A stretch of DNA of 64,000 nucleotides, taken from IMG/VR virus record IMGVR_UViG_3300025383_000015, positions 1 to 64,000 of that record. The stretch is one strand, 5' to 3'. Both the position numbers and the translations under genes were made by a program. Source of the stretch: a virus. The notes under the pieces were generated by a model, which saw nothing but the letters and a program-made list of their open reading frames with translations, ran no database searches and was not told the DNA's origin. Positions 1 to 64,000 of this stretch are shown in pieces. Position 1 is the stretch's first letter. Each line of letters opens with the position of its first letter.

Positions 1-707
1 TCATTTACATAGAAGACTACGCCATCTGCTACTGCAATATCATTTGCGGTATTAGAGGTTGTCTTATAGCGGTCAGAGTGACCGTCTGTACCTTGAGCAC
101 CATCGGTACCTTGAGTACCTTGCGCACCATCTACACCTTGTGTACCTTGTGCACCCTGTGTTCCATCAGTACCTTGGGTTCCTTGCGTACCTTGTTGGCC
201 ATCAGTTCCTTGTGTGCCTTGAGTACCCTGGGTTCCGTCTGTTCCTTGGGTACCTTGTGTGCCGTCTGTACCTTGAGTACCGTCTGTACCTTGGGTTCCT
301 TGTAGTCCTTGTGCTCCTTGTGTGCCGTCTGTTCCTTGGGTACCTTGTTGACCATCAGTTCCCTGAGTACCTTGAGTTCCGTCTGTGCCTTGTGTTCCCT
401 GGGTACCTTGAGTTCCTTGTGTTCCTTGAGTTCCCTGTGTACCTTGAGCACCATCAGCGCCTACATAACCTGCAGTTCCTTGTGTACCTTGTACACCGTC
501 AGTGCCCTGAGTTCCCTGGGTACCTTGTGGACCAAATGCGATCCAAGCAGTTCCATTCCATTGCTTGATGTACTTGTCGGTTGTGTCATAGTAAATCTGA
601 CCTTCGACAGGGCTTGCTGGAGCATTTGATGAAGAGAGGTTTTGGATTCTGGCATTTTGAAGTTCAAGTTTGCCAAGATCAATCGGTGTTAAAAACTTAC
701 GTGCCAT
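1..707 (-). CDS. Collagen-like (Gly-X-Y) tail/fibre protein, truncated at window start
   Basis: Not in the ORF track. ATG at 707 with AGGAG RBS; [24 protein letters not shown] then long [10 protein letters not shown] repeats; frame open to the window edge. Confidence 0.8.
85..530 (-). repeat. Collagen-coding tandem repeats (9/18-bp units, e.g. GTACCTTGA/GTGCCGTCT)
   Basis: Visible degenerate 9-bp periodicity encoding G-X-Y. Confidence 0.9.
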
Positions 708-719
708 TCGGTTATCTCC

Positions 720-1283
720 TTAAGATAAGTAGGCTTCGCCTGAAAACGCTGTTGCAAATGTAACTGTTAAGGAGTCCGAATTAGTATATGTGATCTCGCC
801 TTCGACTATATTACCAGCCGAATCTTGCACTGTAATGTTAGGGTAAAAATGTAGATTATGCGTGATAACCCACGTGTTATTTGCTACCCCTTGGGTATGA
901 ACATACGCCACTCTTTGTGGAGTAAAGTAAAGGTTTGTTACGCCTTCTGTTAGGTCGTCTGTAGTTCCTAATGAAGTACCAGAAATACCTTGAGTACCAG
1001 GATCTCCTTGTGCACCCTGTGTGCCTTGGGTTCCAATGCCTGTAGCACCCTGTAAACCTTGTGCTCCTTGTAACCCTTGGGTTCCTTGTGCACCGCCACC
1101 AGGACCAATAGGTCCTTGGGCTCCCTGTAAACCTGTTCCAGTTGCTCCCTGAACACCCTGTGTTCCTTGAACACCGCGAGCACCGCCTTGACCAGAACCT
1201 ACAACAATTGTTGGTCCTTGAACTCCTTGAGACCCACTACATTGACCGCAACTACAACCTACTACGTGTACAACGCGTGTCAT
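720..1283 (-). CDS. Collagen-like virion protein
   Basis: GxQ repeats followed by [15 protein letters not shown] and a C-terminal beta-rich domain. Confidence 0.75.
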
Positions 1284-2329
1284 ACTGTGGCCTCCCGTGT
1301 AACAAACATGGCTCCTCGCATGAACGTTTGTTCGTAACCTGAATCATCCGTAGCAGTTGCTTGGATATCCCAGAAACAAAGGTCTGGAAGAATTTCTGTT
1401 TGTTGACTTGTAAGATTTAAGGTCAACTTTGTGTTGTCCCCATCTACGAACTCAATGTCAAACGATGCAAGAGGAATTCCATCACCAAATTGCATGTGAA
1501 TTTCAGACTTCCAAGTATACGCGGTCACATCAAATGGGAACTTTAAAGTTGCTTCAAATGAATCTCCTTGATATGCGTTTAAATCAAATGTAGGAACATC
1601 TGATGGGAACTGTTGAGAGCCATAAGTAGGCATTGGAAGAAGCGCCCTTTGAGGCATTGAACGATCATCCACTTCTTGAGGAAGAAAGATAGGTACATAA
1701 CGGTTACTAAACTTAGCGATACGACGTAGTTGGAATACGTCGATCTTGTAAAGTCCAATACCTAGTTGTGAACATAGTTCAATGTATTGAGCCTTACGCT
1801 GTTGAGTCATATCCATCAATTGACGGTAACGCTCAGAACGAGGTATCTGTACTCCATCTGGAGCAGTAATATCGATGTCAAATGCTGCATCGTTAGCCAA
1901 CGTGTAGAGCGCTAGAGTAGCCGCGTATACAACTACAGGGTATTCTTCAACACCTGGAAGATTAGTGATAGTTACACCACGACCATATGGATCTGCATGG
2001 TTCTTTGTGTGTTGATTAAATGCATCGTTAACAAAGTTGCAAATTTCATTGTTTGTAAAGTAACGGTAGTACGTTCCAGCAACAACGATAGGCGCTCCGC
2101 TATTTGGGAGAGAATCAAAGGTAATGTAACCTGTTTCTTCTTCTACAAGTACAGCGTTTGAAACGTCTGAGCCGTTTACATGGATAATAAGGTTTGCCCC
2201 ATCTACAGGGGAGTATGGGATGAGGTAGCGGTTTGTAATTCCATCCGCTGTTGTCTGGTAGACAAAGGACTTACCTATATCGCCTATCTCAGAACGAAGG
2301 CGTTCCGCCAGACTGGATAAGGTAGCCAC
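1280..2329 (-). CDS. Virion structural protein (head-tail adaptor-like, with C-terminal BppU-like domain)
   Basis: Position after the capsid genes; LRSEIGD start; C-terminal YQGDSF..L.F...CFWDIQ pattern. Confidence 0.5.
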   Translation of the reverse strand: MATLSSLAERLRSEIGDIGKSFVYQTTADGITNRYLIPYSPVDGANLIIHVNGSDVSNAVLVEEETGYITFDSLPNSGAPIVVAGTYYRYFTNNEICNFVNDAFNQHTKNHADPYGRGVTITNLPGVEEYPVVVYAATLALYTLANDAAFDIDITAPDGVQIPRSERYRQLMDMTQQRKAQYIELCSQLGIGLYKIDVFQLRRIAKFSNRYVPIFLPQEVDDRSMPQRALLPMPTYGSQQFPSDVPTFDLNAYQGDSFEATLKFPFDVTAYTWKSEIHMQFGDGIPLASFDIEFVDGDNTKLTLNLTSQQTEILPDLCFWDIQATATDDSGYEQTFMRGAMFVTREATV

Positions 2330-2387
2330 AAAACCTCCGAAAACTATTTGGCGTAATCATCTCGTGTTATTACGAATATGTACGCAT

Positions 2388-2441
2388 AAAAAGGTCTAAC
2401 CCCCAACTGGGAGGAGGGCGGGAACCAGTTGAGGGTCAGAC
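2388..2441 (-). terminator. Rho-independent terminator after the head operon
   Basis: Stem GTCTGACCCTCAACTGG/CCAGTTGGGGGTTAGAC followed by a T-tract on the minus strand. Confidence 0.7.
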
Positions 2442-2454
2442 TACTAGCGACGGC

Positions 2455-2826
2455 TTAGTTTGGCCGCCAAATATATCCAAGTTCTTCTAGATAGTTTGCT
2501 AGATCTGGAGATACACGGTACTTAACTCCTGCTTTAAAAGTAAGAGTGTTTCCAACTCCATAAGTCATATCGTCAATATCTGTAATTGTACGAATGATCA
2601 CTGAGTTATTTGCTGTGCTTACTCCGACGTTTTCAATCTCATCAAGAACAATCGGTGCAGTTGCATTCGTTGGATCGAATACATTGGTTTCTAGTGTCTC
2701 TGCCTCAACCTGAGCCGCAATTGAAATCTCTTCTTTGCGGTCCTGAAGTGCTTTAGCGTTCTTCTTTGCTGCTTGTTCTGCAGCACGTCCTGTTGCGTCC
2801 AATGGACTTGTTGGTGTATTTGCCAC
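2455..2826 (-). CDS. Hypothetical head-associated protein
   Basis: GGAG RBS; directly downstream of the major capsid gene. Confidence 0.6.
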   Translation of the reverse strand: MANTPTSPLDATGRAAEQAAKKNAKALQDRKEEISIAAQVEAETLETNVFDPTNATAPIVLDEIENVGVSTANNSVIIRTITDIDDMTYGVGNTLTFKAGVKYRVSPDLANYLEELGYIWRPN

Positions 2827-2909
2827 GGTGATAATTCTCCTAAGTTAGTGTTGTGTTAAGTGGTGGCTGGGGGCCAAAGAAGGAGTATGACCCCCAGACA
2901 CCGTTTGTC

Positions 2910-4037
2910 TTAGTTTGTGTAAACCTTGACGATAGCCTGATCGGTGATAACACCGAGGCCCCAGATTGCGTACCAAGCAAGAGCGTGCTCACGACCGAAG
3001 TCAAGAACGCCACCATCGCGAAGTTCAACTGGAAGAGCAATAGCGTGACCAAAAGCGTTGTCACCAATCATGATTGACTCGTAAACGCTTGCACTTGAGT
3101 TAACAGTGCTGTCTGATCCACCTGCTGGGTATGGTGAAGTTGAACCTTCTGGGTTACCACCTTGACCAGGAGCGGTGTTAGCCTTTACAGGGACATCGGT
3201 CTGGTATGAAGGAGCACCAACAGAAGAGGTGTAGTCAACAACTGATGAAGCAGCAAACTGCTTGACCTGTGTTGTTTCGATGAAGACTACGTCGTACAAA
3301 CGACCGATTTCACCGAGCATGAAGTTACCTGGAGCAGCGTACTTTGTAACTTCGATGAACTCTGGGTTCGAACGAATGTCACGAGACTGCTTTGGGTGGA
3401 TAAATTGAACGTAGGTCTCGCCCAAACGTGGGATGTTCTTGGAAGCGAGGGTAAGGGCAGCATCCTTAACAGCACCTGTAGACAACTTAAAGTTACCTGT
3501 TAGGTCTGAAATCTTTGTTCCCTTTGTACCTTCGTTGTACCAATCGTTTACACCTTGGAGGCTTGAACGGTCATAACCGAAGACAGCAGATGTCGCAGCA
3601 GAGAGTGTGTTGCGAGCCTGGATGTCAAGGTATTGAGCCATGTGGCGGCCAAGCAAACGTGATGCAGATGCCATGATGTCATCGAATGATGAGTTCAAGA
3701 GCAACTCAGAAACAGCAACGCCGTAACCTTGTTCTGCAACTGTGATTGCGATTTGCTCTGCTGTGAGAGCGTTTGTTGTCATACGAACACCTTCTGTAAG
3801 AGGTGTTGGATCAACAGCAAAGTTCTTGTAACGTAGGAAGTTAACGCGTAGACCAGGAGCAACTCCGAGTTCTGTCTTCTTAACAGCGAACTGTTCGAAG
3901 CGAAGAATTGGCATTGCCTGGAATAGGATTTCCTTCGACCAGATTGTTTGAATTGCTTGGTTCAGGCTTGAATTTGAGCCTGAGTAAGCGGTTGGAGCGC
4001 CCGCGAGTTGCGAGGAGCCTGTAATAGCACTTGCCAT
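2910..4037 (-). CDS. Major capsid protein (HK97 fold, N4-gp56-like)
   Basis: PLTEGV, YVQFIHP, GEIGRLYDVVFIET and DFGREHALAWYAIWG motifs; portal-scaffold-capsid order. Confidence 0.9.
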   Translation of the reverse strand: MASAITGSSQLAGAPTAYSGSNSSLNQAIQTIWSKEILFQAMPILRFEQFAVKKTELGVAPGLRVNFLRYKNFAVDPTPLTEGVRMTTNALTAEQIAITVAEQGYGVAVSELLLNSSFDDIMASASRLLGRHMAQYLDIQARNTLSAATSAVFGYDRSSLQGVNDWYNEGTKGTKISDLTGNFKLSTGAVKDAALTLASKNIPRLGETYVQFIHPKQSRDIRSNPEFIEVTKYAAPGNFMLGEIGRLYDVVFIETTQVKQFAASSVVDYTSSVGAPSYQTDVPVKANTAPGQGGNPEGSTSPYPAGGSDSTVNSSASVYESIMIGDNAFGHAIALPVELRDGGVLDFGREHALAWYAIWGLGVITDQAIVKVYTN

Positions 4038-4073
4038 TTAGGTCAAGTCCTTTCTATAGTTAGTTGAGGGGGA

Positions 4074-4823
4074 TTAACCGAACAGTCCCTGACCGCGATT
4101 ATTGGCTGCTGTGCCGAGTAGTTTGGCGCGTTGCTTCTGATATTCCGCCATGTCCATGCCGCGAATTCCTTCGGGCGTATACGATTGTTGTCCCATTTCG
4201 TTATCGAGAGGTCCTGAAGCAGGTGCGGTTACTCGTGCACCTACCATTTGTTGCTTACTTGCTTGAACTGTCTGCATTACATCTTGCATAATTCCTGTGG
4301 ACTTATCCTTGAGTACTGCAATACTCTGTTCAATTTCTTCTGGGGTATTACCGTTGATTAAGTCAATAAGTTGAGGGACGATAGAATCGCGCTCTTCCTC
4401 AAGACGTTGTGAACGGTAAGCCATCAAATCTTGGAACTTGCGTTCCTGTTCTAGGAGAGCAAAAGCACGTTCTCTTTCAAGACGTTCATTCTCAAGTTGA
4501 GAATTAAATTCTTGCTCCTTCTTCTGGAGGAGTTCTTTGAAGGATAATTCCTTCTCAATCTTCTTTTGCTTTTGTTCTGCTTTTTTGGCTTCACGTTCTG
4601 CAAGACGAGCCTGCTTACGTGCGGCTGCTTCTTCGCGCTCTTTCTTAAGAGCAGCAAGTTCTTCAGCCATCTTTTCCATCTGTGGATACAACTTTGCCTT
4701 CTCCTGCGCACGAGCCTTTGCAAGGTCATCGGCAGTAAATCCAGGCATAACTGTCTCACTTACTTCTGGTGCAACTGGAGCCACTGGCTCTGGTGCATCC
4801 ATCACTTCTTGATTATCGGCCAT
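4074..4823 (-). CDS. Capsid scaffolding protein
   Basis: Charged coiled-coil protein between portal and capsid genes. Confidence 0.75.
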   Translation of the reverse strand: MADNQEVMDAPEPVAPVAPEVSETVMPGFTADDLAKARAQEKAKLYPQMEKMAEELAALKKEREEAAARKQARLAEREAKKAEQKQKKIEKELSFKELLQKKEQEFNSQLENERLERERAFALLEQERKFQDLMAYRSQRLEEERDSIVPQLIDLINGNTPEEIEQSIAVLKDKSTGIMQDVMQTVQASKQQMVGARVTAPASGPLDNEMGQQSYTPEGIRGMDMAEYQKQRAKLLGTAANNRGQGLFG

Positions 4824-4951
4824 TATTGGTCACCTATTTTTCTTGTGTGTTTGTCCATATGCCTTGCGGCGTGTCCCTTGGGTTCTTACGAGACTATTGC
4901 ATTACAAAATGTCGCAATTGTCTCGATATACTCTGACTTTTTGTCAGAATG

Positions 4952-6694
4952 CTAGTTGTCGTTGCGGTCAACGTTCCTTCGCTGCACTTGCTTTGTGCCG
5001 TAGGCGTCTTCCACTAACTGTTGACGAATGGCACCCTCGCTTTGATCTTCAAGGCTTTCATTCATCTCTTGTTCTGGGTCTTTAATGCTCTCTGGAGTTT
5101 CTGGTCCCAGAATTCCATCGCCCATGATGTCTCCATCTCCCAATTGAGTTGGCTGCATAGGGATGGCGCTATTGCCATCAGGACCAGGCATCATTCCTGT
5201 CATATCCATGATTTGCTTCTGAATCTGAATCTTAAGAAGTTGCAAAGCACCATCGGCCTTTGCATCTTCCTTCAACTCATCACGAATCTCACGAAGTTTT
5301 TCTTCTGGGAACTCTTCGCCTAAAGTACGAAGAGCACCTTCCTTGGACTCAAGGCCAGCAGTCATCTTTGCCTGAACTTCGTTCAAGACGATTAACTTAT
5401 CAAGAGGAAGTGGAGGTGGGAAATGCACGTAGTTTTGGTAGGTGATTGGATCATCAGGATCCAACATAGGAAGTTGATCTGATTTAAGTGGGCCATCAAC
5501 TTCTGGGTTATACATGAATGTCTCTGGCTCTTTAAGGGCCAAGTTACGAAGGATAAGTTCGTTGATACGCTCAATACCTTTACCGTACTGAATAACCTTT
5601 TGAGAGTAACGGTTCATCAATGGCTGGTACTGAATAGACAGAGCAACACCTGAGGTATTAGAGATTGGTTGAACTTGACCAAGAGCACTCTCTGGAATAT
5701 TCATGATTTCGTGCATAGAACGCTTGAGAAGTTCTAGGTACTGAAGAGCACCGTTGATACCTTCAGCGCCACCATCGAGGTTAAATACCTGTGCGTCTTT
5801 TGGAAGACCGCCCCATACCTTGCTTGCGCCCTTTTCAAGGTTAGAAGCCTTTGCACCGATAATAACGGTAACTGGGGCAGCGTGGTAGTTGATGATATCA
5901 GCAACGTCTGTTGCAATTTCATTGTATGTGCGGTTAATCGTAATGATGTCTTGGCAATCTGCAAGACCCCATGGAGAACCTGTTACAGGAATATTTGGAA
6001 TATGTACCACAGGAATAAGTCCTAGTGGATTTGGACGAGAGTCAATCAATTCATCGTTGATGTACTCTTCGATCATGTCGTCTGTAAGGATTTCAGTGTA
6101 AGTAAATACCTGGCGTGTTCCTTCTAACGATGTGCCCCAGAAACGGTACTTCTGCTTAAAGCGAAGCAAACGAGTACGGTCATGAGGGTGAAACTCTGGA
6201 AAACAAAATGAGGAGTTCATTGGCAAAACGCGAACACGGCCAGGGTGGAAATGTCCAGCAGAATCTGTCCATGCTTCTTCGTAAGCAACCTTTACAAAGC
6301 AGTCACCTGTAACTCCGCCTTGCTGAGCCATCTCAAGAAGTACACGCTCTTTGTCGTTGTCAACTTCCCATACGCGCTCTAAGCGATCTGGGACGATTGC
6401 TTCTGTTGCTTTAGGTGAGCGAAAGTTAACGCCCTTACCAAAAGTAAATCGAGCAAGATAATCAGTAAATGCTCGGTAATAATTGATTGTCATCTGTGCT
6501 TCGCCAGTTTCACGGCGGTAGCCCCATTGATGACCTAGGTACATCGCAAAGTTAAGTGAGTAACGGTTTAAGCGAGGACCGTGGACTTCAAACTCTTCAT
6601 CAGCAAGTTCTACTAATCCCAGTGGGGAAATAGAGATGGTTAAGTCAGATGAGGCCGCTCTGTAGGACGGCGGAGAGAAGTCAAGATATGACAT
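4952..6694 (-). CDS. Portal protein
   Basis: 580 aa; GGVTGDCFVKV, NPLGLIPVVHIPN and SNTSGVAL motifs; position after terminase. Confidence 0.85.
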   Translation of the reverse strand: MSYLDFSPPSYRAASSDLTISISPLGLVELADEEFEVHGPRLNRYSLNFAMYLGHQWGYRRETGEAQMTINYYRAFTDYLARFTFGKGVNFRSPKATEAIVPDRLERVWEVDNDKERVLLEMAQQGGVTGDCFVKVAYEEAWTDSAGHFHPGRVRVLPMNSSFCFPEFHPHDRTRLLRFKQKYRFWGTSLEGTRQVFTYTEILTDDMIEEYINDELIDSRPNPLGLIPVVHIPNIPVTGSPWGLADCQDIITINRTYNEIATDVADIINYHAAPVTVIIGAKASNLEKGASKVWGGLPKDAQVFNLDGGAEGINGALQYLELLKRSMHEIMNIPESALGQVQPISNTSGVALSIQYQPLMNRYSQKVIQYGKGIERINELILRNLALKEPETFMYNPEVDGPLKSDQLPMLDPDDPITYQNYVHFPPPLPLDKLIVLNEVQAKMTAGLESKEGALRTLGEEFPEEKLREIRDELKEDAKADGALQLLKIQIQKQIMDMTGMMPGPDGNSAIPMQPTQLGDGDIMGDGILGPETPESIKDPEQEMNESLEDQSEGAIRQQLVEDAYGTKQVQRRNVDRNDN

Positions 6695-6933
6695 TACTTA
6701 CCTTTATTCTTTTCTTCTTTTTTCTCAAGTGGCTTACGCTTCTTAGACTCAAACTTTTTTTGTTGAATTTTTTGTCTGCGGTCTTTTTCGTGCGTCTCTG
6801 TAAATTGTCCGCCAAGTTCGATGTAGTGTTTGTGCACCCATGCGCTGGCTCCAGGAGAAGGGTATGTTGCATACTTAGCGCGTGCTTGAGCAATAACCAT
6901 TTGATACAACTTTGGATTGCTAGGCTTTTGCAT
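6694..6933 (-). CDS. Small basic hypothetical protein
   Basis: NPKLY...YPSPGASAWVHKHYIELGG; GGAGG RBS. Confidence 0.65.
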   Translation of the reverse strand: MQKPSNPKLYQMVIAQARAKYATYPSPGASAWVHKHYIELGGQFTETHEKDRRQKIQQKKFESKKRKPLEKKEEKNKGK

Positions 6934-7001
6934 TTCATCTCCTCCCTGGATAACCCGATAGCCCCCACACTAGTGTGAGGGCATACGGATGTCTGTCTAA
7001 A

Positions 7002-7397
7002 TTAGTCGTTAACGACTGTTGCAGATTGACGCTGTGTGCGTCCGCCTGATCGAGTTACTTCTTCGATCTTTGCTGCTGAGTAGTCGTTCATTGTGCCGTG
7101 AGCAAACTCTCCAAGAAATGTTGGTGCTTCAACCCATGAGGCTGAACCAACGTGAGCACGCTCTGCCATTGTCTCGGCAGCAGACTTCTCCCATACTGGA
7201 GCATTACGGTTTGGACGACCAGGTGCTGTAGCAGCGCCCTGCATCATTCCCTTTTGAAAATCGTTTGGAACGTCTGTATCTGTAGCAATACCCTCTTCAA
7301 AACGGAGTGGGCCACGACGTGTTGTGTTAGCGGCACCCTTCATCTCGTATACCTGAGGTGCACGCTCTGGGAAGCGTGGTGCTGGTGAAATTGTCAT
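7002..7397 (-). CDS. Hypothetical protein (probably virion-associated)
   Basis: Strong RBS; between terminase and portal. Confidence 0.6.
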   Translation of the reverse strand: MTISPAPRFPERAPQVYEMKGAANTTRRGPLRFEEGIATDTDVPNDFQKGMMQGAATAPGRPNRNAPVWEKSAAETMAERAHVGSASWVEAPTFLGEFAHGTMNDYSAAKIEEVTRSGGRTQRQSATVVND

Positions 7398-7474
7398 TAT
7401 GACTCCTTAAGGATGTAAACGGAAAGGCCTTTTCCTAGTACATAGTTTCCACCCTTTTTAAGGGGTTTTGTTGT

Positions 7475-9061
7475 TTAACTAAAAAACGGATTAGAAGAAA
7501 CTAATACCTCTGGCATGACCAACTCTTGTGTAAGACTGCATGCGATAGCCAAAGAGTCTGCAAAATCGTCATGAGCATAGGTTTCGTCAGGTGCAGCGGC
7601 TGAGAAATTTGGCCCTTTAAACTGGACTTCCAAGTCTGTCATCTGTTGATAAAAACGCTTCCATGTGCGCAATCTGCGAGTTTTTGCATGGGCAGGCCAT
7701 GTGATTAGTTTGCGCTGTATAAGCGCTTGTAAATGCTTCCATCGCTTTGACTGCTCAGATTGGCTAGAGGTAAGCGCTACAACGCGAGAACGTGGCAACA
7801 GGAGAGTCAAACGTTGGGCTACTGCGTCTCCTACACCGTTACCGTCAACACCTGCAACAAGAACATCGTAGTTGGATAAGAAGTTAACGATTTGAAAGTA
7901 TTGCTCTTCCCAATCTGCCCCTTGAATTTCTAACCAGTTTAAGATCTTATGTTCAAAGTAACCAAATTCATCTGGTCGATCCCAGTCAACCCATACCACT
8001 GTCACAACTGTGGAGTCAGTTTTACGTGCTGGGTCGATACCTACAACAACAGGAGTCTTGTGCCAAGACTTAACTAACTCTTGAGATGTATCGCCAAGTT
8101 CATCCATGATGGCAGAGGTAACGAACATGCCCCGCTCAAGAAGCCACTTGCAGTTGTAAGACATTTGAAACTCATCAGAGTCCTCACCAATACGAAGCAT
8201 TTCTTTTCGAATTGCTCGTTCGTAGTTAGGGTTGTACTTAATGACGTCTTTCCAGTCCCATTGAAAGTGGTTCTGTCTGGCATTACGTCCAGTCTGTCTA
8301 CGCTTGTTTAACTGGATGGCTTTGTAAAAGTTATTTTTGCTTGTCGTTGGTGTTCCTGTTTTAACCATAGTACCTGCGTAGTACGCAAGCATTGGGGAAA
8401 TAGATTTAGATACAACAAAGTCATCTGCTTCTTGGCACTCATCAATTACGATAAGATGGAACGACTTAGATTCGATCTTTGCTCGTGGGTTAGCAGTCAT
8501 CATGGTGATGCTAGAACCAGATTTAGTAAGTTTAATTTGACGAGTAACACCGCCTACACGGGCAGCCTTATCATCGATCTCAACGTCATTCAAAATCTCA
8601 AGAGCACGCTCAGACGTAAGACGAGTAACTGCACGTCCAAATAGGGTTTCAGCCTGTCCTTCGGTAGGAGCAAATAGCCCAACCATTAATCCATCTTTAA
8701 ATTTTCCTAAAAGATCAGGGTACAATTTTGCAAGCCGTGGCAAGAGGATCATCAAAGTAACCACAGTATCGGCCACTGTTTCCGACTTGCCCGACTGACG
8801 TGCAGCCAATGCTGTGATCTCTTCTGCGTCATTGATGATGACTGATTCCATGATTCGTCTAGCCAAAGGTTTTTGGTATGGATGCAGATCGTGACCAACA
8901 AGTTCTTTAAGAAAGAGCATGATCTTATCGATCAACTTGTCTACAAACTGTTGAGATAGTTCATCAAGTTGTTCTTCTACATACTCTTCTGCTGGTTTTT
9001 CTTCTTGCAAAAAGAACTCTGGATTAATCTCCTCAAACTTGTTATCATCAAATTGTTCCAT
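7475..9061 (-). CDS. terL: Terminase large subunit
   Basis: Walker A ARQSGKS, Walker B LIVIDE, GTP coupling motif, nuclease VGIDPA and HDDFADS. Confidence 0.92.
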   Translation of the reverse strand: MEQFDDNKFEEINPEFFLQEEKPAEEYVEEQLDELSQQFVDKLIDKIMLFLKELVGHDLHPYQKPLARRIMESVIINDAEEITALAARQSGKSETVADTVVTLMILLPRLAKLYPDLLGKFKDGLMVGLFAPTEGQAETLFGRAVTRLTSERALEILNDVEIDDKAARVGGVTRQIKLTKSGSSITMMTANPRAKIESKSFHLIVIDECQEADDFVVSKSISPMLAYYAGTMVKTGTPTTSKNNFYKAIQLNKRRQTGRNARQNHFQWDWKDVIKYNPNYERAIRKEMLRIGEDSDEFQMSYNCKWLLERGMFVTSAIMDELGDTSQELVKSWHKTPVVVGIDPARKTDSTVVTVVWVDWDRPDEFGYFEHKILNWLEIQGADWEEQYFQIVNFLSNYDVLVAGVDGNGVGDAVAQRLTLLLPRSRVVALTSSQSEQSKRWKHLQALIQRKLITWPAHAKTRRLRTWKRFYQQMTDLEVQFKGPNFSAAAPDETYAHDDFADSLAIACSLTQELVMPEVLVSSNPFFS

Positions 9062-9063
9062 GA

Positions 9064-9297
9064 TTACAAGGAGCGCCGTTCTAGTTCTTGAGCGATAGCG
9101 TAAAACACTTCAGCGCCCAACTTTACTTCTCCCAGATCGTCTTTACTCTGAGTCCTTTGCCAACTGGAAATATGTTTGCCAATCGTGAACATCGACTGCT
9201 CCATCCATAGAACTAATTCTGGCGTAGAGATCATCGAGACTCTTTTCTCGATTCGACTTAAGGGGCGGTGTCCATCCCGCTTCTTCCGTAAAATCAT
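9064..9297 (-). CDS. Hypothetical protein
   Basis: Ends 2 nt before the terL start; overlaps the upstream ORF. Confidence 0.55.
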   Translation of the reverse strand: MILRKKRDGHRPLSRIEKRVSMISTPELVLWMEQSMFTIGKHISSWQRTQSKDDLGEVKLGAEVFYAIAQELERRSL

Positions 9298-9538
9298 TTT
9301 CTGTTACCATCCTTAGTCCGATAAGTTTATCAACTTCAACTGCGTCAGTTTGTCCATTCCATTTTCCCAATACTAACGCTCTATACCTAGGAAGTCTTAG
9401 TATTAGTGGAGTTGCTGTTCTGTACGGAGCCTCAGTCTCTTGAGTCCAACCACGAGTAACAACCTTCTTATTCCACTCATAGGGGAATCTAGTAATTTGT
9501 ACAAAGTATTTTGATCCGATGTCGTGCGTTTTTGGCAT
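9143..9538 (-). CDS. Hypothetical protein
   Basis: Start reassigned to ATG 9538 (MPKTHDIG) after an AGGA RBS. Confidence 0.55.
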   Translation of the reverse strand: MPKTHDIGSKYFVQITRFPYEWNKKVVTRGWTQETEAPYRTATPLILRLPRYRALVLGKWNGQTDAVEVDKLIGLRMVTENDFTEEAGWTPPLKSNREKSLDDLYARISSMDGAVDVHDWQTYFQLAKDSE

Positions 9539-9545
9539 TGTTATC

Positions 9546-10322
9546 CTATTTAAGTGGTCGTAACTTCTTCGGGCTAAGTGAGGTTTTTCCTGCTTTAGTT
9601 GAGCCATATCTCTTGCCGTAGTGTACCTGAGCACCACGACTAAACTTGTAAAAGGCTTTACGGGCTGTGGCTGAGATCTGAGAGACATCTGCTGGACCAC
9701 GTGGTTTGAAGTCTAAATACTTGTAAATATATTGTCCCTTAGATACACGGGCTTTAAATGCAGCCCACTCTGTAGGGCTAACTTCGTAATAATTATAAAA
9801 AGTTCCATCACGAAATACTACTGTAATTTTTTCTTCGTCCTCGTCGTATCCAGCGGCTACTGTTCGTGGACGGTCAATATTGGTGGTAGATGTAGGAACT
9901 ACAGTAAGAGGTGCAGGAGACTCGTCCTCATCGTTCTGAGCGCCATATGATCCAGGAATAGAGGGATTGTCTTCACTCTCTGTAACATCTTCCCACTGAC
10001 GCTGATAAGACAACTCTGCAGGAAGTCCTGCCATATTGTTGTAGTCATAGCCTGATTGCGTTTTGTCATAGTACTTCATGACGTCTTTAAGGCCGATGAT
10101 TTCTTTAAATTCGCCAAACTCTCCAGTAATAGGAGCGGTAGGTAATCCTTGAAATGGGTTTTCTACCTTTGTAATATTTGAAATTGCGTTAGTTTGTGTT
10201 GCACTAAATCCGTATACAGAACCAAGTTGCTCTAGTGGGCTGCGTAGTTCCGCAGATGACGGCAGAGCCATGCGCGTTTTGCGCGAAGAACTACCACCAC
10301 CTGCGGGACGACGACTAGGCAT
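9546..10322 (-). CDS. KTSC-domain protein
   Basis: AAGYD...ITVVFRDGTFYNYYEV...W.AF....SKGQYI matches the KTSC pattern. Confidence 0.75.
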   Translation of the reverse strand: MPSRRPAGGGSSSRKTRMALPSSAELRSPLEQLGSVYGFSATQTNAISNITKVENPFQGLPTAPITGEFGEFKEIIGLKDVMKYYDKTQSGYDYNNMAGLPAELSYQRQWEDVTESEDNPSIPGSYGAQNDEDESPAPLTVVPTSTTNIDRPRTVAAGYDEDEEKITVVFRDGTFYNYYEVSPTEWAAFKARVSKGQYIYKYLDFKPRGPADVSQISATARKAFYKFSRGAQVHYGKRYGSTKAGKTSLSPKKLRPLK

Positions 10323-10326
10323 TAGA

Positions 10327-10989
10327 TTATGATGCGAAGTATGGTGTAATTGTTACAGTATCACCGATTGCTGCAGATGTACCTGCGGCAGTGCCTTGTG
10401 CGTAGATTGTGCCCGCACGAGCAGCAACCTTTGCAGTAACACCTGTGATACCAGAGTGGGCTGTAATGTCTGCGTGTGTTTGTGCCCAACGAATGTTATT
10501 AGCGTCTGGAACAACGGTAATGGTGTGTGTTCCGTTAAGGTCAGCATCGTATGCTGCACTTCCTGAGCCGTTTGTAAGACCAGCGATTGTTACAACATCG
10601 CCAACCTTGTATCCGTGAGCAGTTACAGTTACAGATGCAACGTTAGATGTAAGTGTAATTGCTGTAAGGGCTGGTGTAAATGCAGCCTGTGGAGATGCAA
10701 CAAGTTCTGCATCTTGAAGGGTGTCTGTTGCATTTGCGGTTGTAAGACCGAGAACGTTTGGAACTACAACGTAGTCAACTCCGCCAGATTGAGAACCTGT
10801 GGTGTTTGGTGTGTATCCAGGATAGCCGTTCCAGCCATCTTCTGCGATGTTGTGTGAATCCAATGTGTAATCCAACTTAGCGCTGGTTCCACGGACATCG
10901 TTTGGTTGTAGAGGCATGTTGCCCCATACAAAATCTACTGCCACATTTCCCGCTGAATCGAGAAGGTGACCATCGTTATTCGTAGCCAT
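10327..10989 (-). CDS. PASTA-like domain protein with an inserted beta domain
   Basis: VVVPNVLGLTTANATDTL...GTIYAQ..AAGT.....DTVTI (split PASTA) around TAHGYKVGDVVTIAG. Confidence 0.55.
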   Translation of the reverse strand: MATNNDGHLLDSAGNVAVDFVWGNMPLQPNDVRGTSAKLDYTLDSHNIAEDGWNGYPGYTPNTTGSQSGGVDYVVVPNVLGLTTANATDTLQDAELVASPQAAFTPALTAITLTSNVASVTVTAHGYKVGDVVTIAGLTNGSGSAAYDADLNGTHTITVVPDANNIRWAQTHADITAHSGITGVTAKVAARAGTIYAQGTAAGTSAAIGDTVTITPYFAS

Positions 10990-11221
10990 TTATTTCCTCA
11001 CAATCATGATTGGTTAGTTCAGCCTCCAAAAGTACTTCTTCGCAGTCGCGACATCTGAAGAAGCGTGTATCGTCTAGTCCAACGTGTAAAGAGTCCGCGT
11101 GTGATTCGTCGTATGCCATCTTTGGTTGGGCTAGAACTTCTGATGGAAACGGGCCTTGAGGGCTGTGCGCTCCTGATGGTACAGCATGTCCCTGTACCGC
11201 GAACTTGCGAATGACCTTCAT
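10976..11221 (-). CDS. Small Zn-finger protein
   Basis: CRDC...HDC. Confidence 0.55.
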   Translation of the reverse strand: MKVIRKFAVQGHAVPSGAHSPQGPFPSEVLAQPKMAYDESHADSLHVGLDDTRFFRCRDCEEVLLEAELTNHDCEEINGYE

Positions 11222-11448
11222 TATTCTGAAGGTGTTGCTGGCGTTGCCTTCTTTGTTTTCGCCTTATTTGCAAGCGCTTCTGTGGCAGCGGCTGCTTCTG
11301 CAGCGTATTGGTTAGTTGTACGAAGAAGTCCAGCAATCTTTCGTGCTTCTAAAAATGCAGGAAGATGCGGCTCACAATACGGAATTGACTTCTTTTTGCT
11401 GATGTCATAAACATACATTGCATCAGAGTTACAGTTTGCACACTTCAT
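11221..11448 (-). CDS. Small Zn-finger protein
   Basis: CANC...YCEPH. Confidence 0.6.
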   Translation of the reverse strand: MKCANCNSDAMYVYDISKKKSIPYCEPHLPAFLEARKIAGLLRTTNQYAAEAAAATEALANKAKTKKATPATPSE

Positions 11449-11780
11449 GGATATTGCTCCAATCCTAATTTAACGTCATAACCGCCACTCATTGGCCCTG
11501 GACGTGATGGGTCGGGGAATATCCCATCAAGTTGTGCTCTCTTCTCTGGAGAGATATCTGGATGATTTGCTACGGACTGTGCCCTGTTCCAAAACTCTGG
11601 AGGATACATTCCAAAATTACGAAGTATTTGTCCCTGAGTTTTAAGGTTAGGATTAGCGCTAGAACGAATAGCAAAGTCTAAAATTTTATGATCGATAGCA
11701 CTGAGTGGAGGAGTCTTTGAGTTTACTCCTGCGTTAAAGTGCTCATACGAACTATCGTCGTGCGCTAATTGGCCAGCCAT
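11445..11780 (-). CDS. Hypothetical protein
   Basis: ORF in a tightly packed operon. Confidence 0.55.
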   Translation of the reverse strand: MAGQLAHDDSSYEHFNAGVNSKTPPLSAIDHKILDFAIRSSANPNLKTQGQILRNFGMYPPEFWNRAQSVANHPDISPEKRAQLDGIFPDPSRPGPMSGGYDVKLGLEQYP

Positions 11781-11782
11781 AG

Positions 11783-12157
11783 TTACTTCTTTTTAGGCTT
11801 GGTTCCTGGAGCAGTTGGCTTATTGCCGCTTTGCTTAACAGGTACTGGGGTTACTTTTGCTCCAGTGATTGGGTGGATCGCTGTTTTGTTCTTAAGTGTT
11901 CCTGGCATTGGTGCTCCTGTAGTTGATGGATTTATTGGTCCGCGCTTACGATACCCAGGCATCGGTGCCCCAGTGTTTTCTGGAGTAGGCGTTGCCCTGT
12001 GTACGACCTGCATCGTAGAGGCATCATCAAGTTTATTCTGCTTATATTTCTCGTGCTCTAAAAGCATTTTTTTATATGAAGTCTTTTTTGCGCCCCTGAG
12101 CGTGCTTTCAATTTTATCTACTGCCCAGTCTCCTGGGTTGATTGAAGTGATGCTCAT
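11783..12157 (-). CDS. Basic Pro-rich hypothetical protein
   Basis: Internal TGAPMPG repeat; probably leaderless start. Confidence 0.55.
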   Translation of the reverse strand: MSITSINPGDWAVDKIESTLRGAKKTSYKKMLLEHEKYKQNKLDDASTMQVVHRATPTPENTGAPMPGYRKRGPINPSTTGAPMPGTLKNKTAIHPITGAKVTPVPVKQSGNKPTAPGTKPKKK

Positions 12158-12171
12158 AAGGCTATCTTCCC

Positions 12172-12558
12172 CTAGTTTGCAGCGGGAGTCTTAGTATTTG
12201 TAATGCAATTTTCAATGGTAATTAGGCGATCGCCCATCTCTACAAACGCTTCAAGCAGTTTGTCTTGTACTTCTATTACTTTAGACTGGTTTGCGTAGAG
12301 TTTATCTACTTTGTCTTTGGTGGTGCTTCCACCATTATTGCTAAGTTCGCCATCTAGTTTGTTAAGGCGTTCCATCACTCCAGGAACTCGATCACGTCCT
12401 GGAGAGGCTTCTTCGCCTTCCCAATCGCGCATGAAGCGCTCCATCCAATGCACCCATCGACGAACGCGAACATAACCAGGCTTAATAAGAAATCCTAGAC
12501 TGACGAGACCGCCAGTGACACTGGCAAAAACTACCCAAAAAGTATTTGTCACTGGCAA
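12172..12558 (-). CDS. Membrane protein (actinophage lysis-cassette type)
   Basis: N-terminal TM helix; W.GE...PG....PGVMERL...EL..NGGS..KD. Confidence 0.7.
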   Translation of the reverse strand: MPVTNTFWVVFASVTGGLVSLGFLIKPGYVRVRRWVHWMERFMRDWEGEEASPGRDRVPGVMERLNKLDGELSNNGGSTTKDKVDKLYANQSKVIEVQDKLLEAFVEMGDRLITIENCITNTKTPAAN

Positions 12559-12571
12559 TCTCCTGAATCAG

Positions 12572-12859
12572 TTACTTGTTGTTCTGTGCAATTGTCTTTT
12601 CAGCATCTGATGTTGCTGCTGCCACACCTTCAGCGACGACAGCCTCTGGGAGACCTGTCTTCTTAGAGATAATGTTAGCAACTGATGCTGGGTTCAACTT
12701 TGCAAGTGCTGGAGCAACCAAACCTGCTGCAAGTGCCCAAATGACTGACTTGTAGTCGTGATGGCCTGGTGTCTTCAACGTGATTCCGACGATACCGATA
12801 GCAGTACCAGCGGTTGCATATACGTAGTGCTCTACGAGAGCAAGATACTTCTTGTTCAT
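12572..12859 (-). CDS. Holin-like membrane protein
   Basis: Two TM segments; A.LVAPAL..LNP motif. Confidence 0.55.
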   Translation of the reverse strand: MNKKYLALVEHYVYATAGTAIGIVGITLKTPGHHDYKSVIWALAAGLVAPALAKLNPASVANIISKKTGLPEAVVAEGVAAATSDAEKTIAQNNK

Positions 12860-12879
12860 GGATCTCCTAATTAGGTTGG

Positions 12880-13062
12880 TTAGTTCTTATCCTTGGGGTT
12901 ACGAAGTCGAAATGTCGCAATCCACAAGAATAAGGAAATAAGCGTAGCATCGCCTACCACAGTTTTGGCGCTACCTGTAAGTACCAACCATGCTGAGAAA
13001 AGGCCTACAAAGGTCCAAATCTGGTTAGCAAGGTCTGCCAATAGGGATTTAATGAACTTCAT
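12880..13062 (-). CDS. Small two-TM membrane protein
   Basis: Hydrophobic; translationally coupled to the PA14 gene. Confidence 0.65.
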   Translation of the reverse strand: MKFIKSLLADLANQIWTFVGLFSAWLVLTGSAKTVVGDATLISLFLWIATFRLRNPKDKN

Positions 13063-15884
13063 TATGACCTCTTTCTAAATCGTGCAATAGCGCCACCTAC
13101 AACGGTGACTACTAAGATCTTTTTGGCTTTCTTTCTTGTTACTGGTGACATGTCGTTACCAATGTTCTCCATGGCGGCAAATGTTTGACTTACCGCTTGG
13201 ATTCCTGGCACTGCCGCTAATGCTCCTGTTACAGGGGTAGCAACGACAGGGACGGCAATGTCAGGAGCGTTAAATGCTGTTCCACCTGGTTGTCCAATAA
13301 ATGTGTCAGTAGTAGTAATCGCTTCTGGTGGAATAGGTAGGCCAGACCCTGGAGGAGGGGGTGGTGGAGTCAACTTTCCATCTTCCCCAATTACTTGTGG
13401 GGCAGTCTTTGTTCCAAAGAACTGAATACCACCATTCTCAACTCCTGGCTTATCCACCTGAATGTGTGGAACAAGTGCTGTTACAGGAGGAAGAACAGGT
13501 GTAGTGTCAGGCAAAGAATTAGGGTTATCAGGTATTAAGTTAGGAGAAGAAGATGTCGATGGGCTTGGTGTTGGCTGCGGTGTTGGCGATTCTTGGGGTG
13601 TTGGTGTCGAAGACGGCGAAGGAACAGGGGTTGGTTGAGGTGTCGTGGTTGGTGTTGGTGTTGACTGAGGTAATGTCGGTGATGGTTCTGGCGATGGCGT
13701 TTGTGAAGGGGTAGGAGATGCAGTATCAGTTGGTGTCGGTGTTGGCGCAGGTGAAGCATCGGAAGCGCTTGGAGATGGAGTCGGGTCAGGTGTCTGACTG
13801 GGTGTTGCGCTTGGAGAAGGAGTTGGAGTTGGCGTTGGAGTCGCTGCAGCCGCACGATCAGCAGCCGCTTGAGCCCTGGCAGCAAGATCAGCAGCAGCCT
13901 TGGCTGCGGCTGCATCCGCAGCAGCCTTAGCAGCAGCAGCGTCTGCCGCTTGCTTATCAGCAATTGCTTGTTGAATTGTGGCTGTTGAATCGGAAACTAC
14001 AGTCGCAGCAGTATTAGCGTCTTGTACTGCCTGTGTCGCAGCGTCATTTGCAGTAGATAACGTTGAAGCAGCAGTTGCCTGTGCTACTTGAAGTACTGTT
14101 TGAGCAGTTGCTTGTTGTGCAACCGCAGCATCGTAGTCTGATTGCGCTTGCGCTTGTGCAACCTGTTGTGCTGATAGTTCTGTTTGAGCGCTGGTCAATT
14201 GCGCTTGTAAATAGTCAAGGGTAGATTGATCTGTGGTTAATTGGGCTTGCGCAGCAGCCAAATCTGCTTGTGCTTGATTAAAAGCATCCGTGTCTGCGCT
14301 AACTGCAGCATTTGCGTTTGCTAAGGATGTTTGAAGAGACTGCAAAGTCTGCTGATCGTTTGTCAAAGTGGTTTGAGCAGCCTGAGCAGCAGAAACTAGC
14401 ACTGGGTCTTTCACAGTTCCTGTTGTTGTGTGACTAAAGTTTTGAGCAGTAGGAGATGTAAAGTACTGGTTGTTTACAGCCCAACCTAAAGTTACTCCAG
14501 CACCACCACCATTTTCGTAGTAGTACAGGGTAATGTCTTGTGTTTTGTTGGTAGAAACGTCAAACGATTGGCTGTATGCGCTCCAGTTTAGGCCTTGATC
14601 TCTCCAGTTGTTAATGACAAGAGTTCCATCAATATAAAGACGAGCACCGTCATCTGAGTACACAGCGTATTTGATTGTGTTCATTGCAGCATCAGCCGTA
14701 ATCTGCCCAGAAAAGATGATAATGACGTGGTCAGATAAACCAGAGTTAAGAAGTTGACCACTGCCCCAGTTGTAAGAGATTTGCGGAACTACTGTGGTTA
14801 GCACTGGTACAGCGTTTGCTGATGGATACGCAGGAGATGCCCCATTAGCGGCTGCATACACTTTTGCAATAAGCCCTGGTGCTTGGACAGTACCAGTAAC
14901 TGCAGAAGCATTAGCGGCTGCTTGAGCATTTTGAAGATCGGTTGCATCCGTAACAACTGTGGCTGTAGCAGTATCTACTTGTTGAGAAATACTTGTGAGT
15001 GTGGTTTGGTCATCAGCAACCAGTCCAGATGCTGCGTCTACAACACCCTGTTGCGTATCTACTGTATTTTGACTTGATGCCACAACTTGAGTTTGTGATT
15101 GAACTTGAGCAGTAGTTGTATCTACAAGTGTTTGTGCTGCCGCAGTATTTGCAGTTTGAACTGTAAGAGTCTCTTGTGCGGCTGCAACTGTGGCGGTTGC
15201 AGAGTCAACACCTGCCTGAGCAAACGGCACAACTGCAGCAGCAGCCTGGGCGGTAGATAAGGCGTTGTTAGCCGTAGCGATAGACGCAAGTGCTGCCTGC
15301 ACTACAACGGTAGCGCTATCTACGGCGGACTGAGCAGTAGGAATTTGAGTAACTAAAACTTGTACATCAGGGATTTGAGACAGTGTTGCAGTAGAGTTGT
15401 CTACAGCAGTCTGTACTGTGGCAGTTGCTGAGTCGAGTATTGAGGAGACCGAATCCAATGTTACCGTGGACGTATCGGAAGAAGATTGCGGAGTTAGAGG
15501 AGCAGATTGAACAGTATCAGAGGGATCGGGCACAACTACTGAAGGTTGTGAAACTGATGGATCACTCGTTAGAACGGGAACAAGAGTTGACGAAGCGTTT
15601 GACAAAGAGTTTGATTGAGAAGAAGAGGAAGAAGTAGATGTTAATTGCTGTGGGTTTGATGGTTGTTGGGTTACTGTTGGTGTCTCTTGGGATGTACTTG
15701 GCGTGTTTAGAGAATCGTTGGTGGAAAGAGTTTGAGAAGGAACTGCGGAATCGCCAGGAGTAGAGTCTGCGTGAACAGGCATGCCAAAGGGAAAGCAGAA
15801 CAATGCAATTGTTCCGCCTAAACTTGCTTTGATTATCCTTGTGCGTGCTTCAGATTGTGCTGCGAATGTACGCAGTGGTTTCAA
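13062..15884 (-). CDS. Secreted/surface protein with PA14 domain, coiled-coil stalk, Pro/Thr/Ser linker and C-terminal anchor
   Basis: Signal peptide ending VHA-D; PA14 motifs ISYNWGSG, SDDGARLYIDG, YYENGGGA; basic-hydrophobic C-terminus. Confidence 0.85.
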   Translation of the reverse strand: MKPLRTFAAQSEARTRIIKASLGGTIALFCFPFGMPVHADSTPGDSAVPSQTLSTNDSLNTPSTSQETPTVTQQPSNPQQLTSTSSSSSQSNSLSNASSTLVPVLTSDPSVSQPSVVVPDPSDTVQSAPLTPQSSSDTSTVTLDSVSSILDSATATVQTAVDNSTATLSQIPDVQVLVTQIPTAQSAVDSATVVVQAALASIATANNALSTAQAAAAVVPFAQAGVDSATATVAAAQETLTVQTANTAAAQTLVDTTTAQVQSQTQVVASSQNTVDTQQGVVDAASGLVADDQTTLTSISQQVDTATATVVTDATDLQNAQAAANASAVTGTVQAPGLIAKVYAAANGASPAYPSANAVPVLTTVVPQISYNWGSGQLLNSGLSDHVIIIFSGQITADAAMNTIKYAVYSDDGARLYIDGTLVINNWRDQGLNWSAYSQSFDVSTNKTQDITLYYYENGGGAGVTLGWAVNNQYFTSPTAQNFSHTTTGTVKDPVLVSAAQAAQTTLTNDQQTLQSLQTSLANANAAVSADTDAFNQAQADLAAAQAQLTTDQSTLDYLQAQLTSAQTELSAQQVAQAQAQSDYDAAVAQQATAQTVLQVAQATAASTLSTANDAATQAVQDANTAATVVSDSTATIQQAIADKQAADAAAAKAAADAAAAKAAADLAARAQAAADRAAAATPTPTPTPSPSATPSQTPDPTPSPSASDASPAPTPTPTDTASPTPSQTPSPEPSPTLPQSTPTPTTTPQPTPVPSPSSTPTPQESPTPQPTPSPSTSSSPNLIPDNPNSLPDTTPVLPPVTALVPHIQVDKPGVENGGIQFFGTKTAPQVIGEDGKLTPPPPPPGSGLPIPPEAITTTDTFIGQPGGTAFNAPDIAVPVVATPVTGALAAVPGIQAVSQTFAAMENIGNDMSPVTRKKAKKILVVTVVGGAIARFRKRS

Positions 15885-15918
15885 CTATTCCCCTCGGAAT
15901 GTTAATTGCCTCAGTTAA

Positions 15919-16125
15919 TTATAACGGCTTCCAGTTTTTCTTCACTATGAAGTTTTCCCCACCAGAGTTTACAGACTCACCTTCAACCCCTCGGCCAGGA
16001 GATGACCAGGTAACAACAGACGGATTAGCAACCGATTTAAGTGTTGGCTGAACGTATTGGAACTCTTGTTTAACACTTTTGCGGTTATTTACCTTTAATA
16101 CTTTTCTATTAAGTTGCTTACTCAT
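15919..16125 (-). CDS. Small basic protein
   Basis: ATGA overlap with the upstream gene. Confidence 0.55.
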   Translation of the reverse strand: MSKQLNRKVLKVNNRKSVKQEFQYVQPTLKSVANPSVVTWSSPGRGVEGESVNSGGENFIVKKNWKPL

Positions 16126-16427
16126 GCTGGCGATCCTCCAGCAGCACCTGCAGCACTTGATGCGGCTCCGCCTTCACCCAAGCCATTAGCAGTGCTAAGT
16201 CCCATTGAATCTTCTGTAGTAGCCTGAGCAGGGTATTGAGTAGATGCATCCGATGTGGACGTTACAAGATTACCTGCAGATAGTGCACTGGTGTAAGCAG
16301 GGTACATTGTGTACGCATTACCGATTCCCACATAAGTTCCAGCAAGGCCTTCTCTCATAGAGCGGTGACGTTGCATCGCTTCGATGTCGTTGGCTTTTTC
16401 AAACTGCTTACGACTAAGATTGCTCAC
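16122..16427 (-). CDS. Hypothetical protein with N-terminal LSRKQF tag
   Basis: Start reassigned to GTG 16427 after GAAGGA, giving MSNLSRKQF. Confidence 0.6.
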   Translation of the reverse strand: MSNLSRKQFEKANDIEAMQRHRSMREGLAGTYVGIGNAYTMYPAYTSALSAGNLVTSTSDASTQYPAQATTEDSMGLSTANGLGEGGAASSAAGAAGGSPA

Positions 16428-16587
16428 TGATGTTTCCTTCGTTGTAGTTTCCGTAATCTCCGTTTGGTCCGCCATACATACCGTTACTTACATGGTCAAA
16501 CTGAACTGCAGATAGTCTGCTTGCTGGATGATCGTGCGAGTTGTAGTATGCAGTTGTGGTTAAGCGCGTAGGCTCATTGCTTGCCAT
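16414..16587 (-). CDS. Small hypothetical protein (contains LSAVQF)
   Basis: ATG 16587, MASNEPTR. Confidence 0.5.
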   Translation of the reverse strand: MASNEPTRLTTTAYYNSHDHPASRLSAVQFDHVSNGMYGGPNGDYGNYNEGNISEQS

Positions 16588-16780
16588 AGTTAAACACGCC
16601 CTCTGGATCAAATACTGAGATCGACTTCAACACTAGGGGAGTACCAACTTCACGAGCATGATGCCCGCAAAAGAGCAATTCTCCTGAAACCAACTTTGCG
16701 CGAACCTTTGCTTGAGCACCGCATTTATCGCAGCGATCTTGCGCTGTAAAATCAACCTGGGACTCAAGTGTGGTTGTCAT
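16574..16780 (-). CDS. Actinobacterial-type Zn-ribbon protein
   Basis: FTAQDRCDKCGAQA...GELLFCGHH. Confidence 0.7.
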   Translation of the reverse strand: MTTTLESQVDFTAQDRCDKCGAQAKVRAKLVSGELLFCGHHAREVGTPLVLKSISVFDPEGVFNYGKQ

Positions 16781-16938
16781 GGCTTTAGTTTGCCCTCTTT
16801 TTCCTCTGGTGTATGGGCATAATATGACCATAGACGCTTACACAAAATCATATTTCTGCGAGATATGTGGTACTAAGTATGTAGTACCATCGTTGGCTCG
16901 ACATTGCGAATTAAAGCACTTACATTCGGAGGAAAATA

Positions 16939-17124
16939 ATGGCGGTATATGAGTATTCATGCATTCAATGTGACACTACAGTAGACAAAGAGCGCAGCAT
17001 CCACGATCCAGAACCAGAATACTTCTGTGAATCGTGTGGCTACGCCCTTACTCGAGTCTATTCTCCGTTTGGACTTTCATTTAAAGGTGGAGGTTTTTAC
17101 TCCACTGAAAGTCGTAACGTTTAG
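16939..17124 (+). CDS. FmdB-family Zn-ribbon protein
   Basis: YEYSCIQC...CESCG...FKGGGFYSTE. Confidence 0.85.
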   Translation: MAVYEYSCIQCDTTVDKERSIHDPEPEYFCESCGYALTRVYSPFGLSFKGGGFYSTESRNV

Positions 17125-17582
17125 TTGTAGTCAGGTGCAATAACTGGTGGAACTGGTGCTGCAGTAGGAACCGCAGGATCAGCAACCACTGGAGCAGCAG
17201 GTGCTGCAGGGGTTGTATCCACTGGAGCAGCAACAGGTGCGGTTGGCGCAGCAGGTGTGATTGATCCATCAGTAGCAGAGACTGTCATATCAGTTCCTGC
17301 TTGACGTGCTTCTACGGCAAGATCAGCAGCAGTCTTAGCCTGAGTATCGACTGCAGCAAATGCTGCGTTGATTTCGTCGAGTGTCAACTTGCCGTCATCC
17401 ATAAATCCACGAGCCAACTTTTCGATAACAGTTGCACATGCGGTAAGTCCTGCAACGGTCATTGCCTTAAGAGTTGAAATGTGTGCGATAGCACCAGCAC
17501 CGATAACTCCGAGAGCGCTTGCTGTGAAGGCTGCGACTATGCGCATCAACACGTTCCAAAATAGTTTGATATTGTCTTTCAT
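17121..17582 (-). CDS. Membrane protein with EF-hand-like motif and Pro/Ala tail
   Basis: TM segments; DDGKLTLDEIN. Confidence 0.65.
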   Translation of the reverse strand: MKDNIKLFWNVLMRIVAAFTASALGVIGAGAIAHISTLKAMTVAGLTACATVIEKLARGFMDDGKLTLDEINAAFAAVDTQAKTAADLAVEARQAGTDMTVSATDGSITPAAPTAPVAAPVDTTPAAPAAPVVADPAVPTAAPVPPVIAPDYN

Positions 17583-17610
17583 TTCAACCCCTAGGTTGCT
17601 AGAGCCCCCT

Positions 17611-18072
17611 CTAGTTTGCCTTTTTTGCGTCTATGCCTTCCTTGCGGAACATTTTAACATTCTTCTTCTTATCGTCATATGCCTTCTTGACTTCAAAATT
17701 AGGCAAGATTCTCTCTTCAAGAATATGTTTCTTAACTTTTTTATCTTTTTCATCGTTATCGATGGGGCGCATATACAACTGGTCGTAAGGAACGCCGTTC
17801 TTGTGTAACCAGTTCTTTGTGTCAGAGCGATAATGGGCTGACCGAGCAGTCAGAATGATGACGTCTCGTCCCTTTTGTTTTGCTTCTTTTGCCAGTGCAA
17901 CCATGTGAGGAAAAGCGGGGGCATGATCAGCAGCCTGACGAAACTCATCGCTATTAATTTTATGTAATGCTTCATAGTCTTTAATATCTGCCAGAGTTCC
18001 GTCAAGGTCGAAGATAACGGCCTTTTTGCTGCGCTTATTGCGCCCAATCTCAAAAGAGTCGTTTTTATCCAT
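17611..18072 (-). CDS. HAD phosphatase (PNKP 3'-phosphatase-like)
   Basis: FDLDGTLAD, LTAR, LYMRP...D..VK, YDD. Confidence 0.85.
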   Translation of the reverse strand: MDKNDSFEIGRNKRSKKAVIFDLDGTLADIKDYEALHKINSDEFRQAADHAPAFPHMVALAKEAKQKGRDVIILTARSAHYRSDTKNWLHKNGVPYDQLYMRPIDNDEKDKKVKKHILEERILPNFEVKKAYDDKKKNVKMFRKEGIDAKKAN

Positions 18073-18082
18073 TAGGCTATTA

Positions 18083-18394
18083 TCAATCAGCCTGAATGCC
18101 GATACTCTCTAAATACTTATCTTTCTCTGAAAGAAGGTAATCCTTAATCTCTTGCTGACGTGTTTCAATCATCTCTTCTGTCTTTGTAACCATATCTTGT
18201 TCTAATTCATCCTTGTGCTCGTTAAACTGCTCTACGGCGTAGTCCAGTACTGATTGAAATTTTGCGGCAGTAATCTGTGCCTCAGTCCAACGGTCTTCCG
18301 CTTCCTTATTACGCTTTGCAATAATCGCGTCTAGTTGGAGCGCTTGGCGCTCTTCAATCTTCTTTTGTCGGTTTGATTTATAGTAGGTTTCCAT
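18083..18394 (-). CDS. Coiled-coil hypothetical protein
   Basis: Clean ORF with RBS. Confidence 0.6.
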   Translation of the reverse strand: METYYKSNRQKKIEERQALQLDAIIAKRNKEAEDRWTEAQITAAKFQSVLDYAVEQFNEHKDELEQDMVTKTEEMIETRQQEIKDYLLSEKDKYLESIGIQAD

Positions 18395-18403
18395 GTCGGT
18401 ACC

Positions 18404-18976
18404 TTATCGTGTTTCTTGTACGTAAATACGTGTCTCTCCACCAGAGTAGACATCATACTCTTTAGCGGCGTCAATAGCGATCGCCATCTCTTTCTTTGCC
18501 TTTTCGATAGTGCTAAGGTCTTTCTTGTACAAAGAGCCTGCAGCAAAGTCTCCACCGCTACCAGATGAGGTAACACCGCGAATTTCACGGTCAAATGAGT
18601 AGTCCTCATCAACCCAGAAAACAACGCCCTGAACTGCAACGATAAACGCACCATCGTGCTGCGCGAACTCGCCATCGTCCTTCATGTCGTAGCCGCCATC
18701 AATAAATAACTTACGCATGGATGGAATAAATGTTCGAGCCATCCACTTGTCTAACTCATCGACAGTCATACGTGACTTGCGAGGCTTTGGTGCTTGCCAA
18801 GCCTTCTGCATCAAGTCCATACCGCGACCCATGCCACAACCAGCGATAAGAATGCCATTGTTGTTAATTACTTTGTCATTTGCCATTTGAAGGCGTTTGT
18901 ATTCACTAACGGTAGATTGGGTGTCTGCACCCATGACAACCCATCCATCTCCTTGGATTGCGGCAATAGTAGTCAA
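18404..18976 (-). CDS. Ntn-hydrolase protease (proteasome beta/HslV-like)
   Basis: MTTIAAI...MGADTQ...K...GSGGDFAAG...YSGG; TTG start with GGAGG RBS. Confidence 0.85.
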   Translation of the reverse strand: MTTIAAIQGDGWVVMGADTQSTVSEYKRLQMANDKVINNNGILIAGCGMGRGMDLMQKAWQAPKPRKSRMTVDELDKWMARTFIPSMRKLFIDGGYDMKDDGEFAQHDGAFIVAVQGVVFWVDEDYSFDREIRGVTSSGSGGDFAAGSLYKKDLSTIEKAKKEMAIAIDAAKEYDVYSGGETRIYVQETR

Positions 18977-19056
18977 GAGTCCTCCTCTAGTAGTCGAAAG
19001 CCCCCCTAGCCTAGCAGACTAGAGGGGCGTTCTGGTAAGTGTCCGATTTATCCTAA

Positions 19057-19851
19057 TTAGGCGTTTTGAAATATCTCCGCCCAAGTCTTAGGGCCAACAA
19101 TACCGTTTGAGTCCAAAGCATCAGATTGGGTCTGTACAGCCATGACAGCCTTCTTGGTAAGTGGGCCATATGAGCCGTCAGCGGTCAAATGGAGGGCTGT
19201 TTGGATCGCGGCTACGTTAGGGCCTGAATCTCCTGGTTGGATCGTTCCTGGGAACGGTAAAATGACTTTAGGGGCTGGTGTGGCTGGGTGTGAAGCGGCG
19301 GCTCCAGCATAGGCTGGACGGCCAAATCCGACCACGGTAGACCAGAGGTGGCGTGAGTTATTCGCCTTGTAGCCACGGACGTTAGAAGCGACTTCTCCGC
19401 CGTTATTTGGGCTGCCCTTAGGCTTGATGTCTGGAGAGGTGTTGCCCTCTACAGTGGTGATTGTGCCATCGCCATTATCCTTGAGTACAACACCTACGTG
19501 TTGAATAGGTGATGTTGGTGTGGCATTTGGAACGAATGAGAAGTAGATCAAGTCACCAGGCTGTGGGTGAGCATTTGCAGCATCTGCCCATGTGCCAGCC
19601 TTCTTGAATGCCGCAGCACCGTTTGGTGTGTAGACAGTGTTAGGGATAGTGACGCCTGCTTGATGGGCGCACCACATCATGAATGAGCCGCACCATGGTT
19701 GGAAATTAGCGCCAGTAAATGCGCCGTATGGTGTCTCGTTATCTTTTGGACCTTCAATAACACCGACCTGTGAAAGTGCTACTTCGAGGAAGCGAGCAGC
19801 AGTTCCTGGCTGTGCGTTAGTTACTGGTGGAATTGGTTTTGGGTCTGCCAT
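19057..19851 (-). CDS. Endolysin (CHAP domain plus peptidoglycan-binding domain)
   Basis: PWCGSF, HVGVV, TVEGNT; DGSYGPLTKKAV and GIVGPKTW. Confidence 0.88.
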   Translation of the reverse strand: MADPKPIPPVTNAQPGTAARFLEVALSQVGVIEGPKDNETPYGAFTGANFQPWCGSFMMWCAHQAGVTIPNTVYTPNGAAAFKKAGTWADAANAHPQPGDLIYFSFVPNATPTSPIQHVGVVLKDNGDGTITTVEGNTSPDIKPKGSPNNGGEVASNVRGYKANNSRHLWSTVVGFGRPAYAGAAASHPATPAPKVILPFPGTIQPGDSGPNVAAIQTALHLTADGSYGPLTKKAVMAVQTQSDALDSNGIVGPKTWAEIFQNA

Positions 19852-19905
19852 GGGATCTCCTTGTAGGGTTGAGCCTCAATTGTCTCAGTGTGATAGGTTT
19901 GCCAC

Positions 19906-20406
19906 ATGTCAAAAATAGTGAAATTAAGCAAAGAAGAGGTCAGAGCCTGCGCGGATGTAGCCCTTAATCGTTGGATGATGAAGTTTGGCTCTGTGGATCG
20001 CCCTAATTATGCAGGGGATAACAAACTTAAATTAGAGCCAGAGATTGCCGCTAACGTCCGATCTATCGTTGCTGAGTATGCCGTAGCCAAGTTGTATAAG
20101 CAGGCATTTACATTTCCGTTCTATCCCAACGAAGAACACCCATTTAGACAAGATATTGCCGATGTCGGAACAAATATCGAGGTAAAGTCAATTCGCACTC
20201 GTGATGAGATCCCAGTATTTCCTAAAGATATTCGACCAGGATGGTTGCTGGTAGGCGCTCGCGTGCTAGACCGTGACTACTACTCAGAGGTAGAAGTATT
20301 TGGTTGGATCAGAATGGAAGATGTACAACGAGATGAATGGCTCTATGCGCCAGAAGGTTCGTGGAGAATTCCACTCAATCAGTTTAGTGACGATCCTATT
20401 TCGTAA
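19906..20406 (+). CDS. Hypothetical protein, possible PD-(D/E)XK nuclease fold
   Basis: AEYAVA...ADV..NIEVKS. Confidence 0.5.
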   Translation: MSKIVKLSKEEVRACADVALNRWMMKFGSVDRPNYAGDNKLKLEPEIAANVRSIVAEYAVAKLYKQAFTFPFYPNEEHPFRQDIADVGTNIEVKSIRTRDEIPVFPKDIRPGWLLVGARVLDRDYYSEVEVFGWIRMEDVQRDEWLYAPEGSWRIPLNQFSDDPIS

Positions 20407-20501
20407 TTACTTAGCGATTTCACAGATGCACTTGCAAGAATCAACGGTGCAAACGCCGCTATCCATCTCGTGAAAGCATTTTGCGCAGGTGTACTTGACA
20501 C

Positions 20502-21104
20502 TCACTGGTATTTCCGATCACGCTGCGCCTCTTCCATTGAGTCAAAGTGCTTAACAGGGAAGAAGTGGTTCTTAAACTGTTCAGCAGCAAGAGAGATGCG
20601 GTGATGACCGCCCAAGATTTGTGGCTTACGACTTGTACTCATAGTAGGTGTTTCTACTGATACGTGACCTTGAGGTGCACCCTTGGCCTTAGAAACAGAC
20701 TCAATAGATGATTCGGCACGGATACCTTTGCGAGCAAGGTATGGGCCGTTAAGATCACGCCATGCGCCACTGCGGTCGCGGTCAAACGCGTCCTTGCCGT
20801 AACGCTCGACACCTGTCATCTTAGATTCTTTTAACTTGCGATCCCATACTTCGTGGTCGCTCTCGCTTGCGAACACATTGTTAGGTAGCGGATTGCGATC
20901 GCCCTCAAATGGAGCATAGTGCTCTTTTAGTTCGCCACCAGTCATGAACATAGGCATATTGCCTTTAGCAATCTCGTGCCCTAGACCAAAGGCCTCCTGA
21001 CGAGATGCCTGCCTCTTACGAGTGTACGTCGCAAGACTCGACTCTGGAGCAGGGTTCTTCATTGGTTCATCTGAACCACCAATTGTCATCTGACTCCATG
21101 CCAT
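20502..21104 (-). CDS. Protein with ParB/Srx-like C-terminus
   Basis: ILGGHHRISLA...FPV; leaderless start MAWSQ at 21104. Confidence 0.5.
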   Translation of the reverse strand: MAWSQMTIGGSDEPMKNPAPESSLATYTRKRQASRQEAFGLGHEIAKGNMPMFMTGGELKEHYAPFEGDRNPLPNNVFASESDHEVWDRKLKESKMTGVERYGKDAFDRDRSGAWRDLNGPYLARKGIRAESSIESVSKAKGAPQGHVSVETPTMSTSRKPQILGGHHRISLAAEQFKNHFFPVKHFDSMEEAQRDRKYQ

Positions 21105-21173
21105 GGCATAAGTATGAAACACGGGGCGCATTTTTTAAGCACAAATGCTCTCGCGCCCCCAGGTTATTTCTTC

Positions 21174-21518
21174 CTAGAGTGCAGTACGACCATAATCATC
21201 ATCCAACCGCACGATGTCATCCTCACTCAATACATCACCCAGTTGCACCTCAATAAATACCAAAGGCTCACTGCCTGTATTGGCAATACGATGCGCATCC
21301 CCCTTGTCAATCACGAAGGCATCACCCACCTGGCATGGTGCATCCTGATCGTTGAATGTCACCGTTCCTTGGCCCGAAACAATCACCCAGTACTAAGAGC
21401 GATGCTCATGTGTTTGGTAGGAGAGTCGTTGGCCTGGTTCCACGGTGAGTGTCTTTACTTGGTGGTTTCCATTGTTATGGATGATTGTGTAACTTCCCCA
21501 TGGGCGGGTTTCTGTCAT
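21174..21518 (-). pseudogene. Cupin (mannose-6-phosphate isomerase type II C-terminal-like) with in-frame TAG
   Basis: MTETRPWG...PGQRLSYQTHEHRS*YWVIVSG...HRIAN...IEVQLG..LSEDDIVRLDDDYGR; TAG at 21393-21395. Confidence 0.8.
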
Positions 21519-21980
21519 TTGTTATCCTCTTGATTCTCTGGGGCGGTCTCTGGCGTGTAGCGATCTTCCAAATAAAAGATATAGTCGGTGATTGTCTCGA
21601 TCTCATGCACCAGTGCAGGATCATGGCTGACCATTGACTTGAGAGTCAGTAGTCGTTCTAGTACGAGTTTCTTATAGTCCATCTGGCTCATCCTGAATCG
21701 TGGCCTTCTTTAACTTCTTCTTTAGTTTGTCATTTTTCTTCTTGAGGCGCTTGTTCTCCTCATAGAGGCTGACTAACTCTTGCAGGCGGGCCAATTCTGC
21801 TGATGATGGCTCGATCATATCTGTCATGCTAGGTCCTTCTCACAGAGGAGACAAAATACTCTCTCTGATACTTGGCTGATTACTTTGCGGTGTAATCCTA
21901 GGGCGCACTCTACTTTGTGAAATAGATGGCGATACTTTGTTGGGATTGCTAGGGCGATCTTTTCTCGTGTGCGGATCATG

Positions 21981-22223
21981 CTAACTCCTTCTCAATAGGT
22001 TAAGTACGTCTTCTACAATATCGCCAGAGTATAGGTGAGCATATCTAGTTCGATAGTTGCGCCAACTTCTACAGGCATCATCGGTGCAGGTTTCCTTATC
22101 GTGGCCCTTAATGGTAGGGCCATGGCTCATCCACATACCGCAATCGCAAAAATCCCCACCATGCGGGCCAATGCCCCAATCGGTGCTTTTTGGGTAACCG
22201 TGCCTATTACAAAAATCGCTCAA
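21981..22223 (-). CDS. Small Cys/His-rich protein
   Basis: ORF in a packed run of small genes. Confidence 0.45.
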   Translation of the reverse strand: MSDFCNRHGYPKSTDWGIGPHGGDFCDCGMWMSHGPTIKGHDKETCTDDACRSWRNYRTRYAHLYSGDIVEDVLNLLRRS

Positions 22224-22468
22224 GATAACTCCTTCTCAATGGCTTGGATGGTAGGGCAGGGGTATGGCATTTCAATTACTGAAATTGAACAAGCCTTACA
22301 CAGTTTGTTATTAGGCTTATGCATTTCCACCACTTTTTGAAGGGCAAAATAACTCTGCTGTATCAATATCCTGTGTTCTGTACCTGCATCAGACTGGTCC
22401 ATAGAGTTGTGGTTAAACATCTTCCAGTAACGCTGTTCTAGTTTTGCTAGCAATTGATCGTGTGTCAT
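22220..22468 (-). CDS. Hypothetical phage protein
   Basis: MTHDQLLAK...VVEMHKP...CKAC...YPCPTIQAIEKEL. Confidence 0.65.
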   Translation of the reverse strand: MTHDQLLAKLEQRYWKMFNHNSMDQSDAGTEHRILIQQSYFALQKVVEMHKPNNKLCKACSISVIEMPYPCPTIQAIEKELS

Positions 22469-22816
22469 GACTTCTTCTTATCTGTGCCGTCACCTTTGTA
22501 TTTGCCGAGTACCCAATCGACATTCTGATTAAGGAGTGGATACAGAAACTCTTTAGGACTTCGTATAAAGAAGTCGTGTTGCATCAATACAGTAAATACT
22601 TGGAGGCGGACTTCTGCGATGAACTTATCGTCGTACTTCATAGGTTTTCCTTTGCCCATTCTTCCCAGTACTCCCAGAACTCAGTGATATCAAGTGATTG
22701 ATCCGCTGACAACTCTTCAAGATATTCGAAGAAGTCATCATCTATCAGAATGATAGGCAGATCAATTAAATCGTTTGGTGAGTCATATAGATGCAAGACA
22801 GGTTTTACGGCAGCCA

Positions 22817-23011
22817 TTATGGTTTGACCGTCTTCTCTAGATACTCGATGACTTCGCAGTCAACATCGCATAGGTCGTTACTAATGATCTCGGCGACATA
22901 GGTAGATGCCACAGATTGTCTAATAGCCTGAACTAACTCTTCTCCCAGGTCTAATTGCCAGTTGTGGTACTTAGTCCAAGGCTTGCGCAGTGTGTACCCA
23001 AAGATTCTCAT
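22817..23011 (-). CDS. Hypothetical protein
   Basis: ATGA overlap with the HNH gene. Confidence 0.5.
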   Translation of the reverse strand: MRIFGYTLRKPWTKYHNWQLDLGEELVQAIRQSVASTYVAEIISNDLCDVDCEVIEYLEKTVKP

Positions 23012-23457
23012 TCTCTTCCCGCCTCTATCTCTTGGCGTGTGATACGCCGTTTATATGTCCGAATACGATGGTGATTGGCGCAGACTATATCGCATTTGTC
23101 TAACTCGTCGAGTGTCTCTTGGATCGTGTTGGTGCGATACATCTTGGATATCTCGGTCAATTTGACGCCCCTGACATGGTCGGCGTCTAATACATAATAG
23201 GGGTGCTTTCCTGGATAGCCCTCATCGCGGCAATCCTGGCAACCCTTCTCTTCCTTGTACTTATTGACAAAGTCTTTGAGATTGGCGCGGTATGTGCGAC
23301 TGCGCTTAATGGTCTTATCTTTCTGACCTGGAGAGAATATATAGGAGAGGCTGGATTTAGATACGCCAACTATCTCTTGTATCTTGCGAAATGACTTGCC
23401 CTCTTCTCTCAGTTTGAGAATAAGGGCGCGTTTTTCTTCTGGTAATTTCTTTGGCAC
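23008..23457 (-). CDS. HTH plus HNH endonuclease
   Basis: GKSFRKIQEIVGVSKSSL HTH; CQDC...LDADH...CDIVCANHHRIRT. Confidence 0.8.
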   Translation of the reverse strand: MPKKLPEEKRALILKLREEGKSFRKIQEIVGVSKSSLSYIFSPGQKDKTIKRSRTYRANLKDFVNKYKEEKGCQDCRDEGYPGKHPYYVLDADHVRGVKLTEISKMYRTNTIQETLDELDKCDIVCANHHRIRTYKRRITRQEIEAGRE

Positions 23458-23504
23458 TGGATCAACCTATACCAACGGTATAGACCTAACAGTACGAAAC
23501 GCCG

Positions 23505-23575
23505 CTCCCAGGCCTGGACTCGAACCAAGATACTCGCCTCCAAAGGGCGATGTCCTACCATTAGACGACCTGGGA
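23505..23575 (-). tRNA. tRNA-Gln (anticodon TTG), CCA not encoded
   Basis: TCCCAGG/CCTGGGA acceptor, TAATGG D-loop, TCGCC-CTTTGGA-GGCGA anticodon arm, GGTTCGAGTCC T-arm. Confidence 0.95.
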
Positions 23576-23588
23576 TAGGAGAGTGATC

Positions 23589-23699
23589 CTAGCCCAAACT
23601 GTTGGCGGCTACAGGTGTATCTGTTGGGGCAGTTCCGATGTTGTCTGACTCAGTCCGCATATCCTGCATATGGTTTTGAAACTGTTCTCTAGAGAGCAT
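23589..23699 (-). CDS. 36-aa micro-protein starting MLSREQF
   Basis: Not in the ORF track; TAATG-coupled to the upstream gene; shares the N-terminal tag. Confidence 0.55.
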   Translation of the reverse strand: MLSREQFQNHMQDMRTESDNIGTAPTDTPVAANSLG

Positions 23700-24199
23700 T
23701 ACATCAACTGCTTGAAGTGTCCTGGGTGGATATTGGTAGGAACGTAATCCTCTGTCTGGGGCGTTCCACGTCCGAAGTCCGTCATCATGGCTAGGTGACC
23801 GCCGATGCCCTGCTCTTTGTGTTCGGCTAGGTTACCTTGCCTATAGACCGTTACGGGGACGTGGGTTGCACCTGCCTGTATAGCGGCAGCCATTCTATGG
23901 TTGCCCTCACCGATGTAACCCCACTTGTTCTTGTGGTCATATGCCACCATGATGGGATTAGTAATGCCCTTGCCTGACTTGATATCCGAAGCGATGCTGT
24001 TGACGACCTCTCGGCTATTGGAGTGGGCATGCTCGCCCAGACGATCAAACTCCATCAACGGCTTTAACGAGTGAACAGAGACCATACCTGTAGCACTCTC
24101 GGTGGGGTCACCCTCTAGATGTCCCTTTCCTCCCGCATACTTCTGCTCCACATTCTCTGGGACAGGAATCCTAAACTGTTTGGAATTGAGGGCGCTCAT
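23699..24199 (-). CDS. ParB/Srx-like domain protein with N-terminal LNSKQF tag
   Basis: IASDIKSGKGITNPIMV...GEGNHRMAAA...VPV. Confidence 0.75.
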   Translation of the reverse strand: MSALNSKQFRIPVPENVEQKYAGGKGHLEGDPTESATGMVSVHSLKPLMEFDRLGEHAHSNSREVVNSIASDIKSGKGITNPIMVAYDHKNKWGYIGEGNHRMAAAIQAGATHVPVTVYRQGNLAEHKEQGIGGHLAMMTDFGRGTPQTEDYVPTNIHPGHFKQLM

Positions 24200-24429
24200 G
24201 GGTTCTGTTCCTTGTGTGCTTCCCAGGCTTCTTTCATTCCTTTTTTATCTGTCCAATTCCAAGATTGAATTGGTCCAAACTTATTAGTTTTAGTTGGATG
24301 TTTAATAGCGTAATCATCGCAGTGTTCGCATCCAAGGTTAACTCCGCCACGGTCAGTAAACTTAACCATCTTGTGGCGACGCTTGCCTGACTTGGTAAAT
24401 TGCTTGCCTAGGTTTTCTTCAGCGCTCAT
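24196..24429 (-). CDS. Small protein with NLGKQF tag
   Basis: ATGA coupling; CEHC. Confidence 0.6.
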   Translation of the reverse strand: MSAEENLGKQFTKSGKRRHKMVKFTDRGGVNLGCEHCDDYAIKHPTKTNKFGPIQSWNWTDKKGMKEAWEAHKEQNP

Positions 24430-24533
24430 TTCACGTCCTTACAGGCCTTGCAGCCACATTGTAGGTTGACACATGGGCAATCCTCGTCAGATTGCAGTAA
24501 ACCGCTTCCTTTGCACCATTCACATGCGTTCAT

Positions 24534-24890
24534 TTAGTCTTTAATCTCTTCCATAGTGGATGGGTGGTGCTTACTCAAGACGACAGCCTCGCGGAAATGG
24601 TAGGAAATGCCAGGGATGCGGTGGCGACGAACTGCTTCCTCGTCCACTCTCTTCTGTCCTACGGGCTTTACCTTGTAAATGAAGCCTGATGGACCTGATT
24701 CTGTGGTATCTCCCTCTTTCCAAGCGTAATTTTGGGCTACAAATGCGTGGGGAGTGGCATAGACGCGGTCAGGCTTGTAGTAAGGGTTGTCAGGGCGTGG
24801 GTTGTCTACCCCACGAGCAGCAGGTGACTGAATGACATCTCCTGGCTTTAGGTGCTCTGTAGACCCGTGGAAGAACTCTGAGGCGCTCAT
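24534..24890 (-). CDS. ADP-ribosyltransferase, Arr-like
   Basis: FFHGSTEHLKPGDVI...VYAT...A..YA...IYKVKPVG. Confidence 0.7.
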   Translation of the reverse strand: MSASEFFHGSTEHLKPGDVIQSPAARGVDNPRPDNPYYKPDRVYATPHAFVAQNYAWKEGDTTESGPSGFIYKVKPVGQKRVDEEAVRRHRIPGISYHFREAVVLSKHHPSTMEEIKD

Positions 24891-24979
24891 AACCTGATTT
24901 TAGGGCTACTGCCTGCCTTTGTACCCCTCAACCATGTCTCTGCCCTGGGCCTCTCCCTCGTGCGATCGCGTTTAACCAT

Positions 24980-25001
24980 GGGGGGTGGCAGGGGGTGGCG
25001 G
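24980..25001. repeat. G-tract, (GGGGGTGGC)x2
   Basis: GGGGGGTGGCAGGGGGTGGCGG. Confidence 0.85.
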
Positions 25002-25059
25002 TGTTACCAATTTGTACCTCATTACAAGTCATGTACATCGGTGTTAACACACGCGTGAA

Positions 25060-25300
25060 TGCGTGCCTGCATGCCTGCTTGGTGACAATCTTGGTGACAC
25101 GATCACTCTGCAGGCTCGGCTACTGTCGCAGAATGTTGCATGCCTGCATCGGTACGACCAGACGATCAGGTGTGCCACCCCACTAATAACAGATACGTGC
25201 ATGCGTGCATCGTTGCATCGTTGTCGCGTTGCATGCATGTGCGAATACATCGGACAACTGCACATGCAATCAATCAATACAACTCTGCATGCACTGCAAC
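25060..25300. repeat. TGCA/GCATGC-rich short-repeat array
   Basis: About 14 TGCA in ~240 bp, partly in 8-bp units. Confidence 0.8.
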
Positions 25301-25315
25301 AGATCATCACGAATC

Positions 25316-25352
25316 TATCTCTCTCTTCTTATTCTTCTTCTTCTCTCTCTAT
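25316..25352. repeat. Pyrimidine-rich mirror repeat
   Basis: TATCTCTCTCTTCTTATT-C-TTCTTCTTCTCTCTCTAT; 18-nt arms with 1 mismatch. Confidence 0.85.
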
Positions 25353-25572
25353 TTGATTATCAAACTCTGGAAGAAAAAACACTTGGCGCGATTTCACGCG
25401 ATCACGTGCCTCACGATCGTTTAACTTTCAACTAACTAATTGAATCTTCAACTAATTTTATCAATCTACTTATATCGGACATTGTGGACACGATGACTGG
25501 TCAAAGTTACTTACACCCCACAAAATATGCATATAAATCGGACATATCGACCCAATAAATGCGTGCGCCTAT

Positions 25573-25601
25573 TTGACCTTGTCCTATAAATACGGAATAG
25601 T
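25573..25601 (+). promoter_or_regulatory. Housekeeping-sigma early promoter
   Basis: TTGACC-17 bp-AATAGT at the head of the plus-strand operon. Confidence 0.6.
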
Positions 25602-25608
25602 GCTCCTT

Positions 25609-25960
25609 GTACACACGCGGTAGCGATTAGATCAGGTCAGAATCCCCTAGGGGCACCGATCGAAATCAAAGCCAGAAGTGGTAAAGGGTACAGATACACA
25701 GCAGTTAGTCGGTGTAGTGGGCAACAGTCATTAAATCCCTAGGGAACTGACCCGCGTGACGAAAACCTGCGAGGGGTATCGAATTACATAGAGAACTCAG
25801 AACACAATTAGCGGGGCTGGTCATGGACTGCCACTCAGGTGCAGGCGGTAATCAATCCGACCGACAGAACAGTGACACCAGCCCCTACTAATTGCTCCCA
25901 GAACTGTCCATGACTCGATCGTGGGCGGTTCTGGTAGCAATCTGGTGCTATCTCTACATG
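25609..25960 (+). ncRNA. Large structured RNA (ncRNA or structured leader), family unknown
   Basis: Multiple nested helices with G-U pairs, a GCGA tetraloop and a probable pseudoknot (see findings). Confidence 0.65.
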
Positions 25961-25973
25961 AAGGGCAAATCCA

Positions 25974-26102
25974 ATGACAAAGAAAAATAAATCATGCAGT
26001 CAACATGCAATCTGCGTTTCCTCCGATAGCAACTTGCCAGAGTGCAAGTGCTGGTGTGCAGAGTGCCGTCAATACTTCCGCAATCTTCGGAAGGGTGCGT
26101 AA
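25974..26102 (+). CDS. Small Cys-rich early protein
   Basis: Not in the ORF track; GAAGGG RBS; MTKKNKSCSQHAIC...CKCWCAEC. Confidence 0.5.
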   Translation: MTKKNKSCSQHAICVSSDSNLPECKCWCAECRQYFRNLRKGA

Positions 26103-26104
26103 TC

Positions 26105-26356
26105 ATGACACCACGCAAACTCACATACGATAAGGCGCGAATCGCTCGCGAATTCGCTTGGCAACGCAATTCCTGCACAACACAAGTTGAAACCGATCTT
26201 CTTGACGTGATGATCGAACGCCTTGCATTCACAATCTTCGGCAGTCGATCACGTTTTCAACGCAACGAATTCCTACGAATCGCAAACTATAAGCGCGACT
26301 TCGACGGCAAATCTTTACTTGAGCAGTACGCATCATTAGTGCAAGGAGGCAACTAA
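26105..26356 (+). CDS. Early hypothetical protein
   Basis: Start MTPRKL after GAAGGG. Confidence 0.6.
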   Translation: MTPRKLTYDKARIAREFAWQRNSCTTQVETDLLDVMIERLAFTIFGSRSRFQRNEFLRIANYKRDFDGKSLLEQYASLVQGGN

Positions 26357-26992
26357 ATGGGACTCAAGGTTCAGGGCAAGATCAGGCGCGAGTGGTCAGC
26401 CGATCACGAGATCGTGGACTACTCATACATCATCGACACAATTGACGATCTTGAGGACTTTATTGCATACAACAGGGCATACCTCGTGTCCATGGAATTT
26501 ATTGGGCAATTGAATCGAGAGAGCGAATGAGCAAAGACATATTCGGCTTCGAGTCAGCCATTCAGATCGATCACTTAACAGAAGATCAACTTCAGCAAGT
26601 CGCAGAGATATTGAAAGGATTGAAGTAAGTGGAACTTAACAACATCGACAACGATCTTGAAGTGCTACGTCATTCTGTAGCCCCTTCTCTCTATGCATTC
26701 CTTATCAGTCAACTAACGCCAGAGGTGGTAAACGCATGAACAAAGTAATCATCACAGTTTCAGGCGGTGTTGCAGAAGTAACCCAGTGTCCTGCTGGTAT
26801 TGAGGTTGAGATCATCGACTATGACAATCTGGAGATCAACTCATGAAAACACTTGCAGTAATAATTCTTGCATTAATCATCGGTGTCTGGGGAGTCGCAT
26901 TCCGACTCACTCACCACCCTGTCTACAGAGGGTGTTCATGGCAGGCAGAGGGCTATGTCTGCAAACTCGTAAAGTGGGAGGGCAATAAGTGA
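26357..26992 (+). other. Chain of five coupled micro-ORFs (26357-26530, 26527-26628, 26629-26739, 26736-26846, 26843-26992)
   Basis: Abutting or ATGA-overlapping stop/start junctions, several with RBSs; none in the ORF track. Confidence 0.6.
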
Positions 26993-27303
26993 GCACGCTA
27001 TACAAAGAGGTTCAGGGCAAGCGCACCAGCAATTCAGGTGCACTCGAATACATCGCCAATCGCCAACCATTCAAAGCCAATTCCATGGCTGGTATCTATC
27101 CGAATTCCGATTACATCGGATATGGCAGGTTGCAGAGTGATCTCGTAGCACTTCTCAATAGCCAGCAACCCCACTACATCGTCTACTCCTATGGCACGCC
27201 TATCGCGTGGCATCACTCTGGTGGCTGGGAGATACCAGCCGTCAGGTACTCAGTCACTACTAGCAAGCACCAATCACTCGTCAGAAGGGCAGTCTGGTCA
27301 TGA
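26989..27303 (+). CDS. Phage early hypothetical protein
   Basis: YIVYSYGTPIAW...YSVTTSKHQ motif. Confidence 0.7.
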   Translation: MSTLYKEVQGKRTSNSGALEYIANRQPFKANSMAGIYPNSDYIGYGRLQSDLVALLNSQQPHYIVYSYGTPIAWHHSGGWEIPAVRYSVTTSKHQSLVRRAVWS

Positions 27304-27417
27304 TCGCGTTCTTATTTATAACCTGTATAGCAGTCACACTCTTCGCGGTGTGGCTTGATCACTTACTTACTCCCGACTCAGAACTACTCCGTCAAACTCT
27401 AGAAGAGGAAGAATCCA

Positions 27418-27693
27418 ATGGGCTCTAATTTCGCGCAAGACCTCGCCTCTGGCGAATTCGTACAATCGATTGATCAACAAATCTCAATTCACTTCGCTGG
27501 TAACTGCTATCCACCAGTACCGCAATTCATGGTCGAGCCAGCAGTTAAGGCGATCAATCAGATCAACGAGGGTGACACCACTACCGAGATCGAACTACCT
27601 GCTGGTGTCGAATTCAGGAACTCATCAACCTGTACACCATGGGAGATAGTCAATGCTCTACGACTCAATGCGTGGATTAACGAGGAGGACTAA
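27418..27693 (+). CDS. Early hypothetical protein
   Basis: RBS; HFAGNCYPPVP. Confidence 0.65.
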   Translation: MGSNFAQDLASGEFVQSIDQQISIHFAGNCYPPVPQFMVEPAVKAINQINEGDTTTEIELPAGVEFRNSSTCTPWEIVNALRLNAWINEED

Positions 27694-27954
27694 GTGTACG
27701 AATTCGAATTAGATGAACTAGGCATCATGGGTGCCATGCTTGATAAGTCGCTGGAATTCGCCAACGAAACTGGTGCACCCATAGTCATAACTGCAACTCT
27801 TGAATCTGCACTCACTAAACTCAAAGCAATCATCGAGCATAGGTTAGAAGAGCACAACACATTCGTAGATATCGCTAACTCGTTAGATGATCTCTTCGAT
27901 ACATCGCAAGCAATCATCAAAGACCCAGAAGTATCTACACCCGACTACAACTAG
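27694..27954 (+). CDS. Acidic hypothetical protein
   Basis: GGAGG RBS, GTG start. Confidence 0.6.
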   Translation: MYEFELDELGIMGAMLDKSLEFANETGAPIVITATLESALTKLKAIIEHRLEEHNTFVDIANSLDDLFDTSQAIIKDPEVSTPDYN

Positions 27955-27963
27955 GAGAACAAC

Positions 27964-28836
27964 ATGCACTCACTCAATCAATTAATTCCTTCAATAGCAT
28001 CACAAGATCACTACGTAGATCGATCATTCTGTGGAGTCACAGGTGTTCAGATCGCAGACTTCGCACTAAAGAATAAGATCAACATTCTCAATGCTGGTCA
28101 CGCTGGTACAGGTAAGACATCGTTCGCGCAGTACTACGCAAGCCAGAGAGGACTTCCCTATGTATCACTTCCGTCAAACTCAGCACTTAGTGCTAACGAA
28201 TTACAAGGCAACTGGGTCACACAGGACGGCAAACTCGAATGGGTCGACTCAATCTATGTCAAAGTATGGCGTGAAGGTGGAGTGCTCAATCTCGGTGAGG
28301 TTGATCAACTCGCAAAGAATGCTCAGTACTTTTTCCATGAAGGTACAGATCACCGCCGTACACTCACACTCACAGCACACGATTACGAAGTCGTACATGC
28401 TCACCCAGACCTGCTTATCATCGGTGACTGGAACCCAATGTACCGAGGTCGACAACCTCTCTCAGAGTCGTGGGCTGATCGCTTCCAATTAAAACTTCGT
28501 TACGAATACGATCGTGACATCGAAAGCAAGTTTATTCGATCAGGCTCTCTGCTTGATCTTGCATTCGGTATGCGATCACAATCTCGTGGCGTTGATCTAG
28601 GACAAGCAAGCAAGTCCACAGTATTCGAGACACCGATCACTCCACGCATTCTCAAAACGTTCGAATTAGTAGCACGTGAATTGAACTTCGATCTTGCGTG
28701 TGAAGTGTTCGCTAACAACTTCAATGATGAAGAACGACCAGCAGTAAAGATGCTCCTAGAGGGCGCATCATTCAATATCAAGGACGATCTAGGCATCGAT
28801 CAAGAGCAAGTAACACCAGAGTACGAGACAGTCTAA
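27964..28836 (+). CDS. MoxR/CbbQ/CobS-like AAA+ ATPase
   Basis: GHAGTGKT; Walker B variant LNLGEVD; WNPMYRG..PLSESWADRF. Confidence 0.85.
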   Translation: MHSLNQLIPSIASQDHYVDRSFCGVTGVQIADFALKNKINILNAGHAGTGKTSFAQYYASQRGLPYVSLPSNSALSANELQGNWVTQDGKLEWVDSIYVKVWREGGVLNLGEVDQLAKNAQYFFHEGTDHRRTLTLTAHDYEVVHAHPDLLIIGDWNPMYRGRQPLSESWADRFQLKLRYEYDRDIESKFIRSGSLLDLAFGMRSQSRGVDLGQASKSTVFETPITPRILKTFELVARELNFDLACEVFANNFNDEERPAVKMLLEGASFNIKDDLGIDQEQVTPEYETV

Positions 28837-28846
28837 GGAGCACGTC

Positions 28847-30796
28847 ATGAGCGAGATCAACATCACCGATCTAGGTAAGATCTTCGAAGAACTACAAGAG
28901 ATAAGTGAAGAGCAGAAAGAACTAGAGGCTAAACGCCAGCGTATCGAACGATTTACTGGATTCTTCTCTCGAGTTAACTCTGCCTTCTCATTTCGACCTG
29001 TAACAGTTAAGGTCGAGACTTCACCAGTCAAAGCACCAGCGTGGTCTGGGGCTAGTGAAGTGTTCTTCAATTCCAATGAGATCGGTGATCTTGATACGCC
29101 AGAGTCAATCGCTAGCATCAAGGGACTTGATCTTCATGAAGTAAGCCATATCCTTTACACCAGCCGTCAAGGTAGCGATCTCGTTGAGCGAGTGATCGAT
29201 AAGAGCATGTGGACTGCATTCAATGCGTTAGAAGATCAACGTATCGAGTCATTCTTCACTGCTAAGTATCCTTCAACTATCCCATGGTTCGTGTCTATGA
29301 TCTTGATTCACTTCAAGAACAACCCAGAAGTATTCGAGAACTCATACCCACTTCTCTGTGGTCGCAGATACTTGCCAGTCGAGATTCGTAAAGAGTCTCG
29401 TGCGCTATATCCGCATCAAGATAAGATCGATCAATTCAAAGCGATCATCAATGAATACCGCACCCTTGTATTCCCTACAGATACAGATCGTGGAGTCGAA
29501 TTAATCGAGCAGTACTACAACCTGCTACCAAAGAGCGAAGGTGGTAATGGTGAAGAGACTGGTAAGCCAAAGTACAAGGCAGTCAAAGATGACGGCACAG
29601 GTACAGGTACACCAATCAAAGTAATCGACCCATGTGGTCATGGTGCTCGACCAACAGAAGGTATCGAGTCATCAGTCAACTCTCGCCCAGTCCCACCACG
29701 TCAGCAGGAGAAGGAGCGCGATCGTCTTAATAGCCAATCAAAAGATATCGATGATGATCTACCAGAGATTAATGCAGAAGATATTGATTGGTCGGAATTC
29801 AATGGTCAAGATCAAGAGCCTAGTGATCAAAAGTCTGATGATGAGATCACCGACTCTGAAAGTGGAGATGCTCAAGAGCCAAGCGATAACGTGAACTCTG
29901 GAGAAGGTGCTGGCAATACTGCTGGTGAATTAATCGAGACAATCCTCGGTGAGATTCTTAGCCAGTCTGGTATTGCTCAAGAGATCAACGACATGCTACG
30001 AGTGATCAATGGCAAGCCACTTCTGGATTCGAATAACGAAAGCGAACCAATACGTGCTAACTGGAAGGAGTTAGTCCCAGACAACGTGACAGTAGAAGCC
30101 TCTCGATCATTCGGTCGTGAACTTGAACGCTTGCGTGCATCATTCGAACCTGCTTGGGATACCTACGAGAACTCAGGTCGACTCAGTATCGGTCGTTACG
30201 TTAGGGGCGATGACTTCGACACTATCTTCGATCAATGGAACGAAGGTCGTGAAGATGCTACAGATATCGAGTGCGTAATTGTGCTTGATAACTCTGGCTC
30301 AATGAGTGGACAGAAGATCGCAAACGCCAATCGTGCGATGTATGCGATCAAGCGTGCACTCGATCGTATCGATGCAAGCACAACAGTAGTCACGTTCTCT
30401 GACGAAGCACGCCTTCTCTACCATGCAACTGAGAAGTCGAATTCATTCATCAGAGATGCGTTCAGCAACGGCGGTACAGAACCAGATCAAGCGATCAGGT
30501 ATGCAACCAAGGTTCTTGCTGAAAGTAATCGCAAGATCAAGATCTTCTTCGCGATCACTGACGGAGTGTGGTACGGCGATCAAGACACTAACAATGAAGC
30601 GATCGAACGTATGGCTCGCTCTGGTGTGCTGACTGCCTTTGCCTACATTCCAGAGGGCAACGAAGAGATAGAACTGACTGCAAATAAAGCACACAAGTGT
30701 GAGATCGGTGCAGTAGTACGTAATCCATTCGACCTAATTACCATGGCACGAGCGATCGTTAAGTACGCGATCTCTCGCAGACTAACTAACGCATAA
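28847..30796 (+). CDS. VWA-domain protein with N-terminal HExxH motif (CobT-like partner)
   Basis: LHEVSH, FNALEDQRIE, MIDAS DNSGSM...GGT...ITDG. Confidence 0.85.
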   Translation: MSEINITDLGKIFEELQEISEEQKELEAKRQRIERFTGFFSRVNSAFSFRPVTVKVETSPVKAPAWSGASEVFFNSNEIGDLDTPESIASIKGLDLHEVSHILYTSRQGSDLVERVIDKSMWTAFNALEDQRIESFFTAKYPSTIPWFVSMILIHFKNNPEVFENSYPLLCGRRYLPVEIRKESRALYPHQDKIDQFKAIINEYRTLVFPTDTDRGVELIEQYYNLLPKSEGGNGEETGKPKYKAVKDDGTGTGTPIKVIDPCGHGARPTEGIESSVNSRPVPPRQQEKERDRLNSQSKDIDDDLPEINAEDIDWSEFNGQDQEPSDQKSDDEITDSESGDAQEPSDNVNSGEGAGNTAGELIETILGEILSQSGIAQEINDMLRVINGKPLLDSNNESEPIRANWKELVPDNVTVEASRSFGRELERLRASFEPAWDTYENSGRLSIGRYVRGDDFDTIFDQWNEGREDATDIECVIVLDNSGSMSGQKIANANRAMYAIKRALDRIDASTTVVTFSDEARLLYHATEKSNSFIRDAFSNGGTEPDQAIRYATKVLAESNRKIKIFFAITDGVWYGDQDTNNEAIERMARSGVLTAFAYIPEGNEEIELTANKAHKCEIGAVVRNPFDLITMARAIVKYAISRRLTNA

Positions 30797-30806
30797 GGAG
30801 GACAAC

Positions 30807-31415
30807 ATGAAGCAAGCAGATCTTAAAGTAGGTATTAAATACGGAGTCATTCCTTCTTGGGAGTACTCATCAGCAAATAAGAAGAACCCAGAGTCAGTAG
30901 AGCGTAGAGATCTTGCTAAAGCAGAACTCGTAAGCCTCGATAAGTATGAGTACGTTGTCTACAAGTCAGACACTCCAGACAACCCTACCTTCAAACGAGC
31001 ACCACAGGGCTCGCGCTCTGTGGGATACCTCGTCAAGTCATACTCCTATGGTGTAGAGCCTATTTACTGGGTGTCACGTGCACAGGACATCGTCTCTGAT
31101 TATGAGTCACTAGAGACTCGGTGGAATATCGCTGAGGAGATTGCATTCAAGCGTGCTGAAGAAGCACGTCTTGCACTTGAAGAACGTCAGCGCAAAGAGC
31201 GTGAGCAACAGGAGCGTGCAGATCGATTGGCTAAGGCAGTCAAAGATTCACTTCGTACGATCATTGGTGATCGCGTTGAGTCAATCTCTATGTCCTCTCG
31301 TAGCAAGCGCAACTCATTAGGTGAGTACACACCTACTTACTTATTCGAGATTGATACATCAGTCATGCAGGTAATAGTAGAGAAGGTTCTAGAAGCAAGG
31401 GACATGGTGAAATGA
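30807..31415 (+). CDS. Hypothetical protein
   Basis: AGGAGG RBS. Confidence 0.7.
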   Translation: MKQADLKVGIKYGVIPSWEYSSANKKNPESVERRDLAKAELVSLDKYEYVVYKSDTPDNPTFKRAPQGSRSVGYLVKSYSYGVEPIYWVSRAQDIVSDYESLETRWNIAEEIAFKRAEEARLALEERQRKEREQQERADRLAKAVKDSLRTIIGDRVESISMSSRSKRNSLGEYTPTYLFEIDTSVMQVIVEKVLEARDMVK

Positions 31416-32158
31416 CAGACTCATTCTACTTAACGCGGTTAAAGCACTACTACGAGAACAACCAGTACTCAACCAAACAAGGTGACGTCACTTACTCTAC
31501 TTATATCAATCGTAAACACTTAGGTAACACTGCAGAGATCAAATACTCCGAGATCTCCTACAGCGAAGAGACATACAAGGGTCATCAATTGATCATTCGT
31601 AAGGTCACTACCAACTGGGCATTCGTTCTTGAGAATGGTCACTGCGGTAGGTTCAGTGAAGATCAAGCAAAGGCTTTACCAGATCGTGGAGAGTGGCAGA
31701 CAGAGACAAGTTATTCAGCCTATGCATGGCGCATTCGAGATCGTGACGTTGAACCAGAGATACTAGATCATCTTTGGGGAAATGACCGATTCATCGTGGA
31801 TAACTACACAACTAACTCGCAGAAGCAGACAACGAGCAAAGCAAAGAAGCGCATCGATATTGAGGCGGTTCTTCTTGATCACAAGTCAGTGCTTAACGAG
31901 TTAGCAGGAAATCTAGTGTGGGGTAAACCAACTACTCAGCCTTACAACCTCAAGGTGCATGACTGGGTATGGATTCAAGCGCATGGCAGATTACGCAACG
32001 GCGTAGTTGTAGGCACTCAGGGTCGCAGGTTCATCGTAGGCTACACGACTCCCAGCAACCCTCACACCATGAAGTACAAGACACTCAACCTCTCTGACAT
32101 ATATGTTGTAGAGGGAGATCTCATCGAAACACAGGCACACAACTTCGTAAGAATATAA
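31412..32158 (+). CDS. Hypothetical protein
   Basis: ATGA overlap; possible C-terminal SH3/KOW-like region. Confidence 0.65.
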   Translation: MTDSFYLTRLKHYYENNQYSTKQGDVTYSTYINRKHLGNTAEIKYSEISYSEETYKGHQLIIRKVTTNWAFVLENGHCGRFSEDQAKALPDRGEWQTETSYSAYAWRIRDRDVEPEILDHLWGNDRFIVDNYTTNSQKQTTSKAKKRIDIEAVLLDHKSVLNELAGNLVWGKPTTQPYNLKVHDWVWIQAHGRLRNGVVVGTQGRRFIVGYTTPSNPHTMKYKTLNLSDIYVVEGDLIETQAHNFVRI

Positions 32159-32173
32159 GAATAGGAGCATGAC

Positions 32174-32428
32174 ATGAAAGTCAAAGAATTAATTGCGCAG
32201 TTAAATCGCGACCTCAAACCAGATGAAGAGATCATCGTGGCGTACTGGGACAAAGCAACAGTCGAGAGTTATGCAGAAGTAACTCTTACCGATAACCAAT
32301 GGACTGACATCGTTGCTGAGCAAGACAGATACGAGTCAATCGAACTTGATCGATTCGGTGAGCAACTTCAAGAGACCGCTACGGAAGTCGGTAAGTCAAT
32401 CTATGAAGAGGAGGAAAGTAATGCCTGA
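32174..32428 (+). CDS. Hypothetical protein
   Basis: MKVKELIAQL start; RBS. Confidence 0.65.
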   Translation: MKVKELIAQLNRDLKPDEEIIVAYWDKATVESYAEVTLTDNQWTDIVAEQDRYESIELDRFGEQLQETATEVGKSIYEEEESNA

Positions 32429-32584
32429 CAGCATTCATGCAGGGATAGTGCACGACTTAGAGGCAGAGGAGTATCACTACACATGCTCTACCTGTAGCAC
32501 ACAACTCTATGCACCCACTAAGGTTGAGATTCAAGATGCAATACCCAGACATACTAAAAGCAAGGACTGCTTAGGAGGCTATTA

Positions 32585-32839
32585 ATGAACCCCCCATACA
32601 ACGGCACGCAACTCTGTGCTCAAGTAGACCCAGAGGTGTTCTTCCCAATCAATAATTTTGAAAGGGCAGACAACATCGCTACGGCAATAAGTATCTGTAT
32701 TCAATGCCCACTTCTAAAAGAGTGTAGAGAGTATGCAGATTCACTGCCAGAGGTCTTTGGTGTATGGGGTGGCAAGATGTACGAAGTAAACATGTGGAAG
32801 AAAGAGATCACAAGGAAACCAATAGGGAGGGCTTCATAG
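32585..32839 (+). CDS. whiB: WhiB-family transcription factor (early copy)
   Basis: CAQVDPEVFFP...CIQCPLLKEC...GVWGG. Confidence 0.9.
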   Translation: MNPPYNGTQLCAQVDPEVFFPINNFERADNIATAISICIQCPLLKECREYADSLPEVFGVWGGKMYEVNMWKKEITRKPIGRAS

Positions 32840-33005
32840 TGGGCTATGCAGAAGTAATACGAGTAACACCAGAGCAATTAGATCTCTGCGACTCATGCAG
32901 TAACCAAGGCATGATCGACTCAGGTCACACTATCTATAGCAACTCAGGTGAGAGGTTGATCTTTATCTGCTTCAATTGCAAAGAAAAGATTCAGCGAGGA
33001 GAAGT

Positions 33006-33326
33006 ATGAGCCAAGAGGCAACCGAGTTAAAAAAAGCACTGATCATTGCCAGTGAGTTTATTAAGATCGCTCGTGGATTCAAGGTTGAGTCAGAGCGTGC
33101 TAATGGCTTACCGCCAGAGATCACAGAGCATTTAGCAAACGATCATCTTGATCGCGTTCTATCAGAGAACAACATAGAGCCAGAGATGATCATCTGGGGG
33201 CTGATGAAGATTATTGAGATTCTTCTTGCCTACACAGACCAATCAGTAGAAGAACTAACTGAGACTATCGATAAATTTGTCGAATACCTAAAGTCACAGG
33301 AGACAACCAATGAAGATCAATCTTAG
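33006..33326 (+). CDS. Hypothetical protein
   Basis: Start MSQEATEL after GAGGAG. Confidence 0.6.
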   Translation: MSQEATELKKALIIASEFIKIARGFKVESERANGLPPEITEHLANDHLDRVLSENNIEPEMIIWGLMKIIEILLAYTDQSVEELTETIDKFVEYLKSQETTNEDQS

Positions 33327-33340
33327 GAGAGTAATCAAGC

Positions 33341-33523
33341 ATGAGCGAATGGCTTACATATACAGACATCGCAAAATTAACGGGTCTAAAGTACGACACG
33401 ATCTACAGACATCGAAAGCGAAACACCCTTCCAGAGCCAGATCTACAGATCGGCAACAAACCACTCTGGAGCAAGTCAACGATTGATACATGGATAACCA
33501 AACGAGAGAGCAAAGGTAACTAA
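33341..33523 (+). CDS. AlpA/excisionase-like wHTH protein
   Basis: WLTYTDIAKLTGL...TIY..RKR..LPEPD...PLWSKSTIDTW. Confidence 0.75.
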   Translation: MSEWLTYTDIAKLTGLKYDTIYRHRKRNTLPEPDLQIGNKPLWSKSTIDTWITKRESKGN

Positions 33524-33524
33524 C

Positions 33525-33689
33525 ATGGCAACCCGATACGAGATTGACGTTGATGTCATGGTTGATCGCATTCGAGTCAACCTGTTCGATAAGAAGAGCA
33601 AAGCGGTAGCAGTAGGTAGTGGCACCACGATCGTAGAAGCATTCACTGATGCCTACGATCTCATCACCACTCAAGTACTGGAGGTATAA
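33525..33689 (+). CDS. Small hypothetical protein
   Basis: 54-aa ORF MATRYEIDV; not in the ORF track. Confidence 0.5.
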   Translation: MATRYEIDVDVMVDRIRVNLFDKKSKAVAVGSGTTIVEAFTDAYDLITTQVLEV

Positions 33690-33728
33690 CTAACTTCTGG
33701 GTTCTCTATGTATCTCGATACCCAGACT

Positions 33729-33768
33729 TTGACTATCGATCTACTGGTGGGTAATGTACTGACCAGTA
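33729..33768 (+). promoter_or_regulatory. Integrase promoter with palindromic operator-like site
   Basis: TTGACT-17 bp-TAATGT; TACTG-AC-CAGTA palindrome over the predicted start site. Confidence 0.65.
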
Positions 33769-33783
33769 ACAGGCTACGAGGAG

Positions 33784-35067
33784 GTGGCTATGGCTTATGT
33801 AGTGCAACGCGGTAAGCGATTTACCGCCTATTATCGTCTCAACGGCAAACGCCTCTCGGCTGGCACATGGGATTCCTATGCCAAGGCTGAGGCTTCGGCT
33901 ATGAAGGCTGAGGTTCTGGGCTTCTCAGAGCCTTCTGGGGCTGATTCCAGCCTTGCCACATACTTCACCAAGTGGCTCAAGACGGCTGATCTTATGCCGA
34001 TCACCAAGAAGCACTATGAATTAACTTTTCGAACATACGTTCTAAATCGCCTAGGCTCTCATGAAGTAACTTCCATTTCGGCCAAACAGATTCGAAAGTT
34101 ACTTAGTGATCTTAGACTCGAGGGCGTTAAGCCTGCCACGCTGGGACAGATCAAAGCATGCCTAGGGTCAGCCTTCGCCTCTCTCGTGGAGAATGAGGAG
34201 ATAGCGGTCAATCCCACCCATGGCATCAAGGTCAAGGTCAACCAGCCAGACCTGCACAATGTCCTAGAGCCTGCCGAATTCAAGAAGATACTAAGTAACT
34301 TACCTGGCGGAACCGGTTCCGGTGCAAAGTTACTTGCCAAGATGCTCGTTCTTTCTGGTGCTCGCTTTGGTGAGGCTACAGAACTCAGGGTAAAAGACTT
34401 CAATTTTAACTCTGGCGAGGTATTTATCCAGAGACGCGTGAGTGAATTGGGCGCAACCTACAACTCTGGCGAGAGATTCAAGGTTATAGATGCCACCAAG
34501 TCGGGCAGAAAACGCTCAATAACACTCTCAAAAGCCCTATTACATGAGATTAAAGCGTATGTCCTAGCAAAAGACCTACAAAAAGATGACCTACTCTTCC
34601 CAAGGAGCATCGTGTTAACGGCAGGTAAACTAGAACCTTCACGCGAGATCGATACTTCGCAGCCATACGCTGCGGGGGGAAAACGCTTCAAGCATGGAAC
34701 GCTATACTCCTACACCCATGGTGGCTGTAGATGCCAAGCCTGCAGGGAGGCAGTGCGAAAGCACCGCCAAGCCAAGGCAAGGTCAAAGGTAAAGCAGACC
34801 ATGACCAACGATAAGAGCCACTTACCGCGTGGAGTCTGGAGAACTACATGGAACCAAGCAATAGCCAAGTCAGGAATTGGCTGGACTCCTAGAACCCATG
34901 ACCTCCGTCATGCCAACGCCACCCTGTTGTTAAAGAACGGGGTAGACGTACATGAGGTCAAGGAACGTCTAGGTCACCAGTCAATTAAAACAACGGAGAG
35001 GTATTTACACCGCCTCCGTCACCAGCAGTCAACGGCAGGAGAACTCGCCAATGACTTTATGGAGTGA
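33784..35067 (+). CDS. int: Tyrosine recombinase/integrase with inserted Cys/His module
   Basis: GARFGE, HDLRH, LGH, TERY catalytic residues. Confidence 0.92.
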   Translation: MAMAYVVQRGKRFTAYYRLNGKRLSAGTWDSYAKAEASAMKAEVLGFSEPSGADSSLATYFTKWLKTADLMPITKKHYELTFRTYVLNRLGSHEVTSISAKQIRKLLSDLRLEGVKPATLGQIKACLGSAFASLVENEEIAVNPTHGIKVKVNQPDLHNVLEPAEFKKILSNLPGGTGSGAKLLAKMLVLSGARFGEATELRVKDFNFNSGEVFIQRRVSELGATYNSGERFKVIDATKSGRKRSITLSKALLHEIKAYVLAKDLQKDDLLFPRSIVLTAGKLEPSREIDTSQPYAAGGKRFKHGTLYSYTHGGCRCQACREAVRKHRQAKARSKVKQTMTNDKSHLPRGVWRTTWNQAIAKSGIGWTPRTHDLRHANATLLLKNGVDVHEVKERLGHQSIKTTERYLHRLRHQQSTAGELANDFME

Positions 35068-35074
35068 TGAAACT

Positions 35075-35695
35075 ATGAAAGCAATATCAAAAGCAAGAGT
35101 CATGCTGGGAACTATCTCAGCATCGGCAGTAGCACTATCGGTTATGATCGGGTTTTCAGCCCCAGCCATAGCCCCAAGCAACGCACAAGCACTAGAGGCA
35201 AAGATGCTCGTCCTCAAGCAGTACGAGAACGTGGCAGTCTTTCAACCTACTCAACTAGTCAGCCTCTTGAAAGCCACAGGTTTTCAAGGACAAGCACTAG
35301 AAGATGCTTGGGCGATCGCTATGAAAGAATCACATGGAAATGCGCTTGATTACAATGGCAACATTCATACTGGAGATAACTCGTATGGACTGTTCCAAAT
35401 CAACATGCTTGGCTCTATGGGCGCAGATAGAAGAGCCTATTATGGTTTAGCGTATAACGCTCAACTGCTAAATCCTGTGAGTAATGCCAAGGTTGCTTAT
35501 CTTATGAGCAATGGTGGCAAAGATTGGAGTGCATGGAAAGGTCTGCATACTCAAGCCGTAAAGACTTGGTTAGCGCAGTACCCATACAAAGCGACACCTC
35601 AGGTACACAAAGCAGTAGCAAAGGCAAAAGTAAAGATCAAGACTGTAGGTCATCAGATCAAAGCAAGTCGCAAGACAAAGCCTAAGAAGAAGTAG
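35075..35695 (+). CDS. Secreted lysozyme-like/SLT transglycosylase
   Basis: Signal peptide; AMKESHGN...DNSYGLFQIN...NP..NA...GGKDWSAW. Confidence 0.85.
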   Translation: MKAISKARVMLGTISASAVALSVMIGFSAPAIAPSNAQALEAKMLVLKQYENVAVFQPTQLVSLLKATGFQGQALEDAWAIAMKESHGNALDYNGNIHTGDNSYGLFQINMLGSMGADRRAYYGLAYNAQLLNPVSNAKVAYLMSNGGKDWSAWKGLHTQAVKTWLAQYPYKATPQVHKAVAKAKVKIKTVGHQIKASRKTKPKKK

Positions 35696-35705
35696 GAGCA
35701 CGAGA

Positions 35706-35723
35706 GCCCCTCGCAAGAGGGGC
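35706..35723 (+). other. GNRA-capped hairpin
   Basis: GCCCCTC-GCAA-GAGGGGC. Confidence 0.6.
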
Positions 35724-35746
35724 ATCTCATCACATCGGAGCACACT

Positions 35747-36157
35747 ATGAGTACTAATTGGAATTACCAATACCACGAGTGGAAGAAAAAGCGCCAAGAT
35801 ACAGAGCGCAGAGTTAAGAGTCAGTGGGTGCAACCTGAGTTGCCATACAACACTGTAAGTCCCCACCAGCAATCTGCTCAAGAACAATTTTTTAGTCACG
35901 TATCTAAATCCAACAGAATAAGCGATAGAGACTTTCATGATTTATTCTGGAATCATCTTGTGCACGTAGGTTGGCGAATAGATACAGACAGTTGCATAGT
36001 ACTTACCTGTCTAAAATGTGATCAGTCTCTATTTTCAGTAGACATCAACACAATTGACAAAATGGAACAAACAAAGACTTCTTATTTAAGAAACCCAAAA
36101 GAGCACATTAGTCGGCATACATGCAAAGAGGAGGGCAATGATGCAGTGCGGGAATAA
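35747..36157 (+). CDS. Hypothetical Zn-binding protein
   Basis: CLKC...HTC; GGAG RBS. Confidence 0.55.
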   Translation: MSTNWNYQYHEWKKKRQDTERRVKSQWVQPELPYNTVSPHQQSAQEQFFSHVSKSNRISDRDFHDLFWNHLVHVGWRIDTDSCIVLTCLKCDQSLFSVDINTIDKMEQTKTSYLRNPKEHISRHTCKEEGNDAVRE

Positions 36158-36347
36158 AAAAGCCTATCCAACCAAGTACAAGGCAGATAGAGCCTTAGGT
36201 ATCATTTGGAAGGTAAGCATCAGTACACAATCAACACGAACACGACCTTGTAGGTCATACCAGTGCAGTGAGTGTCATAAGTGGCACTTAACTAGCAGGT
36301 ACGATGTTGATCTCAAGGTAACGCAAGAAAGCCCTACCAAAAGGTAG
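36138..36347 (+). CDS. Small Zn-finger protein
   Basis: CGNKKAY...RSYQCSECHKWHLTS. Confidence 0.7.
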   Translation: MMQCGNKKAYPTKYKADRALGIIWKVSISTQSTRTRPCRSYQCSECHKWHLTSRYDVDLKVTQESPTKR

Positions 36348-36356
36348 GGCTTCTTG
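36324..36356. terminator. Bidirectional terminator at the convergence point
   Basis: CAAGAAAGCCCTACC-AAAA-GGTAGGGCTTCTTG. Confidence 0.7.
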
Positions 36357-36578
36357 TTATTTAATTAACTCGTTAAGTTTATCTAGCCTAAAGCCTGACC
36401 ACGAGTCGGTCTCAGTGACCACTACAGGTGCAGACCTGTAGCCTTTCTCTTCAATCAACGGCATGATTTCAGGAGAGTCTGCAATCATCTTTGCCTCAAA
36501 CTCTATGCTCTTCATAGTAAGAAAGCGCTTAGTACTTTCACACTGAGAGCAATTTGGATTACTGTAAACAGTGATCAT
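36357..36578 (-). CDS. nrdH: Glutaredoxin-like NrdH-redoxin
   Basis: ITVYSNPNCSQC...APVV...WSGFR. Confidence 0.9.
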   Translation of the reverse strand: MITVYSNPNCSQCESTKRFLTMKSIEFEAKMIADSPEIMPLIEEKGYRSAPVVVTETDSWSGFRLDKLNELIK

Positions 36579-38590
36579 TGATTATCCTTCACAAGTTTAA
36601 TCTCACATGCATCAGTAGTGCAGTAAGCCTCACCAATAGCATCAATAGCCATACCAGCATAGACACCAGCGAAGTCGATTGGGAAGAGAGCCTTACAAGC
36701 CTCCTCGTACTCTTCCTCTGTGATCTGTGTGTACGGCATTTGTGGGTAGACATCATTCATCATAGGCAAGAATGAGACAGTCTTTAGTTGTCCGTCATAC
36801 ATGTGCAAAGCCGTACCAATAGCAGATGCCTCTGTCTCTGGGTCAAAAGATACAGTGACAGATACAGAGTTATCTGACCAGTATCGTTGAGCCGTAGCAG
36901 CAAGAGCCATCTTCTCGTAAATAGATACGTCCTTCTCAGAACGCTTGGCTTCGCTCTTGATTGGGAAGAACACAACAGAAGTTCCCTTTGGATCTTCATT
37001 GGCTGGCTCAATACGATAGTTAGCCATAGTAAAGAGAGCAAGCATTGGGTCGTTATTACGGAAGCGGATTGCACGATTGAAGTACTGACCGCCAACAGTC
37101 CAGTGAACTCCTGGAGATTCACCTGCGAGGATAGAGACTGTGCCTGATGGCTTTACAGTTGTAGTCTTAATTGACTCACGAATACCAAGCCATTCAGAGT
37201 AAGACTTGTCATAGCCCTGAATAACTTTGTAGCCCTCGTCCATCCATGAACGAAGAACTGGCAAGCCCTTGTTATCTGCAAAGTTAGCAACGCCAGAGAT
37301 CGATGTACCGATACGGCGATTGCGTTGCATGATTGCGTTGGTCTCTTCCCAGTGGGTAGGGAGAAGAGTGACAGTCTTTGCATAGAGGTAAGCAAACTTA
37401 AGAGTGCGCTTGAAGTCCTCAAGATCGGTATGACGATTGAGGTATGTCTCAACCAAAGTACAGCACTCATAAGACTCAAGAGATTGTTCGGCGCATGGGT
37501 TATAGCCTGAGATGCGCCAGTCTTTGTTGTTCTCTGGATCTGCAAGTCGTCCATACTTACGAGAGACATCCATCCAGATAACTCCAGGCTCTCCGTTACG
37601 GGAAATTCCCTCGATGATAGGGGAAAGATCCTGACCTACTGATACTTCTACAGAGTTGTTGGACATCCAGCCATAGGCAGCACGCTCTGGATACATCTCA
37701 TAGTTCTTAAGGTTCAAGAACTTCTCATCATCAATACGACCCATAAGAAGTTCTGCAGAACGGCGAACGTTTCCAGAGACTACGCATACACCGATGCGGT
37801 TACCGATATCTGCAATATCCGTGCGAGTAAGTAACTCACCAGCACGGCCCGCAAACATAGAAGTTACTTCTTTGTGGAACTCGATGAGGGAGTCGGGGCC
37901 AGCCGCAGTTCCGCCAAATGTCTTGATCGGCTCTCCTGCTGGTCGGATTTGGCTGTAGTCAAAGACAGGCCTCTTCTGATCTGGCTTAAGGAAGGAATTG
38001 ATGAGGGCGGCTGATGACTCGACCCAGCCCTCGCGTGTGTCGGGAATGATGTAGTCGTATTCGCCTTGTGGCTCATAGATTGTGAACTCCTTATCTGCGC
38101 CCTTATCATCGAAGCCAACGCCCACACCGAGCATTGAGGCTTCCATAAGAAAGGCAAATGGTTTTGCTGGATCTGTCTTTGTCATCGAACCTGTCGAGAC
38201 AAAGGCGCAGTTCTGCAACGCTGCAGAGTTACGTTGTTCGTTAACAATAGGTGTACCCATAACCCAGAGACCACGTCCTGGAGGTGTCCACTTCAATTCA
38301 AATAGGCGATCGAACGCTTCCTTAGCCGAGGCTGCAGCCTTGGCATCAGACCATGGCAGGCGGTTTAACTTGGCGTGATCTTTTTGAAGGGAGTACATGC
38401 CATTGATGACTCGCTCGCATACATCTACCCATGTCTCCTTCGTACCATCTGCCTTGAGGCGTGAATAGGTGCGGAGATAGGTGATCTCACCGACTGAATT
38501 TCCTGCAGCATCTTGGTAGCCAAATGGCGCCTTCTTCGTCCTGTACGGAGCGATGAAGTCGTCAGCCAACTTGAATGAAAATAACGACAT
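36575..38590 (-). CDS. nrdJ: Class II (B12-dependent) ribonucleotide reductase
   Basis: PPGRGLW, NCAF, GNVRRSA, NPCAEQ, TVKPSGTVS, C-terminal CTTDAC. Confidence 0.93.
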   Translation of the reverse strand: MSLFSFKLADDFIAPYRTKKAPFGYQDAAGNSVGEITYLRTYSRLKADGTKETWVDVCERVINGMYSLQKDHAKLNRLPWSDAKAAASAKEAFDRLFELKWTPPGRGLWVMGTPIVNEQRNSAALQNCAFVSTGSMTKTDPAKPFAFLMEASMLGVGVGFDDKGADKEFTIYEPQGEYDYIIPDTREGWVESSAALINSFLKPDQKRPVFDYSQIRPAGEPIKTFGGTAAGPDSLIEFHKEVTSMFAGRAGELLTRTDIADIGNRIGVCVVSGNVRRSAELLMGRIDDEKFLNLKNYEMYPERAAYGWMSNNSVEVSVGQDLSPIIEGISRNGEPGVIWMDVSRKYGRLADPENNKDWRISGYNPCAEQSLESYECCTLVETYLNRHTDLEDFKRTLKFAYLYAKTVTLLPTHWEETNAIMQRNRRIGTSISGVANFADNKGLPVLRSWMDEGYKVIQGYDKSYSEWLGIRESIKTTTVKPSGTVSILAGESPGVHWTVGGQYFNRAIRFRNNDPMLALFTMANYRIEPANEDPKGTSVVFFPIKSEAKRSEKDVSIYEKMALAATAQRYWSDNSVSVTVSFDPETEASAIGTALHMYDGQLKTVSFLPMMNDVYPQMPYTQITEEEYEEACKALFPIDFAGVYAGMAIDAIGEAYCTTDACEIKLVKDNQ

Positions 38591-38762
38591 TGATATACCC
38601 TATTTCTTTACTTGTATAAATACCCTGAACTTTTGGGGCTCTAATTGTGAGGCAACGAAACATACCATGCACCTGTTAAGAAGCAAGTTTGACAAGTGCT
38701 GGGACAAAAGGGTAAACGACTACCCAGTTTCATACCTGTTAGTATGCTGTTATCAGATACTA

Positions 38763-40280
38763 CTAATCTTCGATAGATGACTGAATAATCTTCGTGACTG
38801 ACTCTTCCTTGAGAGTTTCAGGTAGTTCACGAAGTGCTTGAGCCCTATCTCCGAAGATTGCGGACAGCACTCCACCAGAAGATTGACGGCTTGCAGTGAT
38901 CTGAATGAACTCTTTATTCTGATCCATCTCGTTGACATTGCCAACCAACTTGAGTAGTCGATCGATCTCTTGCGAGAGATTTGGATCTGCGTATCCACCA
39001 TTCATTTCTTCAGCAAAACGCATAAAAGCCACTCTTTGCCCCTGCATTTCGATAATTGCAGTGAGTAACGCCTTGAGTTGATCTTTTGTTTTTACCTCAA
39101 CTGGCAGGTTGAAGGCGCACTGATTCTGGGGCTTAAAGGCTGGACAATTGCTTGCAACGAAGCAGGTGTCACACTGACGAAGGCTTGCCTGTTGGGTATG
39201 AACGACGGGGACATCTCGCAGAACATCCTTGCCGTCATCTCCTGTCTCTACGATTGTTTTGGTCTTGAAGCCAAACACTGGAAGATTTTGCATCTCTTCT
39301 GGGGCGCGTTCTACCACTTCGGAGCGTTCTTGTTTCCGCACTTCGGGAGCACTAATGTCAGATGGTGTACCCCCCATTTCCATCATTAGCCCCGTATACA
39401 GATCATCACTGTTATCAGATACTATGTCCTTTTTTCCCCCATCAATGACGTGGAAGGTAGGCGGTTTCTTCTCCATAGCGGACTCCATCTGTAGGTATGA
39501 CCAGACTGCAACTCTAGTCGATTCGAGGGTACTATCTTTAACAAACTCAGAATAGTCTAGCCCAGCACGCTCTACGACAGTCTTGTAACGGATGCGGGCT
39601 TGGTCTTTCATGCGCTTGGGATAGCGCTTGATCTGCTTGCCGTCCCAGACGATCGTCTCGCCTCTACGCATAGGTGAGAGCCACGACAATGTGCTGGCAG
39701 AGCCAAATGGTATCTGTCGAAGGTTGTCTGGCTTGGCACAGCCAAGGGCGTGGAAAGTGGTTCCTGTCTGCCGTGCAAGACCGCGTGTGACACCTGACAG
39801 GTTAGTTACCGACTCAATCTCAGAGTTAGGAATAAGTATGTTGGGATAACGGCCCGCAAGTTCTCGCAAGTTACTTATCCCGTAGGATTCATGCCAGACT
39901 ACCCATAACTTTGGATCGTTCTCAAAGAAAGGACGCTGGGCTTCAATCCACTCTCTACCTAATACCTGTGAGTCAAACTCGTGGAAGGCTAGGGCGCGAT
40001 CTGCGTTGTTGACAAGAAACTCTTGGTATTCAGAGGCTAGGGCGAGTAGTTCCTGCCTTGATAGCCCAGCCTTATCCGCTTGAGCAGCACCTGACTCAAT
40101 GATGACTTGAGTCTCAGGAGTGAAATGTTCGCTAATCAGCCAGATCTTAGTCTTAGGCAACCCACGCTTACGAAGACCCCAGAAGTTGAGTCCCATCGCC
40201 TCAACTTTCATACCTTCTAAGAGCGTGCGGTTAGAGCCTACTTCGGCTCCTGAGAATACGATCTTAGTCAGAGTACTCAC
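38763..40280 (-). CDS. TGT/DpdA-like TIM-barrel protein (divergent) fused to a Cys4 Zn module and helical tail
   Basis: IIESGA, FHALG, SASTLSW..RRG resemble TGT-like DSGA/HxLG/SxDSxSW; CDTC..C...C. Confidence 0.45.
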   Translation of the reverse strand: MSTLTKIVFSGAEVGSNRTLLEGMKVEAMGLNFWGLRKRGLPKTKIWLISEHFTPETQVIIESGAAQADKAGLSRQELLALASEYQEFLVNNADRALAFHEFDSQVLGREWIEAQRPFFENDPKLWVVWHESYGISNLRELAGRYPNILIPNSEIESVTNLSGVTRGLARQTGTTFHALGCAKPDNLRQIPFGSASTLSWLSPMRRGETIVWDGKQIKRYPKRMKDQARIRYKTVVERAGLDYSEFVKDSTLESTRVAVWSYLQMESAMEKKPPTFHVIDGGKKDIVSDNSDDLYTGLMMEMGGTPSDISAPEVRKQERSEVVERAPEEMQNLPVFGFKTKTIVETGDDGKDVLRDVPVVHTQQASLRQCDTCFVASNCPAFKPQNQCAFNLPVEVKTKDQLKALLTAIIEMQGQRVAFMRFAEEMNGGYADPNLSQEIDRLLKLVGNVNEMDQNKEFIQITASRQSSGGVLSAIFGDRAQALRELPETLKEESVTKIIQSSIED

Positions 40281-40755
40281 CTATATCGGTGGGTGGTCGA
40301 GACCTTTCCACAGAACGGGCAATGTTGGCTCTATTTACTGCTTCTTCAATCTCTGCCCATGTGCGATATGGCTTAGGAGCATCTGGGCGGTTTTCTACCT
40401 TGGCATATGAAGGATGAGAGAACAGAAGTGTGGCAACTCGTTGATTCTCAAACACCCATGCACACATGGCTGGGTCAGAGTCTACATAGAACTCTACAGG
40501 GGCTTGGCTACGGAGTAACTTGAATTGGCGTTTTTTTAGGTCGTCACCTTCAAGATGTACCTCATCGCAAACAAGGTCGTCATAGCCAATAATTCCATGG
40601 CTAAACAGCCATTGTTCTGCATCAGCCTTGGTGCGGGAAGTTAGAAGTGCAACACGATTGCCGTTGTTGAGTGCGTAATACACCGCAACTCCTGCTCGTA
40701 TTGGTTCTCCTGTATCAGAACTTAGTACCCCGTCTAGTGATAGTAGTATATTCAA
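40264..40755 (-). CDS. HAD-fold protein with degenerate motif I
   Basis: LLSLDGVL, LLTSR, FYVDSDP. Confidence 0.65.
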   Translation of the reverse strand: MNILLSLDGVLSSDTGEPIRAGVAVYYALNNGNRVALLTSRTKADAEQWLFSHGIIGYDDLVCDEVHLEGDDLKKRQFKLLRSQAPVEFYVDSDPAMCAWVFENQRVATLLFSHPSYAKVENRPDAPKPYRTWAEIEEAVNRANIARSVERSRPPTDIGEYSD

Positions 40756-40768
40756 CGTTTATCCTTGT

Positions 40769-41800
40769 CTAAATGCCTGATTCTCTTCCATATAAATGCG
40801 CATTACTTCCTGAAGGATGTGGGTAATTAACAGAAGGCTTTTGTATTTGTGGTTTTGGTATGTTTGGTTTAGTGCCATCAAGGTATGTACGGTTACCTAC
40901 ACTGTCAATTAAGTGGCTAGGTCCTTCTACTTTAAAACCCTTAGGAGAAGTAAAAACAGAAGAACCTTCGTTTGTAACTGCAGAACTATCCAGTGGAGAA
41001 ACTTTGTGAACTACTCCAAACAACGACTGTTGTTGAGCATGTCCTGGAAGAGATCTCGTTCCGCTCATAGAGTCTTGAGCATACATTTCTGCAGTTTTAG
41101 GCTCTGAAGTAGAAAATGCTGTTCCTTGAGAAGTGGCGCCACCAGGCCTAATTACTTCTCCTGGTTTCATGGCTACATTGTTTCCATGGTACAACTGAGG
41201 TGTACTAGACGGTTTAAATTGTGCTGGGTTTGTAACTGTGTGCGAATCTGGAAGGATATTACTTGCAGGTTTAGACATTCTTTGAGCAGCACCGCCAAAC
41301 ATATCTAGTTGCTCTACGTGACCTGCACCAGATAGATGACCAGCATCAGAACTAATGCGAGCAACACTGCCTACAGAATCTGCACTCTTAAGCATGTCTC
41401 CGCCCTTAACAGCAGCATTTAGACCAATATCTAATCCTTTAATTCCTTCACCAATTCCAGGAACAACCATCGCCGCTGTAGAGGCTGCGTTAATTCCTCC
41501 CATAATTGAGTGGCCAATACCACCAGCAATACCGCTAAATCCACCTCTAGAAAAGTCTTGTCCTGCTTGCCTAAAATCCGTGGCACCAGTTGTTGATGAA
41601 ATGGCATTACCTAATGCGTTTGCTTTATAAGGGGAAAATGTGGTTCCACCCGAAGTGGTTGCAGGAGTTGATGTAGTCGCAGTTTGACTTGCCATTGAAG
41701 GTGCTGTTGGGAGTGTGAACCCTCCAGAAGAGCCCATAGATGAACCTGCTGAACCAGAAGTAGAGGGACCAAACTGACTACCACTTAATGATGAGGCCAT
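40769..41800 (-). CDS. Tagged protein (LSGSQF) with Gly-rich region and C-terminal Arr-like ART domain
   Basis: LYHGNNVAMKPGEVIRPG...FSTS....A..YA...VHKVSP. Confidence 0.55.
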   Translation of the reverse strand: MASSLSGSQFGPSTSGSAGSSMGSSGGFTLPTAPSMASQTATTSTPATTSGGTTFSPYKANALGNAISSTTGATDFRQAGQDFSRGGFSGIAGGIGHSIMGGINAASTAAMVVPGIGEGIKGLDIGLNAAVKGGDMLKSADSVGSVARISSDAGHLSGAGHVEQLDMFGGAAQRMSKPASNILPDSHTVTNPAQFKPSSTPQLYHGNNVAMKPGEVIRPGGATSQGTAFSTSEPKTAEMYAQDSMSGTRSLPGHAQQQSLFGVVHKVSPLDSSAVTNEGSSVFTSPKGFKVEGPSHLIDSVGNRTYLDGTKPNIPKPQIQKPSVNYPHPSGSNAHLYGRESGI

Positions 41801-42738
41801 TATCGTGTACTCCTGTAAGTTGCTGCTCTTCTAATAAGGGTCTGAGTATCTGGTAACTGTACGCCGTAGTTCTCTTCGGCAGTTCCTTCTTTGTACGCTT
41901 GCAAGTAGTCGTGCATCTGGCGAAGTGCTGGAATGGTTCCGTATTTCTTTCCTGCTTGCCAACGATAATTGTAGAAATCTGAATAACCTTCGCCGTTTTG
42001 GTTAAAGGCGTATCTACGAGCATGGTGAATATCATCAAACAACGCTGAACCTTGAGATAACGATGCTTGCAAACGTGTTTCGGCATTTCTGCGTGCTGCA
42101 TCGTTTTGAGCACCTTGTAAATCTGCAAGGGCTTTGGAGTAACGTCCGACAATATCTGAGGCTACATCACGATCACGTTGCGCTAACGCTTCCCATACAG
42201 GACGATAAGGTGCACTCTGTTGTTGTGGGTGTACAGTCCACTCGTTGTGCGTAAGATCGTATGCAGCGTATGGGTTGATTGACGTAATGTCTGTTGCGCC
42301 AGGATTAACGTAGAAAGTTACTTCAAACCCATTCCAGTTTTCTGTCTCTGGTTGTAGGTAGGTGCGAAAATCTTCGTTGAGCATTTGGCTGATTTCTGTA
42401 TCGCCAAGTCCAAGGTATTCAGGGTTGGCTTTACGGAATTGAATATAGTTTACTCCGATAAGAACATCTAGATCTCCAGGCTCACGAGCAGCAGACCATT
42501 GGTATGAAACGCCAGAACCAGCAATCCATACATGTGCCCATAGATCGGCATGACGATACTTTTCATGCAAGAAGTCAAACAGCAACTGCATCAAGCCAGA
42601 ACGAACCCAACCTTTAAGTTGGTTGCCTGAAAATAAACGAGGATCTAAATCGTGTTCAGGGGTAGAAAAATAGGACGTGGCTCTGCCTTCTAAATTGATA
42701 GGTTGAACAAACCTATCGAGACCATCAGAGCGATTCAT
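41800..42738 (-). CDS. Pol-beta-superfamily nucleotidyltransferase
   Basis: IAGSGVSYQW....GDLDVLI. Confidence 0.7.
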   Translation of the reverse strand: MNRSDGLDRFVQPINLEGRATSYFSTPEHDLDPRLFSGNQLKGWVRSGLMQLLFDFLHEKYRHADLWAHVWIAGSGVSYQWSAAREPGDLDVLIGVNYIQFRKANPEYLGLGDTEISQMLNEDFRTYLQPETENWNGFEVTFYVNPGATDITSINPYAAYDLTHNEWTVHPQQQSAPYRPVWEALAQRDRDVASDIVGRYSKALADLQGAQNDAARRNAETRLQASLSQGSALFDDIHHARRYAFNQNGEGYSDFYNYRWQAGKKYGTIPALRQMHDYLQAYKEGTAEENYGVQLPDTQTLIRRAATYRSTR

Positions 42739-42750
42739 GCCCTAAGTCTA

Positions 42751-43026
42751 TTAGTTTTGAGACGGTTCTATGCCTCTATCGCTTAATGCATCTATGATTT
42801 TTGCACGTATTTCTGCACTAGGATCAGTGGGGCGCATACCATTTATTACCAATTTGGCAACGCGTTCAGCCAAAAGTTGGTTATCAATCTCTGAAACCAA
42901 TTCTTTGCTGGACTGGTAAATATCAAAGGTAGTGGCTTGTCGAGAAACTCCTTCGCCAGCAGCCTGAGAAACAGTGGTAATTGAACTATCGTCATTAATA
43001 GTTACTGTGTAGATTGCTTGAGCCAT
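42751..43026 (-). CDS. Hypothetical protein
   Basis: Abuts the upstream gene. Confidence 0.6.
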   Translation of the reverse strand: MAQAIYTVTINDDSSITTVSQAAGEGVSRQATTFDIYQSSKELVSEIDNQLLAERVAKLVINGMRPTDPSAEIRAKIIDALSDRGIEPSQN

Positions 43027-43572
43027 TTACTTTCCCATCAACTTGCGTTTACGTTGGGCTACACCAACTGCTACAGGGCAAAAATCGCATAGGTAAGTTT
43101 TTGGTCCTGGTGCATCGAGGTAACTGCCCATACCTTCTGCTTTTCTTTCTTTTTGTGTTTTAGGAATTAGCAAACGATCTTTTGCGTGCCAATCCAAGCA
43201 ACCTTCTTTTGGCTTATTATGTTTGCTATAGCACTCCATTGCACCTTCCATGAAGGTAGAACGGGAGTCATAAAATGAGTCATCGAACTCTGCAAGACCA
43301 GCAGATCCTCCACCCTTAATCTGGCGAATGATCTCTCTCTTGGACTCTGTAGATGCCCAAACCCTAAGAGGAAGAACAAATAACTTGCCCTTGTGCGGTT
43401 CGCCTGAGGGAAACACATGTACTTCACACGCAACTGCAAGAAGATGATCTAATTCAACTGGGCCGTCATAAGGCGGTAACTCTTCTAAAGTTCCGCAGAC
43501 AAGGCAATAAAGGAGCCGAAACATTGGCTCATTTTCAGATTTGCGTTCTCCAAGTAGTGGTACGTTTGACAT
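43027..43572 (-). CDS. Cys-rich hypothetical protein
   Basis: CLVC, C..H...C, CDFC. Confidence 0.65.
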   Translation of the reverse strand: MSNVPLLGERKSENEPMFRLLYCLVCGTLEELPPYDGPVELDHLLAVACEVHVFPSGEPHKGKLFVLPLRVWASTESKREIIRQIKGGGSAGLAEFDDSFYDSRSTFMEGAMECYSKHNKPKEGCLDWHAKDRLLIPKTQKERKAEGMGSYLDAPGPKTYLCDFCPVAVGVAQRKRKLMGK

Positions 43573-43629
43573 AGTGCTCCCTTGTTAGGGAACCAACCTA
43601 CAAAACCCTAAACGGGCTGTGGGGTTAAA

Positions 43630-44442
43630 CTAGTTGTTTTTTGGCGCTTTAGGACTGTTGTCGTACTCAGGCATTGCCCATCCACCCATGTGAGGCATAT
43701 GCTTTTTTAACTCTGAGCCGTGAGGTTGACCTGAACGATAACCTTTAGGACTTAACCAACGAACATCAGCAGTATGGCTGTAATCACCGTTTTCGTGATA
43801 AAAGTTTATTTTACGCTTTGGGTTGTCTCCACGATCAGGAACCATTGTTGGCATGATTACTTACCTGGGTTTACCTTATTAGGCATTTCAGAGGTAATAA
43901 ACCCATAACCTGAGAATGGGTGAAGTGACTCGCGGTTACGCATGGTCTCTTCGTGACCTTGTCCTGGGATAACCTCTGTGTTAGGGCGAGCCTTGCGGTA
44001 CTTGCCGTCAGTTGCACCCTCGTCAAGTGAACGGTTCATTGAACGTGAAGAGTTAACTGCCATGATTACTTCTTTCCCTTTAAGGTTGCGTCTAAGGCTT
44101 GTGCTGTTCGGGCATAACGCTCTTTACGAGAAGTGTTTTGCCACAAGACACTGTCTTTGGTATTGGCTACATTATGGACGATTGCTCGTTCTTTAGCACT
44201 CTGAACACGGGTTCGTCTGCGATCGTTGAACCAATTTGCAATCATGCCATTTTTCCTTTAATTCGGCTTGCCTTTGCCTGACTTAGGCAGTTGAGGCATT
44301 TACCTTGGTTATACATAAATTCTACTGGGTTCATAATGACTCCACAGGTTGGACATGGAGCAGATCCACGATAATGCATGGCATTTTGCATGACCTTTTT
44401 GGCTTGCAATTCCATTGTCTCAGCGCCGTCGCCATCAAACAT
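43630..44442 (-). other. Run of small hypothetical genes (43630-43854, 43857-44063, ~44067-44245, 44242-44442)
   Basis: Tightly packed ORFs; 44242-44442 has CPTC/CLNC. Confidence 0.55.
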
Positions 44443-44804
44443 TAGTTAGTCCCCAAATCGTTACGGCTGCTACCAGTGTAGCCAGCAGGAGATCCTGAGT
44501 ACCAAGAAACTCTAGGCTCATGATAATTGCGATCTACGCTTACGACATCCTCAATTCCTGGCTGAACACTTGGGCCGTAACCATACCGATCAGGAAACAA
44601 TCTAATCTGTGGAAGAGGTGGACGTACCATTGTTTGAATGTCTTTTCCTGGAATACCCATCACCATAAGTGCTTGAGATGTTAAACGTTCCATGTTGCTT
44701 GACCAAGGGCCGTTATACGACCAACGTTTTGCTACTTGATCAGGCTGTACTGGTGCACGCCATGGTTTGGTGTAGTCGTAGTTGCCGTCAAATGTCTGTG
44801 TCAT
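44442..44804 (-). CDS. Hypothetical protein
   Basis: TAATG-coupled ORF. Confidence 0.6.
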   Translation of the reverse strand: MTQTFDGNYDYTKPWRAPVQPDQVAKRWSYNGPWSSNMERLTSQALMVMGIPGKDIQTMVRPPLPQIRLFPDRYGYGPSVQPGIEDVVSVDRNYHEPRVSWYSGSPAGYTGSSRNDLGTN

Positions 44805-45024
44805 TAGAACAACTCCCCTTTGTCATGGTGCTTTTGCATGTGCTCTTTTGCAGCCCGCAGTGTTGGGTAGTACAGCCCAGTTGGGTGAGATGAGAACCAC
44901 ACTCTTCCTGTTGGAGTGTTAGACGCATCTACTTGCAACCCACAACAACCCGTGTATGATCCTGCAAAGTTTTTCTTTACGCTAAATTTGTGACCACTAC
45001 CATGATCAAATTCTTCAGATTTGG

Positions 45025-45666
45025 TCATCCGATTGCTCCTCGATGTTGTACCCACGTTGTGGCTTGTACCTTGTGCGGTAGTTCAATACCTAGTTCGTTT
45101 GATGCGTGCTTATACGCCTGCTCAAAATGCTTGTAACGACCCATAGCACTTAATCCAAGATCAACGTTTGCTTTTCCTGGCATGTTCTCTGGTGTGGCTG
45201 TGCCACGGAACGGAATACCTACCGCAATATCGTGAGCATGGCGATCAATCGTTACAGGGTTTGGATTGCTAGGATCAACAATGTTCTCGTAAAAACTACG
45301 GACTTTATGTCCACCAAGAACTGTGCGCGGATCTTCTCCTGCATGAATTCGTAATGCTTTGTTTAAGTTATCTTCTGTGTGTGATGCTGTACCGTGATGA
45401 AACAACTCGGTTGCTAAGTCAATGTTACGACCCCAACCAGTCTGGGGTGAAAGGGCTGCAATAACTCCTGCGCCTCTTTCTACATTTCCTTTTCCTAAAG
45501 TGTTTGCAATATCGTGAGCACGCTCGTACCACTCGTGTCCGCCTTTTAACATCTCTGGAGATGCTTGGCGATACTTGTCCATGATGTTACTTACATGGGC
45601 TTGAAACTGCTGTTGAGCAAGGTTCTTATCCCAACGACCGTGTGGATCTACGCCAAATTTAGCCAT
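45025..45666 (-). CDS. HhH-glycosylase-like domain protein
   Basis: WYERA...AGVIAALSPQTGW..N...KVRSF...VTIDRHA...QATTW. Confidence 0.55.
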   Translation of the reverse strand: MAKFGVDPHGRWDKNLAQQQFQAHVSNIMDKYRQASPEMLKGGHEWYERAHDIANTLGKGNVERGAGVIAALSPQTGWGRNIDLATELFHHGTASHTEDNLNKALRIHAGEDPRTVLGGHKVRSFYENIVDPSNPNPVTIDRHAHDIAVGIPFRGTATPENMPGKANVDLGLSAMGRYKHFEQAYKHASNELGIELPHKVQATTWVQHRGAIG

Positions 45667-45667
45667 G

Positions 45668-46201
45668 TTATGCCCACGCAGGTCTCAAGTAAGCAAGCAT
45701 CGCTTGACGGCGTGCATTAATCTCTACAGGTTCGTTAGCCATTGTGTTGGCTTTACCATCGTTAACAAGGTGTGGAGCAGGAGCCAACTGGGTTTGTGGT
45801 GCAGCCCTTGGAACTTTAAATACCATACCGCCATCAACATCAACCAACTTGGCTTTCATTTGACGCTTAAGACCGCTCTCCATGTTGACAGAGTCAGGCC
45901 AAAAATACATAGACGGCTCAATGCGCTCACCTTTGTGGACGCCACGTTGGTATGACTTCTGATTGACACGATTCTTGATTGAATCCAATAGGCGATCATC
46001 GCGACGTGAACGGATTGTGCCTAAATAACCGTCAGGATATTCTGCTGATGGGATACGTCCAACACCAATACGAGACTGGTCTAAGGAATCGCGAGCAACA
46101 GGGGTACCAGCACCTGTTTGGTTGTTGTACCCATACATGCCACCAGCGCCAAGAGACTGCCAGTTCTGTTGCGGAGAAAAGTTGTTATAACCGCCAGCCA
46201 T
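45668..46201 (-). CDS. Hypothetical protein
   Basis: AEYPDGYLGTIRSRRDDRLL...RGVHKGERI. Confidence 0.65.
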   Translation of the reverse strand: MAGGYNNFSPQQNWQSLGAGGMYGYNNQTGAGTPVARDSLDQSRIGVGRIPSAEYPDGYLGTIRSRRDDRLLDSIKNRVNQKSYQRGVHKGERIEPSMYFWPDSVNMESGLKRQMKAKLVDVDGGMVFKVPRAAPQTQLAPAPHLVNDGKANTMANEPVEINARRQAMLAYLRPAWA

Positions 46202-46797
46202 TATTCACGACCGATCACTTTACGTTGCTTCATAGCGCGGTTTGTGTTGATTGTTTGAAGCACTTCACCAAACTTATGTCCAGAATCTGACGTCTTTTCC
46301 CAGTCTTTGTTCTGGTATTCAGACTTGGTAAAACTTCCCTTGCCACCCTTCATATCAAGAGCGCCAGGACGGTAATTAGGATCTACATCGTTCTTACCAA
46401 ATTGACCCATGTGAAGAAGAACTGCACCGCCGTTTGGTCCAACAGTTGCACCCTTTTTGTTTACTGGAGTGTGTGGCAATCCGTAGGATTCCATTTCACC
46501 AACAGTTGTACCCATGGAACGAGCAGCATTTGGCGTTGGAGCCTTTACTGAAATGTCTTGAGTACGTCCCCATGCTCCGTGAATTGCTCCAGGAACATTT
46601 GCTGCTACAGCAGCATTTTTATTGTGAAATGACCCAATGTCTTCACTCGTCAAATCGTGCTCTGAAGTATGTTCTGCTTCAGGAATTGCTGCAGTCATAA
46701 ATCCACGACCAGTTACAGGCTCACGGCTAAAATAGCCGATAGATCCGCCACCGTGCTCTTTAACGTGTGCAGCAAACTCATCGTTGCTTAGTGGCAT
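46201..46797 (-). CDS. Hypothetical protein with MPLSNDEF tag
   Basis: GGAG RBS; GG.I...G+M...HGAW...DIS pattern. Confidence 0.6.
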   Translation of the reverse strand: MPLSNDEFAAHVKEHGGGSIGYFSREPVTGRGFMTAAIPEAEHTSEHDLTSEDIGSFHNKNAAVAANVPGAIHGAWGRTQDISVKAPTPNAARSMGTTVGEMESYGLPHTPVNKKGATVGPNGGAVLLHMGQFGKNDVDPNYRPGALDMKGGKGSFTKSEYQNKDWEKTSDSGHKFGEVLQTINTNRAMKQRKVIGRE

Positions 46798-46799
46798 GG

Positions 46800-47039
46800 T
46801 TACTCCTTGACGTCTGGCAATGAAGATTTATTATCTTCAAATTTGTAAACTGTACCTGCAGTCTTTGCTGAGTATGGCATAGTACGTCCTTGACCCAAGG
46901 AACGGTTAGACCACGCTGTGGCTGCTCCGCTGCTTGTGTTCGTTGATGAACTCAAGGAAAGTGGTGCAGGTGTTTCTTCATGGTGCTGAAACATCTGTCC
47001 GCTTTTCATGTTTTCACCGAACTCGGACATTGACAACAT
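46800..47039 (-). CDS. Small protein starting MLSMSEF
   Basis: Start reassigned to ATG 47039, just after the upstream stop codon. Confidence 0.55.
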   Translation of the reverse strand: MLSMSEFGENMKSGQMFQHHEETPAPLSLSSSTNTSSGAATAWSNRSLGQGRTMPYSAKTAGTVYKFEDNKSSLPDVKE

Positions 47040-47040
47040 A

Positions 47041-47499
47041 TTAGTAAGACTCACCCATTGCAGCGTTGAAATCAGGTGCTTGACGTCCCATGACTGATGG
47101 GATTGTCTTTGCATTACGCATTGTTGCAGATGCTTCGATTGAGTGCACTGCTGGGAACTTAGCGCCAATCTCGTAGCGAGCGCCCATGCGTTCTGATTGC
47201 GCTGCTGAACCAGCAAGTTTGTTCTTGCGGTTAGCCTTGCCACCAGCAGTTGGATCTGCTGCCTGTGTGTTCTTGCGTGGACGTGACATTGTGTTGCCAG
47301 GTTCCGCAGATACATTCTCAAACTTGTTTGCTTCCATGCCCATATAACGGCGTGGTGAGTTCTTGTGCTCTGCTGAAGAGATTACGTCTTCTGGAGTTGG
47401 GATGTGAGATTTCATTGAGGCACCTGTCGCTTCGAGATGAGATGAAGGAGCACCCATGCGACGGCGCATCGCGTGTCCTAGTGATGTCCAAGATGGCAT
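47041..47499 (-). CDS. Basic hypothetical protein
   Basis: AAGGAG RBS; upstream TATCAT -10-like element. Confidence 0.6.
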   Translation of the reverse strand: MPSWTSLGHAMRRRMGAPSSHLEATGASMKSHIPTPEDVISSAEHKNSPRRYMGMEANKFENVSAEPGNTMSRPRKNTQAADPTAGGKANRKNKLAGSAAQSERMGARYEIGAKFPAVHSIEASATMRNAKTIPSVMGRQAPDFNAAMGESY

Positions 47500-47535
47500 A
47501 TTGACTCCTTAGTTTGAGTCTATGATACGGCGGTT

Positions 47536-47823
47536 TTAAGACGCTGTAATGTGAAATACGATGGCAGAAATTGCCCCATCACGAGAGTCGATGGTGGTAA
47601 ATCCTGGCTTATCTGTTAGATCCATGCCACGAGGTGCAACATAGCCACGAGCAATCGCAATTGCTTTTACTGCCTGATTTACGGCTCCAGCACCTACTGC
47701 ACGAAGTTTTACTTCACGCTTGTCGTAGCATGCATGGGCGATCGCTGAGGCAACACTCTGAGGGTTGGAACTAGCGCTTACTTTGAGAAAATCTTCTCCA
47801 GATGGTGGAGTTGGTGTAGTCAA
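47536..47823 (-). CDS. spoVS: SpoVS-family protein
   Basis: LKVSASSNPQSVASAIA...AVGAGAVNQAVKAIAIARGYVAP.G.DL...PGF. Confidence 0.92.
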   Translation of the reverse strand: MTTPTPPSGEDFLKVSASSNPQSVASAIAHACYDKREVKLRAVGAGAVNQAVKAIAIARGYVAPRGMDLTDKPGFTTIDSRDGAISAIVFHITAS

Positions 47824-47878
47824 TTTGTAGTCCTTTGTGTCGAGTTAGTGCGCCGCTCCCTACACAAAGGGTACATAC

Positions 47879-48466
47879 CTACAGTCTTGGTTGGTCCCTA
47901 TACTTGGAATCTTCCATTTGTGTGACTACTGCCTTTTCGACCGAATCAATTGAGATTTTTCCAACGAGCCTTGCTAAAGCGTACGAATCGGCTGCATTGT
48001 CGTCGTTGAATTCGATACCCCATCTTTTGTAGATTTGCAGCAGCATCTCTTGCTTTTTAGCGTTTCCTTTGCCTGATGCATACTTTTTCAATGTCATAGG
48101 AGGAACTTTTAGTGGGAACTTACGAGGGTCTTCTTCATCGTAATGGTCAAAAATAGTTAGACGGACAACAGCAGACAATTCTCCAAGAACAAGGGCTGCT
48201 TGACTTGCTAATACTGTTCCTTCTAATGCCAGGTCTTCAACATCCCAATGTTCATCCGCGTAGTAAAGGTTATCCGATAACCATTGACGAATATCTGCCA
48301 GTCTTTCAATCCCAAAATACGGGGACTTGTATACCCATGTGATGTAATTGCTTGGAAGGGAAATGTCTAAAATCGTTAGGGCAAAACCCGTAAGGGACTG
48401 ATCAATACCTATAGATACTTTTGAGCCTTTTGGTATTGGGTTACCTTCAATTAGTTTTGTTGGCAA
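47879..48466 (-). CDS. RuvC-like Holliday junction resolvase
   Basis: IGIDQSLTGF, ALEG, LKKYASGKGNAKK, DDNAADS. Confidence 0.85.
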   Translation of the reverse strand: MPTKLIEGNPIPKGSKVSIGIDQSLTGFALTILDISLPSNYITWVYKSPYFGIERLADIRQWLSDNLYYADEHWDVEDLALEGTVLASQAALVLGELSAVVRLTIFDHYDEEDPRKFPLKVPPMTLKKYASGKGNAKKQEMLLQIYKRWGIEFNDDNAADSYALARLVGKISIDSVEKAVVTQMEDSKYRDQPRL

Positions 48467-49022
48467 TTAGGTCATCCATTCGTTGTCGGACTAGTAACTC
48501 TAGATCCTGCATGGTTCCCTCGTTGCTTAAAACTTGGTCTACATCGTAACCCTCTAAATCATGCTCAGATATGTGACCATTAATTGCTTTTACTCCTGGA
48601 CGTTCTACACGCCACAGTTGTCCATTCATTTGTTTCAACATAGTTGCTTCGTTTTTAAACCGAACGTCGGTAATAACGTAATCCGTGTCTACGTCATGTA
48701 ATTCCTGAAGAACAGAGATTACCCAAATATCTTCACCTAAAACTTTACGAGCACCTACTCCTAAGTCTTGAAGAATTCGACGAAGTTCTGGCTCTTTTAC
48801 TTTAGCCCTGTCCCAACCTTTTTCGTCTACCCATTCCCTTAAATACACGGGATTAAATACGTCGTCGTAGTCATAACCTTCAACAATTGGATTTAATTCG
48901 TAGGCTAACTCACGAATTTTGTCAGCAAACGCTACACGAGTAAACCCGTACTCACTGACAAGGATACTTGCGACAGTATCCTTGCCAGATTGTGCGTAGC
49001 CAGTTAAACCTATGATAGCCAT
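48447..49022 (-). CDS. Deoxynucleoside monophosphate kinase
   Basis: GLTGYAQSGKDT, FADKIRE, VITDVRFKNE. Confidence 0.9.
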   Translation of the reverse strand: MAIIGLTGYAQSGKDTVASILVSEYGFTRVAFADKIRELAYELNPIVEGYDYDDVFNPVYLREWVDEKGWDRAKVKEPELRRILQDLGVGARKVLGEDIWVISVLQELHDVDTDYVITDVRFKNEATMLKQMNGQLWRVERPGVKAINGHISEHDLEGYDVDQVLSNEGTMQDLELLVRQRMDDLIANKTN

Positions 49023-49906
49023 GGGAGAGAAATAAATTTTCCAGTCAAATAGGAATTATTTGTAGGTATAGATTTAGAAACCATCCAGTTGTAGGTTGAT
49101 TGCCATGTTCCTTGATTGTTTAACGCCCACCATGCAGACATTGCTGCTGTGGCATTTGATGTTCCTACCATGAACTTTGTAATACCTGTTGGCTCTTTTA
49201 CATACCAACGAGCATTAAGATAAAAACTTGTTTGAGCGTTTCCATTGCTGTAATTAGCGATGGTTGGCTTGGCGTTAACATCGTAAGGCTTGCCTGATGA
49301 TCCTGGATCTGGATTATCTGTTGCTCCTACAGAAACCACATCTGGCAAACATGCGATTGAGTTCATCATTGTTCTGTTGGAATTGTTACCTGTAGCAGCA
49401 ATAACCGCCACGTTTGCAGCCTTAAGAGCCTCTACATCATCTGCTGTTCCAGTAGGAACCTGACAGCCAGCAAACAAGGCTCCTTGTGACACATTTACAA
49501 CTGTAATGTTGTATTTTGCGTGGTTTGCAACCACCCAATCAAGTGCCATTTTTACGGCATTGTTTGTGTATAGGTACGGAACGTTAGGACTAACAATTCC
49601 AATAATACGAATAGGAATGATATTAACTGATGGATTTACTTTTTGGATAATAGAGACCATCTCATCTCCATGAACCAAGTTAGCGTTAGTTGCGGTGTTA
49701 CCTGTATTTGCTGCGCCAATTCCATCCATAAACTTTTGCCCATTAGGACATGTTCCATACTCAAGAATGCATACTTCGTCCACAATATGTGTGACTTGCG
49801 AGGTATTGATTCCTGAATCAATGACTGCGATCGTTTGTGGTGCATCTGCATGTGCTGGGCTCATTAGCCCTAAAAGTAACGTTGATGCTAGTAATACTTT
49901 TTTCAT
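49010..49906 (-). CDS. Secreted subtilisin-like (S8) protease
   Basis: Signal peptide AHA-D; VIDSG, HG, ATGN, GTSNAT. Confidence 0.85.
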   Translation of the reverse strand: MKKVLLASTLLLGLMSPAHADAPQTIAVIDSGINTSQVTHIVDEVCILEYGTCPNGQKFMDGIGAANTGNTATNANLVHGDEMVSIIQKVNPSVNIIPIRIIGIVSPNVPYLYTNNAVKMALDWVVANHAKYNITVVNVSQGALFAGCQVPTGTADDVEALKAANVAVIAATGNNSNRTMMNSIACLPDVVSVGATDNPDPGSSGKPYDVNAKPTIANYSNGNAQTSFYLNARWYVKEPTGITKFMVGTSNATAAMSAWWALNNQGTWQSTYNWMVSKSIPTNNSYLTGKFISLPWLS

Positions 49907-50349
49907 ATGTCCCGCCTCATTCTCTCGGATGTTCTCCGAGTTATTTCCCTCGAAACTAGAGTGATGTCCCGCTCTTGATTGTTTAACAGCATCTCTAGCA
50001 ATTTACGATAAGCATACTTCTCATCGGCCACATCACGCAAACTGTTGATTTCTGGGTCGATGTCTATTTGCGCCTTCATAAGGGTCACTGTCATGCCTTT
50101 AGGGGCGTTCGTTACCTTGGTGACCATAGCCATGCTTTCGGCGTACTCAACCTCTCGTATAGCCTTTTTTTCGGCAATTTGAGCCTGGGCTAACTGAGCG
50201 GCTATGTAGTCTGCCCATCCTGTAAGCACTGTAAACATCTCAGCCAGTTGTTCTCCTGTGAGAACTGTGATATCGGGAGGCAAAACCGCCTGATTGTAGG
50301 CAGGCTTTGGAAGGTCTACGCTTGTGCTGAGAGTGGGATCGAGTTGCAT
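49903..50349 (-). CDS. Helical hypothetical protein (possible recombination mediator)
   Basis: Coiled-coil; located in the recombination cluster. Confidence 0.5.
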   Translation of the reverse strand: MQLDPTLSTSVDLPKPAYNQAVLPPDITVLTGEQLAEMFTVLTGWADYIAAQLAQAQIAEKKAIREVEYAESMAMVTKVTNAPKGMTVTLMKAQIDIDPEINSLRDVADEKYAYRKLLEMLLNNQERDITLVSREITRRTSERMRRDI

Positions 50350-51173
50350 GACTTACAACCTTTCTTAGGATCTACGTTACATTCAGGCATAGTGCCATCT
50401 TCAATATACTTGAGAATCTTTCGTACTTTGTTAAACACTGGCTCTACAACTTCATAGTTAGCCTTGACTGTGAACTCTTTATACGATTGATCGGCCTTTA
50501 GTTCATACAAAAATACAATCTCATTAGGGGCTTCACTGCTGAACATGCGCTTGGCTAGTTCTAAATACATCTGTCCTTGAAGCATGTGACTGCGAAATGG
50601 TCGTCGAATACTCTTAAACGCCTGAGTTACATCGTTATCAGCATCCAGTAATAACTCTGGCGCTTCAAATCGAAATGTGCCTGCACCAATAGATTTAATT
50701 TCAATGAGGCAATCGTCTCCGATGCCTTTGATCCAGCCATCAGTGTGTCCAGCAATTCGTAGTTCTTCATCTTTAAGGGTAACTTCTCTATATTCCATTG
50801 TCTTAGAAGTACCGCACTCATCACACTCAGGGGAAGTAGCAGTTGTCACTGTATTGCAGGCTACACACTGAAACTTTCCATAAAGAACTCCCATATCCTG
50901 AAAGCGCTTTTGCCACTTAGCGTGGATGTAATGTCCTTCATCAAAGATGTTCTGTAGTCGTAGGTTTGGTTTATCGATAGTCTTTTCTCCCCCTGTCATA
51001 AGGTGGTAAGAATATCGGTGGCAAAAATCATGCTTGATGATTTCAGACGGATGAAAAACAGTTGAAGATCGAGGCTCTGGCTCACGCTTAAGCATGTACC
51101 GCTCAACGTCTCCAAGCAAACGGGTTGGAACTTTCTTAGCGTCTAAAAATTTATCAAGCATTGAAGATGTCAT
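50316..51173 (-). CDS. Cas4-like PD-(D/E)XK exonuclease
   Basis: HPSE, GHYIH, GHTDG, IEIKS, QGQMY, terminal CKSC. Confidence 0.85.
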   Translation of the reverse strand: MTSSMLDKFLDAKKVPTRLLGDVERYMLKREPEPRSSTVFHPSEIIKHDFCHRYSYHLMTGGEKTIDKPNLRLQNIFDEGHYIHAKWQKRFQDMGVLYGKFQCVACNTVTTATSPECDECGTSKTMEYREVTLKDEELRIAGHTDGWIKGIGDDCLIEIKSIGAGTFRFEAPELLLDADNDVTQAFKSIRRPFRSHMLQGQMYLELAKRMFSSEAPNEIVFLYELKADQSYKEFTVKANYEVVEPVFNKVRKILKYIEDGTMPECNVDPKKGCKSCNSIPLSAQA

Positions 51174-51177
51174 GAGC

Positions 51178-51522
51178 CTATCTTTCCTGAGCGAATATGT
51201 AGTCCTTTAAAGTCAACGTAGTTTTACGAGACTTCTTATCTTTTCTGTACTTCCTGTGTAAGGCGTTTCGCTCACGATGGCTTAGGCCTCCCCAAATTCC
51301 GTGAGGTTCATCTCTACTTAATGCATCCCACAAACAGTCGAGTCTAACAGGGCATGGATTCTTACCTGTTTCTCCAAAACAGTACACCTTTGCTTTTGCA
51401 GCAATTTCTTTGTACTTTTGTTTATCTCTAGGGGGATAAAAAATATCTTCTTCTCCTTGAGATTTTGGAGCGGCTCCGTAACAACGAGCATTAGCCCACC
51501 AAGGTGTCTCGTCATCATTCAT
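51178..51522 (-). CDS. whiB: WhiB-family transcription factor
   Basis: WANARC...FYP...C...CPVRLDC...GIWGGLSHRER. Confidence 0.9.
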   Translation of the reverse strand: MNDDETPWWANARCYGAAPKSQGEEDIFYPPRDKQKYKEIAAKAKVYCFGETGKNPCPVRLDCLWDALSRDEPHGIWGGLSHRERNALHRKYRKDKKSRKTTLTLKDYIFAQER

Positions 51523-51835
51523 GTGTCGTAAGTTTCTCCCGAAGTTCTAAGTAATCATCTTCGGTAAGAATGACGTAGTTTTTATCGTTCAAACTAAGAC
51601 CGAAAACTGGCGTTCGACTTTCCAAGATTGCGTGAGTTACATTCTTTTCTAGGTCAATTGCTTTTAGTGTGTATGTTTTTTTACCTGTGTACTTGTGTTC
51701 GATAAGCAGATCGTCTGACCTAACATCTCCTTTTCGTGACCAAAAGGAACCTGAGCCAGCATTACGAGAACCGCCAATTGCTTTGGCTAATCTCTTTTCA
51801 TGCTTTAACGATTGCTTTTGCCCTTCAGTCTTCAA
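51515..51835 (-). CDS. PD-(D/E)XK resolvase-like nuclease
   Basis: HEKRLA...GSG...KGDV....IEHK. Confidence 0.7.
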   Translation of the reverse strand: MKTEGQKQSLKHEKRLAKAIGGSRNAGSGSFWSRKGDVRSDDLLIEHKYTGKKTYTLKAIDLEKNVTHAILESRTPVFGLSLNDKNYVILTEDDYLELREKLTTHE

Positions 51836-52070
51836 GTTCGATCTTGCCTTCCTCGTAACCCTTTAGCAGTTTAGGTACAAGGAAAAACAATGCTTCTCTC
51901 CAAAAACATTGAGAACATCCACAAAATGGTTCTCCTGATTTTGTTTCAATAATCTCATCATCAGAACTTTCCCAAACAGCCTCAAAAAGCATGTCTGTGT
52001 ACTCTTCGACGCCCTTCTCAAGTTCATGAGCCCAGTCAGAGTCATTGACAACAAATTCCTGCTTACTCAT
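51825..52070 (-). CDS. Hypothetical protein
   Basis: MSKQEF start; PFCGCSQC. Confidence 0.55.
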   Translation of the reverse strand: MSKQEFVVNDSDWAHELEKGVEEYTDMLFEAVWESSDDEIIETKSGEPFCGCSQCFWREALFFLVPKLLKGYEEGKIELED

Positions 52071-53109
52071 CGATTGATTCTCCCATAGGTAGGTCTGATG
52101 TTTCAAATACTTTCTTTTGGATTTCTTCCTTTAGGTCTACTTCTTCACGAATACTGGCGATAGCAGACTCAATACCTTGCCACTTGCGATCTCCGTAGTA
52201 GTACCATCCACCCTTACGAGTGATGATGTCTTTTACCACTGCAAGTGAGGCTACTTCTTTTGCAAAGTCAAACTCTCCTGGAGCACATTCGCCACCTTCT
52301 GCAAAGTAAAAATCAAAGTAAGCAACACGTTGTGGAGGGGCGCTCTTATTCTTGAGTGTTCTTACCTTAATACGTTGACCAACTCTAACTTTGTTGTTTC
52401 CTGAACCAACTTCAATCCACTCATCACGCTTTACTTCGCAACGAGTAAAGAATGCGTAGTTCTTTCCTTCTCCACCAGGGGTAGTGCGAGGGTCACCGTG
52501 CATGACTCCGATCTTCATGCGGTATTGGTTGATGATCAGACCAAGTACTGGTCGCTCATCTTCAACAAGTGAGCGCTTCATAGCAGTTCCTACAACGCGA
52601 AAAAACTTATTAGTGAGTAAAGCGCCCCGTCCCACAGTCGCTTCAGACATGTCCTTTTCCATTTCGGGTGCGGGAGACAGAGCAGGAAGAGAATCAATGA
52701 CAATCGCATCAACAGATTTAGATTCCGCAAATTGAATAACGGCTTGATACGCCTCTTCCATGATTGAAGTTTCGACAACGATAACACGATCAGTATCTAC
52801 CCCACACATCTCTGCGTATTCTGGAACCCATTGCTCTGCAGCAACCCATACTGTGGTGTGATCAGGATTTACTTGTTGATTTGCTGCAATCGTTTTAAGC
52901 GCAAGCGCTGTCTTGCCATGCGACGGCTCACCAATGAGTTCGTTCCACTGGTTACCAGGAAAACCCCCTCCAAGAACATAATCAAGGGTAGTACTACCGC
53001 TAGTAATACGGGGAATAAGATCAGAGCGAATGTCACTTGCAAGAACAACAACGTTATCTCCAAACTTTTTGTTAAGAAGTGCGATAACTTTCTTTGCATC
53101 ATCATTCAT
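52063..53109 (-). CDS. recA: RecA recombinase
   Basis: SGSTTLD..LGGG, GEPSHGKT, VIDSL, INQYRMKIGVMHGDP.TTPGG. Confidence 0.93.
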   Translation of the reverse strand: MNDDAKKVIALLNKKFGDNVVVLASDIRSDLIPRITSGSTTLDYVLGGGFPGNQWNELIGEPSHGKTALALKTIAANQQVNPDHTTVWVAAEQWVPEYAEMCGVDTDRVIVVETSIMEEAYQAVIQFAESKSVDAIVIDSLPALSPAPEMEKDMSEATVGRGALLTNKFFRVVGTAMKRSLVEDERPVLGLIINQYRMKIGVMHGDPRTTPGGEGKNYAFFTRCEVKRDEWIEVGSGNNKVRVGQRIKVRTLKNKSAPPQRVAYFDFYFAEGGECAPGEFDFAKEVASLAVVKDIITRKGGWYYYGDRKWQGIESAIASIREEVDLKEEIQKKVFETSDLPMGESIDE

Positions 53110-53483
53110 TAATTCACTCTTCCAATAATGTTCTGTGGGTTGTAATTGTTTGTTGTGTCATTTCCTCGCGCTGCTTTAGCAGAGCCTTCAATATGTGCGC
53201 CTGCCAGTGATCCGTATTTACTACCTGACTGTTCTACTGGATAACCACAATCCATGCAACGTGCTTTTGCACCCTGTACAGACATGTACTTATCTGAACC
53301 ACAATCTGGACACGATCCCGTCTGTGTAGAACTTGGCAGTCGAGGACCTACAGGTGCTTGTGTTGGTTGAGGCATCTGTGTCATTGGCATCTGCGATGGG
53401 GCTATAGGCATATTTGCAGGACGTGGTTGAACTGCAGGCTGTTGTATTTGTGTACCTAACTTCTTGGCCCAAAAATCACTCAT
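53109..53483 (-). CDS. Zn-ribbon protein with Pro/Gln-rich N-terminus
   Basis: CPDCGS...RCMDCGYP. Confidence 0.65.
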   Translation of the reverse strand: MSDFWAKKLGTQIQQPAVQPRPANMPIAPSQMPMTQMPQPTQAPVGPRLPSSTQTGSCPDCGSDKYMSVQGAKARCMDCGYPVEQSGSKYGSLAGAHIEGSAKAARGNDTTNNYNPQNIIGRVN

Positions 53484-55480
53484 TTGGCTTCACCCCATTT
53501 ATCTACAATTTTTACATCTGCAATAAGAGGAACTGTAATCTGTGGAAAAGAAATTCCTTCCATCGACACACGGATTGCCTCTGCTACCTCATCTGCAAGA
53601 TGTTCTGGGGTAACAGTAACCAGTTCATCGTGCACAGTCAAGAGCACGTTTACCTCTGGTTCGTCTAAGAAGCATGAGTGTGCCCTAACAATGGCTAATT
53701 TCATGATGTCTGCAGCAGACCCTTGAATTACGGTGTTAAATGCCTGTCGTTCTGCCCTGGATCTAAGGCTTTTCTCATTACTACGTAACTCTGGAAGATA
53801 ACGACGTCTTCCTAGGAGAGTTTCTACATATGGGGTTGGGCGCTTATTTTCGGCTAAACGCACAACTTTGGCCTTGTACCGAGCAATATCGTGGAATCTT
53901 CCTGTAAAATCCTCAAGAAGATCTTTGGCTTCTTTTAGACTTAAACCTAGTTGTTCAGCGATCTTATCTGGACCTACACCATACGACATGGCAAGAACCA
54001 ATACCTTACCTGCTTTACGATTAAGTCCGACTGTGTCACCGATAGTGGTGTACACATCCCCACCTTCTAAGTAGTTCTTCATCAAAATAGGGTCGTTAGA
54101 AAATGCTGCAATAATCCGTGGCTCAATTTGAGAGTAGTCAGCAACAACTAACTTGTATCCCTTGGGTGCGATGAACAAGTTACGAATAAGTTTTCCGTAC
54201 TCACCTCCGCTTGGAATGTTCTGCAGATTTGGTTCAGAGGAAGAGAACCGACCTGTTTCAGCACCATGCGCTTTGAAATTTGTATGAACTTTGCCTTTAA
54301 CAAGGAGTGAGTCTTTCTTGATGATCTTAGACTTTCCTAGATTAGTTCGGGTAATGTCTCCACCAAGATATGGCATCACATATGTTGTCATCAACTTATT
54401 TAAGTCCTGGTAATCCAAAAGAGCATCTACGAGATCGTCTGTGCCACGAAACAACTCAAGAGCATCAGATGATACTGAGTAATGCTGAATTCCTAGCGGC
54501 TCTCCAGCGTTCTTTTGAGCGTAGCCTTTAGGAGTAAGTGCGATCTTCAAACGGGTATTTGGCTTTAATCCTCGTCCACCTTCGCTCTTTGGGCTAAACA
54601 ACATCTTCTGTTTTTCAGGTATGGAGTTAAGAGAGAAGGCTTCACCCGTAATCTTCCACGCACGTGCCTTTGCATCATCTAAGTCTTTATCAATACGTGT
54701 TTTTAAAGTTGTTAATTGTTCTGTGTCGATCGTTGCTCCTGCTAATTCCATGTCGCAGAGAGCAGCAACTACGTCCATCTCCAACTTCCACACTGCTTGA
54801 AGACTGCCTTCAAGTCGTGGGTCTAACGCCTTGTACAACTTCCAAGTAACTTCAGCGTCAATTCCTGAGTATTTTGCAACGTCTTCAAACGAGTGAACTT
54901 CTACCTGTGCTCCAACACCTTTTTCAACGATGATACCTAGTTCCCGTTTGGAGCAGTCAGCAAGACCAAGTCCTAGACGATTGCGGTTATCAATAATGAA
55001 TGAGGCCATCAAAGTGTCAAAAAAAGGTTTAGTAGGAACTATTCCTCGGTAGTACTTTGCAATCGACTTAAGGTCAAACTTGACGTTGTGACCGATCTTC
55101 AACTTATCACTAAAGAACAACGGCTTAAGAGCCTTAAAGACGTCACCAGGAAGAAGTTGTTTAGGTGCTGGACCAAAGACTGGTCTCCAGTTTGCTTTGT
55201 TCTTAGAGTAATCAGCATCGGTAAGTTCTTTACCTTTTGCAAGTTTGGCTTGACCGCCTTTAAGAAGGTCTTTATCCCAACGCAAAAACTCACCATTTGG
55301 ATGTCCCATGGGAATGACATCAACGCGACCTTCTGTCGCTAACGAAATCCACAAAACGTCGTTGACTACAGGTTGGATTCTATTTTCACCAACTGTTTCG
55401 ACGTCAAATGCAAATGCATCTACCTTGGAGTAATACTCAACAAGGTCTTCTAACTGTTCTTTTGTTGTAATTATGTTCAT
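53480..55480 (-). CDS. polA: Family A DNA polymerase with 3'-5' exonuclease
   Basis: FDVET, HNVKFD, TGRFSSSEPNLQN, ADYSQIE, QGSAAD, VHDEL. Confidence 0.95.
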   Translation of the reverse strand: MNIITTKEQLEDLVEYYSKVDAFAFDVETVGENRIQPVVNDVLWISLATEGRVDVIPMGHPNGEFLRWDKDLLKGGQAKLAKGKELTDADYSKNKANWRPVFGPAPKQLLPGDVFKALKPLFFSDKLKIGHNVKFDLKSIAKYYRGIVPTKPFFDTLMASFIIDNRNRLGLGLADCSKRELGIIVEKGVGAQVEVHSFEDVAKYSGIDAEVTWKLYKALDPRLEGSLQAVWKLEMDVVAALCDMELAGATIDTEQLTTLKTRIDKDLDDAKARAWKITGEAFSLNSIPEKQKMLFSPKSEGGRGLKPNTRLKIALTPKGYAQKNAGEPLGIQHYSVSSDALELFRGTDDLVDALLDYQDLNKLMTTYVMPYLGGDITRTNLGKSKIIKKDSLLVKGKVHTNFKAHGAETGRFSSSEPNLQNIPSGGEYGKLIRNLFIAPKGYKLVVADYSQIEPRIIAAFSNDPILMKNYLEGGDVYTTIGDTVGLNRKAGKVLVLAMSYGVGPDKIAEQLGLSLKEAKDLLEDFTGRFHDIARYKAKVVRLAENKRPTPYVETLLGRRRYLPELRSNEKSLRSRAERQAFNTVIQGSAADIMKLAIVRAHSCFLDEPEVNVLLTVHDELVTVTPEHLADEVAEAIRVSMEGISFPQITVPLIADVKIVDKWGEAK

Positions 55481-55502
55481 TTATCCCTCAATAAATAGAT
55501 GG

Positions 55503-55530
55503 AGAGAGCCAGTGATAGGGCTGGCTCTCT
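55503..55530. terminator. Intergenic hairpin after the SSB gene
   Basis: AGAGAGCCAG/CTGGCTCTCT. Confidence 0.5.
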
Positions 55531-55544
55531 ACCGTGATTGGAAG

Positions 55545-56240
55545 TTACTCTGATTCGCGAGCGACTTCAAGTAGTTCTGAGCGAGGGGATTCTCGAACTA
55601 CCTGTGCTGCTGTGTATGGCACAGCATTCGCTACTAGAGCATTGACCTGATCAAGGTCTAACTTCCAGTCCTCAGCAAGATCACGAGCGCGAACAAAGTT
55701 AAAACTGTATTGAGTTGTTCGGCCCATTCCCATGCGAGAAACTTCCCAGAACTCTCTTGTAAGAGGTCCTTTGCGCTCATCCTTGTGGGATGCAACGATT
55801 TGACGTGCTAGAACTGGAGGCGCAGTAAGTACTTGTACTGACTGTGTATCACCGCTAAGAACCAAGACGTTCCATGCGAACTTGCCGCGTGGCTTGTCTC
55901 CTAGGATGTCGCAGAGTGGGCAACCATTTTCTGAGTTGGCACTGCAAACAAAGGATTTACGACCCTTTGGGCGTTCGATCCAGTGTTGCTCATATACTGC
56001 AAATGGCTCATCTTGCAGGAACTTGATGAGTTGAGATGACTCCGTAAACTTGAAGTCAGTTGGGTATTCGCTAGATGTTTCTGGCTTTAGCAACGCTTCA
56101 AGAGCGCTCATACCAGATTGGATTGTTGTTCCTACTTTTGGTGTAGCGTCTTCTTGATCTGGATCAAGTGCAGCGCTATACGCGTCAGCAGCAACTGTTG
56201 GTTGTGTGATAGGCATGTGTTTTCTTTCTGTAAGGGGCAC
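55545..56240 (-). CDS. Single-stranded DNA-binding protein (gp32-like)
   Basis: IKFL...QHWI...FVC...CPLC...R.G.G..TQY. Confidence 0.7.
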   Translation of the reverse strand: MPLTERKHMPITQPTVAADAYSAALDPDQEDATPKVGTTIQSGMSALEALLKPETSSEYPTDFKFTESSQLIKFLQDEPFAVYEQHWIERPKGRKSFVCSANSENGCPLCDILGDKPRGKFAWNVLVLSGDTQSVQVLTAPPVLARQIVASHKDERKGPLTREFWEVSRMGMGRTTQYSFNFVRARDLAEDWKLDLDQVNALVANAVPYTAAQVVRESPRSELLEVARESE

Positions 56241-56268
56241 GGCATAGGCTGTTGTACATAGACGTTGC

Positions 56269-56739
56269 CTAAGTCTGGCTCTCGGTTGTTGTGATTTCCT
56301 TCCAACGCTCTACTAGAGCCTCTGTAAGGTCATCGTGTTCGTTCCACTCAATACGAGCGGAACCAAGTAAGCCACGCTTTGAGAATTCCTCAATAGCGGA
56401 CTCGATGAGGGAGCGGGTATACACCCGATTTCCTCCAGTCTTTTGACCTTTTAAAGTCTTAGACCGTAGTCGATACGGGGCACGTGGGATATACCCTTTG
56501 CGCTCCCACATTCGGATGGTAACAATGGTTTTTTCTAATGCGTGTGCTAGTGCACCGATAGTAAAAACCTCTGTCTCTTTACCACCAAGCATTTTAATGA
56601 TGGGATTTTCATCCCAGCCATTACTCTCACCGCTTTTACGGCGAGAAACCTTTGGGTCTAACTCGCGACGCTTACGCTTTGATCCAGGAAGATATTCAAG
56701 GTCGGCAAAGGCTGCCTCGATCTCTTCGTCGCTGCGCAT
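56269..56739 (-). CDS. MerR-like HTH DNA-binding protein
   Basis: FTIGALAHAL.KTIVTIRMWERKGYIP...RVYT. Confidence 0.8.
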   Translation of the reverse strand: MRSDEEIEAAFADLEYLPGSKRKRRELDPKVSRRKSGESNGWDENPIIKMLGGKETEVFTIGALAHALEKTIVTIRMWERKGYIPRAPYRLRSKTLKGQKTGGNRVYTRSLIESAIEEFSKRGLLGSARIEWNEHDDLTEALVERWKEITTTESQT

Positions 56740-56749
56740 GTATTAGTCC

Positions 56750-56932
56750 TTAATGATTGTGTGGGTTTGGAATTAACTTACAGAAAGTCTTTCCATCAAA
56801 AGCAGTTTTCCAATCGTGATGGATTCCTTGTGGGTCAACACACACAAATCCAGAAAGATTAGGGGTTGTTGACGCGTGCGCTGGAACTACAGACGCTGCA
56901 AGAATAATTGCAGTAACAGTTAAAATCTTCAT
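56750..56932 (-). CDS. Small secreted protein
   Basis: Signal peptide ending AHA-S. Confidence 0.55.
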   Translation of the reverse strand: MKILTVTAIILAASVVPAHASTTPNLSGFVCVDPQGIHHDWKTAFDGKTFCKLIPNPHNH

Positions 56933-56934
56933 CT

Positions 56935-57375
56935 TTATCCCTTATCCATTACTAGTGCCCATGATATTTGTTGTGGATACATCTCGTCAATTTCTTGTTC
57001 AGTAAGTTGGTCGCTGTACAAAGCAGCCATCAAAGCATCTTCGTCAATAACACGAATAGTCTTGTAGAGTTGATCGCCAAGATTCTTTGCTTCAATAATT
57101 TCTTCTGCTTTTGCTTCGTTAATTTTACGAGAAACACGGCGTTGCTTTTTAAAACCAACAACACCATCTACTTCATCAGGAAGTTCTAGGATTACATGAC
57201 CATCAGTGTCTGTTTCGCCAACTTCATCAATCTTTTCAAACAACTTATCGCGTAGAGTTTTTACTTTAGACTCAAAATATTCAATCTGTTTTTTAGAAAA
57301 TATGTACTCTTTTGCTTGAGTAGTCAACTCATCTTCAGATGCGATTCGTGGTTCTGTTGGCTTTACCCTCGCCAT
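56935..57375 (-). CDS. Hypothetical protein
   Basis: GGAGG RBS; coiled-coil N-terminus. Confidence 0.65.
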   Translation of the reverse strand: MARVKPTEPRIASEDELTTQAKEYIFSKKQIEYFESKVKTLRDKLFEKIDEVGETDTDGHVILELPDEVDGVVGFKKQRRVSRKINEAKAEEIIEAKNLGDQLYKTIRVIDEDALMAALYSDQLTEQEIDEMYPQQISWALVMDKG

Positions 57376-57383
57376 TGTGCCTC

Positions 57384-58934
57384 CTAGTTTCTTCCTGTAA
57401 GGAAACTTATCAAACTTCCAACTGTCATGTCAATTCCGCCTTTAGAATTGATTCCAGCCCCATCAAGGACTGCATCTGCTACGGCGTTCTTTTGTTGGAG
57501 CATGTCATGTTGTCTTACTTCTATTGAGTTTTCCATGATCATGTCTTGAATAATCACAGTTGGCCACCTGCTAGATGCTCTTTTGATTCTTCCGTTTCGT
57601 TGTACAGATAGTCCTGCACTCCATGGAAGGTCGTAGTTAATTAGTAGGTTGGCATTTGGCAAATCTACACCATAACCACCCGCATCAGAGGAAATGAACA
57701 CGCGACACGCGGGATCAGTTAAAAACTTCTCTTTACTAGCCTCTTTTTCTTTGGCATCCATAGACCCTGTGTAAAGGGTGCCACCCACTAACTCCTGAAT
57801 TTTTACAAGCATTCCTACATAGGAGGTAAAAATAACAACTTTGGCATCTGGATCAGTATCTAAGTGGTCTTGGACATACTCTTTAAGAACCATCAATTTA
57901 TGGGATTTTTTAGAGTTCAACAACTCTCGTTCTTTTAGGCTATAGGCATAAGCACTGCCTTCCCCATTTTGCTCTTCAAACTTGGTGGCGCTATCTATGA
58001 GTAGTTCTGGATGATCACACAACATTCTTAGTGCAGTAATTTTGCTCATGATAGAACCCCGCATAGCATCCGCTGGTCCACTTTGTTTGTTTTCGTGGCC
58101 ATAGTGCGCCATCAACGAAAAGTTTGCTCCCAACAACTGCTGGGCCTCAATTAACTCGTTGCATAACTCTTCTGATATGTACTTGTAAAGTTTTTTGTTG
58201 TCACTATCAAACGGAACAACTATAGGATCTCTGTAAATAGTGTCAGGAAGATAAGGGGCTACATCTTCGTCTGTTTGTGTTTTTCTTACTGAAGCCTGCT
58301 GAACCTTTTGGTGAAATAAAGGTAAATTTCTATAGCGTTGTACACCTCCAAAATGATTTCGCACGATAAACGTCTGATCAAAAAGGTCAAATCTTCCAAG
58401 TAGATTAGGATCGACAAATTGCATAATCGAGTACAGTTCTTCTGGGCGTCCGTTCTCAATAGGTGTACCAGTCAGCGCAAACCTAACCTTTACATCTTTT
58501 GAGAGTTGTTTGACCTTCTTGGCCCTTTGGGAACGGAAGCCTTTTATAGCGGTTGCTTCATCACATACGATTGCATCCCAGTTAATCTTGCTAACGATAT
58601 CCCAGTCATTAACTATGGCTTCGTAGTTGCATATTAAGTAGTCAGTATTTTCAGACCATTGTTTTTCACGTTTGATTTTTGACCCGTCAACTACTGTTGA
58701 AGATGAATCAGAAAACTTTGCTATTTCTTTTTGCCACTGGTATTTAAGACTTGATAAACAAATGATTAATGTTGGTCCTGTTATATCTTTGTTGTCTCGA
58801 AGTTGTTCTATCGCAGCAATAGACATCGCTGTTTTTCCAAGACCCATTTCATAGGCAACTAACATGGTTTTGCGATCAACCATCTTGGCTACTGCCTCAA
58901 CTTGATATGGTTTTAAAGATTTTTTAAAAGACAT
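57384..58934 (-). CDS. SNF2-family helicase
   Basis: MGLGKT, DEAT, LTGTP..N, GGYGVDL, QRNGRIKR. Confidence 0.92.
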   Translation of the reverse strand: MSFKKSLKPYQVEAVAKMVDRKTMLVAYEMGLGKTAMSIAAIEQLRDNKDITGPTLIICLSSLKYQWQKEIAKFSDSSSTVVDGSKIKREKQWSENTDYLICNYEAIVNDWDIVSKINWDAIVCDEATAIKGFRSQRAKKVKQLSKDVKVRFALTGTPIENGRPEELYSIMQFVDPNLLGRFDLFDQTFIVRNHFGGVQRYRNLPLFHQKVQQASVRKTQTDEDVAPYLPDTIYRDPIVVPFDSDNKKLYKYISEELCNELIEAQQLLGANFSLMAHYGHENKQSGPADAMRGSIMSKITALRMLCDHPELLIDSATKFEEQNGEGSAYAYSLKERELLNSKKSHKLMVLKEYVQDHLDTDPDAKVVIFTSYVGMLVKIQELVGGTLYTGSMDAKEKEASKEKFLTDPACRVFISSDAGGYGVDLPNANLLINYDLPWSAGLSVQRNGRIKRASSRWPTVIIQDMIMENSIEVRQHDMLQQKNAVADAVLDGAGINSKGGIDMTVGSLISFLTGRN

Positions 58935-59112
58935 TATTGTCAGGATTATCTACGGGGGTAGGGGCAGTGAGTAAGGTTCCGCAGTCATCGCATTCAGCAT
59001 CTGTAAACCATAATGCGATGTCATAGTTTTCAAACATTGCTTTTATCTTCAATACTAAATGCCCACAGTTAGGACAGGCATGTGTAGGAACTCCTCGTGC
59101 GTCTAGCGTCAT
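58924..59112 (-). CDS. Small Zn-finger protein
   Basis: RGVPTHACPNCG...CDDCG..LTAPTP. Confidence 0.7.
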   Translation of the reverse strand: MTLDARGVPTHACPNCGHLVLKIKAMFENYDIALWFTDAECDDCGTLLTAPTPVDNPDNNVF

Positions 59113-60038
59113 GCGTAGGCTTCCTTACCGTAGATCATGTGTTTAGCAGTTTCTAAGCCACGCTGTATTTGCTTTTCAGACATGTCTCCGACGTCTTTTA
59201 CGTCAATACCTGTGTAATTAAAGTACCTAAGATCAAATCCATATTTGCGAGAAAATACTAACATCTGTTCTGATGCCTTTTTTCCTGCTTGGTCGTTGTC
59301 AAATGCAGAAATGATACTTATCGCTCTGCGCATTAACTTACCTTGTTCTTCACTAATGATTGCGCCATATGTGGCGATAGCGTTGTACCCCAAGCCAGTA
59401 AGACGAACAGCGTCCAAAGGAGATTCGACAACCCATAATGGTTTAGACTCGTCAAGAATCTGTACGCCAAAGACTGTCTTAGACTTCTTTACTCCTGGTG
59501 GATAGTTTCTAAAAAACCTTCCTGTTGCGCCCTTTTCTTGCCATCCCCAAAGAGAAAAATCATCAGGCTCTCTAATCGGCAAAATCCAAGCGTTGTTTTT
59601 AGGATCCCAAAGAACTCCATGAGAATTTACTGCCTCTCGTGTGAGGAACCTCTTCTTGAGTTCTATATCTGGAACATCAGTAAACACGGCTAAACGGGCT
59701 TCTGACATGCCAATAGGCTCTTCTGGGACAATGTACTGAGGAAGGTCTTTCAAGCGCTGTAACAGGGTGTCAAGGGGCAGTTCTGTCTTCTCTTTGAGGA
59801 AGTCCTGGATATCAAAATGATCCAGCCCTTTAAGATCTCGAACAAGGGTGTACATATTGCCCTTGTACCCACAAGAAAAGCAGAGATGAACACCTGTCTC
59901 TAAGTTAACCCACCATGAAGGGCTGTGATCATCGCTACCTGTGCGAGCCTTATGCATTGGGCATAGCCCGTTAACTTCGTTGCCTCGTTGAGCAACCATA
60001 GTCACATCAAGGTTTAGAAGAACCTTCTCAACGTCCAT
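59109..60038 (-). CDS. dnaG: DNA primase (CHC2 Zn finger plus TOPRIM)
   Basis: CPMH...CFSC; VESPLD; FDNDQAG; KDVGD. Confidence 0.9.
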   Translation of the reverse strand: MDVEKVLLNLDVTMVAQRGNEVNGLCPMHKARTGSDDHSPSWWVNLETGVHLCFSCGYKGNMYTLVRDLKGLDHFDIQDFLKEKTELPLDTLLQRLKDLPQYIVPEEPIGMSEARLAVFTDVPDIELKKRFLTREAVNSHGVLWDPKNNAWILPIREPDDFSLWGWQEKGATGRFFRNYPPGVKKSKTVFGVQILDESKPLWVVESPLDAVRLTGLGYNAIATYGAIISEEQGKLMRRAISIISAFDNDQAGKKASEQMLVFSRKYGFDLRYFNYTGIDVKDVGDMSEKQIQRGLETAKHMIYGKEAYA

Positions 60039-61291
60039 TAGCGGTTCGCCATGTACTTAAGGCAGAACTGACATTTAGACATTTCGTCTTCATCGTGAAA
60101 GCACCCTGTTTCCCAGTTCCAGGTAATAGGAGTTTCTGTTGGAGGGCAGTTACGGCTAGAAACAATGCGAAGTTTTCTTACTTCTTCATCTTCTTCGACA
60201 GGCTCTAATCCCAAGATAACATCTGAGTCTTGGAAGAATGAGGATGAGTAACCAATAGAATCAGCAGTAACTTTTCCTCCACGCATTTTCCATAGCAAAG
60301 TCTGAGTAGTAATAATTACTGGCTTGTTAATCTTTTGCGCCAAGCGCTTTAGTCCTCGAGTAATGTTTGTAATTGCCTGTGGGGTGTTCATCTCTCCTGA
60401 GACTTCATCAAGCATCAAGTACACACCATCAACAAACACAACATCAGGTTTTGTTTGCTGAATCTTTGCTGCTAACGATGAGACTGTCAGACCATTTACA
60501 GCGTCAATCAAGTGAAAAGACTGCATAGTTTCAATTCGATTAAGCGAGGTTACATAGCGAGCATCTTCTGCAGGCTGCAACTTTCCTCGACGCAAACGTG
60601 TATGGGATATGTTTGCTCTAATAGCGTCGTGACGTTGCTGTTGTTCGTGGTTGTTCATCTCGAAGGACTGAAACATTGGAACTTTGCCACTCTCGTGAAC
60701 ATTGATCGCAATCTTCAAAGCAATTTGAGATTTACCAGTCTTTGGTGGGGCGATGATAGTGATGAGTTGTCCGCCTTGAAGTCCAGCAGTTGCTTCATCA
60801 ATCTTTTCAAAACCTGTAGGTATACCTAGAAATTCTTGGTTCTGAAGTGCTTGGTATTCCTTGTATCTTTCTTCTACGTTTTTAGAAAGATCAATCTCAT
60901 GTGTACCAAGAACACCTTGCTCGCTTACCTTTGTAAGCGTTCCCTCCATAGCGATGAGGGCTGCTTCGTGGTTGTTTTCTTGCAAGTTCTCAATCGCAGA
61001 CTCTAACCCTTGACGAGTTATTAGGTTGCGACGAAACGTCACCATCGTGTCTAATAGGTAATCAATGGTGTCTTCTACATCTAAGACTTTGTAATTTGGG
61101 TAGTGGTCTTTTACAACAACAGCAGTAGGCACTTCGTTGTACTCGTTGTAGTGCTGTACAACAAATTCCCACACTCTGCGGTTATCGTCATCAAGAAACC
61201 AATTAGGTTTTACATTTCGTTGGAGGGCTGGAGTTATATCTCTGTCTCGAACTACTTTACTTACTAAACGATGCTCATTATCTGCTGCCAT
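60038..61291 (-). CDS. dnaB: DnaB-like replicative helicase
   Basis: GIPTGF, APPKTGKS, SFEM, VFVDG, QDSDV. Confidence 0.9.
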   Translation of the reverse strand: MAADNEHRLVSKVVRDRDITPALQRNVKPNWFLDDDNRRVWEFVVQHYNEYNEVPTAVVVKDHYPNYKVLDVEDTIDYLLDTMVTFRRNLITRQGLESAIENLQENNHEAALIAMEGTLTKVSEQGVLGTHEIDLSKNVEERYKEYQALQNQEFLGIPTGFEKIDEATAGLQGGQLITIIAPPKTGKSQIALKIAINVHESGKVPMFQSFEMNNHEQQQRHDAIRANISHTRLRRGKLQPAEDARYVTSLNRIETMQSFHLIDAVNGLTVSSLAAKIQQTKPDVVFVDGVYLMLDEVSGEMNTPQAITNITRGLKRLAQKINKPVIITTQTLLWKMRGGKVTADSIGYSSSFFQDSDVILGLEPVEEDEEVRKLRIVSSRNCPPTETPITWNWETGCFHDEDEMSKCQFCLKYMANR

Positions 61292-61301
61292 TACGCCCCT
61301 C

Positions 61302-61718
61302 CTACAAGTTTTCTAGTTCTACTCCCCAAGATCCATACCGAGCGACTCTACCAGGTAAATCAATTACGCCTTTAAAGTTTGCTCTATACGGAAGATCATC
61401 AATAAAGTTATCGATGTCTGCGTACAACTCAGCGTAGTTAAACGGGTTAGCACCACGCCTATCTAGCCTCGCCATAAAGTTATCTAAGTGTTCTTGAGTC
61501 CAGTCATCGGTCTCATACGCCGCTAGTTCAAGCGATAAACCGTACTTGTTTCCCAAATCCCACAATTGCTTTAACGCCAAAGCGTTAAGCCTTGTTATTT
61601 TTCTTTCTTGTGTTGTCCTAAGAAGTTTCTTTGTTTCCACCAACTCACTGACAGCAACAACGTCAATAAGGACAATAACACGAGGAGGCGTTTCGTTCGA
61701 GATGTCACCATTTTTCAT
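61302..61718 (-). CDS. Hypothetical protein
   Basis: M.NGDISN; in the replication operon. Confidence 0.6.
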   Translation of the reverse strand: MKNGDISNETPPRVIVLIDVVAVSELVETKKLLRTTQERKITRLNALALKQLWDLGNKYGLSLELAAYETDDWTQEHLDNFMARLDRRGANPFNYAELYADIDNFIDDLPYRANFKGVIDLPGRVARYGSWGVELENL

Positions 61719-62023
61719 ATAACCTCAATAGTAGAGTACTTCAAAACCAGTTCTCTAAACTTTACAGGATCTTCTATTGCATCAGCAACAGCCTCTTCAC
61801 TAACCCCTTTAGGAATGCTGATGGCGTAACGTCCATTGTTGATTTTGCTTTTTACATTTACGTACTGAGTGTGCTTGCATGACCCACGCTTACCCCATAC
61901 AGGGCATGTGCATCGTGTGTCTTTGGTTTCAGTATCGATCTCAACCTCAAACACACCCGCACCTTGATCAGAGATGAACATTTGGATAGTACGCCAGGTA
62001 GTCTCCATGCTCATCCCTTTCAC
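61715..62023 (-). CDS. SWIM Zn-finger protein
   Basis: CTCP......CKH. Confidence 0.75.
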   Translation of the reverse strand: MKGMSMETTWRTIQMFISDQGAGVFEVEIDTETKDTRCTCPVWGKRGSCKHTQYVNVKSKINNGRYAISIPKGVSEEAVADAIEDPVKFRELVLKYSTIEVI

Positions 62024-62736
62024 TGTTGGCCTCGCAAATCTGAACCAATGATAGGAACCTGTACAAAGGCTTCTTGAGCAAAACTTGCCATAGCCTCAGA
62101 GTACTTGGCTTCCCAGTTCTCAAGTTTAACATTTGTAGTCACGATTGTTGGTAAAGCCTTGTCGTATCTTAGGCGAAGAATCTCATCAAAAGATGCGTCA
62201 TCGTACTTAGATCCGTACTCTTTACCTAGATCGTCAATCACAAGGATGCGAACATTTAACCAGTCAAACTTAGAACGACCATGAAATCCGTCTAGTTCAT
62301 CAAGAACTTTTTGATCTGGATCATTGCCAAAAGTAGATTTCTTTAGTGAAAGAAACTCTGGATAAGTTAGGTAATGGATAGGGCGAAAACTCATACCAAA
62401 GTCTGAGTTTTTAATCCCTAAGATTTTGCAGACTAGTTCATCGTCATCAGGTAAGCGCCTAATAACCTCCATAGCAGCAACAACTGCATGGGTTGTCTTA
62501 CCGATTCCTGGACCTCCGTCGAACAACAGACCGACTCCGTTAGTTCCAAGGTTGCCGATGTTCTTTACGGCATGACCTTCTACAACAGAGTCGATCCAAT
62601 CCTTAATCTCATCAGGAAAGTATCCAGTCTTTTGAACTATGTCAGATGGCTCTAACCCAAGAAGTCTGCGTGGGATATTCGAAGTGCGAAGTAGCCAGTG
62701 TCTCTTAAGAGAAGATAGTTGGTTGATGTCGTACAT
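62020..62736 (-). CDS. DnaC/IstB-like helicase loader ATPase
   Basis: GGPGIGKT, LVIDDLGKE, R.RY...LPTIVTTN. Confidence 0.88.
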   Translation of the reverse strand: MYDINQLSSLKRHWLLRTSNIPRRLLGLEPSDIVQKTGYFPDEIKDWIDSVVEGHAVKNIGNLGTNGVGLLFDGGPGIGKTTHAVVAAMEVIRRLPDDDELVCKILGIKNSDFGMSFRPIHYLTYPEFLSLKKSTFGNDPDQKVLDELDGFHGRSKFDWLNVRILVIDDLGKEYGSKYDDASFDEILRLRYDKALPTIVTTNVKLENWEAKYSEAMASFAQEAFVQVPIIGSDLRGQQ

Positions 62737-63045
62737 CTAGGCCTTGAAGTTTAGTTCGCCGTAAAATGAAACAGGCTTTCCTTTGGCGTCTAGTTCTTCA
62801 CCAGCAACCATTTTGACACTCTTACGAGGAGTCATCTCAATCACCTTTGCTTTGATCCAACGCTTACCTGCTGATGCGTTCTTCCATGCGGTTTCAAAGG
62901 AGGCTGCTTCTGAATCAGGAATTGAGTTAAGATTTTGAAAACCCTGCAGTGGAGTAACGAGACTGACATTTGCCAACCATGCACCACCCTGTTCAGTGTT
63001 GAGTTTTAATGTTGCTGTAAATGTCTTTGTTACTTTCTTAGCCAT
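62737..63045 (-). CDS. Hypothetical protein
   Basis: GAGGAG RBS. Confidence 0.6.
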   Translation of the reverse strand: MAKKVTKTFTATLKLNTEQGGAWLANVSLVTPLQGFQNLNSIPDSEAASFETAWKNASAGKRWIKAKVIEMTPRKSVKMVAGEELDAKGKPVSFYGELNFKA

Positions 63046-63118
63046 GGTGCTCCTCGTGTGATTAGGTGAATCGATAATGCTGTGGTTAGTACTACCAAAA
63101 TATATCCAAAGATATCTT

Positions 63119-64000
63119 TCATGTGTTTGCCCCTCTTAAACGCTTTTCATGACGTTCATACTGTGCACGACCTGCCATTGTGTTTTGGAATACACGACCG
63201 TCGCTTGCAGTGAGGACACTAGCAGACGGTTTCTTACTTTCGTCAAACTCGTTGCTGGAGATGCGTGGTAGACCAAGGTTCTGCCGTGCTTGGTTCATTT
63301 TAGTGCGGAACGATGCAAGGAAGCGCTTGTATAAAAACGGCGCTTCATCTCCAACATCTCTAAAGTTCTGCTCATCCGCCATGAACAGGCGCAAGAGTTC
63401 TAACTCTAGGAGTGGGGTGGTTTGATACTGACTTCTGAATTTGGCAAGTGCTCCTGAGAGTTGTTTGACGTTAACGGTTCCTGGTAGGAGCGGGAACTTG
63501 CGGCCAACTCTGTAAGAGAACTCAGCAGCAACGTCCATCGCAGTCCACTCATGCTCTGGTCGCTTTCCACGGGTTCGTGGATCTGTTTTTCTGATCTTAG
63601 GCTGTGGCGTATCTCGACTTTCAACGAGGCCAAAACCTGCGAGATCTTCACCGTCGTCATAGCCTTTCATAGGAATTAAGATTTCCCTTCGAATCGTAGA
63701 TTCAAAATCTTTTAATTTATTACTACTTGTAGTACTGCTATCTTGTATATCTACAGTATTACTATCTGTCACCATATCAGGTGAGAATGGGTAATCTACC
63801 GTCAGTTGGGAAACTTCAGATGGGTAGTTTACCGTCACCTTAGATGGGTAATCTGACGTTAGTTGGTAAATGTTTTTTCCCTTGTAGCCATTTGCCCGCT
63901 TGGTGTTGGTGACTGTGAAGAACCCCTTGGCTTCTAGGGCCTTAAGGGCATCTCTGACGGTTCGGTCAGATGCTTTGCCAGTCTGACTACCCAACTCGGC
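63119..64000 (-). CDS. wHTH replication initiator (lambda O-like), 5' end beyond the window
   Basis: SDRTVRDALKALEAKGF...NIYQL; upstream of DnaC/DnaB; internal repeats. Confidence 0.65.
   Translation of the reverse strand, partial: AELGSQTGKASDRTVRDALKALEAKGFFTVTNTKRANGYKGKNIYQLTSDYPSKVTVNYPSEVSQLTVDYPFSPDMVTDSNTVDIQDSSTTSSNKLKDFESTIRREILIPMKGYDDGEDLAGFGLVESRDTPQPKIRKTDPRTRGKRPEHEWTAMDVAAEFSYRVGRKFPLLPGTVNVKQLSGALAKFRSQYQTTPLLELELLRLFMADEQNFRDVGDEAPFLYKRFLASFRTKMNQARQNLGLPRISSNEFDESKKPSASVLTASDGRVFQNTMAGRAQYERHEKRLRGANT
63787..63866. repeat. Three iteron-like repeats (putative origin)
   Basis: ATGGGTAATCTACCGTCAGTTGG, ATGGGTAGTTTACCGTCACCTT, ATGGGTAATCTGACGTTAGTTGG. Confidence 0.65.

What the first reader, a model, noticed from the sequence alone, without database searches (positions are those of the whole stretch)
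16122..47039. Shared N-terminal [LM]-[SNAG]-x-x-[QE]-F tag on about 10 unrelated proteins: candidate virion-cargo loading and injection system
Seen: otherwise dissimilar minus-strand proteins begin with the same short motif. By start position: MSNLSRKQF (16427), MLSREQF (23699, not in the ORF track), MSALNSKQF (24199, ParB-like), MSAEENLGKQF (24429, one residue shorter), MSASEF (24890, Arr-like ART), MASSLSGSQF (41800), MPLSNDEF (46797) and MLSMSEF (47039). Near-N-terminal copies are NLAQQQF (45666, HhH-like) and RLSAVQF (16587). The 41800 protein also has NPAQF just before its ART domain. I saw no such start in the early plus-strand genes; in core genes only weak look-alikes (terminase internal LSQQF, MSKQEF at 52070). 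Established: T4 internal proteins share a short N-terminal capsid-targeting sequence, and ART, ParB and HhH domains are typical of phage anti-defence and polyvalent proteins. Inference: a portable peptide address that loads a modular effector set into the head for delivery with the DNA, or marks a common protease site.
Basis: partly seen in the sequence, partly recalled or inferred. Interest (0 to 1): 0.85.

Follow-up and report, generated by a model that had tools for sequence, protein, structure and literature searches.

The report
Shared N-terminal address tag, actinophage effectors
A group of uncultured freshwater phages of Actinobacteria puts the same short peptide (…N-L-S-x-x-Q-F) at the very start of dozens of unrelated small enzymes; it looks like a swappable address label for one common partner, possibly the virus particle, but that destination is unproven.

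Summary
Every listed start is in the sequence.

- **Statistics:** A 6-residue profile trained only on tagged families that have no member in this genome puts its five best hits of the whole 155-protein set at protein starts (Fisher p = 1.5e-5).
- **Relatives:** Genes next to the ParB-like gene form variable tandem clusters of up to about 7 to 9 genes. They all open with M-S-A-x-[DN]-N-L-S-x-x-Q-F, on at least 28 body types. The nine largest families show no profile similarity to each other.
- **Structure:** In the ParB-like protein the tag is conserved yet predicted to be disordered.
- **Tag swap:** A 44%-identical ParB-like ortholog in an unrelated high-GC phage starts with MSLLWK instead. 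Three to four neighbouring genes there carry the same opening, just upstream of the tail sheath gene.
- **Cargo:** The tagged bodies (ParB-like, GNAT, Arr-like and others) recur as fused domains of giant polyvalent-type proteins elsewhere.

46797 is a helix cap, 45666 lies inside DUF7178, 24890 is a degenerate tag and 16587 is internal.

A portable address is well supported. Loading into the head is plausible, at about 40%. A cleavage mark has no support. This scan found similar tag arrays before in T4-like and jumbo phages, but not in this clade.

The parts
23699..24199 (-). ParB/Srx-fold protein (166 aa). Canonical tag MSALNSKQF is encoded at 24173-24199.
   Evidence: Tag confirmed. L4, Q8 and F9 are at least 90% conserved in 23 diverse orthologs (A2), yet residues 1-13 have pLDDT below 50. 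Foldseek top hits are ParB N-domain and sulfiredoxin. PSSM score 16.7 bits.
24196..24429 (-). 77-aa basic protein of unknown function. Tag MSAEENLGKQF (short variant) is encoded at 24397-24429.
   Evidence: Family F73 keeps M[ST]AE[ED]NLGKQF in close relatives. No Pfam or PHROG hit.
23589..23699 (-). 36-aa ORF starting MLSREQF. Its ATG overlaps the stop of the ParB-like gene.
   Evidence: Best PSSM hit of the genome, 20.0 bits. The same ORF is kept in close relatives L060-L063 and L127. Whether it is a real gene is not proven.
24534..24890 (-). 118-aa Arr-like ADP-ribosyltransferase candidate with a degenerate tag MSASEF, directly followed by FHGS.
   Evidence: phrog_17296, E = 5e-10. Clusters with L122 2809-3180, which starts MAQNPNLNPMQFYHGS (F165). 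Three of 18 sequences in alignment A3 (17 F3 members plus this protein) hit Pfam Arr-ms below threshold, with the domain starting at residue 15.
16122..16427 (-). 101-aa protein from a GTG start, with tag (M)SNLSRKQF encoded at 16401-16427.
   Evidence: PSSM score 18.1 bits. L065 has the same GTG start and the same 14-nt overlap with the upstream ORF. In other relatives the two ORFs are fused and the tag lies near residue 32, just after a Met.
16414..16587 (-). 57-aa ORF with an internal tag-like RLSAVQF (residues 24-30), overlapping the next gene by 14 nt.
   Evidence: The L065 counterpart has PLSSSQF, and both end in GNISEQS.
40769..41800 (-). 343-aa protein: tag MASSLSGSQF, then about 60 residues rich in Ser, Gly and Thr, a Gly-rich hydrophobic stretch, and a C-terminal body that clusters with the Arr-like family F3.
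   Evidence: PSSM score 11.3 bits. Some homologs keep SSSQF, LSSGQF or SSPQF at the start; others do not. The gene is absent from relatives G001-G005, i.e. it is an insertion between two conserved genes. F3 membership. No Pfam or PDB hit.
46800..47039 (-). 79-aa protein starting MLSMSEF.
   Evidence: PSSM score 11.4 bits. The tag is kept in orthologs at 82% identity or more. Distant orthologs have LSxxQ followed by G, T or N, not F; G007 has MPLSSSQF.
46201..46797 (-). 198-aa core protein starting MPLSNDEF. This is a look-alike: the motif is the N-cap and first turn of helix 1.
   Evidence: F8 is invariant in 19 homologs. AF2 places a helix at residues 5-15 with mean pLDDT 94 over residues 1-10 and 88 over 11-20. 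F is replaced by L in L026 and L038. PSSM score only 5.2 bits. No fold match.
45025..45666 (-). DUF7178 protein with NLAQQQF at residues 15-21, an internal look-alike.
   Evidence: Pfam PF23802, E = 1.5e-49, with the match starting at residue 17. F changes to M or L in orthologs. The family also occurs fused to the ParB-like domain in P0184.
41800..42738 (-). 312-aa untagged core protein (family F32, nucleotidyltransferase-like). It is the most frequent fusion partner of the ParB-like domain in giant proteins.
   Evidence: Atlas neighbours are named nucleotidyltransferase, and 12% of one neighbouring cluster carry NTP_transf_2.
18404..19851 (-). HslV-family peptidase (18404-18976) and CHAP plus PG-binding lysin (19057-19851), the conserved neighbours of the tag cluster.
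   Evidence: The same order (tag cluster, ParB-like gene, lysin, HslV-like gene) is seen in the relatives' loci listed. Both genes are missing from G002 and G003, which also lack the cluster.

Best explanation
The peptide (M)-S-A-x-[DN]-N-L-[SN]-x-x-Q-F, with its shorter form L-G-[KR]-Q-F, is a lineage-specific docking tag at the free N-terminus of small, fast-turning-over effector-type proteins. These include ParB/Srx-like, GNAT and two ART-like families, plus many proteins of unknown function.

The bodies are stand-alone versions of the domains that other phages string together in giant polyvalent proteins. Here each solo domain carries its own address instead of a covalent link.

One common receptor reads the tag. 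The most likely receptor is a component of the assembling virion, so that the set travels into the next host with the DNA. This would work like the capsid-targeting sequence of T4 internal proteins, but without a T4-type protease site.

**Shown:**
- The tag exists.
- It lies at protein starts.
- It is under selection at the protein level.
- It sits on unrelated bodies.
- It is replaced as a whole in another phage lineage.
- The bodies match polyvalent-protein domains.

**Inferred:** that a single receptor exists, and that it belongs to the virion.
For: **Position and spread of the tag**
- L[SN]x[KRQ]QF lies in the first 10 residues in 115 of 125 occurrences among 2,318 unique proteins of related contigs.
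- All 221 tagged genes are co-oriented with the ParB-like gene, with up to 7 strict tags in loci of 18 to 23 genes.
- About 28 to 30 body types carry the tag, and conservation stops after F.
- The bodies are unrelated by hhalign.

**Features of a short linear motif**
- The ParB-like tag is conserved but has pLDDT below 50.
- Tags are often followed by Gly-, Pro- or Ser-rich stretches.

**Address replaced by lineage**
- A ParB-like ortholog at 44% identity in the 62%-GC phage G006 starts MSLLWK.
- Four G006 genes and five G011/L149 genes start MSLLW. They are interleaved with three conserved genes (phrog_2806, 2819, 2748) directly upstream of the tail sheath, i.e. inside a structural operon.

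**Cargo is a polyvalent-protein repertoire**
- Thirty-six giant proteins combine the ParB-like domain with one or more of GNAT (F57), Arr-like (F3), F1, F32, F39 (DUF7178), F56 or F135. P0092, for example, has F1, ParB, F32, ART-like and four GNAT domains.
- Three of 8 tagged families match the giants, against 4 of 113 untagged families.
- Solo ParB-like proteins have [QE][FW] near the start in 25 of 63 cases, the giants in 5 of 85.

**Literature**
- T-even internal proteins are diverse and share only the CTS (PMC3012670).
- Polyvalent proteins and solo ParB-like domains are predicted or shown to be packaged (T4 Alt, P1 DdrB; PMC5512222).
- The P1 dar genes share a late operon with lysis genes. 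Here too the cluster adjoins the holin-like and lysin genes.
Against: - No virion proteomics exist for any relative. No cultured phage carries the ParB-like family.
- No structural protein carries the tag.
- No S78 protease was found, and no S77 hit (for S77 the control genomes were silent too). There is no cleavage motif after F.
- In G000 and in the complete relative G007 the cluster is the promoter-proximal part of the leftward block, next to the divergent intergenic region. That is a typical place for early genes. Promoter scans were uninformative.
- G002 and G003 have capsid, scaffold-position and portal proteins 57 to 86% identical to G000's, yet no cluster. The putative receptor would then be idle there.
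- The ParB-like family is not detectably related to P1 DdrB.
- The tag occasionally occurs near a C-terminus or after a 30-aa leader.
Confidence: 0.4

Rival explanations
1. The tag docks early-made effectors onto a partner that is not part of the virion. This could be a host hub protein that they modify or hijack, or the phage's own HslV-family peptidase encoded just downstream, which would clear or activate them at a set time (a phage-specified degron).
For: - The cluster lies at the promoter-proximal end next to the divergent control region.
- The HslV-like gene is a constant neighbour. It is present in G000, G001, G007 and G008 and absent from G002 and G003, which lack the cluster.
- The tag is disordered and ends in a large hydrophobic residue. 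From general knowledge, not tested here, this resembles HslV's preference for cleavage after hydrophobic residues and the activating HslU tail.
Against: - Two MSLLW-bearing genomes that are at least 94% complete (G012, G013, one MSLLW start each) have no HslV family member, with working controls.
- Phage DSL-LC01 has an HslV gene but no shared tags in the 40 kb around it.
- No HslU-like unfoldase was seen among the proteins annotated here; it was not searched for specifically.
- The co-occurrence rests on only a few related genomes and may be plain synteny.
- In the MSLLW lineage the tagged genes sit in a tail and neck operon.
Confidence: 0.27
2. The tags make the solo domains assemble with each other or on an untagged scaffold such as the 312-aa F32 protein. 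This would rebuild a non-covalent polyvalent complex whose site of action is the cytoplasm.
For: - The same domains are covalently joined in giant proteins.
- F32 is the commonest partner there, and it is untagged and conserved in all relatives examined.
Against: - F32 and the cluster lie about 17 kb apart.
- G002 and G003 keep F32 but have no cluster.
- There is no evidence of any interaction.
Confidence: 0.1
3. There is no common function. The starts are a generic helix N-cap (hydrophobic staple plus capping box) together with family-specific N-terminal segments, and they look alike through chance, common descent by duplication, or reader selection.
For: - This is true for 46797: AF2 places a helix at residues 5-15 with high confidence.
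- It is true for DUF7178.
- In the ParB-like family the tag position aligns with [LI]-G-R-K-E-H-P-N of the giant proteins, so part of it is ancestral to that family.
- Ser and Asn codons in the tag are skewed, as shared descent would give.
Against: - The independently trained PSSM ranks N-termini first.
- 115 of 125 occurrences lie at protein starts.
- In the ParB-like, 343-aa and 77-aa proteins the tag is followed by Pro- or Gly-rich, non-helical sequence.
- The bodies are unrelated.
- The whole tag is swapped in another lineage.
- Control phages lack it.
Confidence: 0.1
4. The motif marks a common cleavage site, with processing after Q-F by a head-maturation protease or another protease.
For: - By analogy, the T4 CTS is removed by gp21.
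- The tag ends uniformly in Q-F.
Against: - No residue preference follows F.
- No S77 or S78 protease was detected.
- The strict motif occurs at background density in the giant proteins (0.11 per 1000 aa) and is not enriched before their domains.
Confidence: 0.08
5. The conserved feature is in the nucleic acid, for example a translation-initiation or regulatory element spanning the first codons, rather than in the peptide.
For: - The Ser codon in the tag is TCT in 85% of cases, against 32% elsewhere.
- Three G000 tags share ATGAGCGC.
- The MSLLW starts are nearly identical in DNA.
Against: - Leu, Gln and Phe codons follow genome-wide synonymous usage.
- G000's own tags use four Ser codons at the Ser position (AGT twice, TCT, AGC, TCA), and Asn or Gly at two others.
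- The distance from the ATG varies from 0 to 5 residues.
- Upstream sequences are not conserved.
Confidence: 0.05

Closest known systems
Capsid-targeting sequence (CTS) of phage T4 internal proteins IPI, IPII, IPIII and Alt, with their hypervariable loci
   Same: A peptide of about 10 residues at the extreme N-terminus is the only thing shared by a diverse, fast-changing set of small proteins encoded in tandem. The cargo includes ADP-ribosyltransferase-type and anti-defence-type activities (PMC3012670; PMC5512222).
   Different: - The sequence is unrelated to the T4 CTS.
- There is no L/I-x-E cut site and no gp21-type protease.
- The phage is a BRock-like actinophage (MCP about 60% identical to BRock), not T4-like.
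- Packaging has not been demonstrated.
- The cluster lies next to lysis genes and a divergent control region rather than among head genes.
Polyvalent proteins of phages and conjugative elements (Iyer, Burroughs, Anand, de Souza, Aravind 2017)
   Same: The domain repertoire is the same: ParB-like, GNAT, ART and nucleotidyltransferase-like domains. The very families tagged here are fused in giant proteins of 500 to 3000 aa.
   Different: Here every domain is a separate small protein with a short N-terminal tag. The giants lack the tag at their N-termini (5 of 85) and at their domain junctions. The 2017 paper proposes folded 'header' domains, not a short peptide.
Phage P1 Dar system (Hdf, DarA, DdrA, DdrB, DarB), head-packaged anti-restriction proteins
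   Same: Accessory proteins, including a ParB-like one, are encoded in an operon joined to lysis genes and delivered with the DNA.
   Different: No detectable homology to DdrB (hhalign probability 0.9%). The calls made here turned up no shared short tag among the Dar proteins.
Encapsulin cargo-loading peptides
   Same: A short terminal peptide on a flexible linker addresses unrelated enzymes to the inside of an HK97-fold shell.
   Different: These peptides are usually C-terminal and have a different consensus. No encapsulin is involved here, and nothing was tested beyond the analogy.
Other shared-tag arrays noted by this scan in T4-like and jumbo phages (e.g. e1-5956725, M-N-W-Y-K-x-A-Q)
   Same: Arrays of unrelated small genes share one N-terminal tag. 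The MSLLWKxA tag of the high-GC lineage resembles the W-Y-K-x-A motif.
   Different: Those arrays are in huge or T4-like phages, mostly with a protease motif at the end of the tag. This one is in actinophages of about 100 kb without such a motif, and its cargo can be mapped onto polyvalent proteins.

Membership tests
T4-type capsid-targeting sequence system | A short N-terminal peptide shared by otherwise unrelated small proteins | tested here: met
T4-type capsid-targeting sequence system | Cargo genes lie in a hypervariable tandem locus | tested here: met
   The number and identity of tagged genes differ between close relatives while the flanking ParB-like, lysin and HslV-like genes stay.
T4-type capsid-targeting sequence system | The tag ends in the L/I-x-E site of a gp21-type (S77) prohead protease encoded by the phage | tested here: not met
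   The tag ends in Q-F with nothing conserved after it. There is no PF03420 hit, though the controls were silent too. There is no PF04586 hit, with working controls.
T4-type capsid-targeting sequence system | Tagged proteins are physically inside the capsid | not testable with these tools
   No cultured relative and no proteome are available.
Polyvalent proteins (Iyer et al. 2017) | Two or more effector domains in one polypeptide | tested here: not met
   The G000 proteins are single-domain, 36 to 343 aa.
Polyvalent proteins (Iyer et al. 2017) | Domain repertoire shared with polyvalent proteins | tested here: met
   ParB-like, GNAT, Arr-like, F1, F32 and DUF7178 families all match domains of giant proteins.
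ParB/Srx fold (protein 23699-24199) | ParB N-domain / sulfiredoxin fold with the GxxHR-type motif | tested here: met
   Foldseek top hits are ParB and Srx, probability 1.00, E about 1e-3. Orthologs carry precomputed PF02195. GEGxHR is conserved. The G000 protein itself is below the Pfam cut-off, 17.1 against 26.3 bits.
Arr-type ADP-ribosyltransferase (24534-24890, C-terminus of 40769-41800, family F3) | Match to Arr-ms / H-Y-E-type ART motifs | tested here: inconclusive
   Three of 18 A3 sequences hit PF12120 at E = 7e-4, 20 bits against a cut-off of 25. H-G-[ST], Y and V-E-P columns are conserved. The profile finds nothing in the PDB.
HslV / proteasome beta family (18404-18976) | Ntn-hydrolase family match with Thr right after the initiator Met | tested here: met
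   phrog_1040, E = 1e-22. PF00227 at 27.4 bits, above the cut-off. The protein starts M-T-T-I.
Helix N-capping box / hydrophobic staple (generic structural motif) | The motif is the first turn of a packed helix | tested here: met
   Met for 46201-46797 only (helix 5-15; mean pLDDT 94 over residues 1-10 and 88 over 11-20). Not met for the ParB-like protein, where residues 1-13 are coil with pLDDT below 50.

The most novel reading that the evidence does not exclude
Actinophages have an undescribed sorting code that can be read from sequence. A short N-terminal peptide, specific to each phage lineage (N-L-S-x-x-Q-F in one, M-S-L-L-W in another, possibly M-S-R-x-x-E-F in a third), replaces the covalent linkage of polyvalent proteins and delivers a freely exchangeable set of solo effector enzymes to one receptor in the virion. 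If so, a phage's injected arsenal could be listed from its genome alone, and any protein could be loaded by adding the tag.
Probability: 0.35. Interest if true: 0.85.

Novelty: new variant of a known kind. Interest (0 to 1): 0.72.

Why it matters
Proteins that phages inject with their DNA act first in the contest with host defences, yet outside T4, P1, N4 and a few others they cannot be recognised from sequence.

A short tag shared by unrelated small enzymes, and exchanged as a unit between phage lineages, would give a direct way to list such proteins. This applies to the abundant, mostly uncultured phages of freshwater Actinobacteria.

It would also link two known solutions: T4's tagged internal proteins and the giant polyvalent proteins. 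And it would provide a minimal handle for loading foreign proteins.

If the receptor turns out not to be the virion, the finding is still a new short linear motif system. Its partner, whether a host hub or the phage's HslV-type peptidase, would be worth identifying.

Tried and rejected
**Searches that gave nothing**
- Megablast and tblastn of several tagged proteins against cultured phages found nothing.
- PDB sequence and profile searches for the 343-aa, 118-aa, F3 and F1 proteins found nothing.
- Foldseek found no fold for the 198-aa protein.
- Open-access literature searches found no description of this tag.

**Ideas tested and rejected or left open**
- *P1 DdrB homology of the ParB-like family:* rejected.
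- *Tag as an inter-domain linker or cut site in giant proteins:* rejected.
- *HslV peptidase as an obligatory partner:* weakened.
- *A phage-specific promoter motif to date the cluster's expression:* nothing was found. The sigma-70 scan gave 13 sites against 15.5 expected, and no intergenic 9-mer was shared by more than three upstream regions, none pointing to a promoter class.
- *Receptor search by phyletic profile:* 30 genes are shared by the cluster-bearing genomes only, and no single candidate stands out.
- *Clamp-binding, SSB-tail, HbYX and Prp/L27-type motifs:* considered from memory and set aside because order or position does not fit. None was tested.

Full report
**What the window is.**
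- The window is the first 64 kb of a 100,324-bp virus contig that CheckV rates as complete.
- It encodes terminase, portal and a major head protein about 60% identical to that of Streptomyces phage BRock.
- It also encodes WhiB, a class II ribonucleotide reductase, family A DNA polymerase, RecA, DnaB and a tyrosine integrase.
- Close relatives are all metagenomic contigs.
- WhiB marks phages of Actinobacteria (PMC6802176).

**Checking the observation.**
- In my gene calls, 155 in the final run, L[SNAG]xx[QE]F occurs 11 times in about 30.3k residues, and five or six of these start within the first five residues.
- The motif had been fitted by eye, so I redefined it independently. I built a 6-residue PSSM from 36 tagged families in related contigs that have no member in this genome.
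- The top hits of this PSSM across all positions of the proteome are 23699, 16427, 24199, 47039 and 41800, all at protein starts, followed by 45666 at residue 16. Nothing else scores above 8.5 bits, and Fisher p = 1.5e-5.
- The same test is positive in relatives G007 (6 against 0, p = 7e-9), G008 and G001. It is null in G002, G003 and the unrelated G006.
- 24429 has the one-residue-shorter form NLGKQF. The same short form (LGRQF) occurs in ParB-like orthologs.
- The GTG start at 16427 is supported by L065. That locus has the same GTG and the same 14-nt overlap with an upstream ORF ending in GNISEQS.
- Leu codons vary as they do in the gene bodies, which indicates a constraint on the protein. 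Ser and Asn codons are skewed, and I cannot explain that.

**The tag is much bigger than the window shows.**
- Seventy-three loci fetched around ParB-like homologs hold tandem, co-oriented clusters whose products open with M-S-A-x-[DN]-N-L-S-x-x-Q-F. Examples are L118 2723-6513, L130 2873-6495, L076, L079 and L113.
- Of 855 unique proteins in those loci, 153 match a strict regular expression for the tag.
- Across 2,318 unique proteins, L[SN]x[KRQ]QF lies in the first ten residues 115 times out of 125.
- All 221 tagged genes are on the ParB-like gene's strand.
- About 28 to 30 body types carry the tag, and conservation ends abruptly at F.
- Bodies of the nine largest families give hhalign probabilities of at most 1.1% against each other.
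- Identified bodies are:
  - ParB/Srx fold;
  - GNAT;
  - an Arr-like family whose Pfam match starts at residue 15, right after the tag;
  - a family with an R-G … H-W-T … E-x-E pattern that I read as ART-like from memory only.
  - Most of the rest are unknown.

**Structure context.**
- In the ParB-like family L4, Q8 and F9 are at least 90% conserved, yet residues 1-13 have pLDDT below 50 and are followed by a Pro-rich stretch. That is the signature of a short linear binding motif.
- In the 198-aa family the similar string is the N-cap and first turn of a confidently modelled helix, and F can be replaced by L. I treat 46797 as a look-alike.
- 45666 lies inside DUF7178, and its F changes to M or L in orthologs.
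- 24890 is a worn-down tag; its L122 homolog has the full form.

**The tag changes with the phage lineage, not with the protein.**
- A 62%-GC contig (G006) shares almost nothing with this phage. Its ParB-like protein is 44% identical over the full length and starts MSLLWK where ours has MSALNSKQF.
- Three more G006 genes, and five genes of another contig (L149/G011), also start MSLLW. They are interleaved with three conserved genes directly upstream of the tail sheath.
- Representatives of the ParB-like family across 1.84 billion proteins show further N-terminal variants, such as MSRSDEF, MGRNNADF and ENIGQQL.

**The cargo is a split polyvalent protein.**
- The same search showed the ParB-like domain either solo or inside giant proteins (85 representatives longer than 230 aa, up to about 3,000 aa).
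- A start containing [QE][FW] occurs in 25 of 63 solo forms against 5 of 85 giants.
- HMMs of the families from these phages were run against the giants. Three of 8 tagged families (F1, Arr-like F3, GNAT F57) match them, against 4 of 113 untagged families.
- Two of those four untagged families are this window's 41800-42738 (F32) and DUF7178.
- Thirty-six giants combine two or more of these families in one chain. Pfam independently finds GNAT and PARP domains in two of them.
- The tag motif is at background density in the giants and is not enriched at their domain junctions.
- Iyer et al. 2017 argue that such proteins, and solo ParB-like domains, are packaged and injected. They cite T4 Alt, P1 DdrB and DarB, N4 vRNAP and MuF (PMC5512222).

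**Where does the tag send its cargo?**

*For the virion:*
- the T4 precedent, in which diverse internal proteins share only the CTS (PMC3012670);
- the polyvalent-type repertoire of the cargo;
- the position of the MSLLW genes in a neck and tail operon;
- the resemblance to the P1 dar-lysis operon.

*Against the virion:*
- no proteome exists;
- no structural protein carries the tag;
- no prohead protease family was found;
- in G000 and the complete G007 the cluster is the first part of the leftward block, next to the divergent intergenic region, which would suit early genes;
- promoter scans gave nothing.

*For the HslV link:* the HslV-family peptidase gene is always beside the cluster and is missing from G002 and G003, which lack it.

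*Against the HslV link:*
- two near-complete genomes with an MSLLW start have no HslV;
- phage DSL-LC01 has HslV without tags.

**Verdict.**
Six solid members lie in the window (16427, 23699, 24199, 24429, 41800, 47039), one is degenerate (24890) and three are look-alikes or uncertain (46797, 45666, 16587).
- A portable address read by a common partner is well supported.
- Virion loading is the best single guess, at about 0.4.
- A partner outside the virion (a host hub or the HslV-type peptidase) is a serious rival.
- The cleavage idea has no support.

This scan has reported comparable tag arrays in T4-like and jumbo phages. This case differs in three ways: the clade, the lack of a protease motif, and the mapping of its cargo onto polyvalent proteins.

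Noticed in passing
window 18404-18976 (-): The phage encodes an HslV-family Ntn peptidase that starts M-T-T-I. No HslU-like partner was seen among the proteins annotated here. The gene is present in G000, G001, G007 and G008 and absent from G002 and G003. Its role is unknown.
   Followed up: partly
window 23699-23740 (-), C-terminus of the ParB-like protein: The family ends in a conserved H-P-x-H-F-K-Q-F, so K-Q-F stands at both ends of the protein. This could be self-mimicry of the tag or a second docking site. Unexplained.
   Followed up: no
L134 12939-17071 (G006) and L149 338-5292: A second tag, M-S-L-L-W-[KRV], sits on four and five unrelated genes. They are interleaved with phrog_2806, 2819 and 2748 genes just upstream of the tail sheath in high-GC phages. 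The DNA of these starts is almost identical (ATGAGCCT[CG]CT[CA]TGG).
   Followed up: partly
L118 5498-6004; L130 3744-3956 and 4939-5304; P0102, P0128, P0173: A possible third tag type, M-S-R-[GSN]-x-E-F, occurs on other proteins of the same clusters and on distant solo ParB-like proteins. The window's MSASEF (24890) and MSKQEF (52070) may belong to it.
   Followed up: no
window 16401-16440 (-): Two ORFs overlap by 14 nt (…GNISEQS stop / GTG-SNLS…), and in most relatives they form one fused ORF. This could be a frameshift site or a recent split.
   Followed up: partly
window 40769-41800 (-): The 343-aa tagged protein is an insertion between two genes that are adjacent in relatives (L008 6667-8100). 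Its middle part has a Gly-rich hydrophobic stretch. No family hit.
   Followed up: partly
window 27964-30796 (+) and 33790-35067 (+): The plus-strand island holds an AAA_5 ATPase with a VWA (CobT-like) partner, and a tyrosine integrase. The integrase suggests a temperate or integrative lifestyle.
   Followed up: no
window 38763-40280 (-): A 505-aa protein matches phrog_887 (queuine tRNA-ribosyltransferase-like), which suggests DNA base modification.
   Followed up: no
G000 81110-82725 (beyond the window): A run of Lys-rich microproteins of 44 to 101 aa, mostly starting M-A-K, lies between the neck and head genes.
   Followed up: no

Follow-up and report, generated by a model that had tools for sequence, protein, structure and literature searches.

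Stems cut by RNase III are found in the flanks of rRNA genes and at sites in the early mRNA of phage T7. Two phage elements are also relevant here: sib, a local hairpin downstream of int, and put, an RNA of about 70 nt with two stem-loops that is present at both early operons. The mRNAs of icaR and hbs are reportedly single-gene messages whose interacting sites lie a few hundred to about 1000 nt apart, and the icaR pairing is said to cover the Shine-Dalgarno sequence. In Staphylococcus aureus, the 5' and 3' untranslated regions (UTRs) of icaR pair and are cleaved by RNase III (PMC3868564), and 5'/3' UTR pairing has likewise been described for hbs of Bacillus subtilis (PMC5737220). In phage lambda, int is controlled according to the promoter of origin of its transcript, through sib (PMC5300877).

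The phage locus analyzed here resembles icaR in that complementarity between 5' and 3' UTRs is conserved within what appears to be a single transcription unit. An icaR-type occlusion of the Shine-Dalgarno sequence was not found, as the leader segment concerned (segment A in Table 1) lies ~160 nt upstream of that sequence at 25960-25965. The window, to which coordinates refer unless a relative is named, is the whole stretch of 64,000 nt that was analyzed, the first 64 kb of an IMG/VR virus record of 100,324 bp.

The early operon and its leader

Minus-strand genes lie left of 24890, and plus-strand genes run from 25974 to ~36350, where a strong terminator (36329-36352) closes the block. This block contains small ORFs, the genes of an AAA_5 ATPase and a VWA protein, an excisionase/HTH-like gene, a 54-codon ORF, and a tyrosine recombinase gene. 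The leader is located in the 1.1-kb divergent intergenic region, directly 3' of TTGACC-17-AATAGT, which a previous sequence-only reading had taken for its promoter. A sigma-70-like promoter at this place is confirmed, with conservation of the key positions: close relatives keep the TTG as well as positions 2 and 6 of the -10 box, and more distant relatives have, as read from the alignment, TG-extended -10 boxes at the same place. Transcription would start near 25608-25611. The leader contains no conserved ORF, in line with the earlier statement that it holds no credible plus-strand ORF, and the first ORF starts with the ATG at 25974. A terminator search detected no strong internal terminator between the leader and the operon end, and because gene orientation is also the same throughout, the leader and the complementary site downstream are likely to be carried on one transcript.

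Several further observations concern the surroundings of the leader. The early operon (25803-33694, within 24949-34079) contains zero GGCC and zero CCWGG sites, which occur elsewhere at 1.3 and 1.75 per kb, and has 13.7 GATC sites per kb versus 4.2; TCGA and GAATTC are also enriched, at equal G+C content. The lack of GGCC and CCWGG sites is suggestive of restriction-site avoidance in the DNA that is first to enter or to act. Upstream of the early promoter (25420-25560; 3180-3300 in L007), inverted motifs TAATTGAA..TTCAACTA are repeated and conserved in relatives, as are TCGGACA..CGAC motifs repeated at 25420-25560; both are probably operators of this promoter. Two independent contigs of relatives end near window positions ~25000-25330 (viral contig 3300003815_000013 begins at ~25002, and metagenome contig Ga0208389_1000040 ends at ~25330), which fits a fixed genome end or a repeat nearby. 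A separate assembly of 100,326 bp has the leader at the same coordinate as the record of the window. The first ORF of the window is Cys-rich and has 42 codons (25974-26102). In many lineages, the first or second gene after the leader encodes a conserved protein of 57-59 residues and unknown family (3765-3944 in L007, 1306-1479 in L111), a gene that appears to be absent in the window.

On the sequence evidence, the element is a ~365-nt 5' leader (25609-25973) rather than a free-standing ncRNA gene, since it continues, with no terminator in between, into the Shine-Dalgarno sequence and start codon of the first ORF, both of them conserved. It is predicted to consist, in order, of a multi-hairpin domain 1, an exposed linker (segment A), domain 2, and two hairpins abutting the ribosome-binding site. 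The plus strand of 25605-25965 folds at -126 kcal/mol (z -3.63) and beats all 100 dinucleotide shuffles; the minus strand (z -1.53) does not, 7 of 100 shuffles being as good.

Relatives were gathered via the neighboring ATPase, via exact patterns in viral and metagenome contigs, and via the integrase; the neighboring minus-strand protein, used as a search handle, returned none. BLAST against deposited phage genomes gave no match, and 18-mers scanned against prokaryotic genomes, one per species, yielded chance matches only, with no host or prophage copy. The viral 18-mer scan returned seven matches, two of them due to chance. About 20 phage lineages from metagenomes, with genomes of roughly 100 kb, carry homologous leaders. 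In close relatives (ATPase identity of 83%), the leader is conserved through the Shine-Dalgarno sequence and the ATG at 25974 and the sequences then diverge, because the first gene differs. The leader is single-copy in the 100-kb genome.

A scan of the window leader against Rfam 15 found no family at the gathering score, nor at E values up to 10, and no family was found for the distant homologues L111 and L106; the best Rfam matches were chance-level miRNA or snoRNA models (E of 0.2-10). The gathering score was not reached for C4, IsrK, riboswitches, small ribozymes, tmRNA, RNase P, or introns, in agreement with the sequence-only reading, which had not recognized the RNA as a tmRNA, RNase P, or an intron. 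The sole Rfam match at the gathering score in the window is a tRNA gene (23505-23575, minus strand). As judged by this comparison, the leader is a new RNA family without a described match in Rfam 15.

Table 1. Positions of the promoters, leader elements, complementary segments, and genes discussed in the text
Feature	Position	Strand	Details
Early promoter	25573..25601	+	-35 box 25573-25578, 17-nt spacer, -10 box 25596-25601
Leader domain 1	25609..25765	+	Closing helix, H1, middle hairpin, H2
Closing helix	25614-25620 with 25752-25758	+	Probable
Hairpin H1	25630-25661	+	Carries 19-nt loop motif, 25637-25655
Middle hairpin TACAC/GTGTA	25695-25699 with 25712-25716	+	Recurs in relatives
Hairpin H2	25725-25749	+	Carries variant of 19-nt motif, 25728-25746
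Small GCGA-loop hairpin	25766..25775	+	Varies among lineages; overlaps first bases of segment A
Segment A (IR-L)	25774..25802	+	Linker between domains; predicted single-stranded within the leader
Leader domain 2	25805..25894	+	Stem 25805-25811/25888-25894 and 25813-25821/25877-25885, carrying the three-way-junction core
P3	25827-25830/25870-25873	+	Core helix
P4	25831-25839	+	Variable hairpin, interchangeable stable tetraloop caps
P5	25845-25848/25857-25861	+	8-nt loop 25849-25856
Long hairpin P6	25898..25934	+	16 bp, 25898-25913 with 25919-25934, several G-U pairs
Hairpin P7	25935..25950	+	Covaries; mutually exclusive with P6 extension
Shine-Dalgarno and start codon	25960..25976	+	Shine-Dalgarno 25960-25965, ATG 25974-25976; first early ORF
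Excisionase-like gene	33341-33523	+	Matches phrog_597 and phrog_66; just upstream of downstream site
Downstream site (IR-R)	33695..33723	+	Complementary to 25774-25802
Putative integrase promoter	33729..33757	+	-35 box 33729-33734, 17-nt spacer, weak -10 box 33752-33757; conserved in relatives
Tyrosine recombinase gene	33784-35067	+	Pfam Phage_integrase match; 3' of putative promoter

Helices of the leader

Comparison of homologues reveals compensatory changes in several helices, and such covariation, spread over many lineages, argues for a novel structured RNA on the plus strand. Taken together, the alignments indicate that the structured RNA at the head of the early transcript is real, conserved, and multi-helix. 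The sequence-only reading, which had called it a novel early phage ncRNA, was therefore right about its novelty and plus-strand structure but not about its being a separate gene, and only about half of its helix map agrees with the comparative data.

For domain 2 and the 3' hairpins, an alignment of 12 leaders yields a consensus of 45 pairs with 99.6% of cells paired and 11 pairs showing double changes, counts that come from a modest number of independent lineages and, for several alignments, from fitting to the structures being tested. None of 500 shuffles does as well as the domain-2 consensus, and slid controls collapse, down to 26-46% paired in the covariation analysis. Both parts of the domain-2 stem that had been proposed, CAATTAG (25805-25811 with 25888-25894) and GGGGCTGGT (25813-25821 with 25877-25885), carry compensatory changes; the 9-bp part of this stem is replaced in one clade by an unrelated 11-bp helix. 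The ACTGCC/GGCGGT pairing suggested for the interior gives way to three covarying helices, namely ACUG/CAGU, a variable capped hairpin, and GCGG/CCG-C. Compensatory changes were found for 12 of the 15 core pairs in an alignment of more distant homologues and for 13 of 15 in a model-fitted alignment, in which the junction bases are invariant. The alignment of the three-way junction served to build a covariance model, which, when searched against the loci, had a single match at each locus in 19 sources, on the same strand as the integrase in every case. Together with the integrase positions, this places the core 8.4-9.9 kb upstream of the integrase.

The helix TAGAGA/TCTCTA, proposed to close domain 2, is absent in a divergent clade; TAGAGA is part of the long-range complementary segment described below. 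Further 3', compensatory changes in relatives corroborate the 16-bp helix P6, which can be extended by pairing of 25892-25896 with 25936-25940. The same five nucleotides could alternatively pair with the 3' strand of the stem base or with 25965-25969 in the gap between the Shine-Dalgarno sequence and the ATG, and these three pairings exclude one another; the one near the Shine-Dalgarno sequence is invariant and so gives no covariation signal. The Shine-Dalgarno sequence and ATG are kept together with the leader, and the first ORF itself varies by lineage; distant lineages have different sequence in the 3' portion of the leader and around the ribosome-binding site.

In domain 1, a 19-nt loop motif occurs twice, each copy with its own covarying closing stem, and among closer lineages the sequences of these stems differ while complementarity is kept. 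The motif has an inner CCC/GGG with a 4-nt loop, which becomes CUC/GAG in one lineage, and it was not found elsewhere in the genome. The previously noted TACAC/GTGTA hairpin recurs in relatives, and the closing helix CACGCG/CGCGTG is plausible to the extent that its CAC/GUG part is kept, the neighboring pairs varying as judged by eye. Two other pairings of the sequence-only reading were lost on comparison: CCCTAGGG/CCCTAGGG is not conserved as a long-range pairing, each CCC..GGG being a local hairpin inside the 19-nt motif, and GGTCAG/CTGACC fails in relatives. The pseudoknot that had been suggested between 25704 and 25857 shares this fate, since its domain-1 side varies (UCGG, GUGG, GCAG, GCGG) without compensation opposite a fixed domain-2 side, a stretch that is used in the covarying P5. 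A GCGA hairpin near 25766 is present in the window as described, but neither its sequence nor its loop is conserved. One domain-1 hairpin is swapped in L028/L014, and in the most distant lineages the whole of domain 1 is exchanged for other sequence.

Complementarity between the leader and the operon end

A search of the genome with its own leader revealed a second, inverted match to segment A, at a distance of 7.9 kb in the same operon. The two sequences are complementary over 29 nt at 90% and form the only such pair in the 100-kb genome. Their predicted duplex has an energy of -45.6 kcal/mol, in two uninterrupted helices of 9 and 18 pairs that flank an internal loop of 2 nt, compared with a mean of -14.7 (sd 4.2) and a best value of -28.2 for 1583 other 45-nt windows of the transcript. 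A 5-nt gap separates the downstream site from the last early stop codon on its 5' side, and another 5 nt separate it from the -35 box of the integrase promoter on its 3' side. In the lineage of the window, no terminator follows the site, and there is one pairing block instead of the three seen in many relatives. A reading of the repeat as a promoter for a phage polymerase was discarded, as the genome has only two copies.

The integrase promoter region has features of its own (33729-33783; L077-L085, L092-L139). Two GTTACT...AGTAAC-type dyads, represented in the window by TACTG..CAGTA, lie over the -10 box and the start, and in distant lineages these half-sites recur as another inverted pair, immediately upstream of the complementary site. 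These dyads are probably operators of a repressor.

The complementarity recurs in relatives in several arrangements. Leaders of the L011/L051 type have a near-identical complementary pair. In the L005 type, the downstream site, again contiguous, is another sequence of 36 nt, and its leader partner is split by ~185 nt, with both leader halves matching the site (18/18 and 20/22). A contiguous site that matches three separate leader segments in antiparallel order is found in eight types (L092, L098, L101, L106, L111, L114, L115, and L125), the three blocks being located after domain 1, just 5' of the domain-2 stem, and just 3' of it; L109, L119, L135, and L139 have two blocks. The blocks differ between lineages, among other things by a matched 1-nt indel and by A/G changes matched by U/C changes, and each matches its own site. 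The insertion of ~185 nt that splits the L005 segment (2419-2601; also in L014, L028, L041, and L047) has the short, duplication-like ATGGAC/ATGAC at its flanks, and its folding does not surpass that of shuffles (z -0.6).

Enrichment was assessed with exact matches of at least 12 nt, a 9-mer coverage statistic having proved too noisy. At 16 loci, inverted matches of this kind to the 190 nt upstream of the integrase number 29 in the leader windows (9.2 kb) and 2 in the other 130 kb. In relatives, the site always lies between the last early ORF and the integrase promoter. Several lineages have a strong intrinsic terminator directly after it, 4-14 nt away, so that the site falls within the 3' UTR of the early operon. 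For the most divergent of the close clades, the leaders (L030 type) can be connected with the integrase loci (L086/L087) only across separate short contigs. Isolated mismatches in the duplexes favor neither G-U nor A-C at 7 informative positions.

Interpretation and comparison with known systems

Despite sequence turnover, and despite the folded domains that split one partner, the complementarity has persisted, and for this reason RNA base pairing is favored over a DNA site for a protein or for recombination. As both partners are on the plus strand and within one apparent transcription unit, pairing of the 5' leader with the 3' end of the same early mRNA is the simplest model. We tentatively hold, at somewhat less than an even chance, that the leader pairs in this way with its own transcript, probably to process it or to insulate it from the integrase gene. 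Once the full 7.9-kb operon had been transcribed, segment A would pair with 33695-33723 on the same plus-strand RNA to give a panhandle, and the long duplex would be a processing site, most obviously for RNase III. Cleavage there would remove domain 1 from the mRNA and would separate the early message, with its excisionase-like gene, from read-through into the integrase gene, leaving the integrase promoter, whose transcripts begin downstream of the site, as the sole source of integrase. The RNA structure, the position of the site, and the conservation and covariation of the long-range complementarity rest on sequence comparison; RNA-RNA pairing in cis, cleavage, and the effect on integrase expression are inferred. 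Among the three roles that the sequence-only reading had offered, an RNase III-processed leader would fit best, by virtue of the strong long-range duplex with the operon 3' end; a put-like antiterminator and an anti-defense decoy are neither supported nor excluded, the element being single-copy and its loop motif present nowhere else in the genome.

Some features sit less easily with pairing and processing of the early mRNA. A local hairpin would be a simpler RNase III site than an interaction over 8-10 kb, and the distance is left unexplained, as are the invariant three-way-junction core and the 19-nt loop motifs, to which this model gives no role. The same sequence pattern would be expected if the RNA paired with DNA as an R-loop or if a processed leader fragment acted in trans, and the types of mismatch do not confirm the strand. 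The lineage of the window also lacks a terminator at the site and pairs through only one block, not three. It is conceivable, if rather improbable, that the leader is a sensor of operon completion, whose exposed, guide-like segments, set at the base of the folded domains, would capture the 3' UTR only after transcription of the full 8-10 kb operon and thereby switch the mRNA toward another fate in translation, decay, or read-through into the integrase gene; the core would read or carry out this switch as a new module for catalysis or for binding a ligand or protein. The leader RNA may also pair with DNA next to the integrase gene and thereby influence recombination.

An antisense regulator of the P1/P7 c4 and P4 CI type is unlikely, though it deserves consideration. 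The leader or a stable processed fragment of it would then pair with the nascent operon end and alter termination or read-through into the integrase instead of prompting cleavage. Separate segments of a folded leader RNA are indeed complementary to a contiguous target in the same transcription unit, in several lineages a terminator lies within 4-14 nt of this target, and P4, P1, P7, and N15 use leader-derived structured RNAs in this manner (PMC3632133). Yet the leader is not matched by the C4 and IsrK models of Rfam, the terminator stem lies outside the paired blocks, the lineage of the window has no terminator at the site, and the range of the known systems is hundreds of nucleotides as opposed to 8-10 kb. 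With a rather low probability, domain 2 could instead be mainly a sensor, a riboswitch or protein-binding operator that controls translation of the first cistron via alternative pairings beside the ribosome-binding site, the long-range complement being secondary. Its core does have invariant junction nucleotides framed by covarying helices, as expected of a riboswitch, together with one peripheral hairpin whose stable tetraloops are interchangeable; the three exclusive partners of 25892-25896 would provide the alternatives, and leader, Shine-Dalgarno sequence, and ATG are conserved as one unit. Against this, a consistent association with genes of one pathway was not found, the controlled first gene differing between lineages. 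The pairing near the Shine-Dalgarno sequence is invariant, so that covariation cannot judge it, distant lineages have a different leader 3' part and ribosome-binding region, and there is no candidate ligand or protein.

The location directly 3' of an early promoter, ahead of a long operon free of strong internal terminators, and the conserved structure bring to mind an RNA for processive antitermination of the HK022 put kind, which would fold on the nascent transcript, modify RNA polymerase, and be released by pairing at the operon end, where several lineages have a terminator after the complementary site. We regard this as improbable: the leader, at ~365 nt, is far larger than put, no weak internal terminators that need suppression were identified, and there is a single copy in the 100-kb genome and at every locus rather than one per early operon, downstream of each early promoter (putL, putR). 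The ability of putRNA to act alone on RNA polymerase (PMC9378689) is in keeping with such a role. That the leader is an abundant early decoy, titrating a host defense or RNA-binding protein via its repeated 19-nt loop motif, is still harder to credit. Two conserved copies of the motif on variable stems, in an RNA that would be the first made in infection and precedes a region free of certain restriction sites, would suit a decoy, but the motif is missing or replaced in L028, L014, and the L106 type, occurs nowhere else in the genome, and has no link to any defense system. We give the least credence to the repeats acting as DNA, either as sites for the adjacent tyrosine recombinase, with an invertible early segment between them, or as operators of a regulator. 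The inverted 29-bp repeats do flank a 7.9-kb segment that has its own restriction-site composition, and the recombinase gene lies 60 bp outside one of them. However, all contigs examined have one orientation, with no inverted arrangement in ~20 contigs or loci across the leader junction and in >20 across the integrase junction, and most lineages have one of the repeats broken into two or three pieces, with 100-250 nt of structured sequence between them and complementarity kept. The distance from the site to the integrase promoter also varies, with a terminator inserted in some lineages. Readings of the repeats as activator sites or recombination sites were rejected on account of this varying distance and the split leader copies.

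The three-way-junction motif defines a compact, covariation-supported family that is not in Rfam and is widespread in ~100-kb temperate phages of freshwater metagenomes. If the 5'-3' pairing with the operon end is real, it spans a distance far larger than in the icaR and hbs examples found and has a split, guide-like partner architecture, and it could provide a mechanism for separating integrase expression from early transcription or for timing early genes. The natural variants of the paired blocks across lineages form a ready-made set of compensatory mutants.

When these results are placed beside the described systems, there is a likeness to icaR and hbs, where complementary segments also lie in the 5' and 3' UTRs of one transcript and, in the case of icaR, the duplex is an RNase III substrate. 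Here, in contrast, the segments are 7.9-10 kb apart in a polycistronic phage operon, the Shine-Dalgarno sequence is uncovered, and the 5' partner is split in most lineages. As in the RNase III stems of rRNA and T7, sequences flanking a long segment would pair and the duplex would define mature ends; relative to rRNA stems, the distance is greater by several fold, three-way junctions break up the stem, and cleavage is putative. The analogy with sib is that an RNA structure formed only on early-promoter transcripts could distinguish them from integrase-promoter transcripts, the excisionase-like gene being on the early transcript, whereas the site here is upstream of the integrase gene and has its partner 8-10 kb away in the leader. 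The leader shares with put its nature as a structured, cis-acting RNA immediately downstream of a phage early promoter and differs in its ~365 nt, its single copy, and its long-range complement. In C4 and IsrK-like seqA (P4 CI, P1-P7 c4), too, a folded, leader-derived RNA presents short exposed segments that pair further along the unit (PMC3632133); the present leader matches them in neither sequence nor structure, is much larger, and has its targets kilobases rather than hundreds of nucleotides away. The long-range, split 5'-3' complementarity would thus be a new variant on known principles of RNA-RNA regulation.

Follow-up and report, generated by a model that had tools for sequence, protein, structure and literature searches.

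An early block of about 9 kb in a 100-kb viral genome has lost about a dozen restriction-type words that are common elsewhere in the same genome. The block lies in the window analyzed here, the 64,000 nucleotides at positions 1 to 64,000 of the IMG/VR record IMGVR_UViG_3300025383_000015. Its core (24949..34079, 9,132 bp) comprises a non-coding leader and 15 early-type ORFs, is transcribed opposite to most genes, and has at least eight word families at zero: on both strands between 24,949 and 34,079 there is no copy of GGCC, CCWGG, GGWCC, GCWGC, GGATC, GGATG/CATCC, CCATC/GATGG or ACCGT/ACGGT, and GACGC/GCGTC is likewise missing from the purged zone. Outside the core, the same families provide one site per ~79 bp. 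A preliminary description of this DNA had reported GGCC as missing from 26000-33780 and back at ~34080, and CCWGG, GGWCC and GCWGC as scarce. The observation is real and stronger than first described: GGCC is lacking from 24,949 until 34,080, and the other three words are fully absent. These four pre-specified words have 596 sites in the genome, and a gap of this length would have a probability of ~7e-24.

The avoidance has two tiers, since AGCT and CCGG have been eliminated genome-wide and the other words only in the block. AGCT does not occur in the whole 100,324-bp genome, and CCGG occurs twice, both times inside the integrase gene; in the remaining genes the counts are 0 versus ~271 for AGCT and 0 versus ~88 for CCGG. 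For the second-tier words, the largest gap outside the module is at most 518 bp. The avoided words match classic specificities (HaeIII, EcoRII/BstNI, AvaII, TseI/BbvI, AlwI, FokI, BccI, HgaI, AluI and HpaII). The division first proposed, of enriched adenine-type and depleted cytosine-type words, is not clean: the block bans GGATC, GGATG and CCATC but not GCGC, CGCG or CTAG. Some short palindromes have disappeared altogether (here AGCT and CCGG; in relatives GATC, CGCG or GGCC), with word sets differing between lineages, which recalls the genome-wide palindrome avoidance of phages. The present case differs by its second, regional tier limited to one block, where one palindrome is at the same time enriched.

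An artefact of composition or codon usage, with no selection on DNA words, is a scarcely credible source of this pattern. Every depleted word is significant against synonymous shuffles, and neither the depletions nor the GATC excess disappear when the shuffles are constrained or codons are resampled according to genome usage. The depletions are equal on both strands and extend into non-coding DNA, where the 1.1-kb leader has 0 sites versus 15.7 expected. As in restriction-site avoidance, counts fall significantly short of what is expected when codons and protein are preserved, whichever the strand and also outside genes. The codon-preserving nulls and the purged non-coding DNA refute the artefact for the depletions and for GATC, but codon usage fully explains two other enrichments. 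TCGA (67 versus 62) and GAATTC (9 versus 6) show no excess over the block's own codon usage; although the 7 GAATTC noted in 26150-27760 are indeed there, both enrichments are by-products of NTC-biased codons and are not conserved, the two words being absent or avoided in relatives. The suggestion that N6-adenine targets accumulate as a coat or decoy fails for these two words.

Only the enrichment of GATC is real and conserved. The counts given earlier (14 in 28801-29520, 4 in 57901-58620) are reproduced, and none of the 107 GATC in 26000-33700 has a GGATC or GATCC context. The maximum-likelihood GATC-rich interval (26150..34150) holds 14.0 GATC/kb versus 3.8/kb elsewhere, in dispersed, Poisson-spaced sites without extended consensus. 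The 99 GATC compare with 63.2 +/- 4.7 in a within-gene synonymous shuffle (z~7.6), and with 62-64 in a shuffle barred from creating banned words. No single codon phase accounts for the excess, which is seen in all three and in nearly every gene. A general preference for NNT|C junctions underlies part of the GAT|C excess, as an artefact would have it; against this, the G|ATC excess is specific (41 versus 23), other G|ANN junctions not being enriched. Block GATC is also enriched in relatives (113/67 in G001, 123/88 in L003, 80/61 in L007 and 66/50 in G002), unless the lineage bans GATC genome-wide.

The purge is conserved as well. Relatives, in which we traced the module through its VWA gene, keep orthologous, syntenic modules at ~77% protein identity, purged likewise and lying between the same flanking genes in all of them. 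The words removed are lineage-specific in G001, G002, G003 and the L003 lineage: the G001 module, for instance, purges a different set (GTAC 0/20, CATG 0/14, ACGT 1/14, CGCG 1/18) and has a 10,227-bp gap, while G002 and G003 have near-empty zones of 11 kb. The purge has been maintained despite synonymous-site turnover, zero counts persisting across lineages although ~40% of individual GATC sites turned over. In L007 the module is present but only partly purged, and in G005 the sole module-specific depletion found de novo was weak.

The two edges of the purged zone differ in shape. In four of four complete genomes the observed/expected ratio drops abruptly from ~1 to 0 upstream, and recovers downstream through 0.1 and 0.6-0.9 to 1.0; a weak positive trend continues through the rest of the genome in three of the four (rho 0.51-0.55, p 0.01-0.02). 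The upstream edge is the same homologous base in L003 and L005, and falls within a conserved non-coding element (24933..25010, …CTGCCCTGGGCC…GCGATCGC…CCATGGGGGGTGGCAGGGGGTGGCGGTGTTACC), a candidate terminus or packaging element that contains the final upstream second-tier sites, at 24,944 and 24,948. Two independent contigs break at 24,994/25,002, in the G-rich tract of this element (24,980-25,001), a coincidence that could simply reflect hard-to-sequence DNA; no pile-up of contig ends at one position was found in more distant lineages. TerL is 53-54% identical to its counterparts in Streptomyces phages, among them one whose genome has fixed ends in the form of exact 344-bp terminal repeats. 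Related complete contigs circularize through 123-127-nt assembly overlaps.

At the head of the module stands a promoter-like site on the plus strand (TTGACC-17-AATAGT, 25573..25601), whose flanking blocks are invariant in relatives and whose -35 hexamer is not conserved. It is followed by a conserved leader (25609..25960, plus strand) that is non-coding, exceeds coding DNA in conservation and has no Rfam match. The leader contains the left arm (25,774-25,802) of an inverted repeat; the 29-nt right arm (33695..33723, plus strand), complementary at 26/29 positions, sits in the 94-nt spacer ahead of the integrase gene, where the purged core ends. The repeat brackets the core; L003 has a different sequence at the same positions, and G002 and G003 lack the repeat. 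Between the arms, on the plus strand, lie six small early-type ORFs of no known family (26042..27954), two of them strongly acidic (pI 4.1), an AAA_5 (MoxR/CobS-like) ATPase (27964..28836), a VWA-domain protein that is CobT-like in size and matches CobT_C weakly (28847..30796), and a WhiB-family regulator (32585..32839), a clue to the host, which is probably an actinomycetote (phylum Actinomycetota). The first GGCC, CCWGG and GCWGC past the core all fall in the gene for a tyrosine integrase (33784..35067, plus strand), whose position after the block points to a temperate lifestyle. This gene, an SLT_3 lysozyme-like protein and two small ORFs form a graded tail (34080..36896) with four second-tier sites in 2.8 kb and no GATC enrichment. 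A terminator-like hairpin (36329..36352, plus strand; 10-bp stem and T-run) lies where the plus-strand module ends convergently. When the module ORFs were scanned against Pfam and PHROGs, the only matches were AAA_5, VWA, WhiB, integrase, SLT_3 and one unknown-function PHROG; homologs of T5 A1, A2 or Dmp, of Ocr, of ArdA or of other known anti-restriction proteins were not among them.

On balance, we favor the explanation that the block is early DNA exposed before protection from host restriction, most likely since, in a genome with fixed ends, it enters ahead of the rest, by T5-like staged or T7-like transcription-coupled transfer. Host machinery would have to read the block before the phage is shielded from host restriction enzymes; a cut there would always be fatal, so that every word cut by the restriction systems circulating in its (actinobacterial) hosts would have been removed. 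The remaining genome would arrive later or be shielded by an early function, hence would keep the words banned from the block, and would avoid only those beyond the protection's reach, AGCT and CCGG in this lineage. We infer restriction as the selective agent, the block as the DNA that enters first, and an early product as protector of the remainder. Much stronger selection against restriction-type words in the block than in the remaining genome has circumstantial support; so does the idea of leading DNA, from the early-type gene content, the conserved purge, and an abrupt upstream with a graded downstream edge, as expected of such DNA. The original interpretation is thus partly supported: it had also proposed a long terminal repeat, for which the block, single-copy and internal in every contig, offers no support. 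We count against the early-exposure explanation this internal position, the circularization of related complete contigs through assembly overlaps, the possibly hard-to-sequence break tract and the contig ends of distant lineages, which do not pile up, together with the lack of anti-restriction homologs, the partial purge of L007 and the weak depletion of G005.

Comparable logic is documented elsewhere. T5-like phages are open to restriction only at sites of their first-step-transfer DNA, the rest being protected by pre-early functions (PMC10644984; bioRxiv 10.1101/866236), and in Murciavirus only motifs of the leading region decide restriction sensitivity (PMC12455610). The block resembles the first-step-transfer DNA of T5, BF23 and Tequintavirus in representing ~8-9% of a ~100-120 kb genome with small takeover-type genes, in a long, non-coding, repeat-rich border region, in having sites purged there and tolerated elsewhere, a sequence proxy for restriction acting only via the segment, and perhaps also in a conserved long-range inverted repeat pair linked to the segment end. 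In T5 this segment occupies the leading end of the molecule, within a ~10-kb terminal repeat, and its injection-stop region carries DnaA boxes along with conserved long-range inverted repeats. However, no A1, A2 or Dmp homologs were found in the module, phage family and host phylum are different, placement of the block in a terminal repeat is only putative, and an integrase comes after the block. T5's own segment has neither a purge of 4-5-mers nor a GATC excess, whereas here at least ten words are zeroed; the ends of LuckySocke show no comparable purge either, and therefore the analogy with T5 rests on logic, not on a shared sequence signature. The leading region of T7-like phages such as Murciavirus is likewise transcribed one way from its end, with variable gene content and a terminator at the end, and by analogy first-entering, host-transcribed motifs alone might decide restriction sensitivity in our phage. 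Murciavirus, however, concerns one Type I motif established by experiment, as opposed to a sequence signature of many Type II/IIS-like words; in addition, we identified neither an Ocr homolog nor a phage RNA polymerase in our phage, whose genome is 100 kb long with most genes on the opposite strand.

An unlikely alternative, which requires no staged entry, is that bulk virion DNA carries a mark against the second-tier enzymes, though not against AGCT and CCGG cutters, and that the early block is left unmarked, for instance as the mark hinders host RNA polymerase. Two avoidance tiers would fit such an incomplete chemical shield, and a divergent DpdA/TGT-like gene adjoins the module (phrog_887, E 1.7e-53). 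Yet this protein matched neither the Pfam TGT domain (PF01702) nor a solved structure, and of the preQ0 genes (FolE, QueD, QueE, QueC) that accompany DpdA in 7-deazaguanine modification, the two searched for, QueC (PF06508) and GTP cyclohydrolase I (FolE, PF01227), gave no match; the one hit was the TGT-like protein, at the PHROG level. The methyltransferase search recommended earlier was also negative: in the complete genome, PF02086, PF01555 and PF00145 detected no Dam-type, N6/N4-type or C5 enzyme, while controls matched, and since no phage methyltransferase was found the idea of a methylatable coat is left without an enzyme. Moreover, no known cis feature exempts 9 kb from a post-replicative mark, and neither the graded downstream edge nor the genome-wide polarity trend is predicted.

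It is also improbable that the genome enters in one go and that cuts are lethal in the early operon alone, through loss of an inhibitor or repair function, other cuts being prevented in time or repaired by recombination. The same two-tier logic holds for such a race, the phage encodes a UvsX-like recombinase, and a single transcription unit, running from the leader to the integrase spacer, matches the purged zone. But a race against Type II enzymes, which need only seconds to minutes to cut any of ~1,270 exposed sites, would be hard to win; the abrupt edge precedes the promoter-like site by ~600 nt, at a conserved element in DNA that is not transcribed, and the downstream polarity trend reaches past the operon. 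Finally, the word usage could be a relic, inherited with the module from a phage lineage whose past hosts were different ones. The module does look like a mosaic unit, because actinobacterial prophages with related capsid and terminase genes showed no VWA homolog, and its codon usage differs, with TTC at 85% versus 28% in the rest of the genome. A relic would nonetheless decay within the same DNA molecule under equal exposure, and the constant flanking genes, the zero counts held through sequence divergence and GATC-site turnover, and the different words purged from the same block in different lineages make this origin very unlikely.

The GATC gain calls for an account of its own. On the block, selection keeps GATC ~1.6-fold above codon-preserving expectation, as a dispersed word rather than a longer motif. 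Tentatively, GATC may act in this phage family as a signal favored by selection and scattered over the DNA exposed first, with a host or phage factor reading it so as to coat, mark or time early DNA; candidate readers include a methyltransferase of the host and a nucleoid protein that binds GATC. A restriction-type word would then be an asset on leading DNA, the reverse of site avoidance, and would become a wholly avoided one in sister lineages with GATC-cutting hosts. The actinobacterial nucleoid-associated protein Gbn (SCO1839) binds GATC with a preference for GATCWT, represses expression mildly and is reported only in mycelial Actinomycetales (PMC9239103). Sites in the block do not share this preference for a following (A/T)T (GATCWT 1.82x versus GATCWA 2.01x over the null). 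We found no published explanation for a conserved GATC gain on an early block.

If block and early-exposed DNA are one and the same, sequence alone would reveal in which order an uncultured phage genome enters and which part of it goes unprotected, the signs being a sharp beginning, a gradual end and a list of banned words specific to the lineage. A broad anti-restriction function would be expected among the block's unknown genes, as in T5, whose own such function is to our knowledge still unidentified after decades. The banned-word list would be a fossil record of restriction systems in never-cultured hosts, and comparison of genome-wide with block-only bans would show which of these systems early functions can or cannot neutralize. 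The conserved GATC gain, for its part, would represent a new kind of phage-host signal if its reader were identified.

An early plus-strand block of this phage (24,949-34,079) contains not a single GGCC, CCWGG, GGWCC, GCWGC, GGATC/GATCC, GGATG/CATCC, GATGG/CCATC or ACCGT/ACGGT, and GACGC/GCGTC is likewise missing. The depletion of GGCC-type words claimed in the preliminary description, whose hand counts were all reproduced on recount, is thus confirmed and is sharper than was stated there. Together the eight word families have 1,272 sites genome-wide, one per 79 bp, and the purged gap measures 9,132 bp, whereas gaps outside the larger plus-strand module that holds the block never exceed 518 bp; downstream of the gap, just four sites are found as far as 36,897. 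For the four words of the preliminary description (596 sites), the probability of such a gap is ~7e-24. The purge is equal on both strands and covers the non-coding leader, which has 0 sites against 15.7 expected, while every 1,093-nt window outside the module holds at least five. A simple ban on GG/CC dinucleotides was rejected: GG and CC are at normal levels in the block, and avoidance therefore acts on whole words.

Two further words are avoided over the entire genome. AGCT has 0 copies in 100,324 bp (~271 expected in the remaining genes), and CCGG has two (~88 expected), both in the integrase gene. As AGCT and CCGG are banned everywhere and a longer list is banned in the block only, avoidance is two-tiered. 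The two CCGG sites, at 34313 and 34319, lie 6 nt apart and are found identically in three related contigs (L001, L006 and L008). Since the integrase gene carries this sole CCGG pair as well as the first GGCC, CCWGG and GCWGC downstream of the purged core, its composition suggests that it arrived more recently or has ameliorated less.

The window is the opening 64 kb of a 100,324-bp IMG/VR contig that is rated 100% complete by CheckV and has no end repeats. Its right end (genome 100265-100324, beyond the window) falls in the coding sequence of a collagen-like Gly-X-Y repeat, so that the contig probably stops at assembly breaks rather than at physical termini. The genome encodes tailed-phage functions (terminase, portal, major head protein, family A DNA polymerase, helicases, a UvsX-like recombinase), a class II ribonucleotide reductase and a divergent TGT/DpdA-like protein. 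Almost all genes are on the minus strand, with a single large plus-strand module, from ~25.0 to 36.35 kb, flanked at both limits by AT-skew reversals. The module opens with a 1.1-kb non-coding leader and six small ORFs, followed by a 290-aa AAA_5 (MoxR/CobS-like) ATPase and a 649-aa VWA (CobT-like) protein (within 27964-30796), two unknown proteins and more small ORFs; it also carries a tyrosine integrase, an SLT_3 lysozyme-like protein and a terminator-like hairpin, in that order. The class II ribonucleotide reductase (36575-38590), which is B12-dependent, is encoded near the CobS/CobT-sized pair, and the pair could conceivably be linked to cobalamin supply. Rfam gave no riboswitch in the leader and no match in either the leader or the entire module, a megablast search with the block hit nothing among cultured phages, and protein-atlas look-ups of unknown proteins of 202 and 248 aa were uninformative.

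Several features bear on the host. A WhiB-family regulator (32585-32839; Pfam E 9.5e-14) is encoded inside the early block, the terminase is 53-54% identical to those of Streptomyces phages, and related head genes sit within the chromosomes of Terracoccus, Streptomyces, Nonomuraea and Herbidospora. Together these point to Actinomycetota as hosts, and the presence of WhiB in the early block suggests early reprogramming of host transcription. A VWA homolog was sought in the prophages of the same four genera and not found, which makes them unusable as a known-host test bed for the signature.

Codon usage in the block differs strongly from that of other genes (TTC 85% versus 28%, ATC 64% versus 39%, with CTC and GTC also raised). 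Three nulls were applied to 15 ORFs (6,912 nt): permutation of synonymous codons inside each gene, genome codon usage, and synonymous swaps barred from creating any banned word. All depletions stay significant (for instance GGCC 0 versus 9.9; GGATC/GATCC 0 versus 12.3; GATGG/CCATC 0 versus 10.1). GATC, one of three words described earlier as enriched, occurs 99 times against 63.2 +/- 4.7 under within-gene permutation (z 7.6), 46 under genome codon usage and 62-64 under the constrained null, so that its enrichment survives the control. Codon usage is thus rejected as the cause of both the depletions and the GATC excess, and a pure composition artefact is refuted. The other two words fared differently: TCGA (67 versus 62) and GAATTC (9 versus 6) show no excess over the block's own codon usage, and their frequency follows from NTC codons preceding GAN codons. 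The refuting outcome named in the preliminary description, enrichment that vanishes once codon usage is controlled for, therefore applies to TCGA and GAATTC and does not apply to GATC.

The GATC excess is spread over all three codon phases (observed/expected 50/36, 8/4 and 41/23), and nearly every gene contributes. At the G|ATC junction the excess is specific, although NNT|C junctions in general are somewhat favoured too. A general GA-Nn-TC palindrome series was rejected, the strong signal being limited to GATC, with GACTC/GAGTC modestly enriched (z 3.3) and GAATC/GATTC and GANNTC not significant. By maximum likelihood the GATC-rich interval spans 26,150-34,150, and its end coincides with that of the purge. 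Within the block no extended motif, clustering or periodicity was found: spacing is Poisson-like, and the sole constraint on flanks, no G before and no C after, results from the ban on GGATC. Under a codon-preserving null the excess recurs in relatives, strongly in G001 (113/67, z 8.4) and L003 (123/88, z 6.9) and more weakly in L007 (80/61, z 4.0) and G002 (66/50, z 3.2), where G numbers denote complete related genomes and L numbers related contigs. G001, L003 and L007 have few GAATTC sites or none, and their TCGA counts mostly match expectation. Between lineages, 55-66% of GATC sites are kept, compared with 41-42% for the average tetranucleotide, and gains balance losses (70 versus 84; 78 versus 78), which indicates that what is conserved is the density of GATC rather than its particular positions. 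Where a lineage bans GATC genome-wide, the excess gives way to total avoidance. The GATC excess is real, conserved and coextensive with the purged coding region.

The proposal that enriched words form a protective coat of methylation targets is wrong for two of the three words, and a search of the complete genome found no phage methyltransferase that could act on them. Virion DNA of T5-like phages, for its part, lacks Dam methylation at GATC. One lead for a reader of the GATC excess is Gbn, a dedicated GATC-binding nucleoid protein of Actinobacteria (PMC9239103). This reading is weakened because its preferred consensus, GATCWT, is not favoured in the block and because Gbn is known from mycelial genera only (PMC9239103).

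The block also avoids A/T runs. Such runs (AAAA/TTTT, AAAT/ATTT, GAAA/TTTC) are strongly depleted in 24949-34079 (16 against 41.5 expected from block codon usage and 85.6 from genome usage), although the block's G+C content equals that of the remaining genome. The same depletion is seen in L003, L007, G003 and G005. It is symmetric between strands, and selection at the RNA level was rejected on that ground. Possible reasons for this avoidance are AT-binding silencers, Lsr2 being one that the Gbn paper names (PMC9239103), or further restriction words.

The two edges of the purge differ in shape. Reading into the module across the upstream edge, the observed/expected ratio of each lineage's purged set drops from ~1 to 0 at once; from there it runs through 0, 0 and ~0.1 over the first 12 kb to 0.6-0.9 and then ~1. 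A weak positive trend persists over the remaining genome (Spearman 0.53 in this phage, 0.51 in G001 and 0.55 in G002, p 0.01-0.02; 0.33 in G003, not significant). Here the purge edge, at 24,948/24,949, is separated by ~60 nt from the start codon of the first gene on the minus strand, and a promoter-like site lies ~600 nt downstream of it. In L003 and L005 the purge begins at the identical homologous base. This edge falls within a non-coding boundary element (24933-25010) containing GCGATCGC and the G-rich repeat GGGGGGTGGCAGGGGGTGGCGG, which is nearly identical in the three phages despite ~77% identical coding DNA and is absent from G001, G002, G003 and G005. Two contigs from different samples break in the G-rich tract from opposite sides (L121 ends at 24,994 and L001 starts at 25,002). 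The element is a candidate packaging or terminus site, unless its G-rich tract is simply difficult to sequence; as a proxy for termini, contig ends showed no pile-up, being scattered in distant lineages, with only these two, from close relatives, coinciding. Past the boundary element, direct repeats of the TGCATGC / GCATGCNTGCATCG type cluster at 25050-25300 and are possible operator sites; a long CT-rich tract (25,320-25,355) follows before the promoter-like site.

The two arms of a 29-nt inverted repeat (26/29) frame the purged core, the left one in the conserved leader (25,774-25,802) and the right one in the spacer preceding the integrase gene (33,695-33,723); we estimate the chance expectation at ~2e-5. 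Close relatives share the repeat; it was not found in G002 or G003, and L003 has another sequence at the same two homologous positions. There, the right element (15507-15542) pairs with two left segments (5518-5535 and 5724-5740) bordering a ~190-nt leader domain. An invertible segment was rejected, since ~8 contigs spanning a flank include no orientation variants. The repeat could form a long-range RNA 5'-3' duplex, mark a pair of recombinase sites or act as a border element comparable to the border repeats of T5, which are tied to an injection-stop signal.

Related capsid genes on more than 600 contigs place the phage in a large uncultured family. VWA orthologs are found in ten contigs, with the same genes flanking the module wherever a contig reaches the flanks. 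Modules at ~77% protein identity lack nearly all copies of these words and have 11-24 GATC per kb, and their word usage is back to normal less than 1 kb from the module edges. Five complete relatives were examined, four of which have the module, and the banned words vary among lineages. G002 bans AGCT and CCGG genome-wide and purges a second-tier list in its module. G001 bans GGCC genome-wide (single copy) and purges a different list over a 10,227-bp gap (GTAC 0/20, CATG 0/14, ACGT 1/14, CGCG 1/18, ATAT 4/35). G003 (98,099 bp) has 0 AGCT, CCGG, CGCG and GATC genome-wide, with a near-empty module over 10.8 kb. G005 (91,620 bp) has 0 CCGG, GATC and CTCGA/TCGAG genome-wide and 626 AGCT, and the sole module-specific signal found de novo is weak. 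These lineage-specific genome-wide bans look like fingerprints of host restriction systems.

A purge confined to one block, with the same words tolerated a few bases away, requires either unequal exposure or unequal protection. Unequal protection is the main alternative: the bulk of the DNA would be modified and the block left unmodified. The divergent DpdA-like gene (38763-40280), whose product strongly matches a queuine tRNA-ribosyltransferase PHROG, speaks for such differential modification. This protein has no Pfam TGT match and no match among solved structures in a PDB search, however, and neither the preQ0 pathway genes searched for (QueC and GTP cyclohydrolase I), a canonical TGT domain nor a methyltransferase was found in the phage; nor does differential modification predict the graded downstream edge. 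A kinetic race in which entry is not staged could also apply, but gives no reason for the purge to begin ~600 nt ahead of the promoter, where the DNA is not transcribed. The idea that the block is a horizontally acquired relic is contradicted by its conserved synteny, by its persistence in diverged lineages and by the word lists being specific to each lineage.

For unequal exposure, staged or polar genome entry is an experimentally established precedent. In T5-like phages, Type I and Type II restriction acts only through sites in the first-step-transfer DNA, which makes up 7.9% of the genome; the remaining DNA is shielded by pre-early functions through a mechanism that is not known (PMC10644984; bioRxiv 10.1101/866236). 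Similarly, only motifs of the leading region matter for restriction in a T7-like Murciavirus (PMC12455610). The present block represents 9.1% of the genome, against 7.9% for T5 first-step-transfer DNA, and has early-type content; it starts abruptly at a conserved element and ends gradually. Phages with related terminases have fixed ends and short exact terminal repeats, 344 bp long in LuckySocke. Because of this size, content, edge shape and terminase, we lean slightly towards a block that enters the cell first and encodes a protective function. Caution is called for in assigning the block to a T5 class, as neither T5's own first-step-transfer segment nor the ends of LuckySocke, taken as positive controls, carry the purge signature, and homologs of T5 A1, A2 and Dmp are absent from the block.

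Under this entry-first reading, the purged words would reflect restriction, the purged block would be the first DNA exposed, and one of its products would then protect the DNA outside it. Among the module ORFs no known anti-restriction protein could be recognised; several small, strongly acidic block proteins, among them those encoded at 27,418-27,954 and 32,174-32,428, are no more than candidates for the protective function. In L007 (IMGVR_UViG_3300021138_000190; 65% identity), a syntenic module (~2800-12600) is purged only in part, with 50 copies of the block-specific word set against 94 expected and a weaker GATC enrichment, and this contig offers a natural contrast for what relaxes selection.
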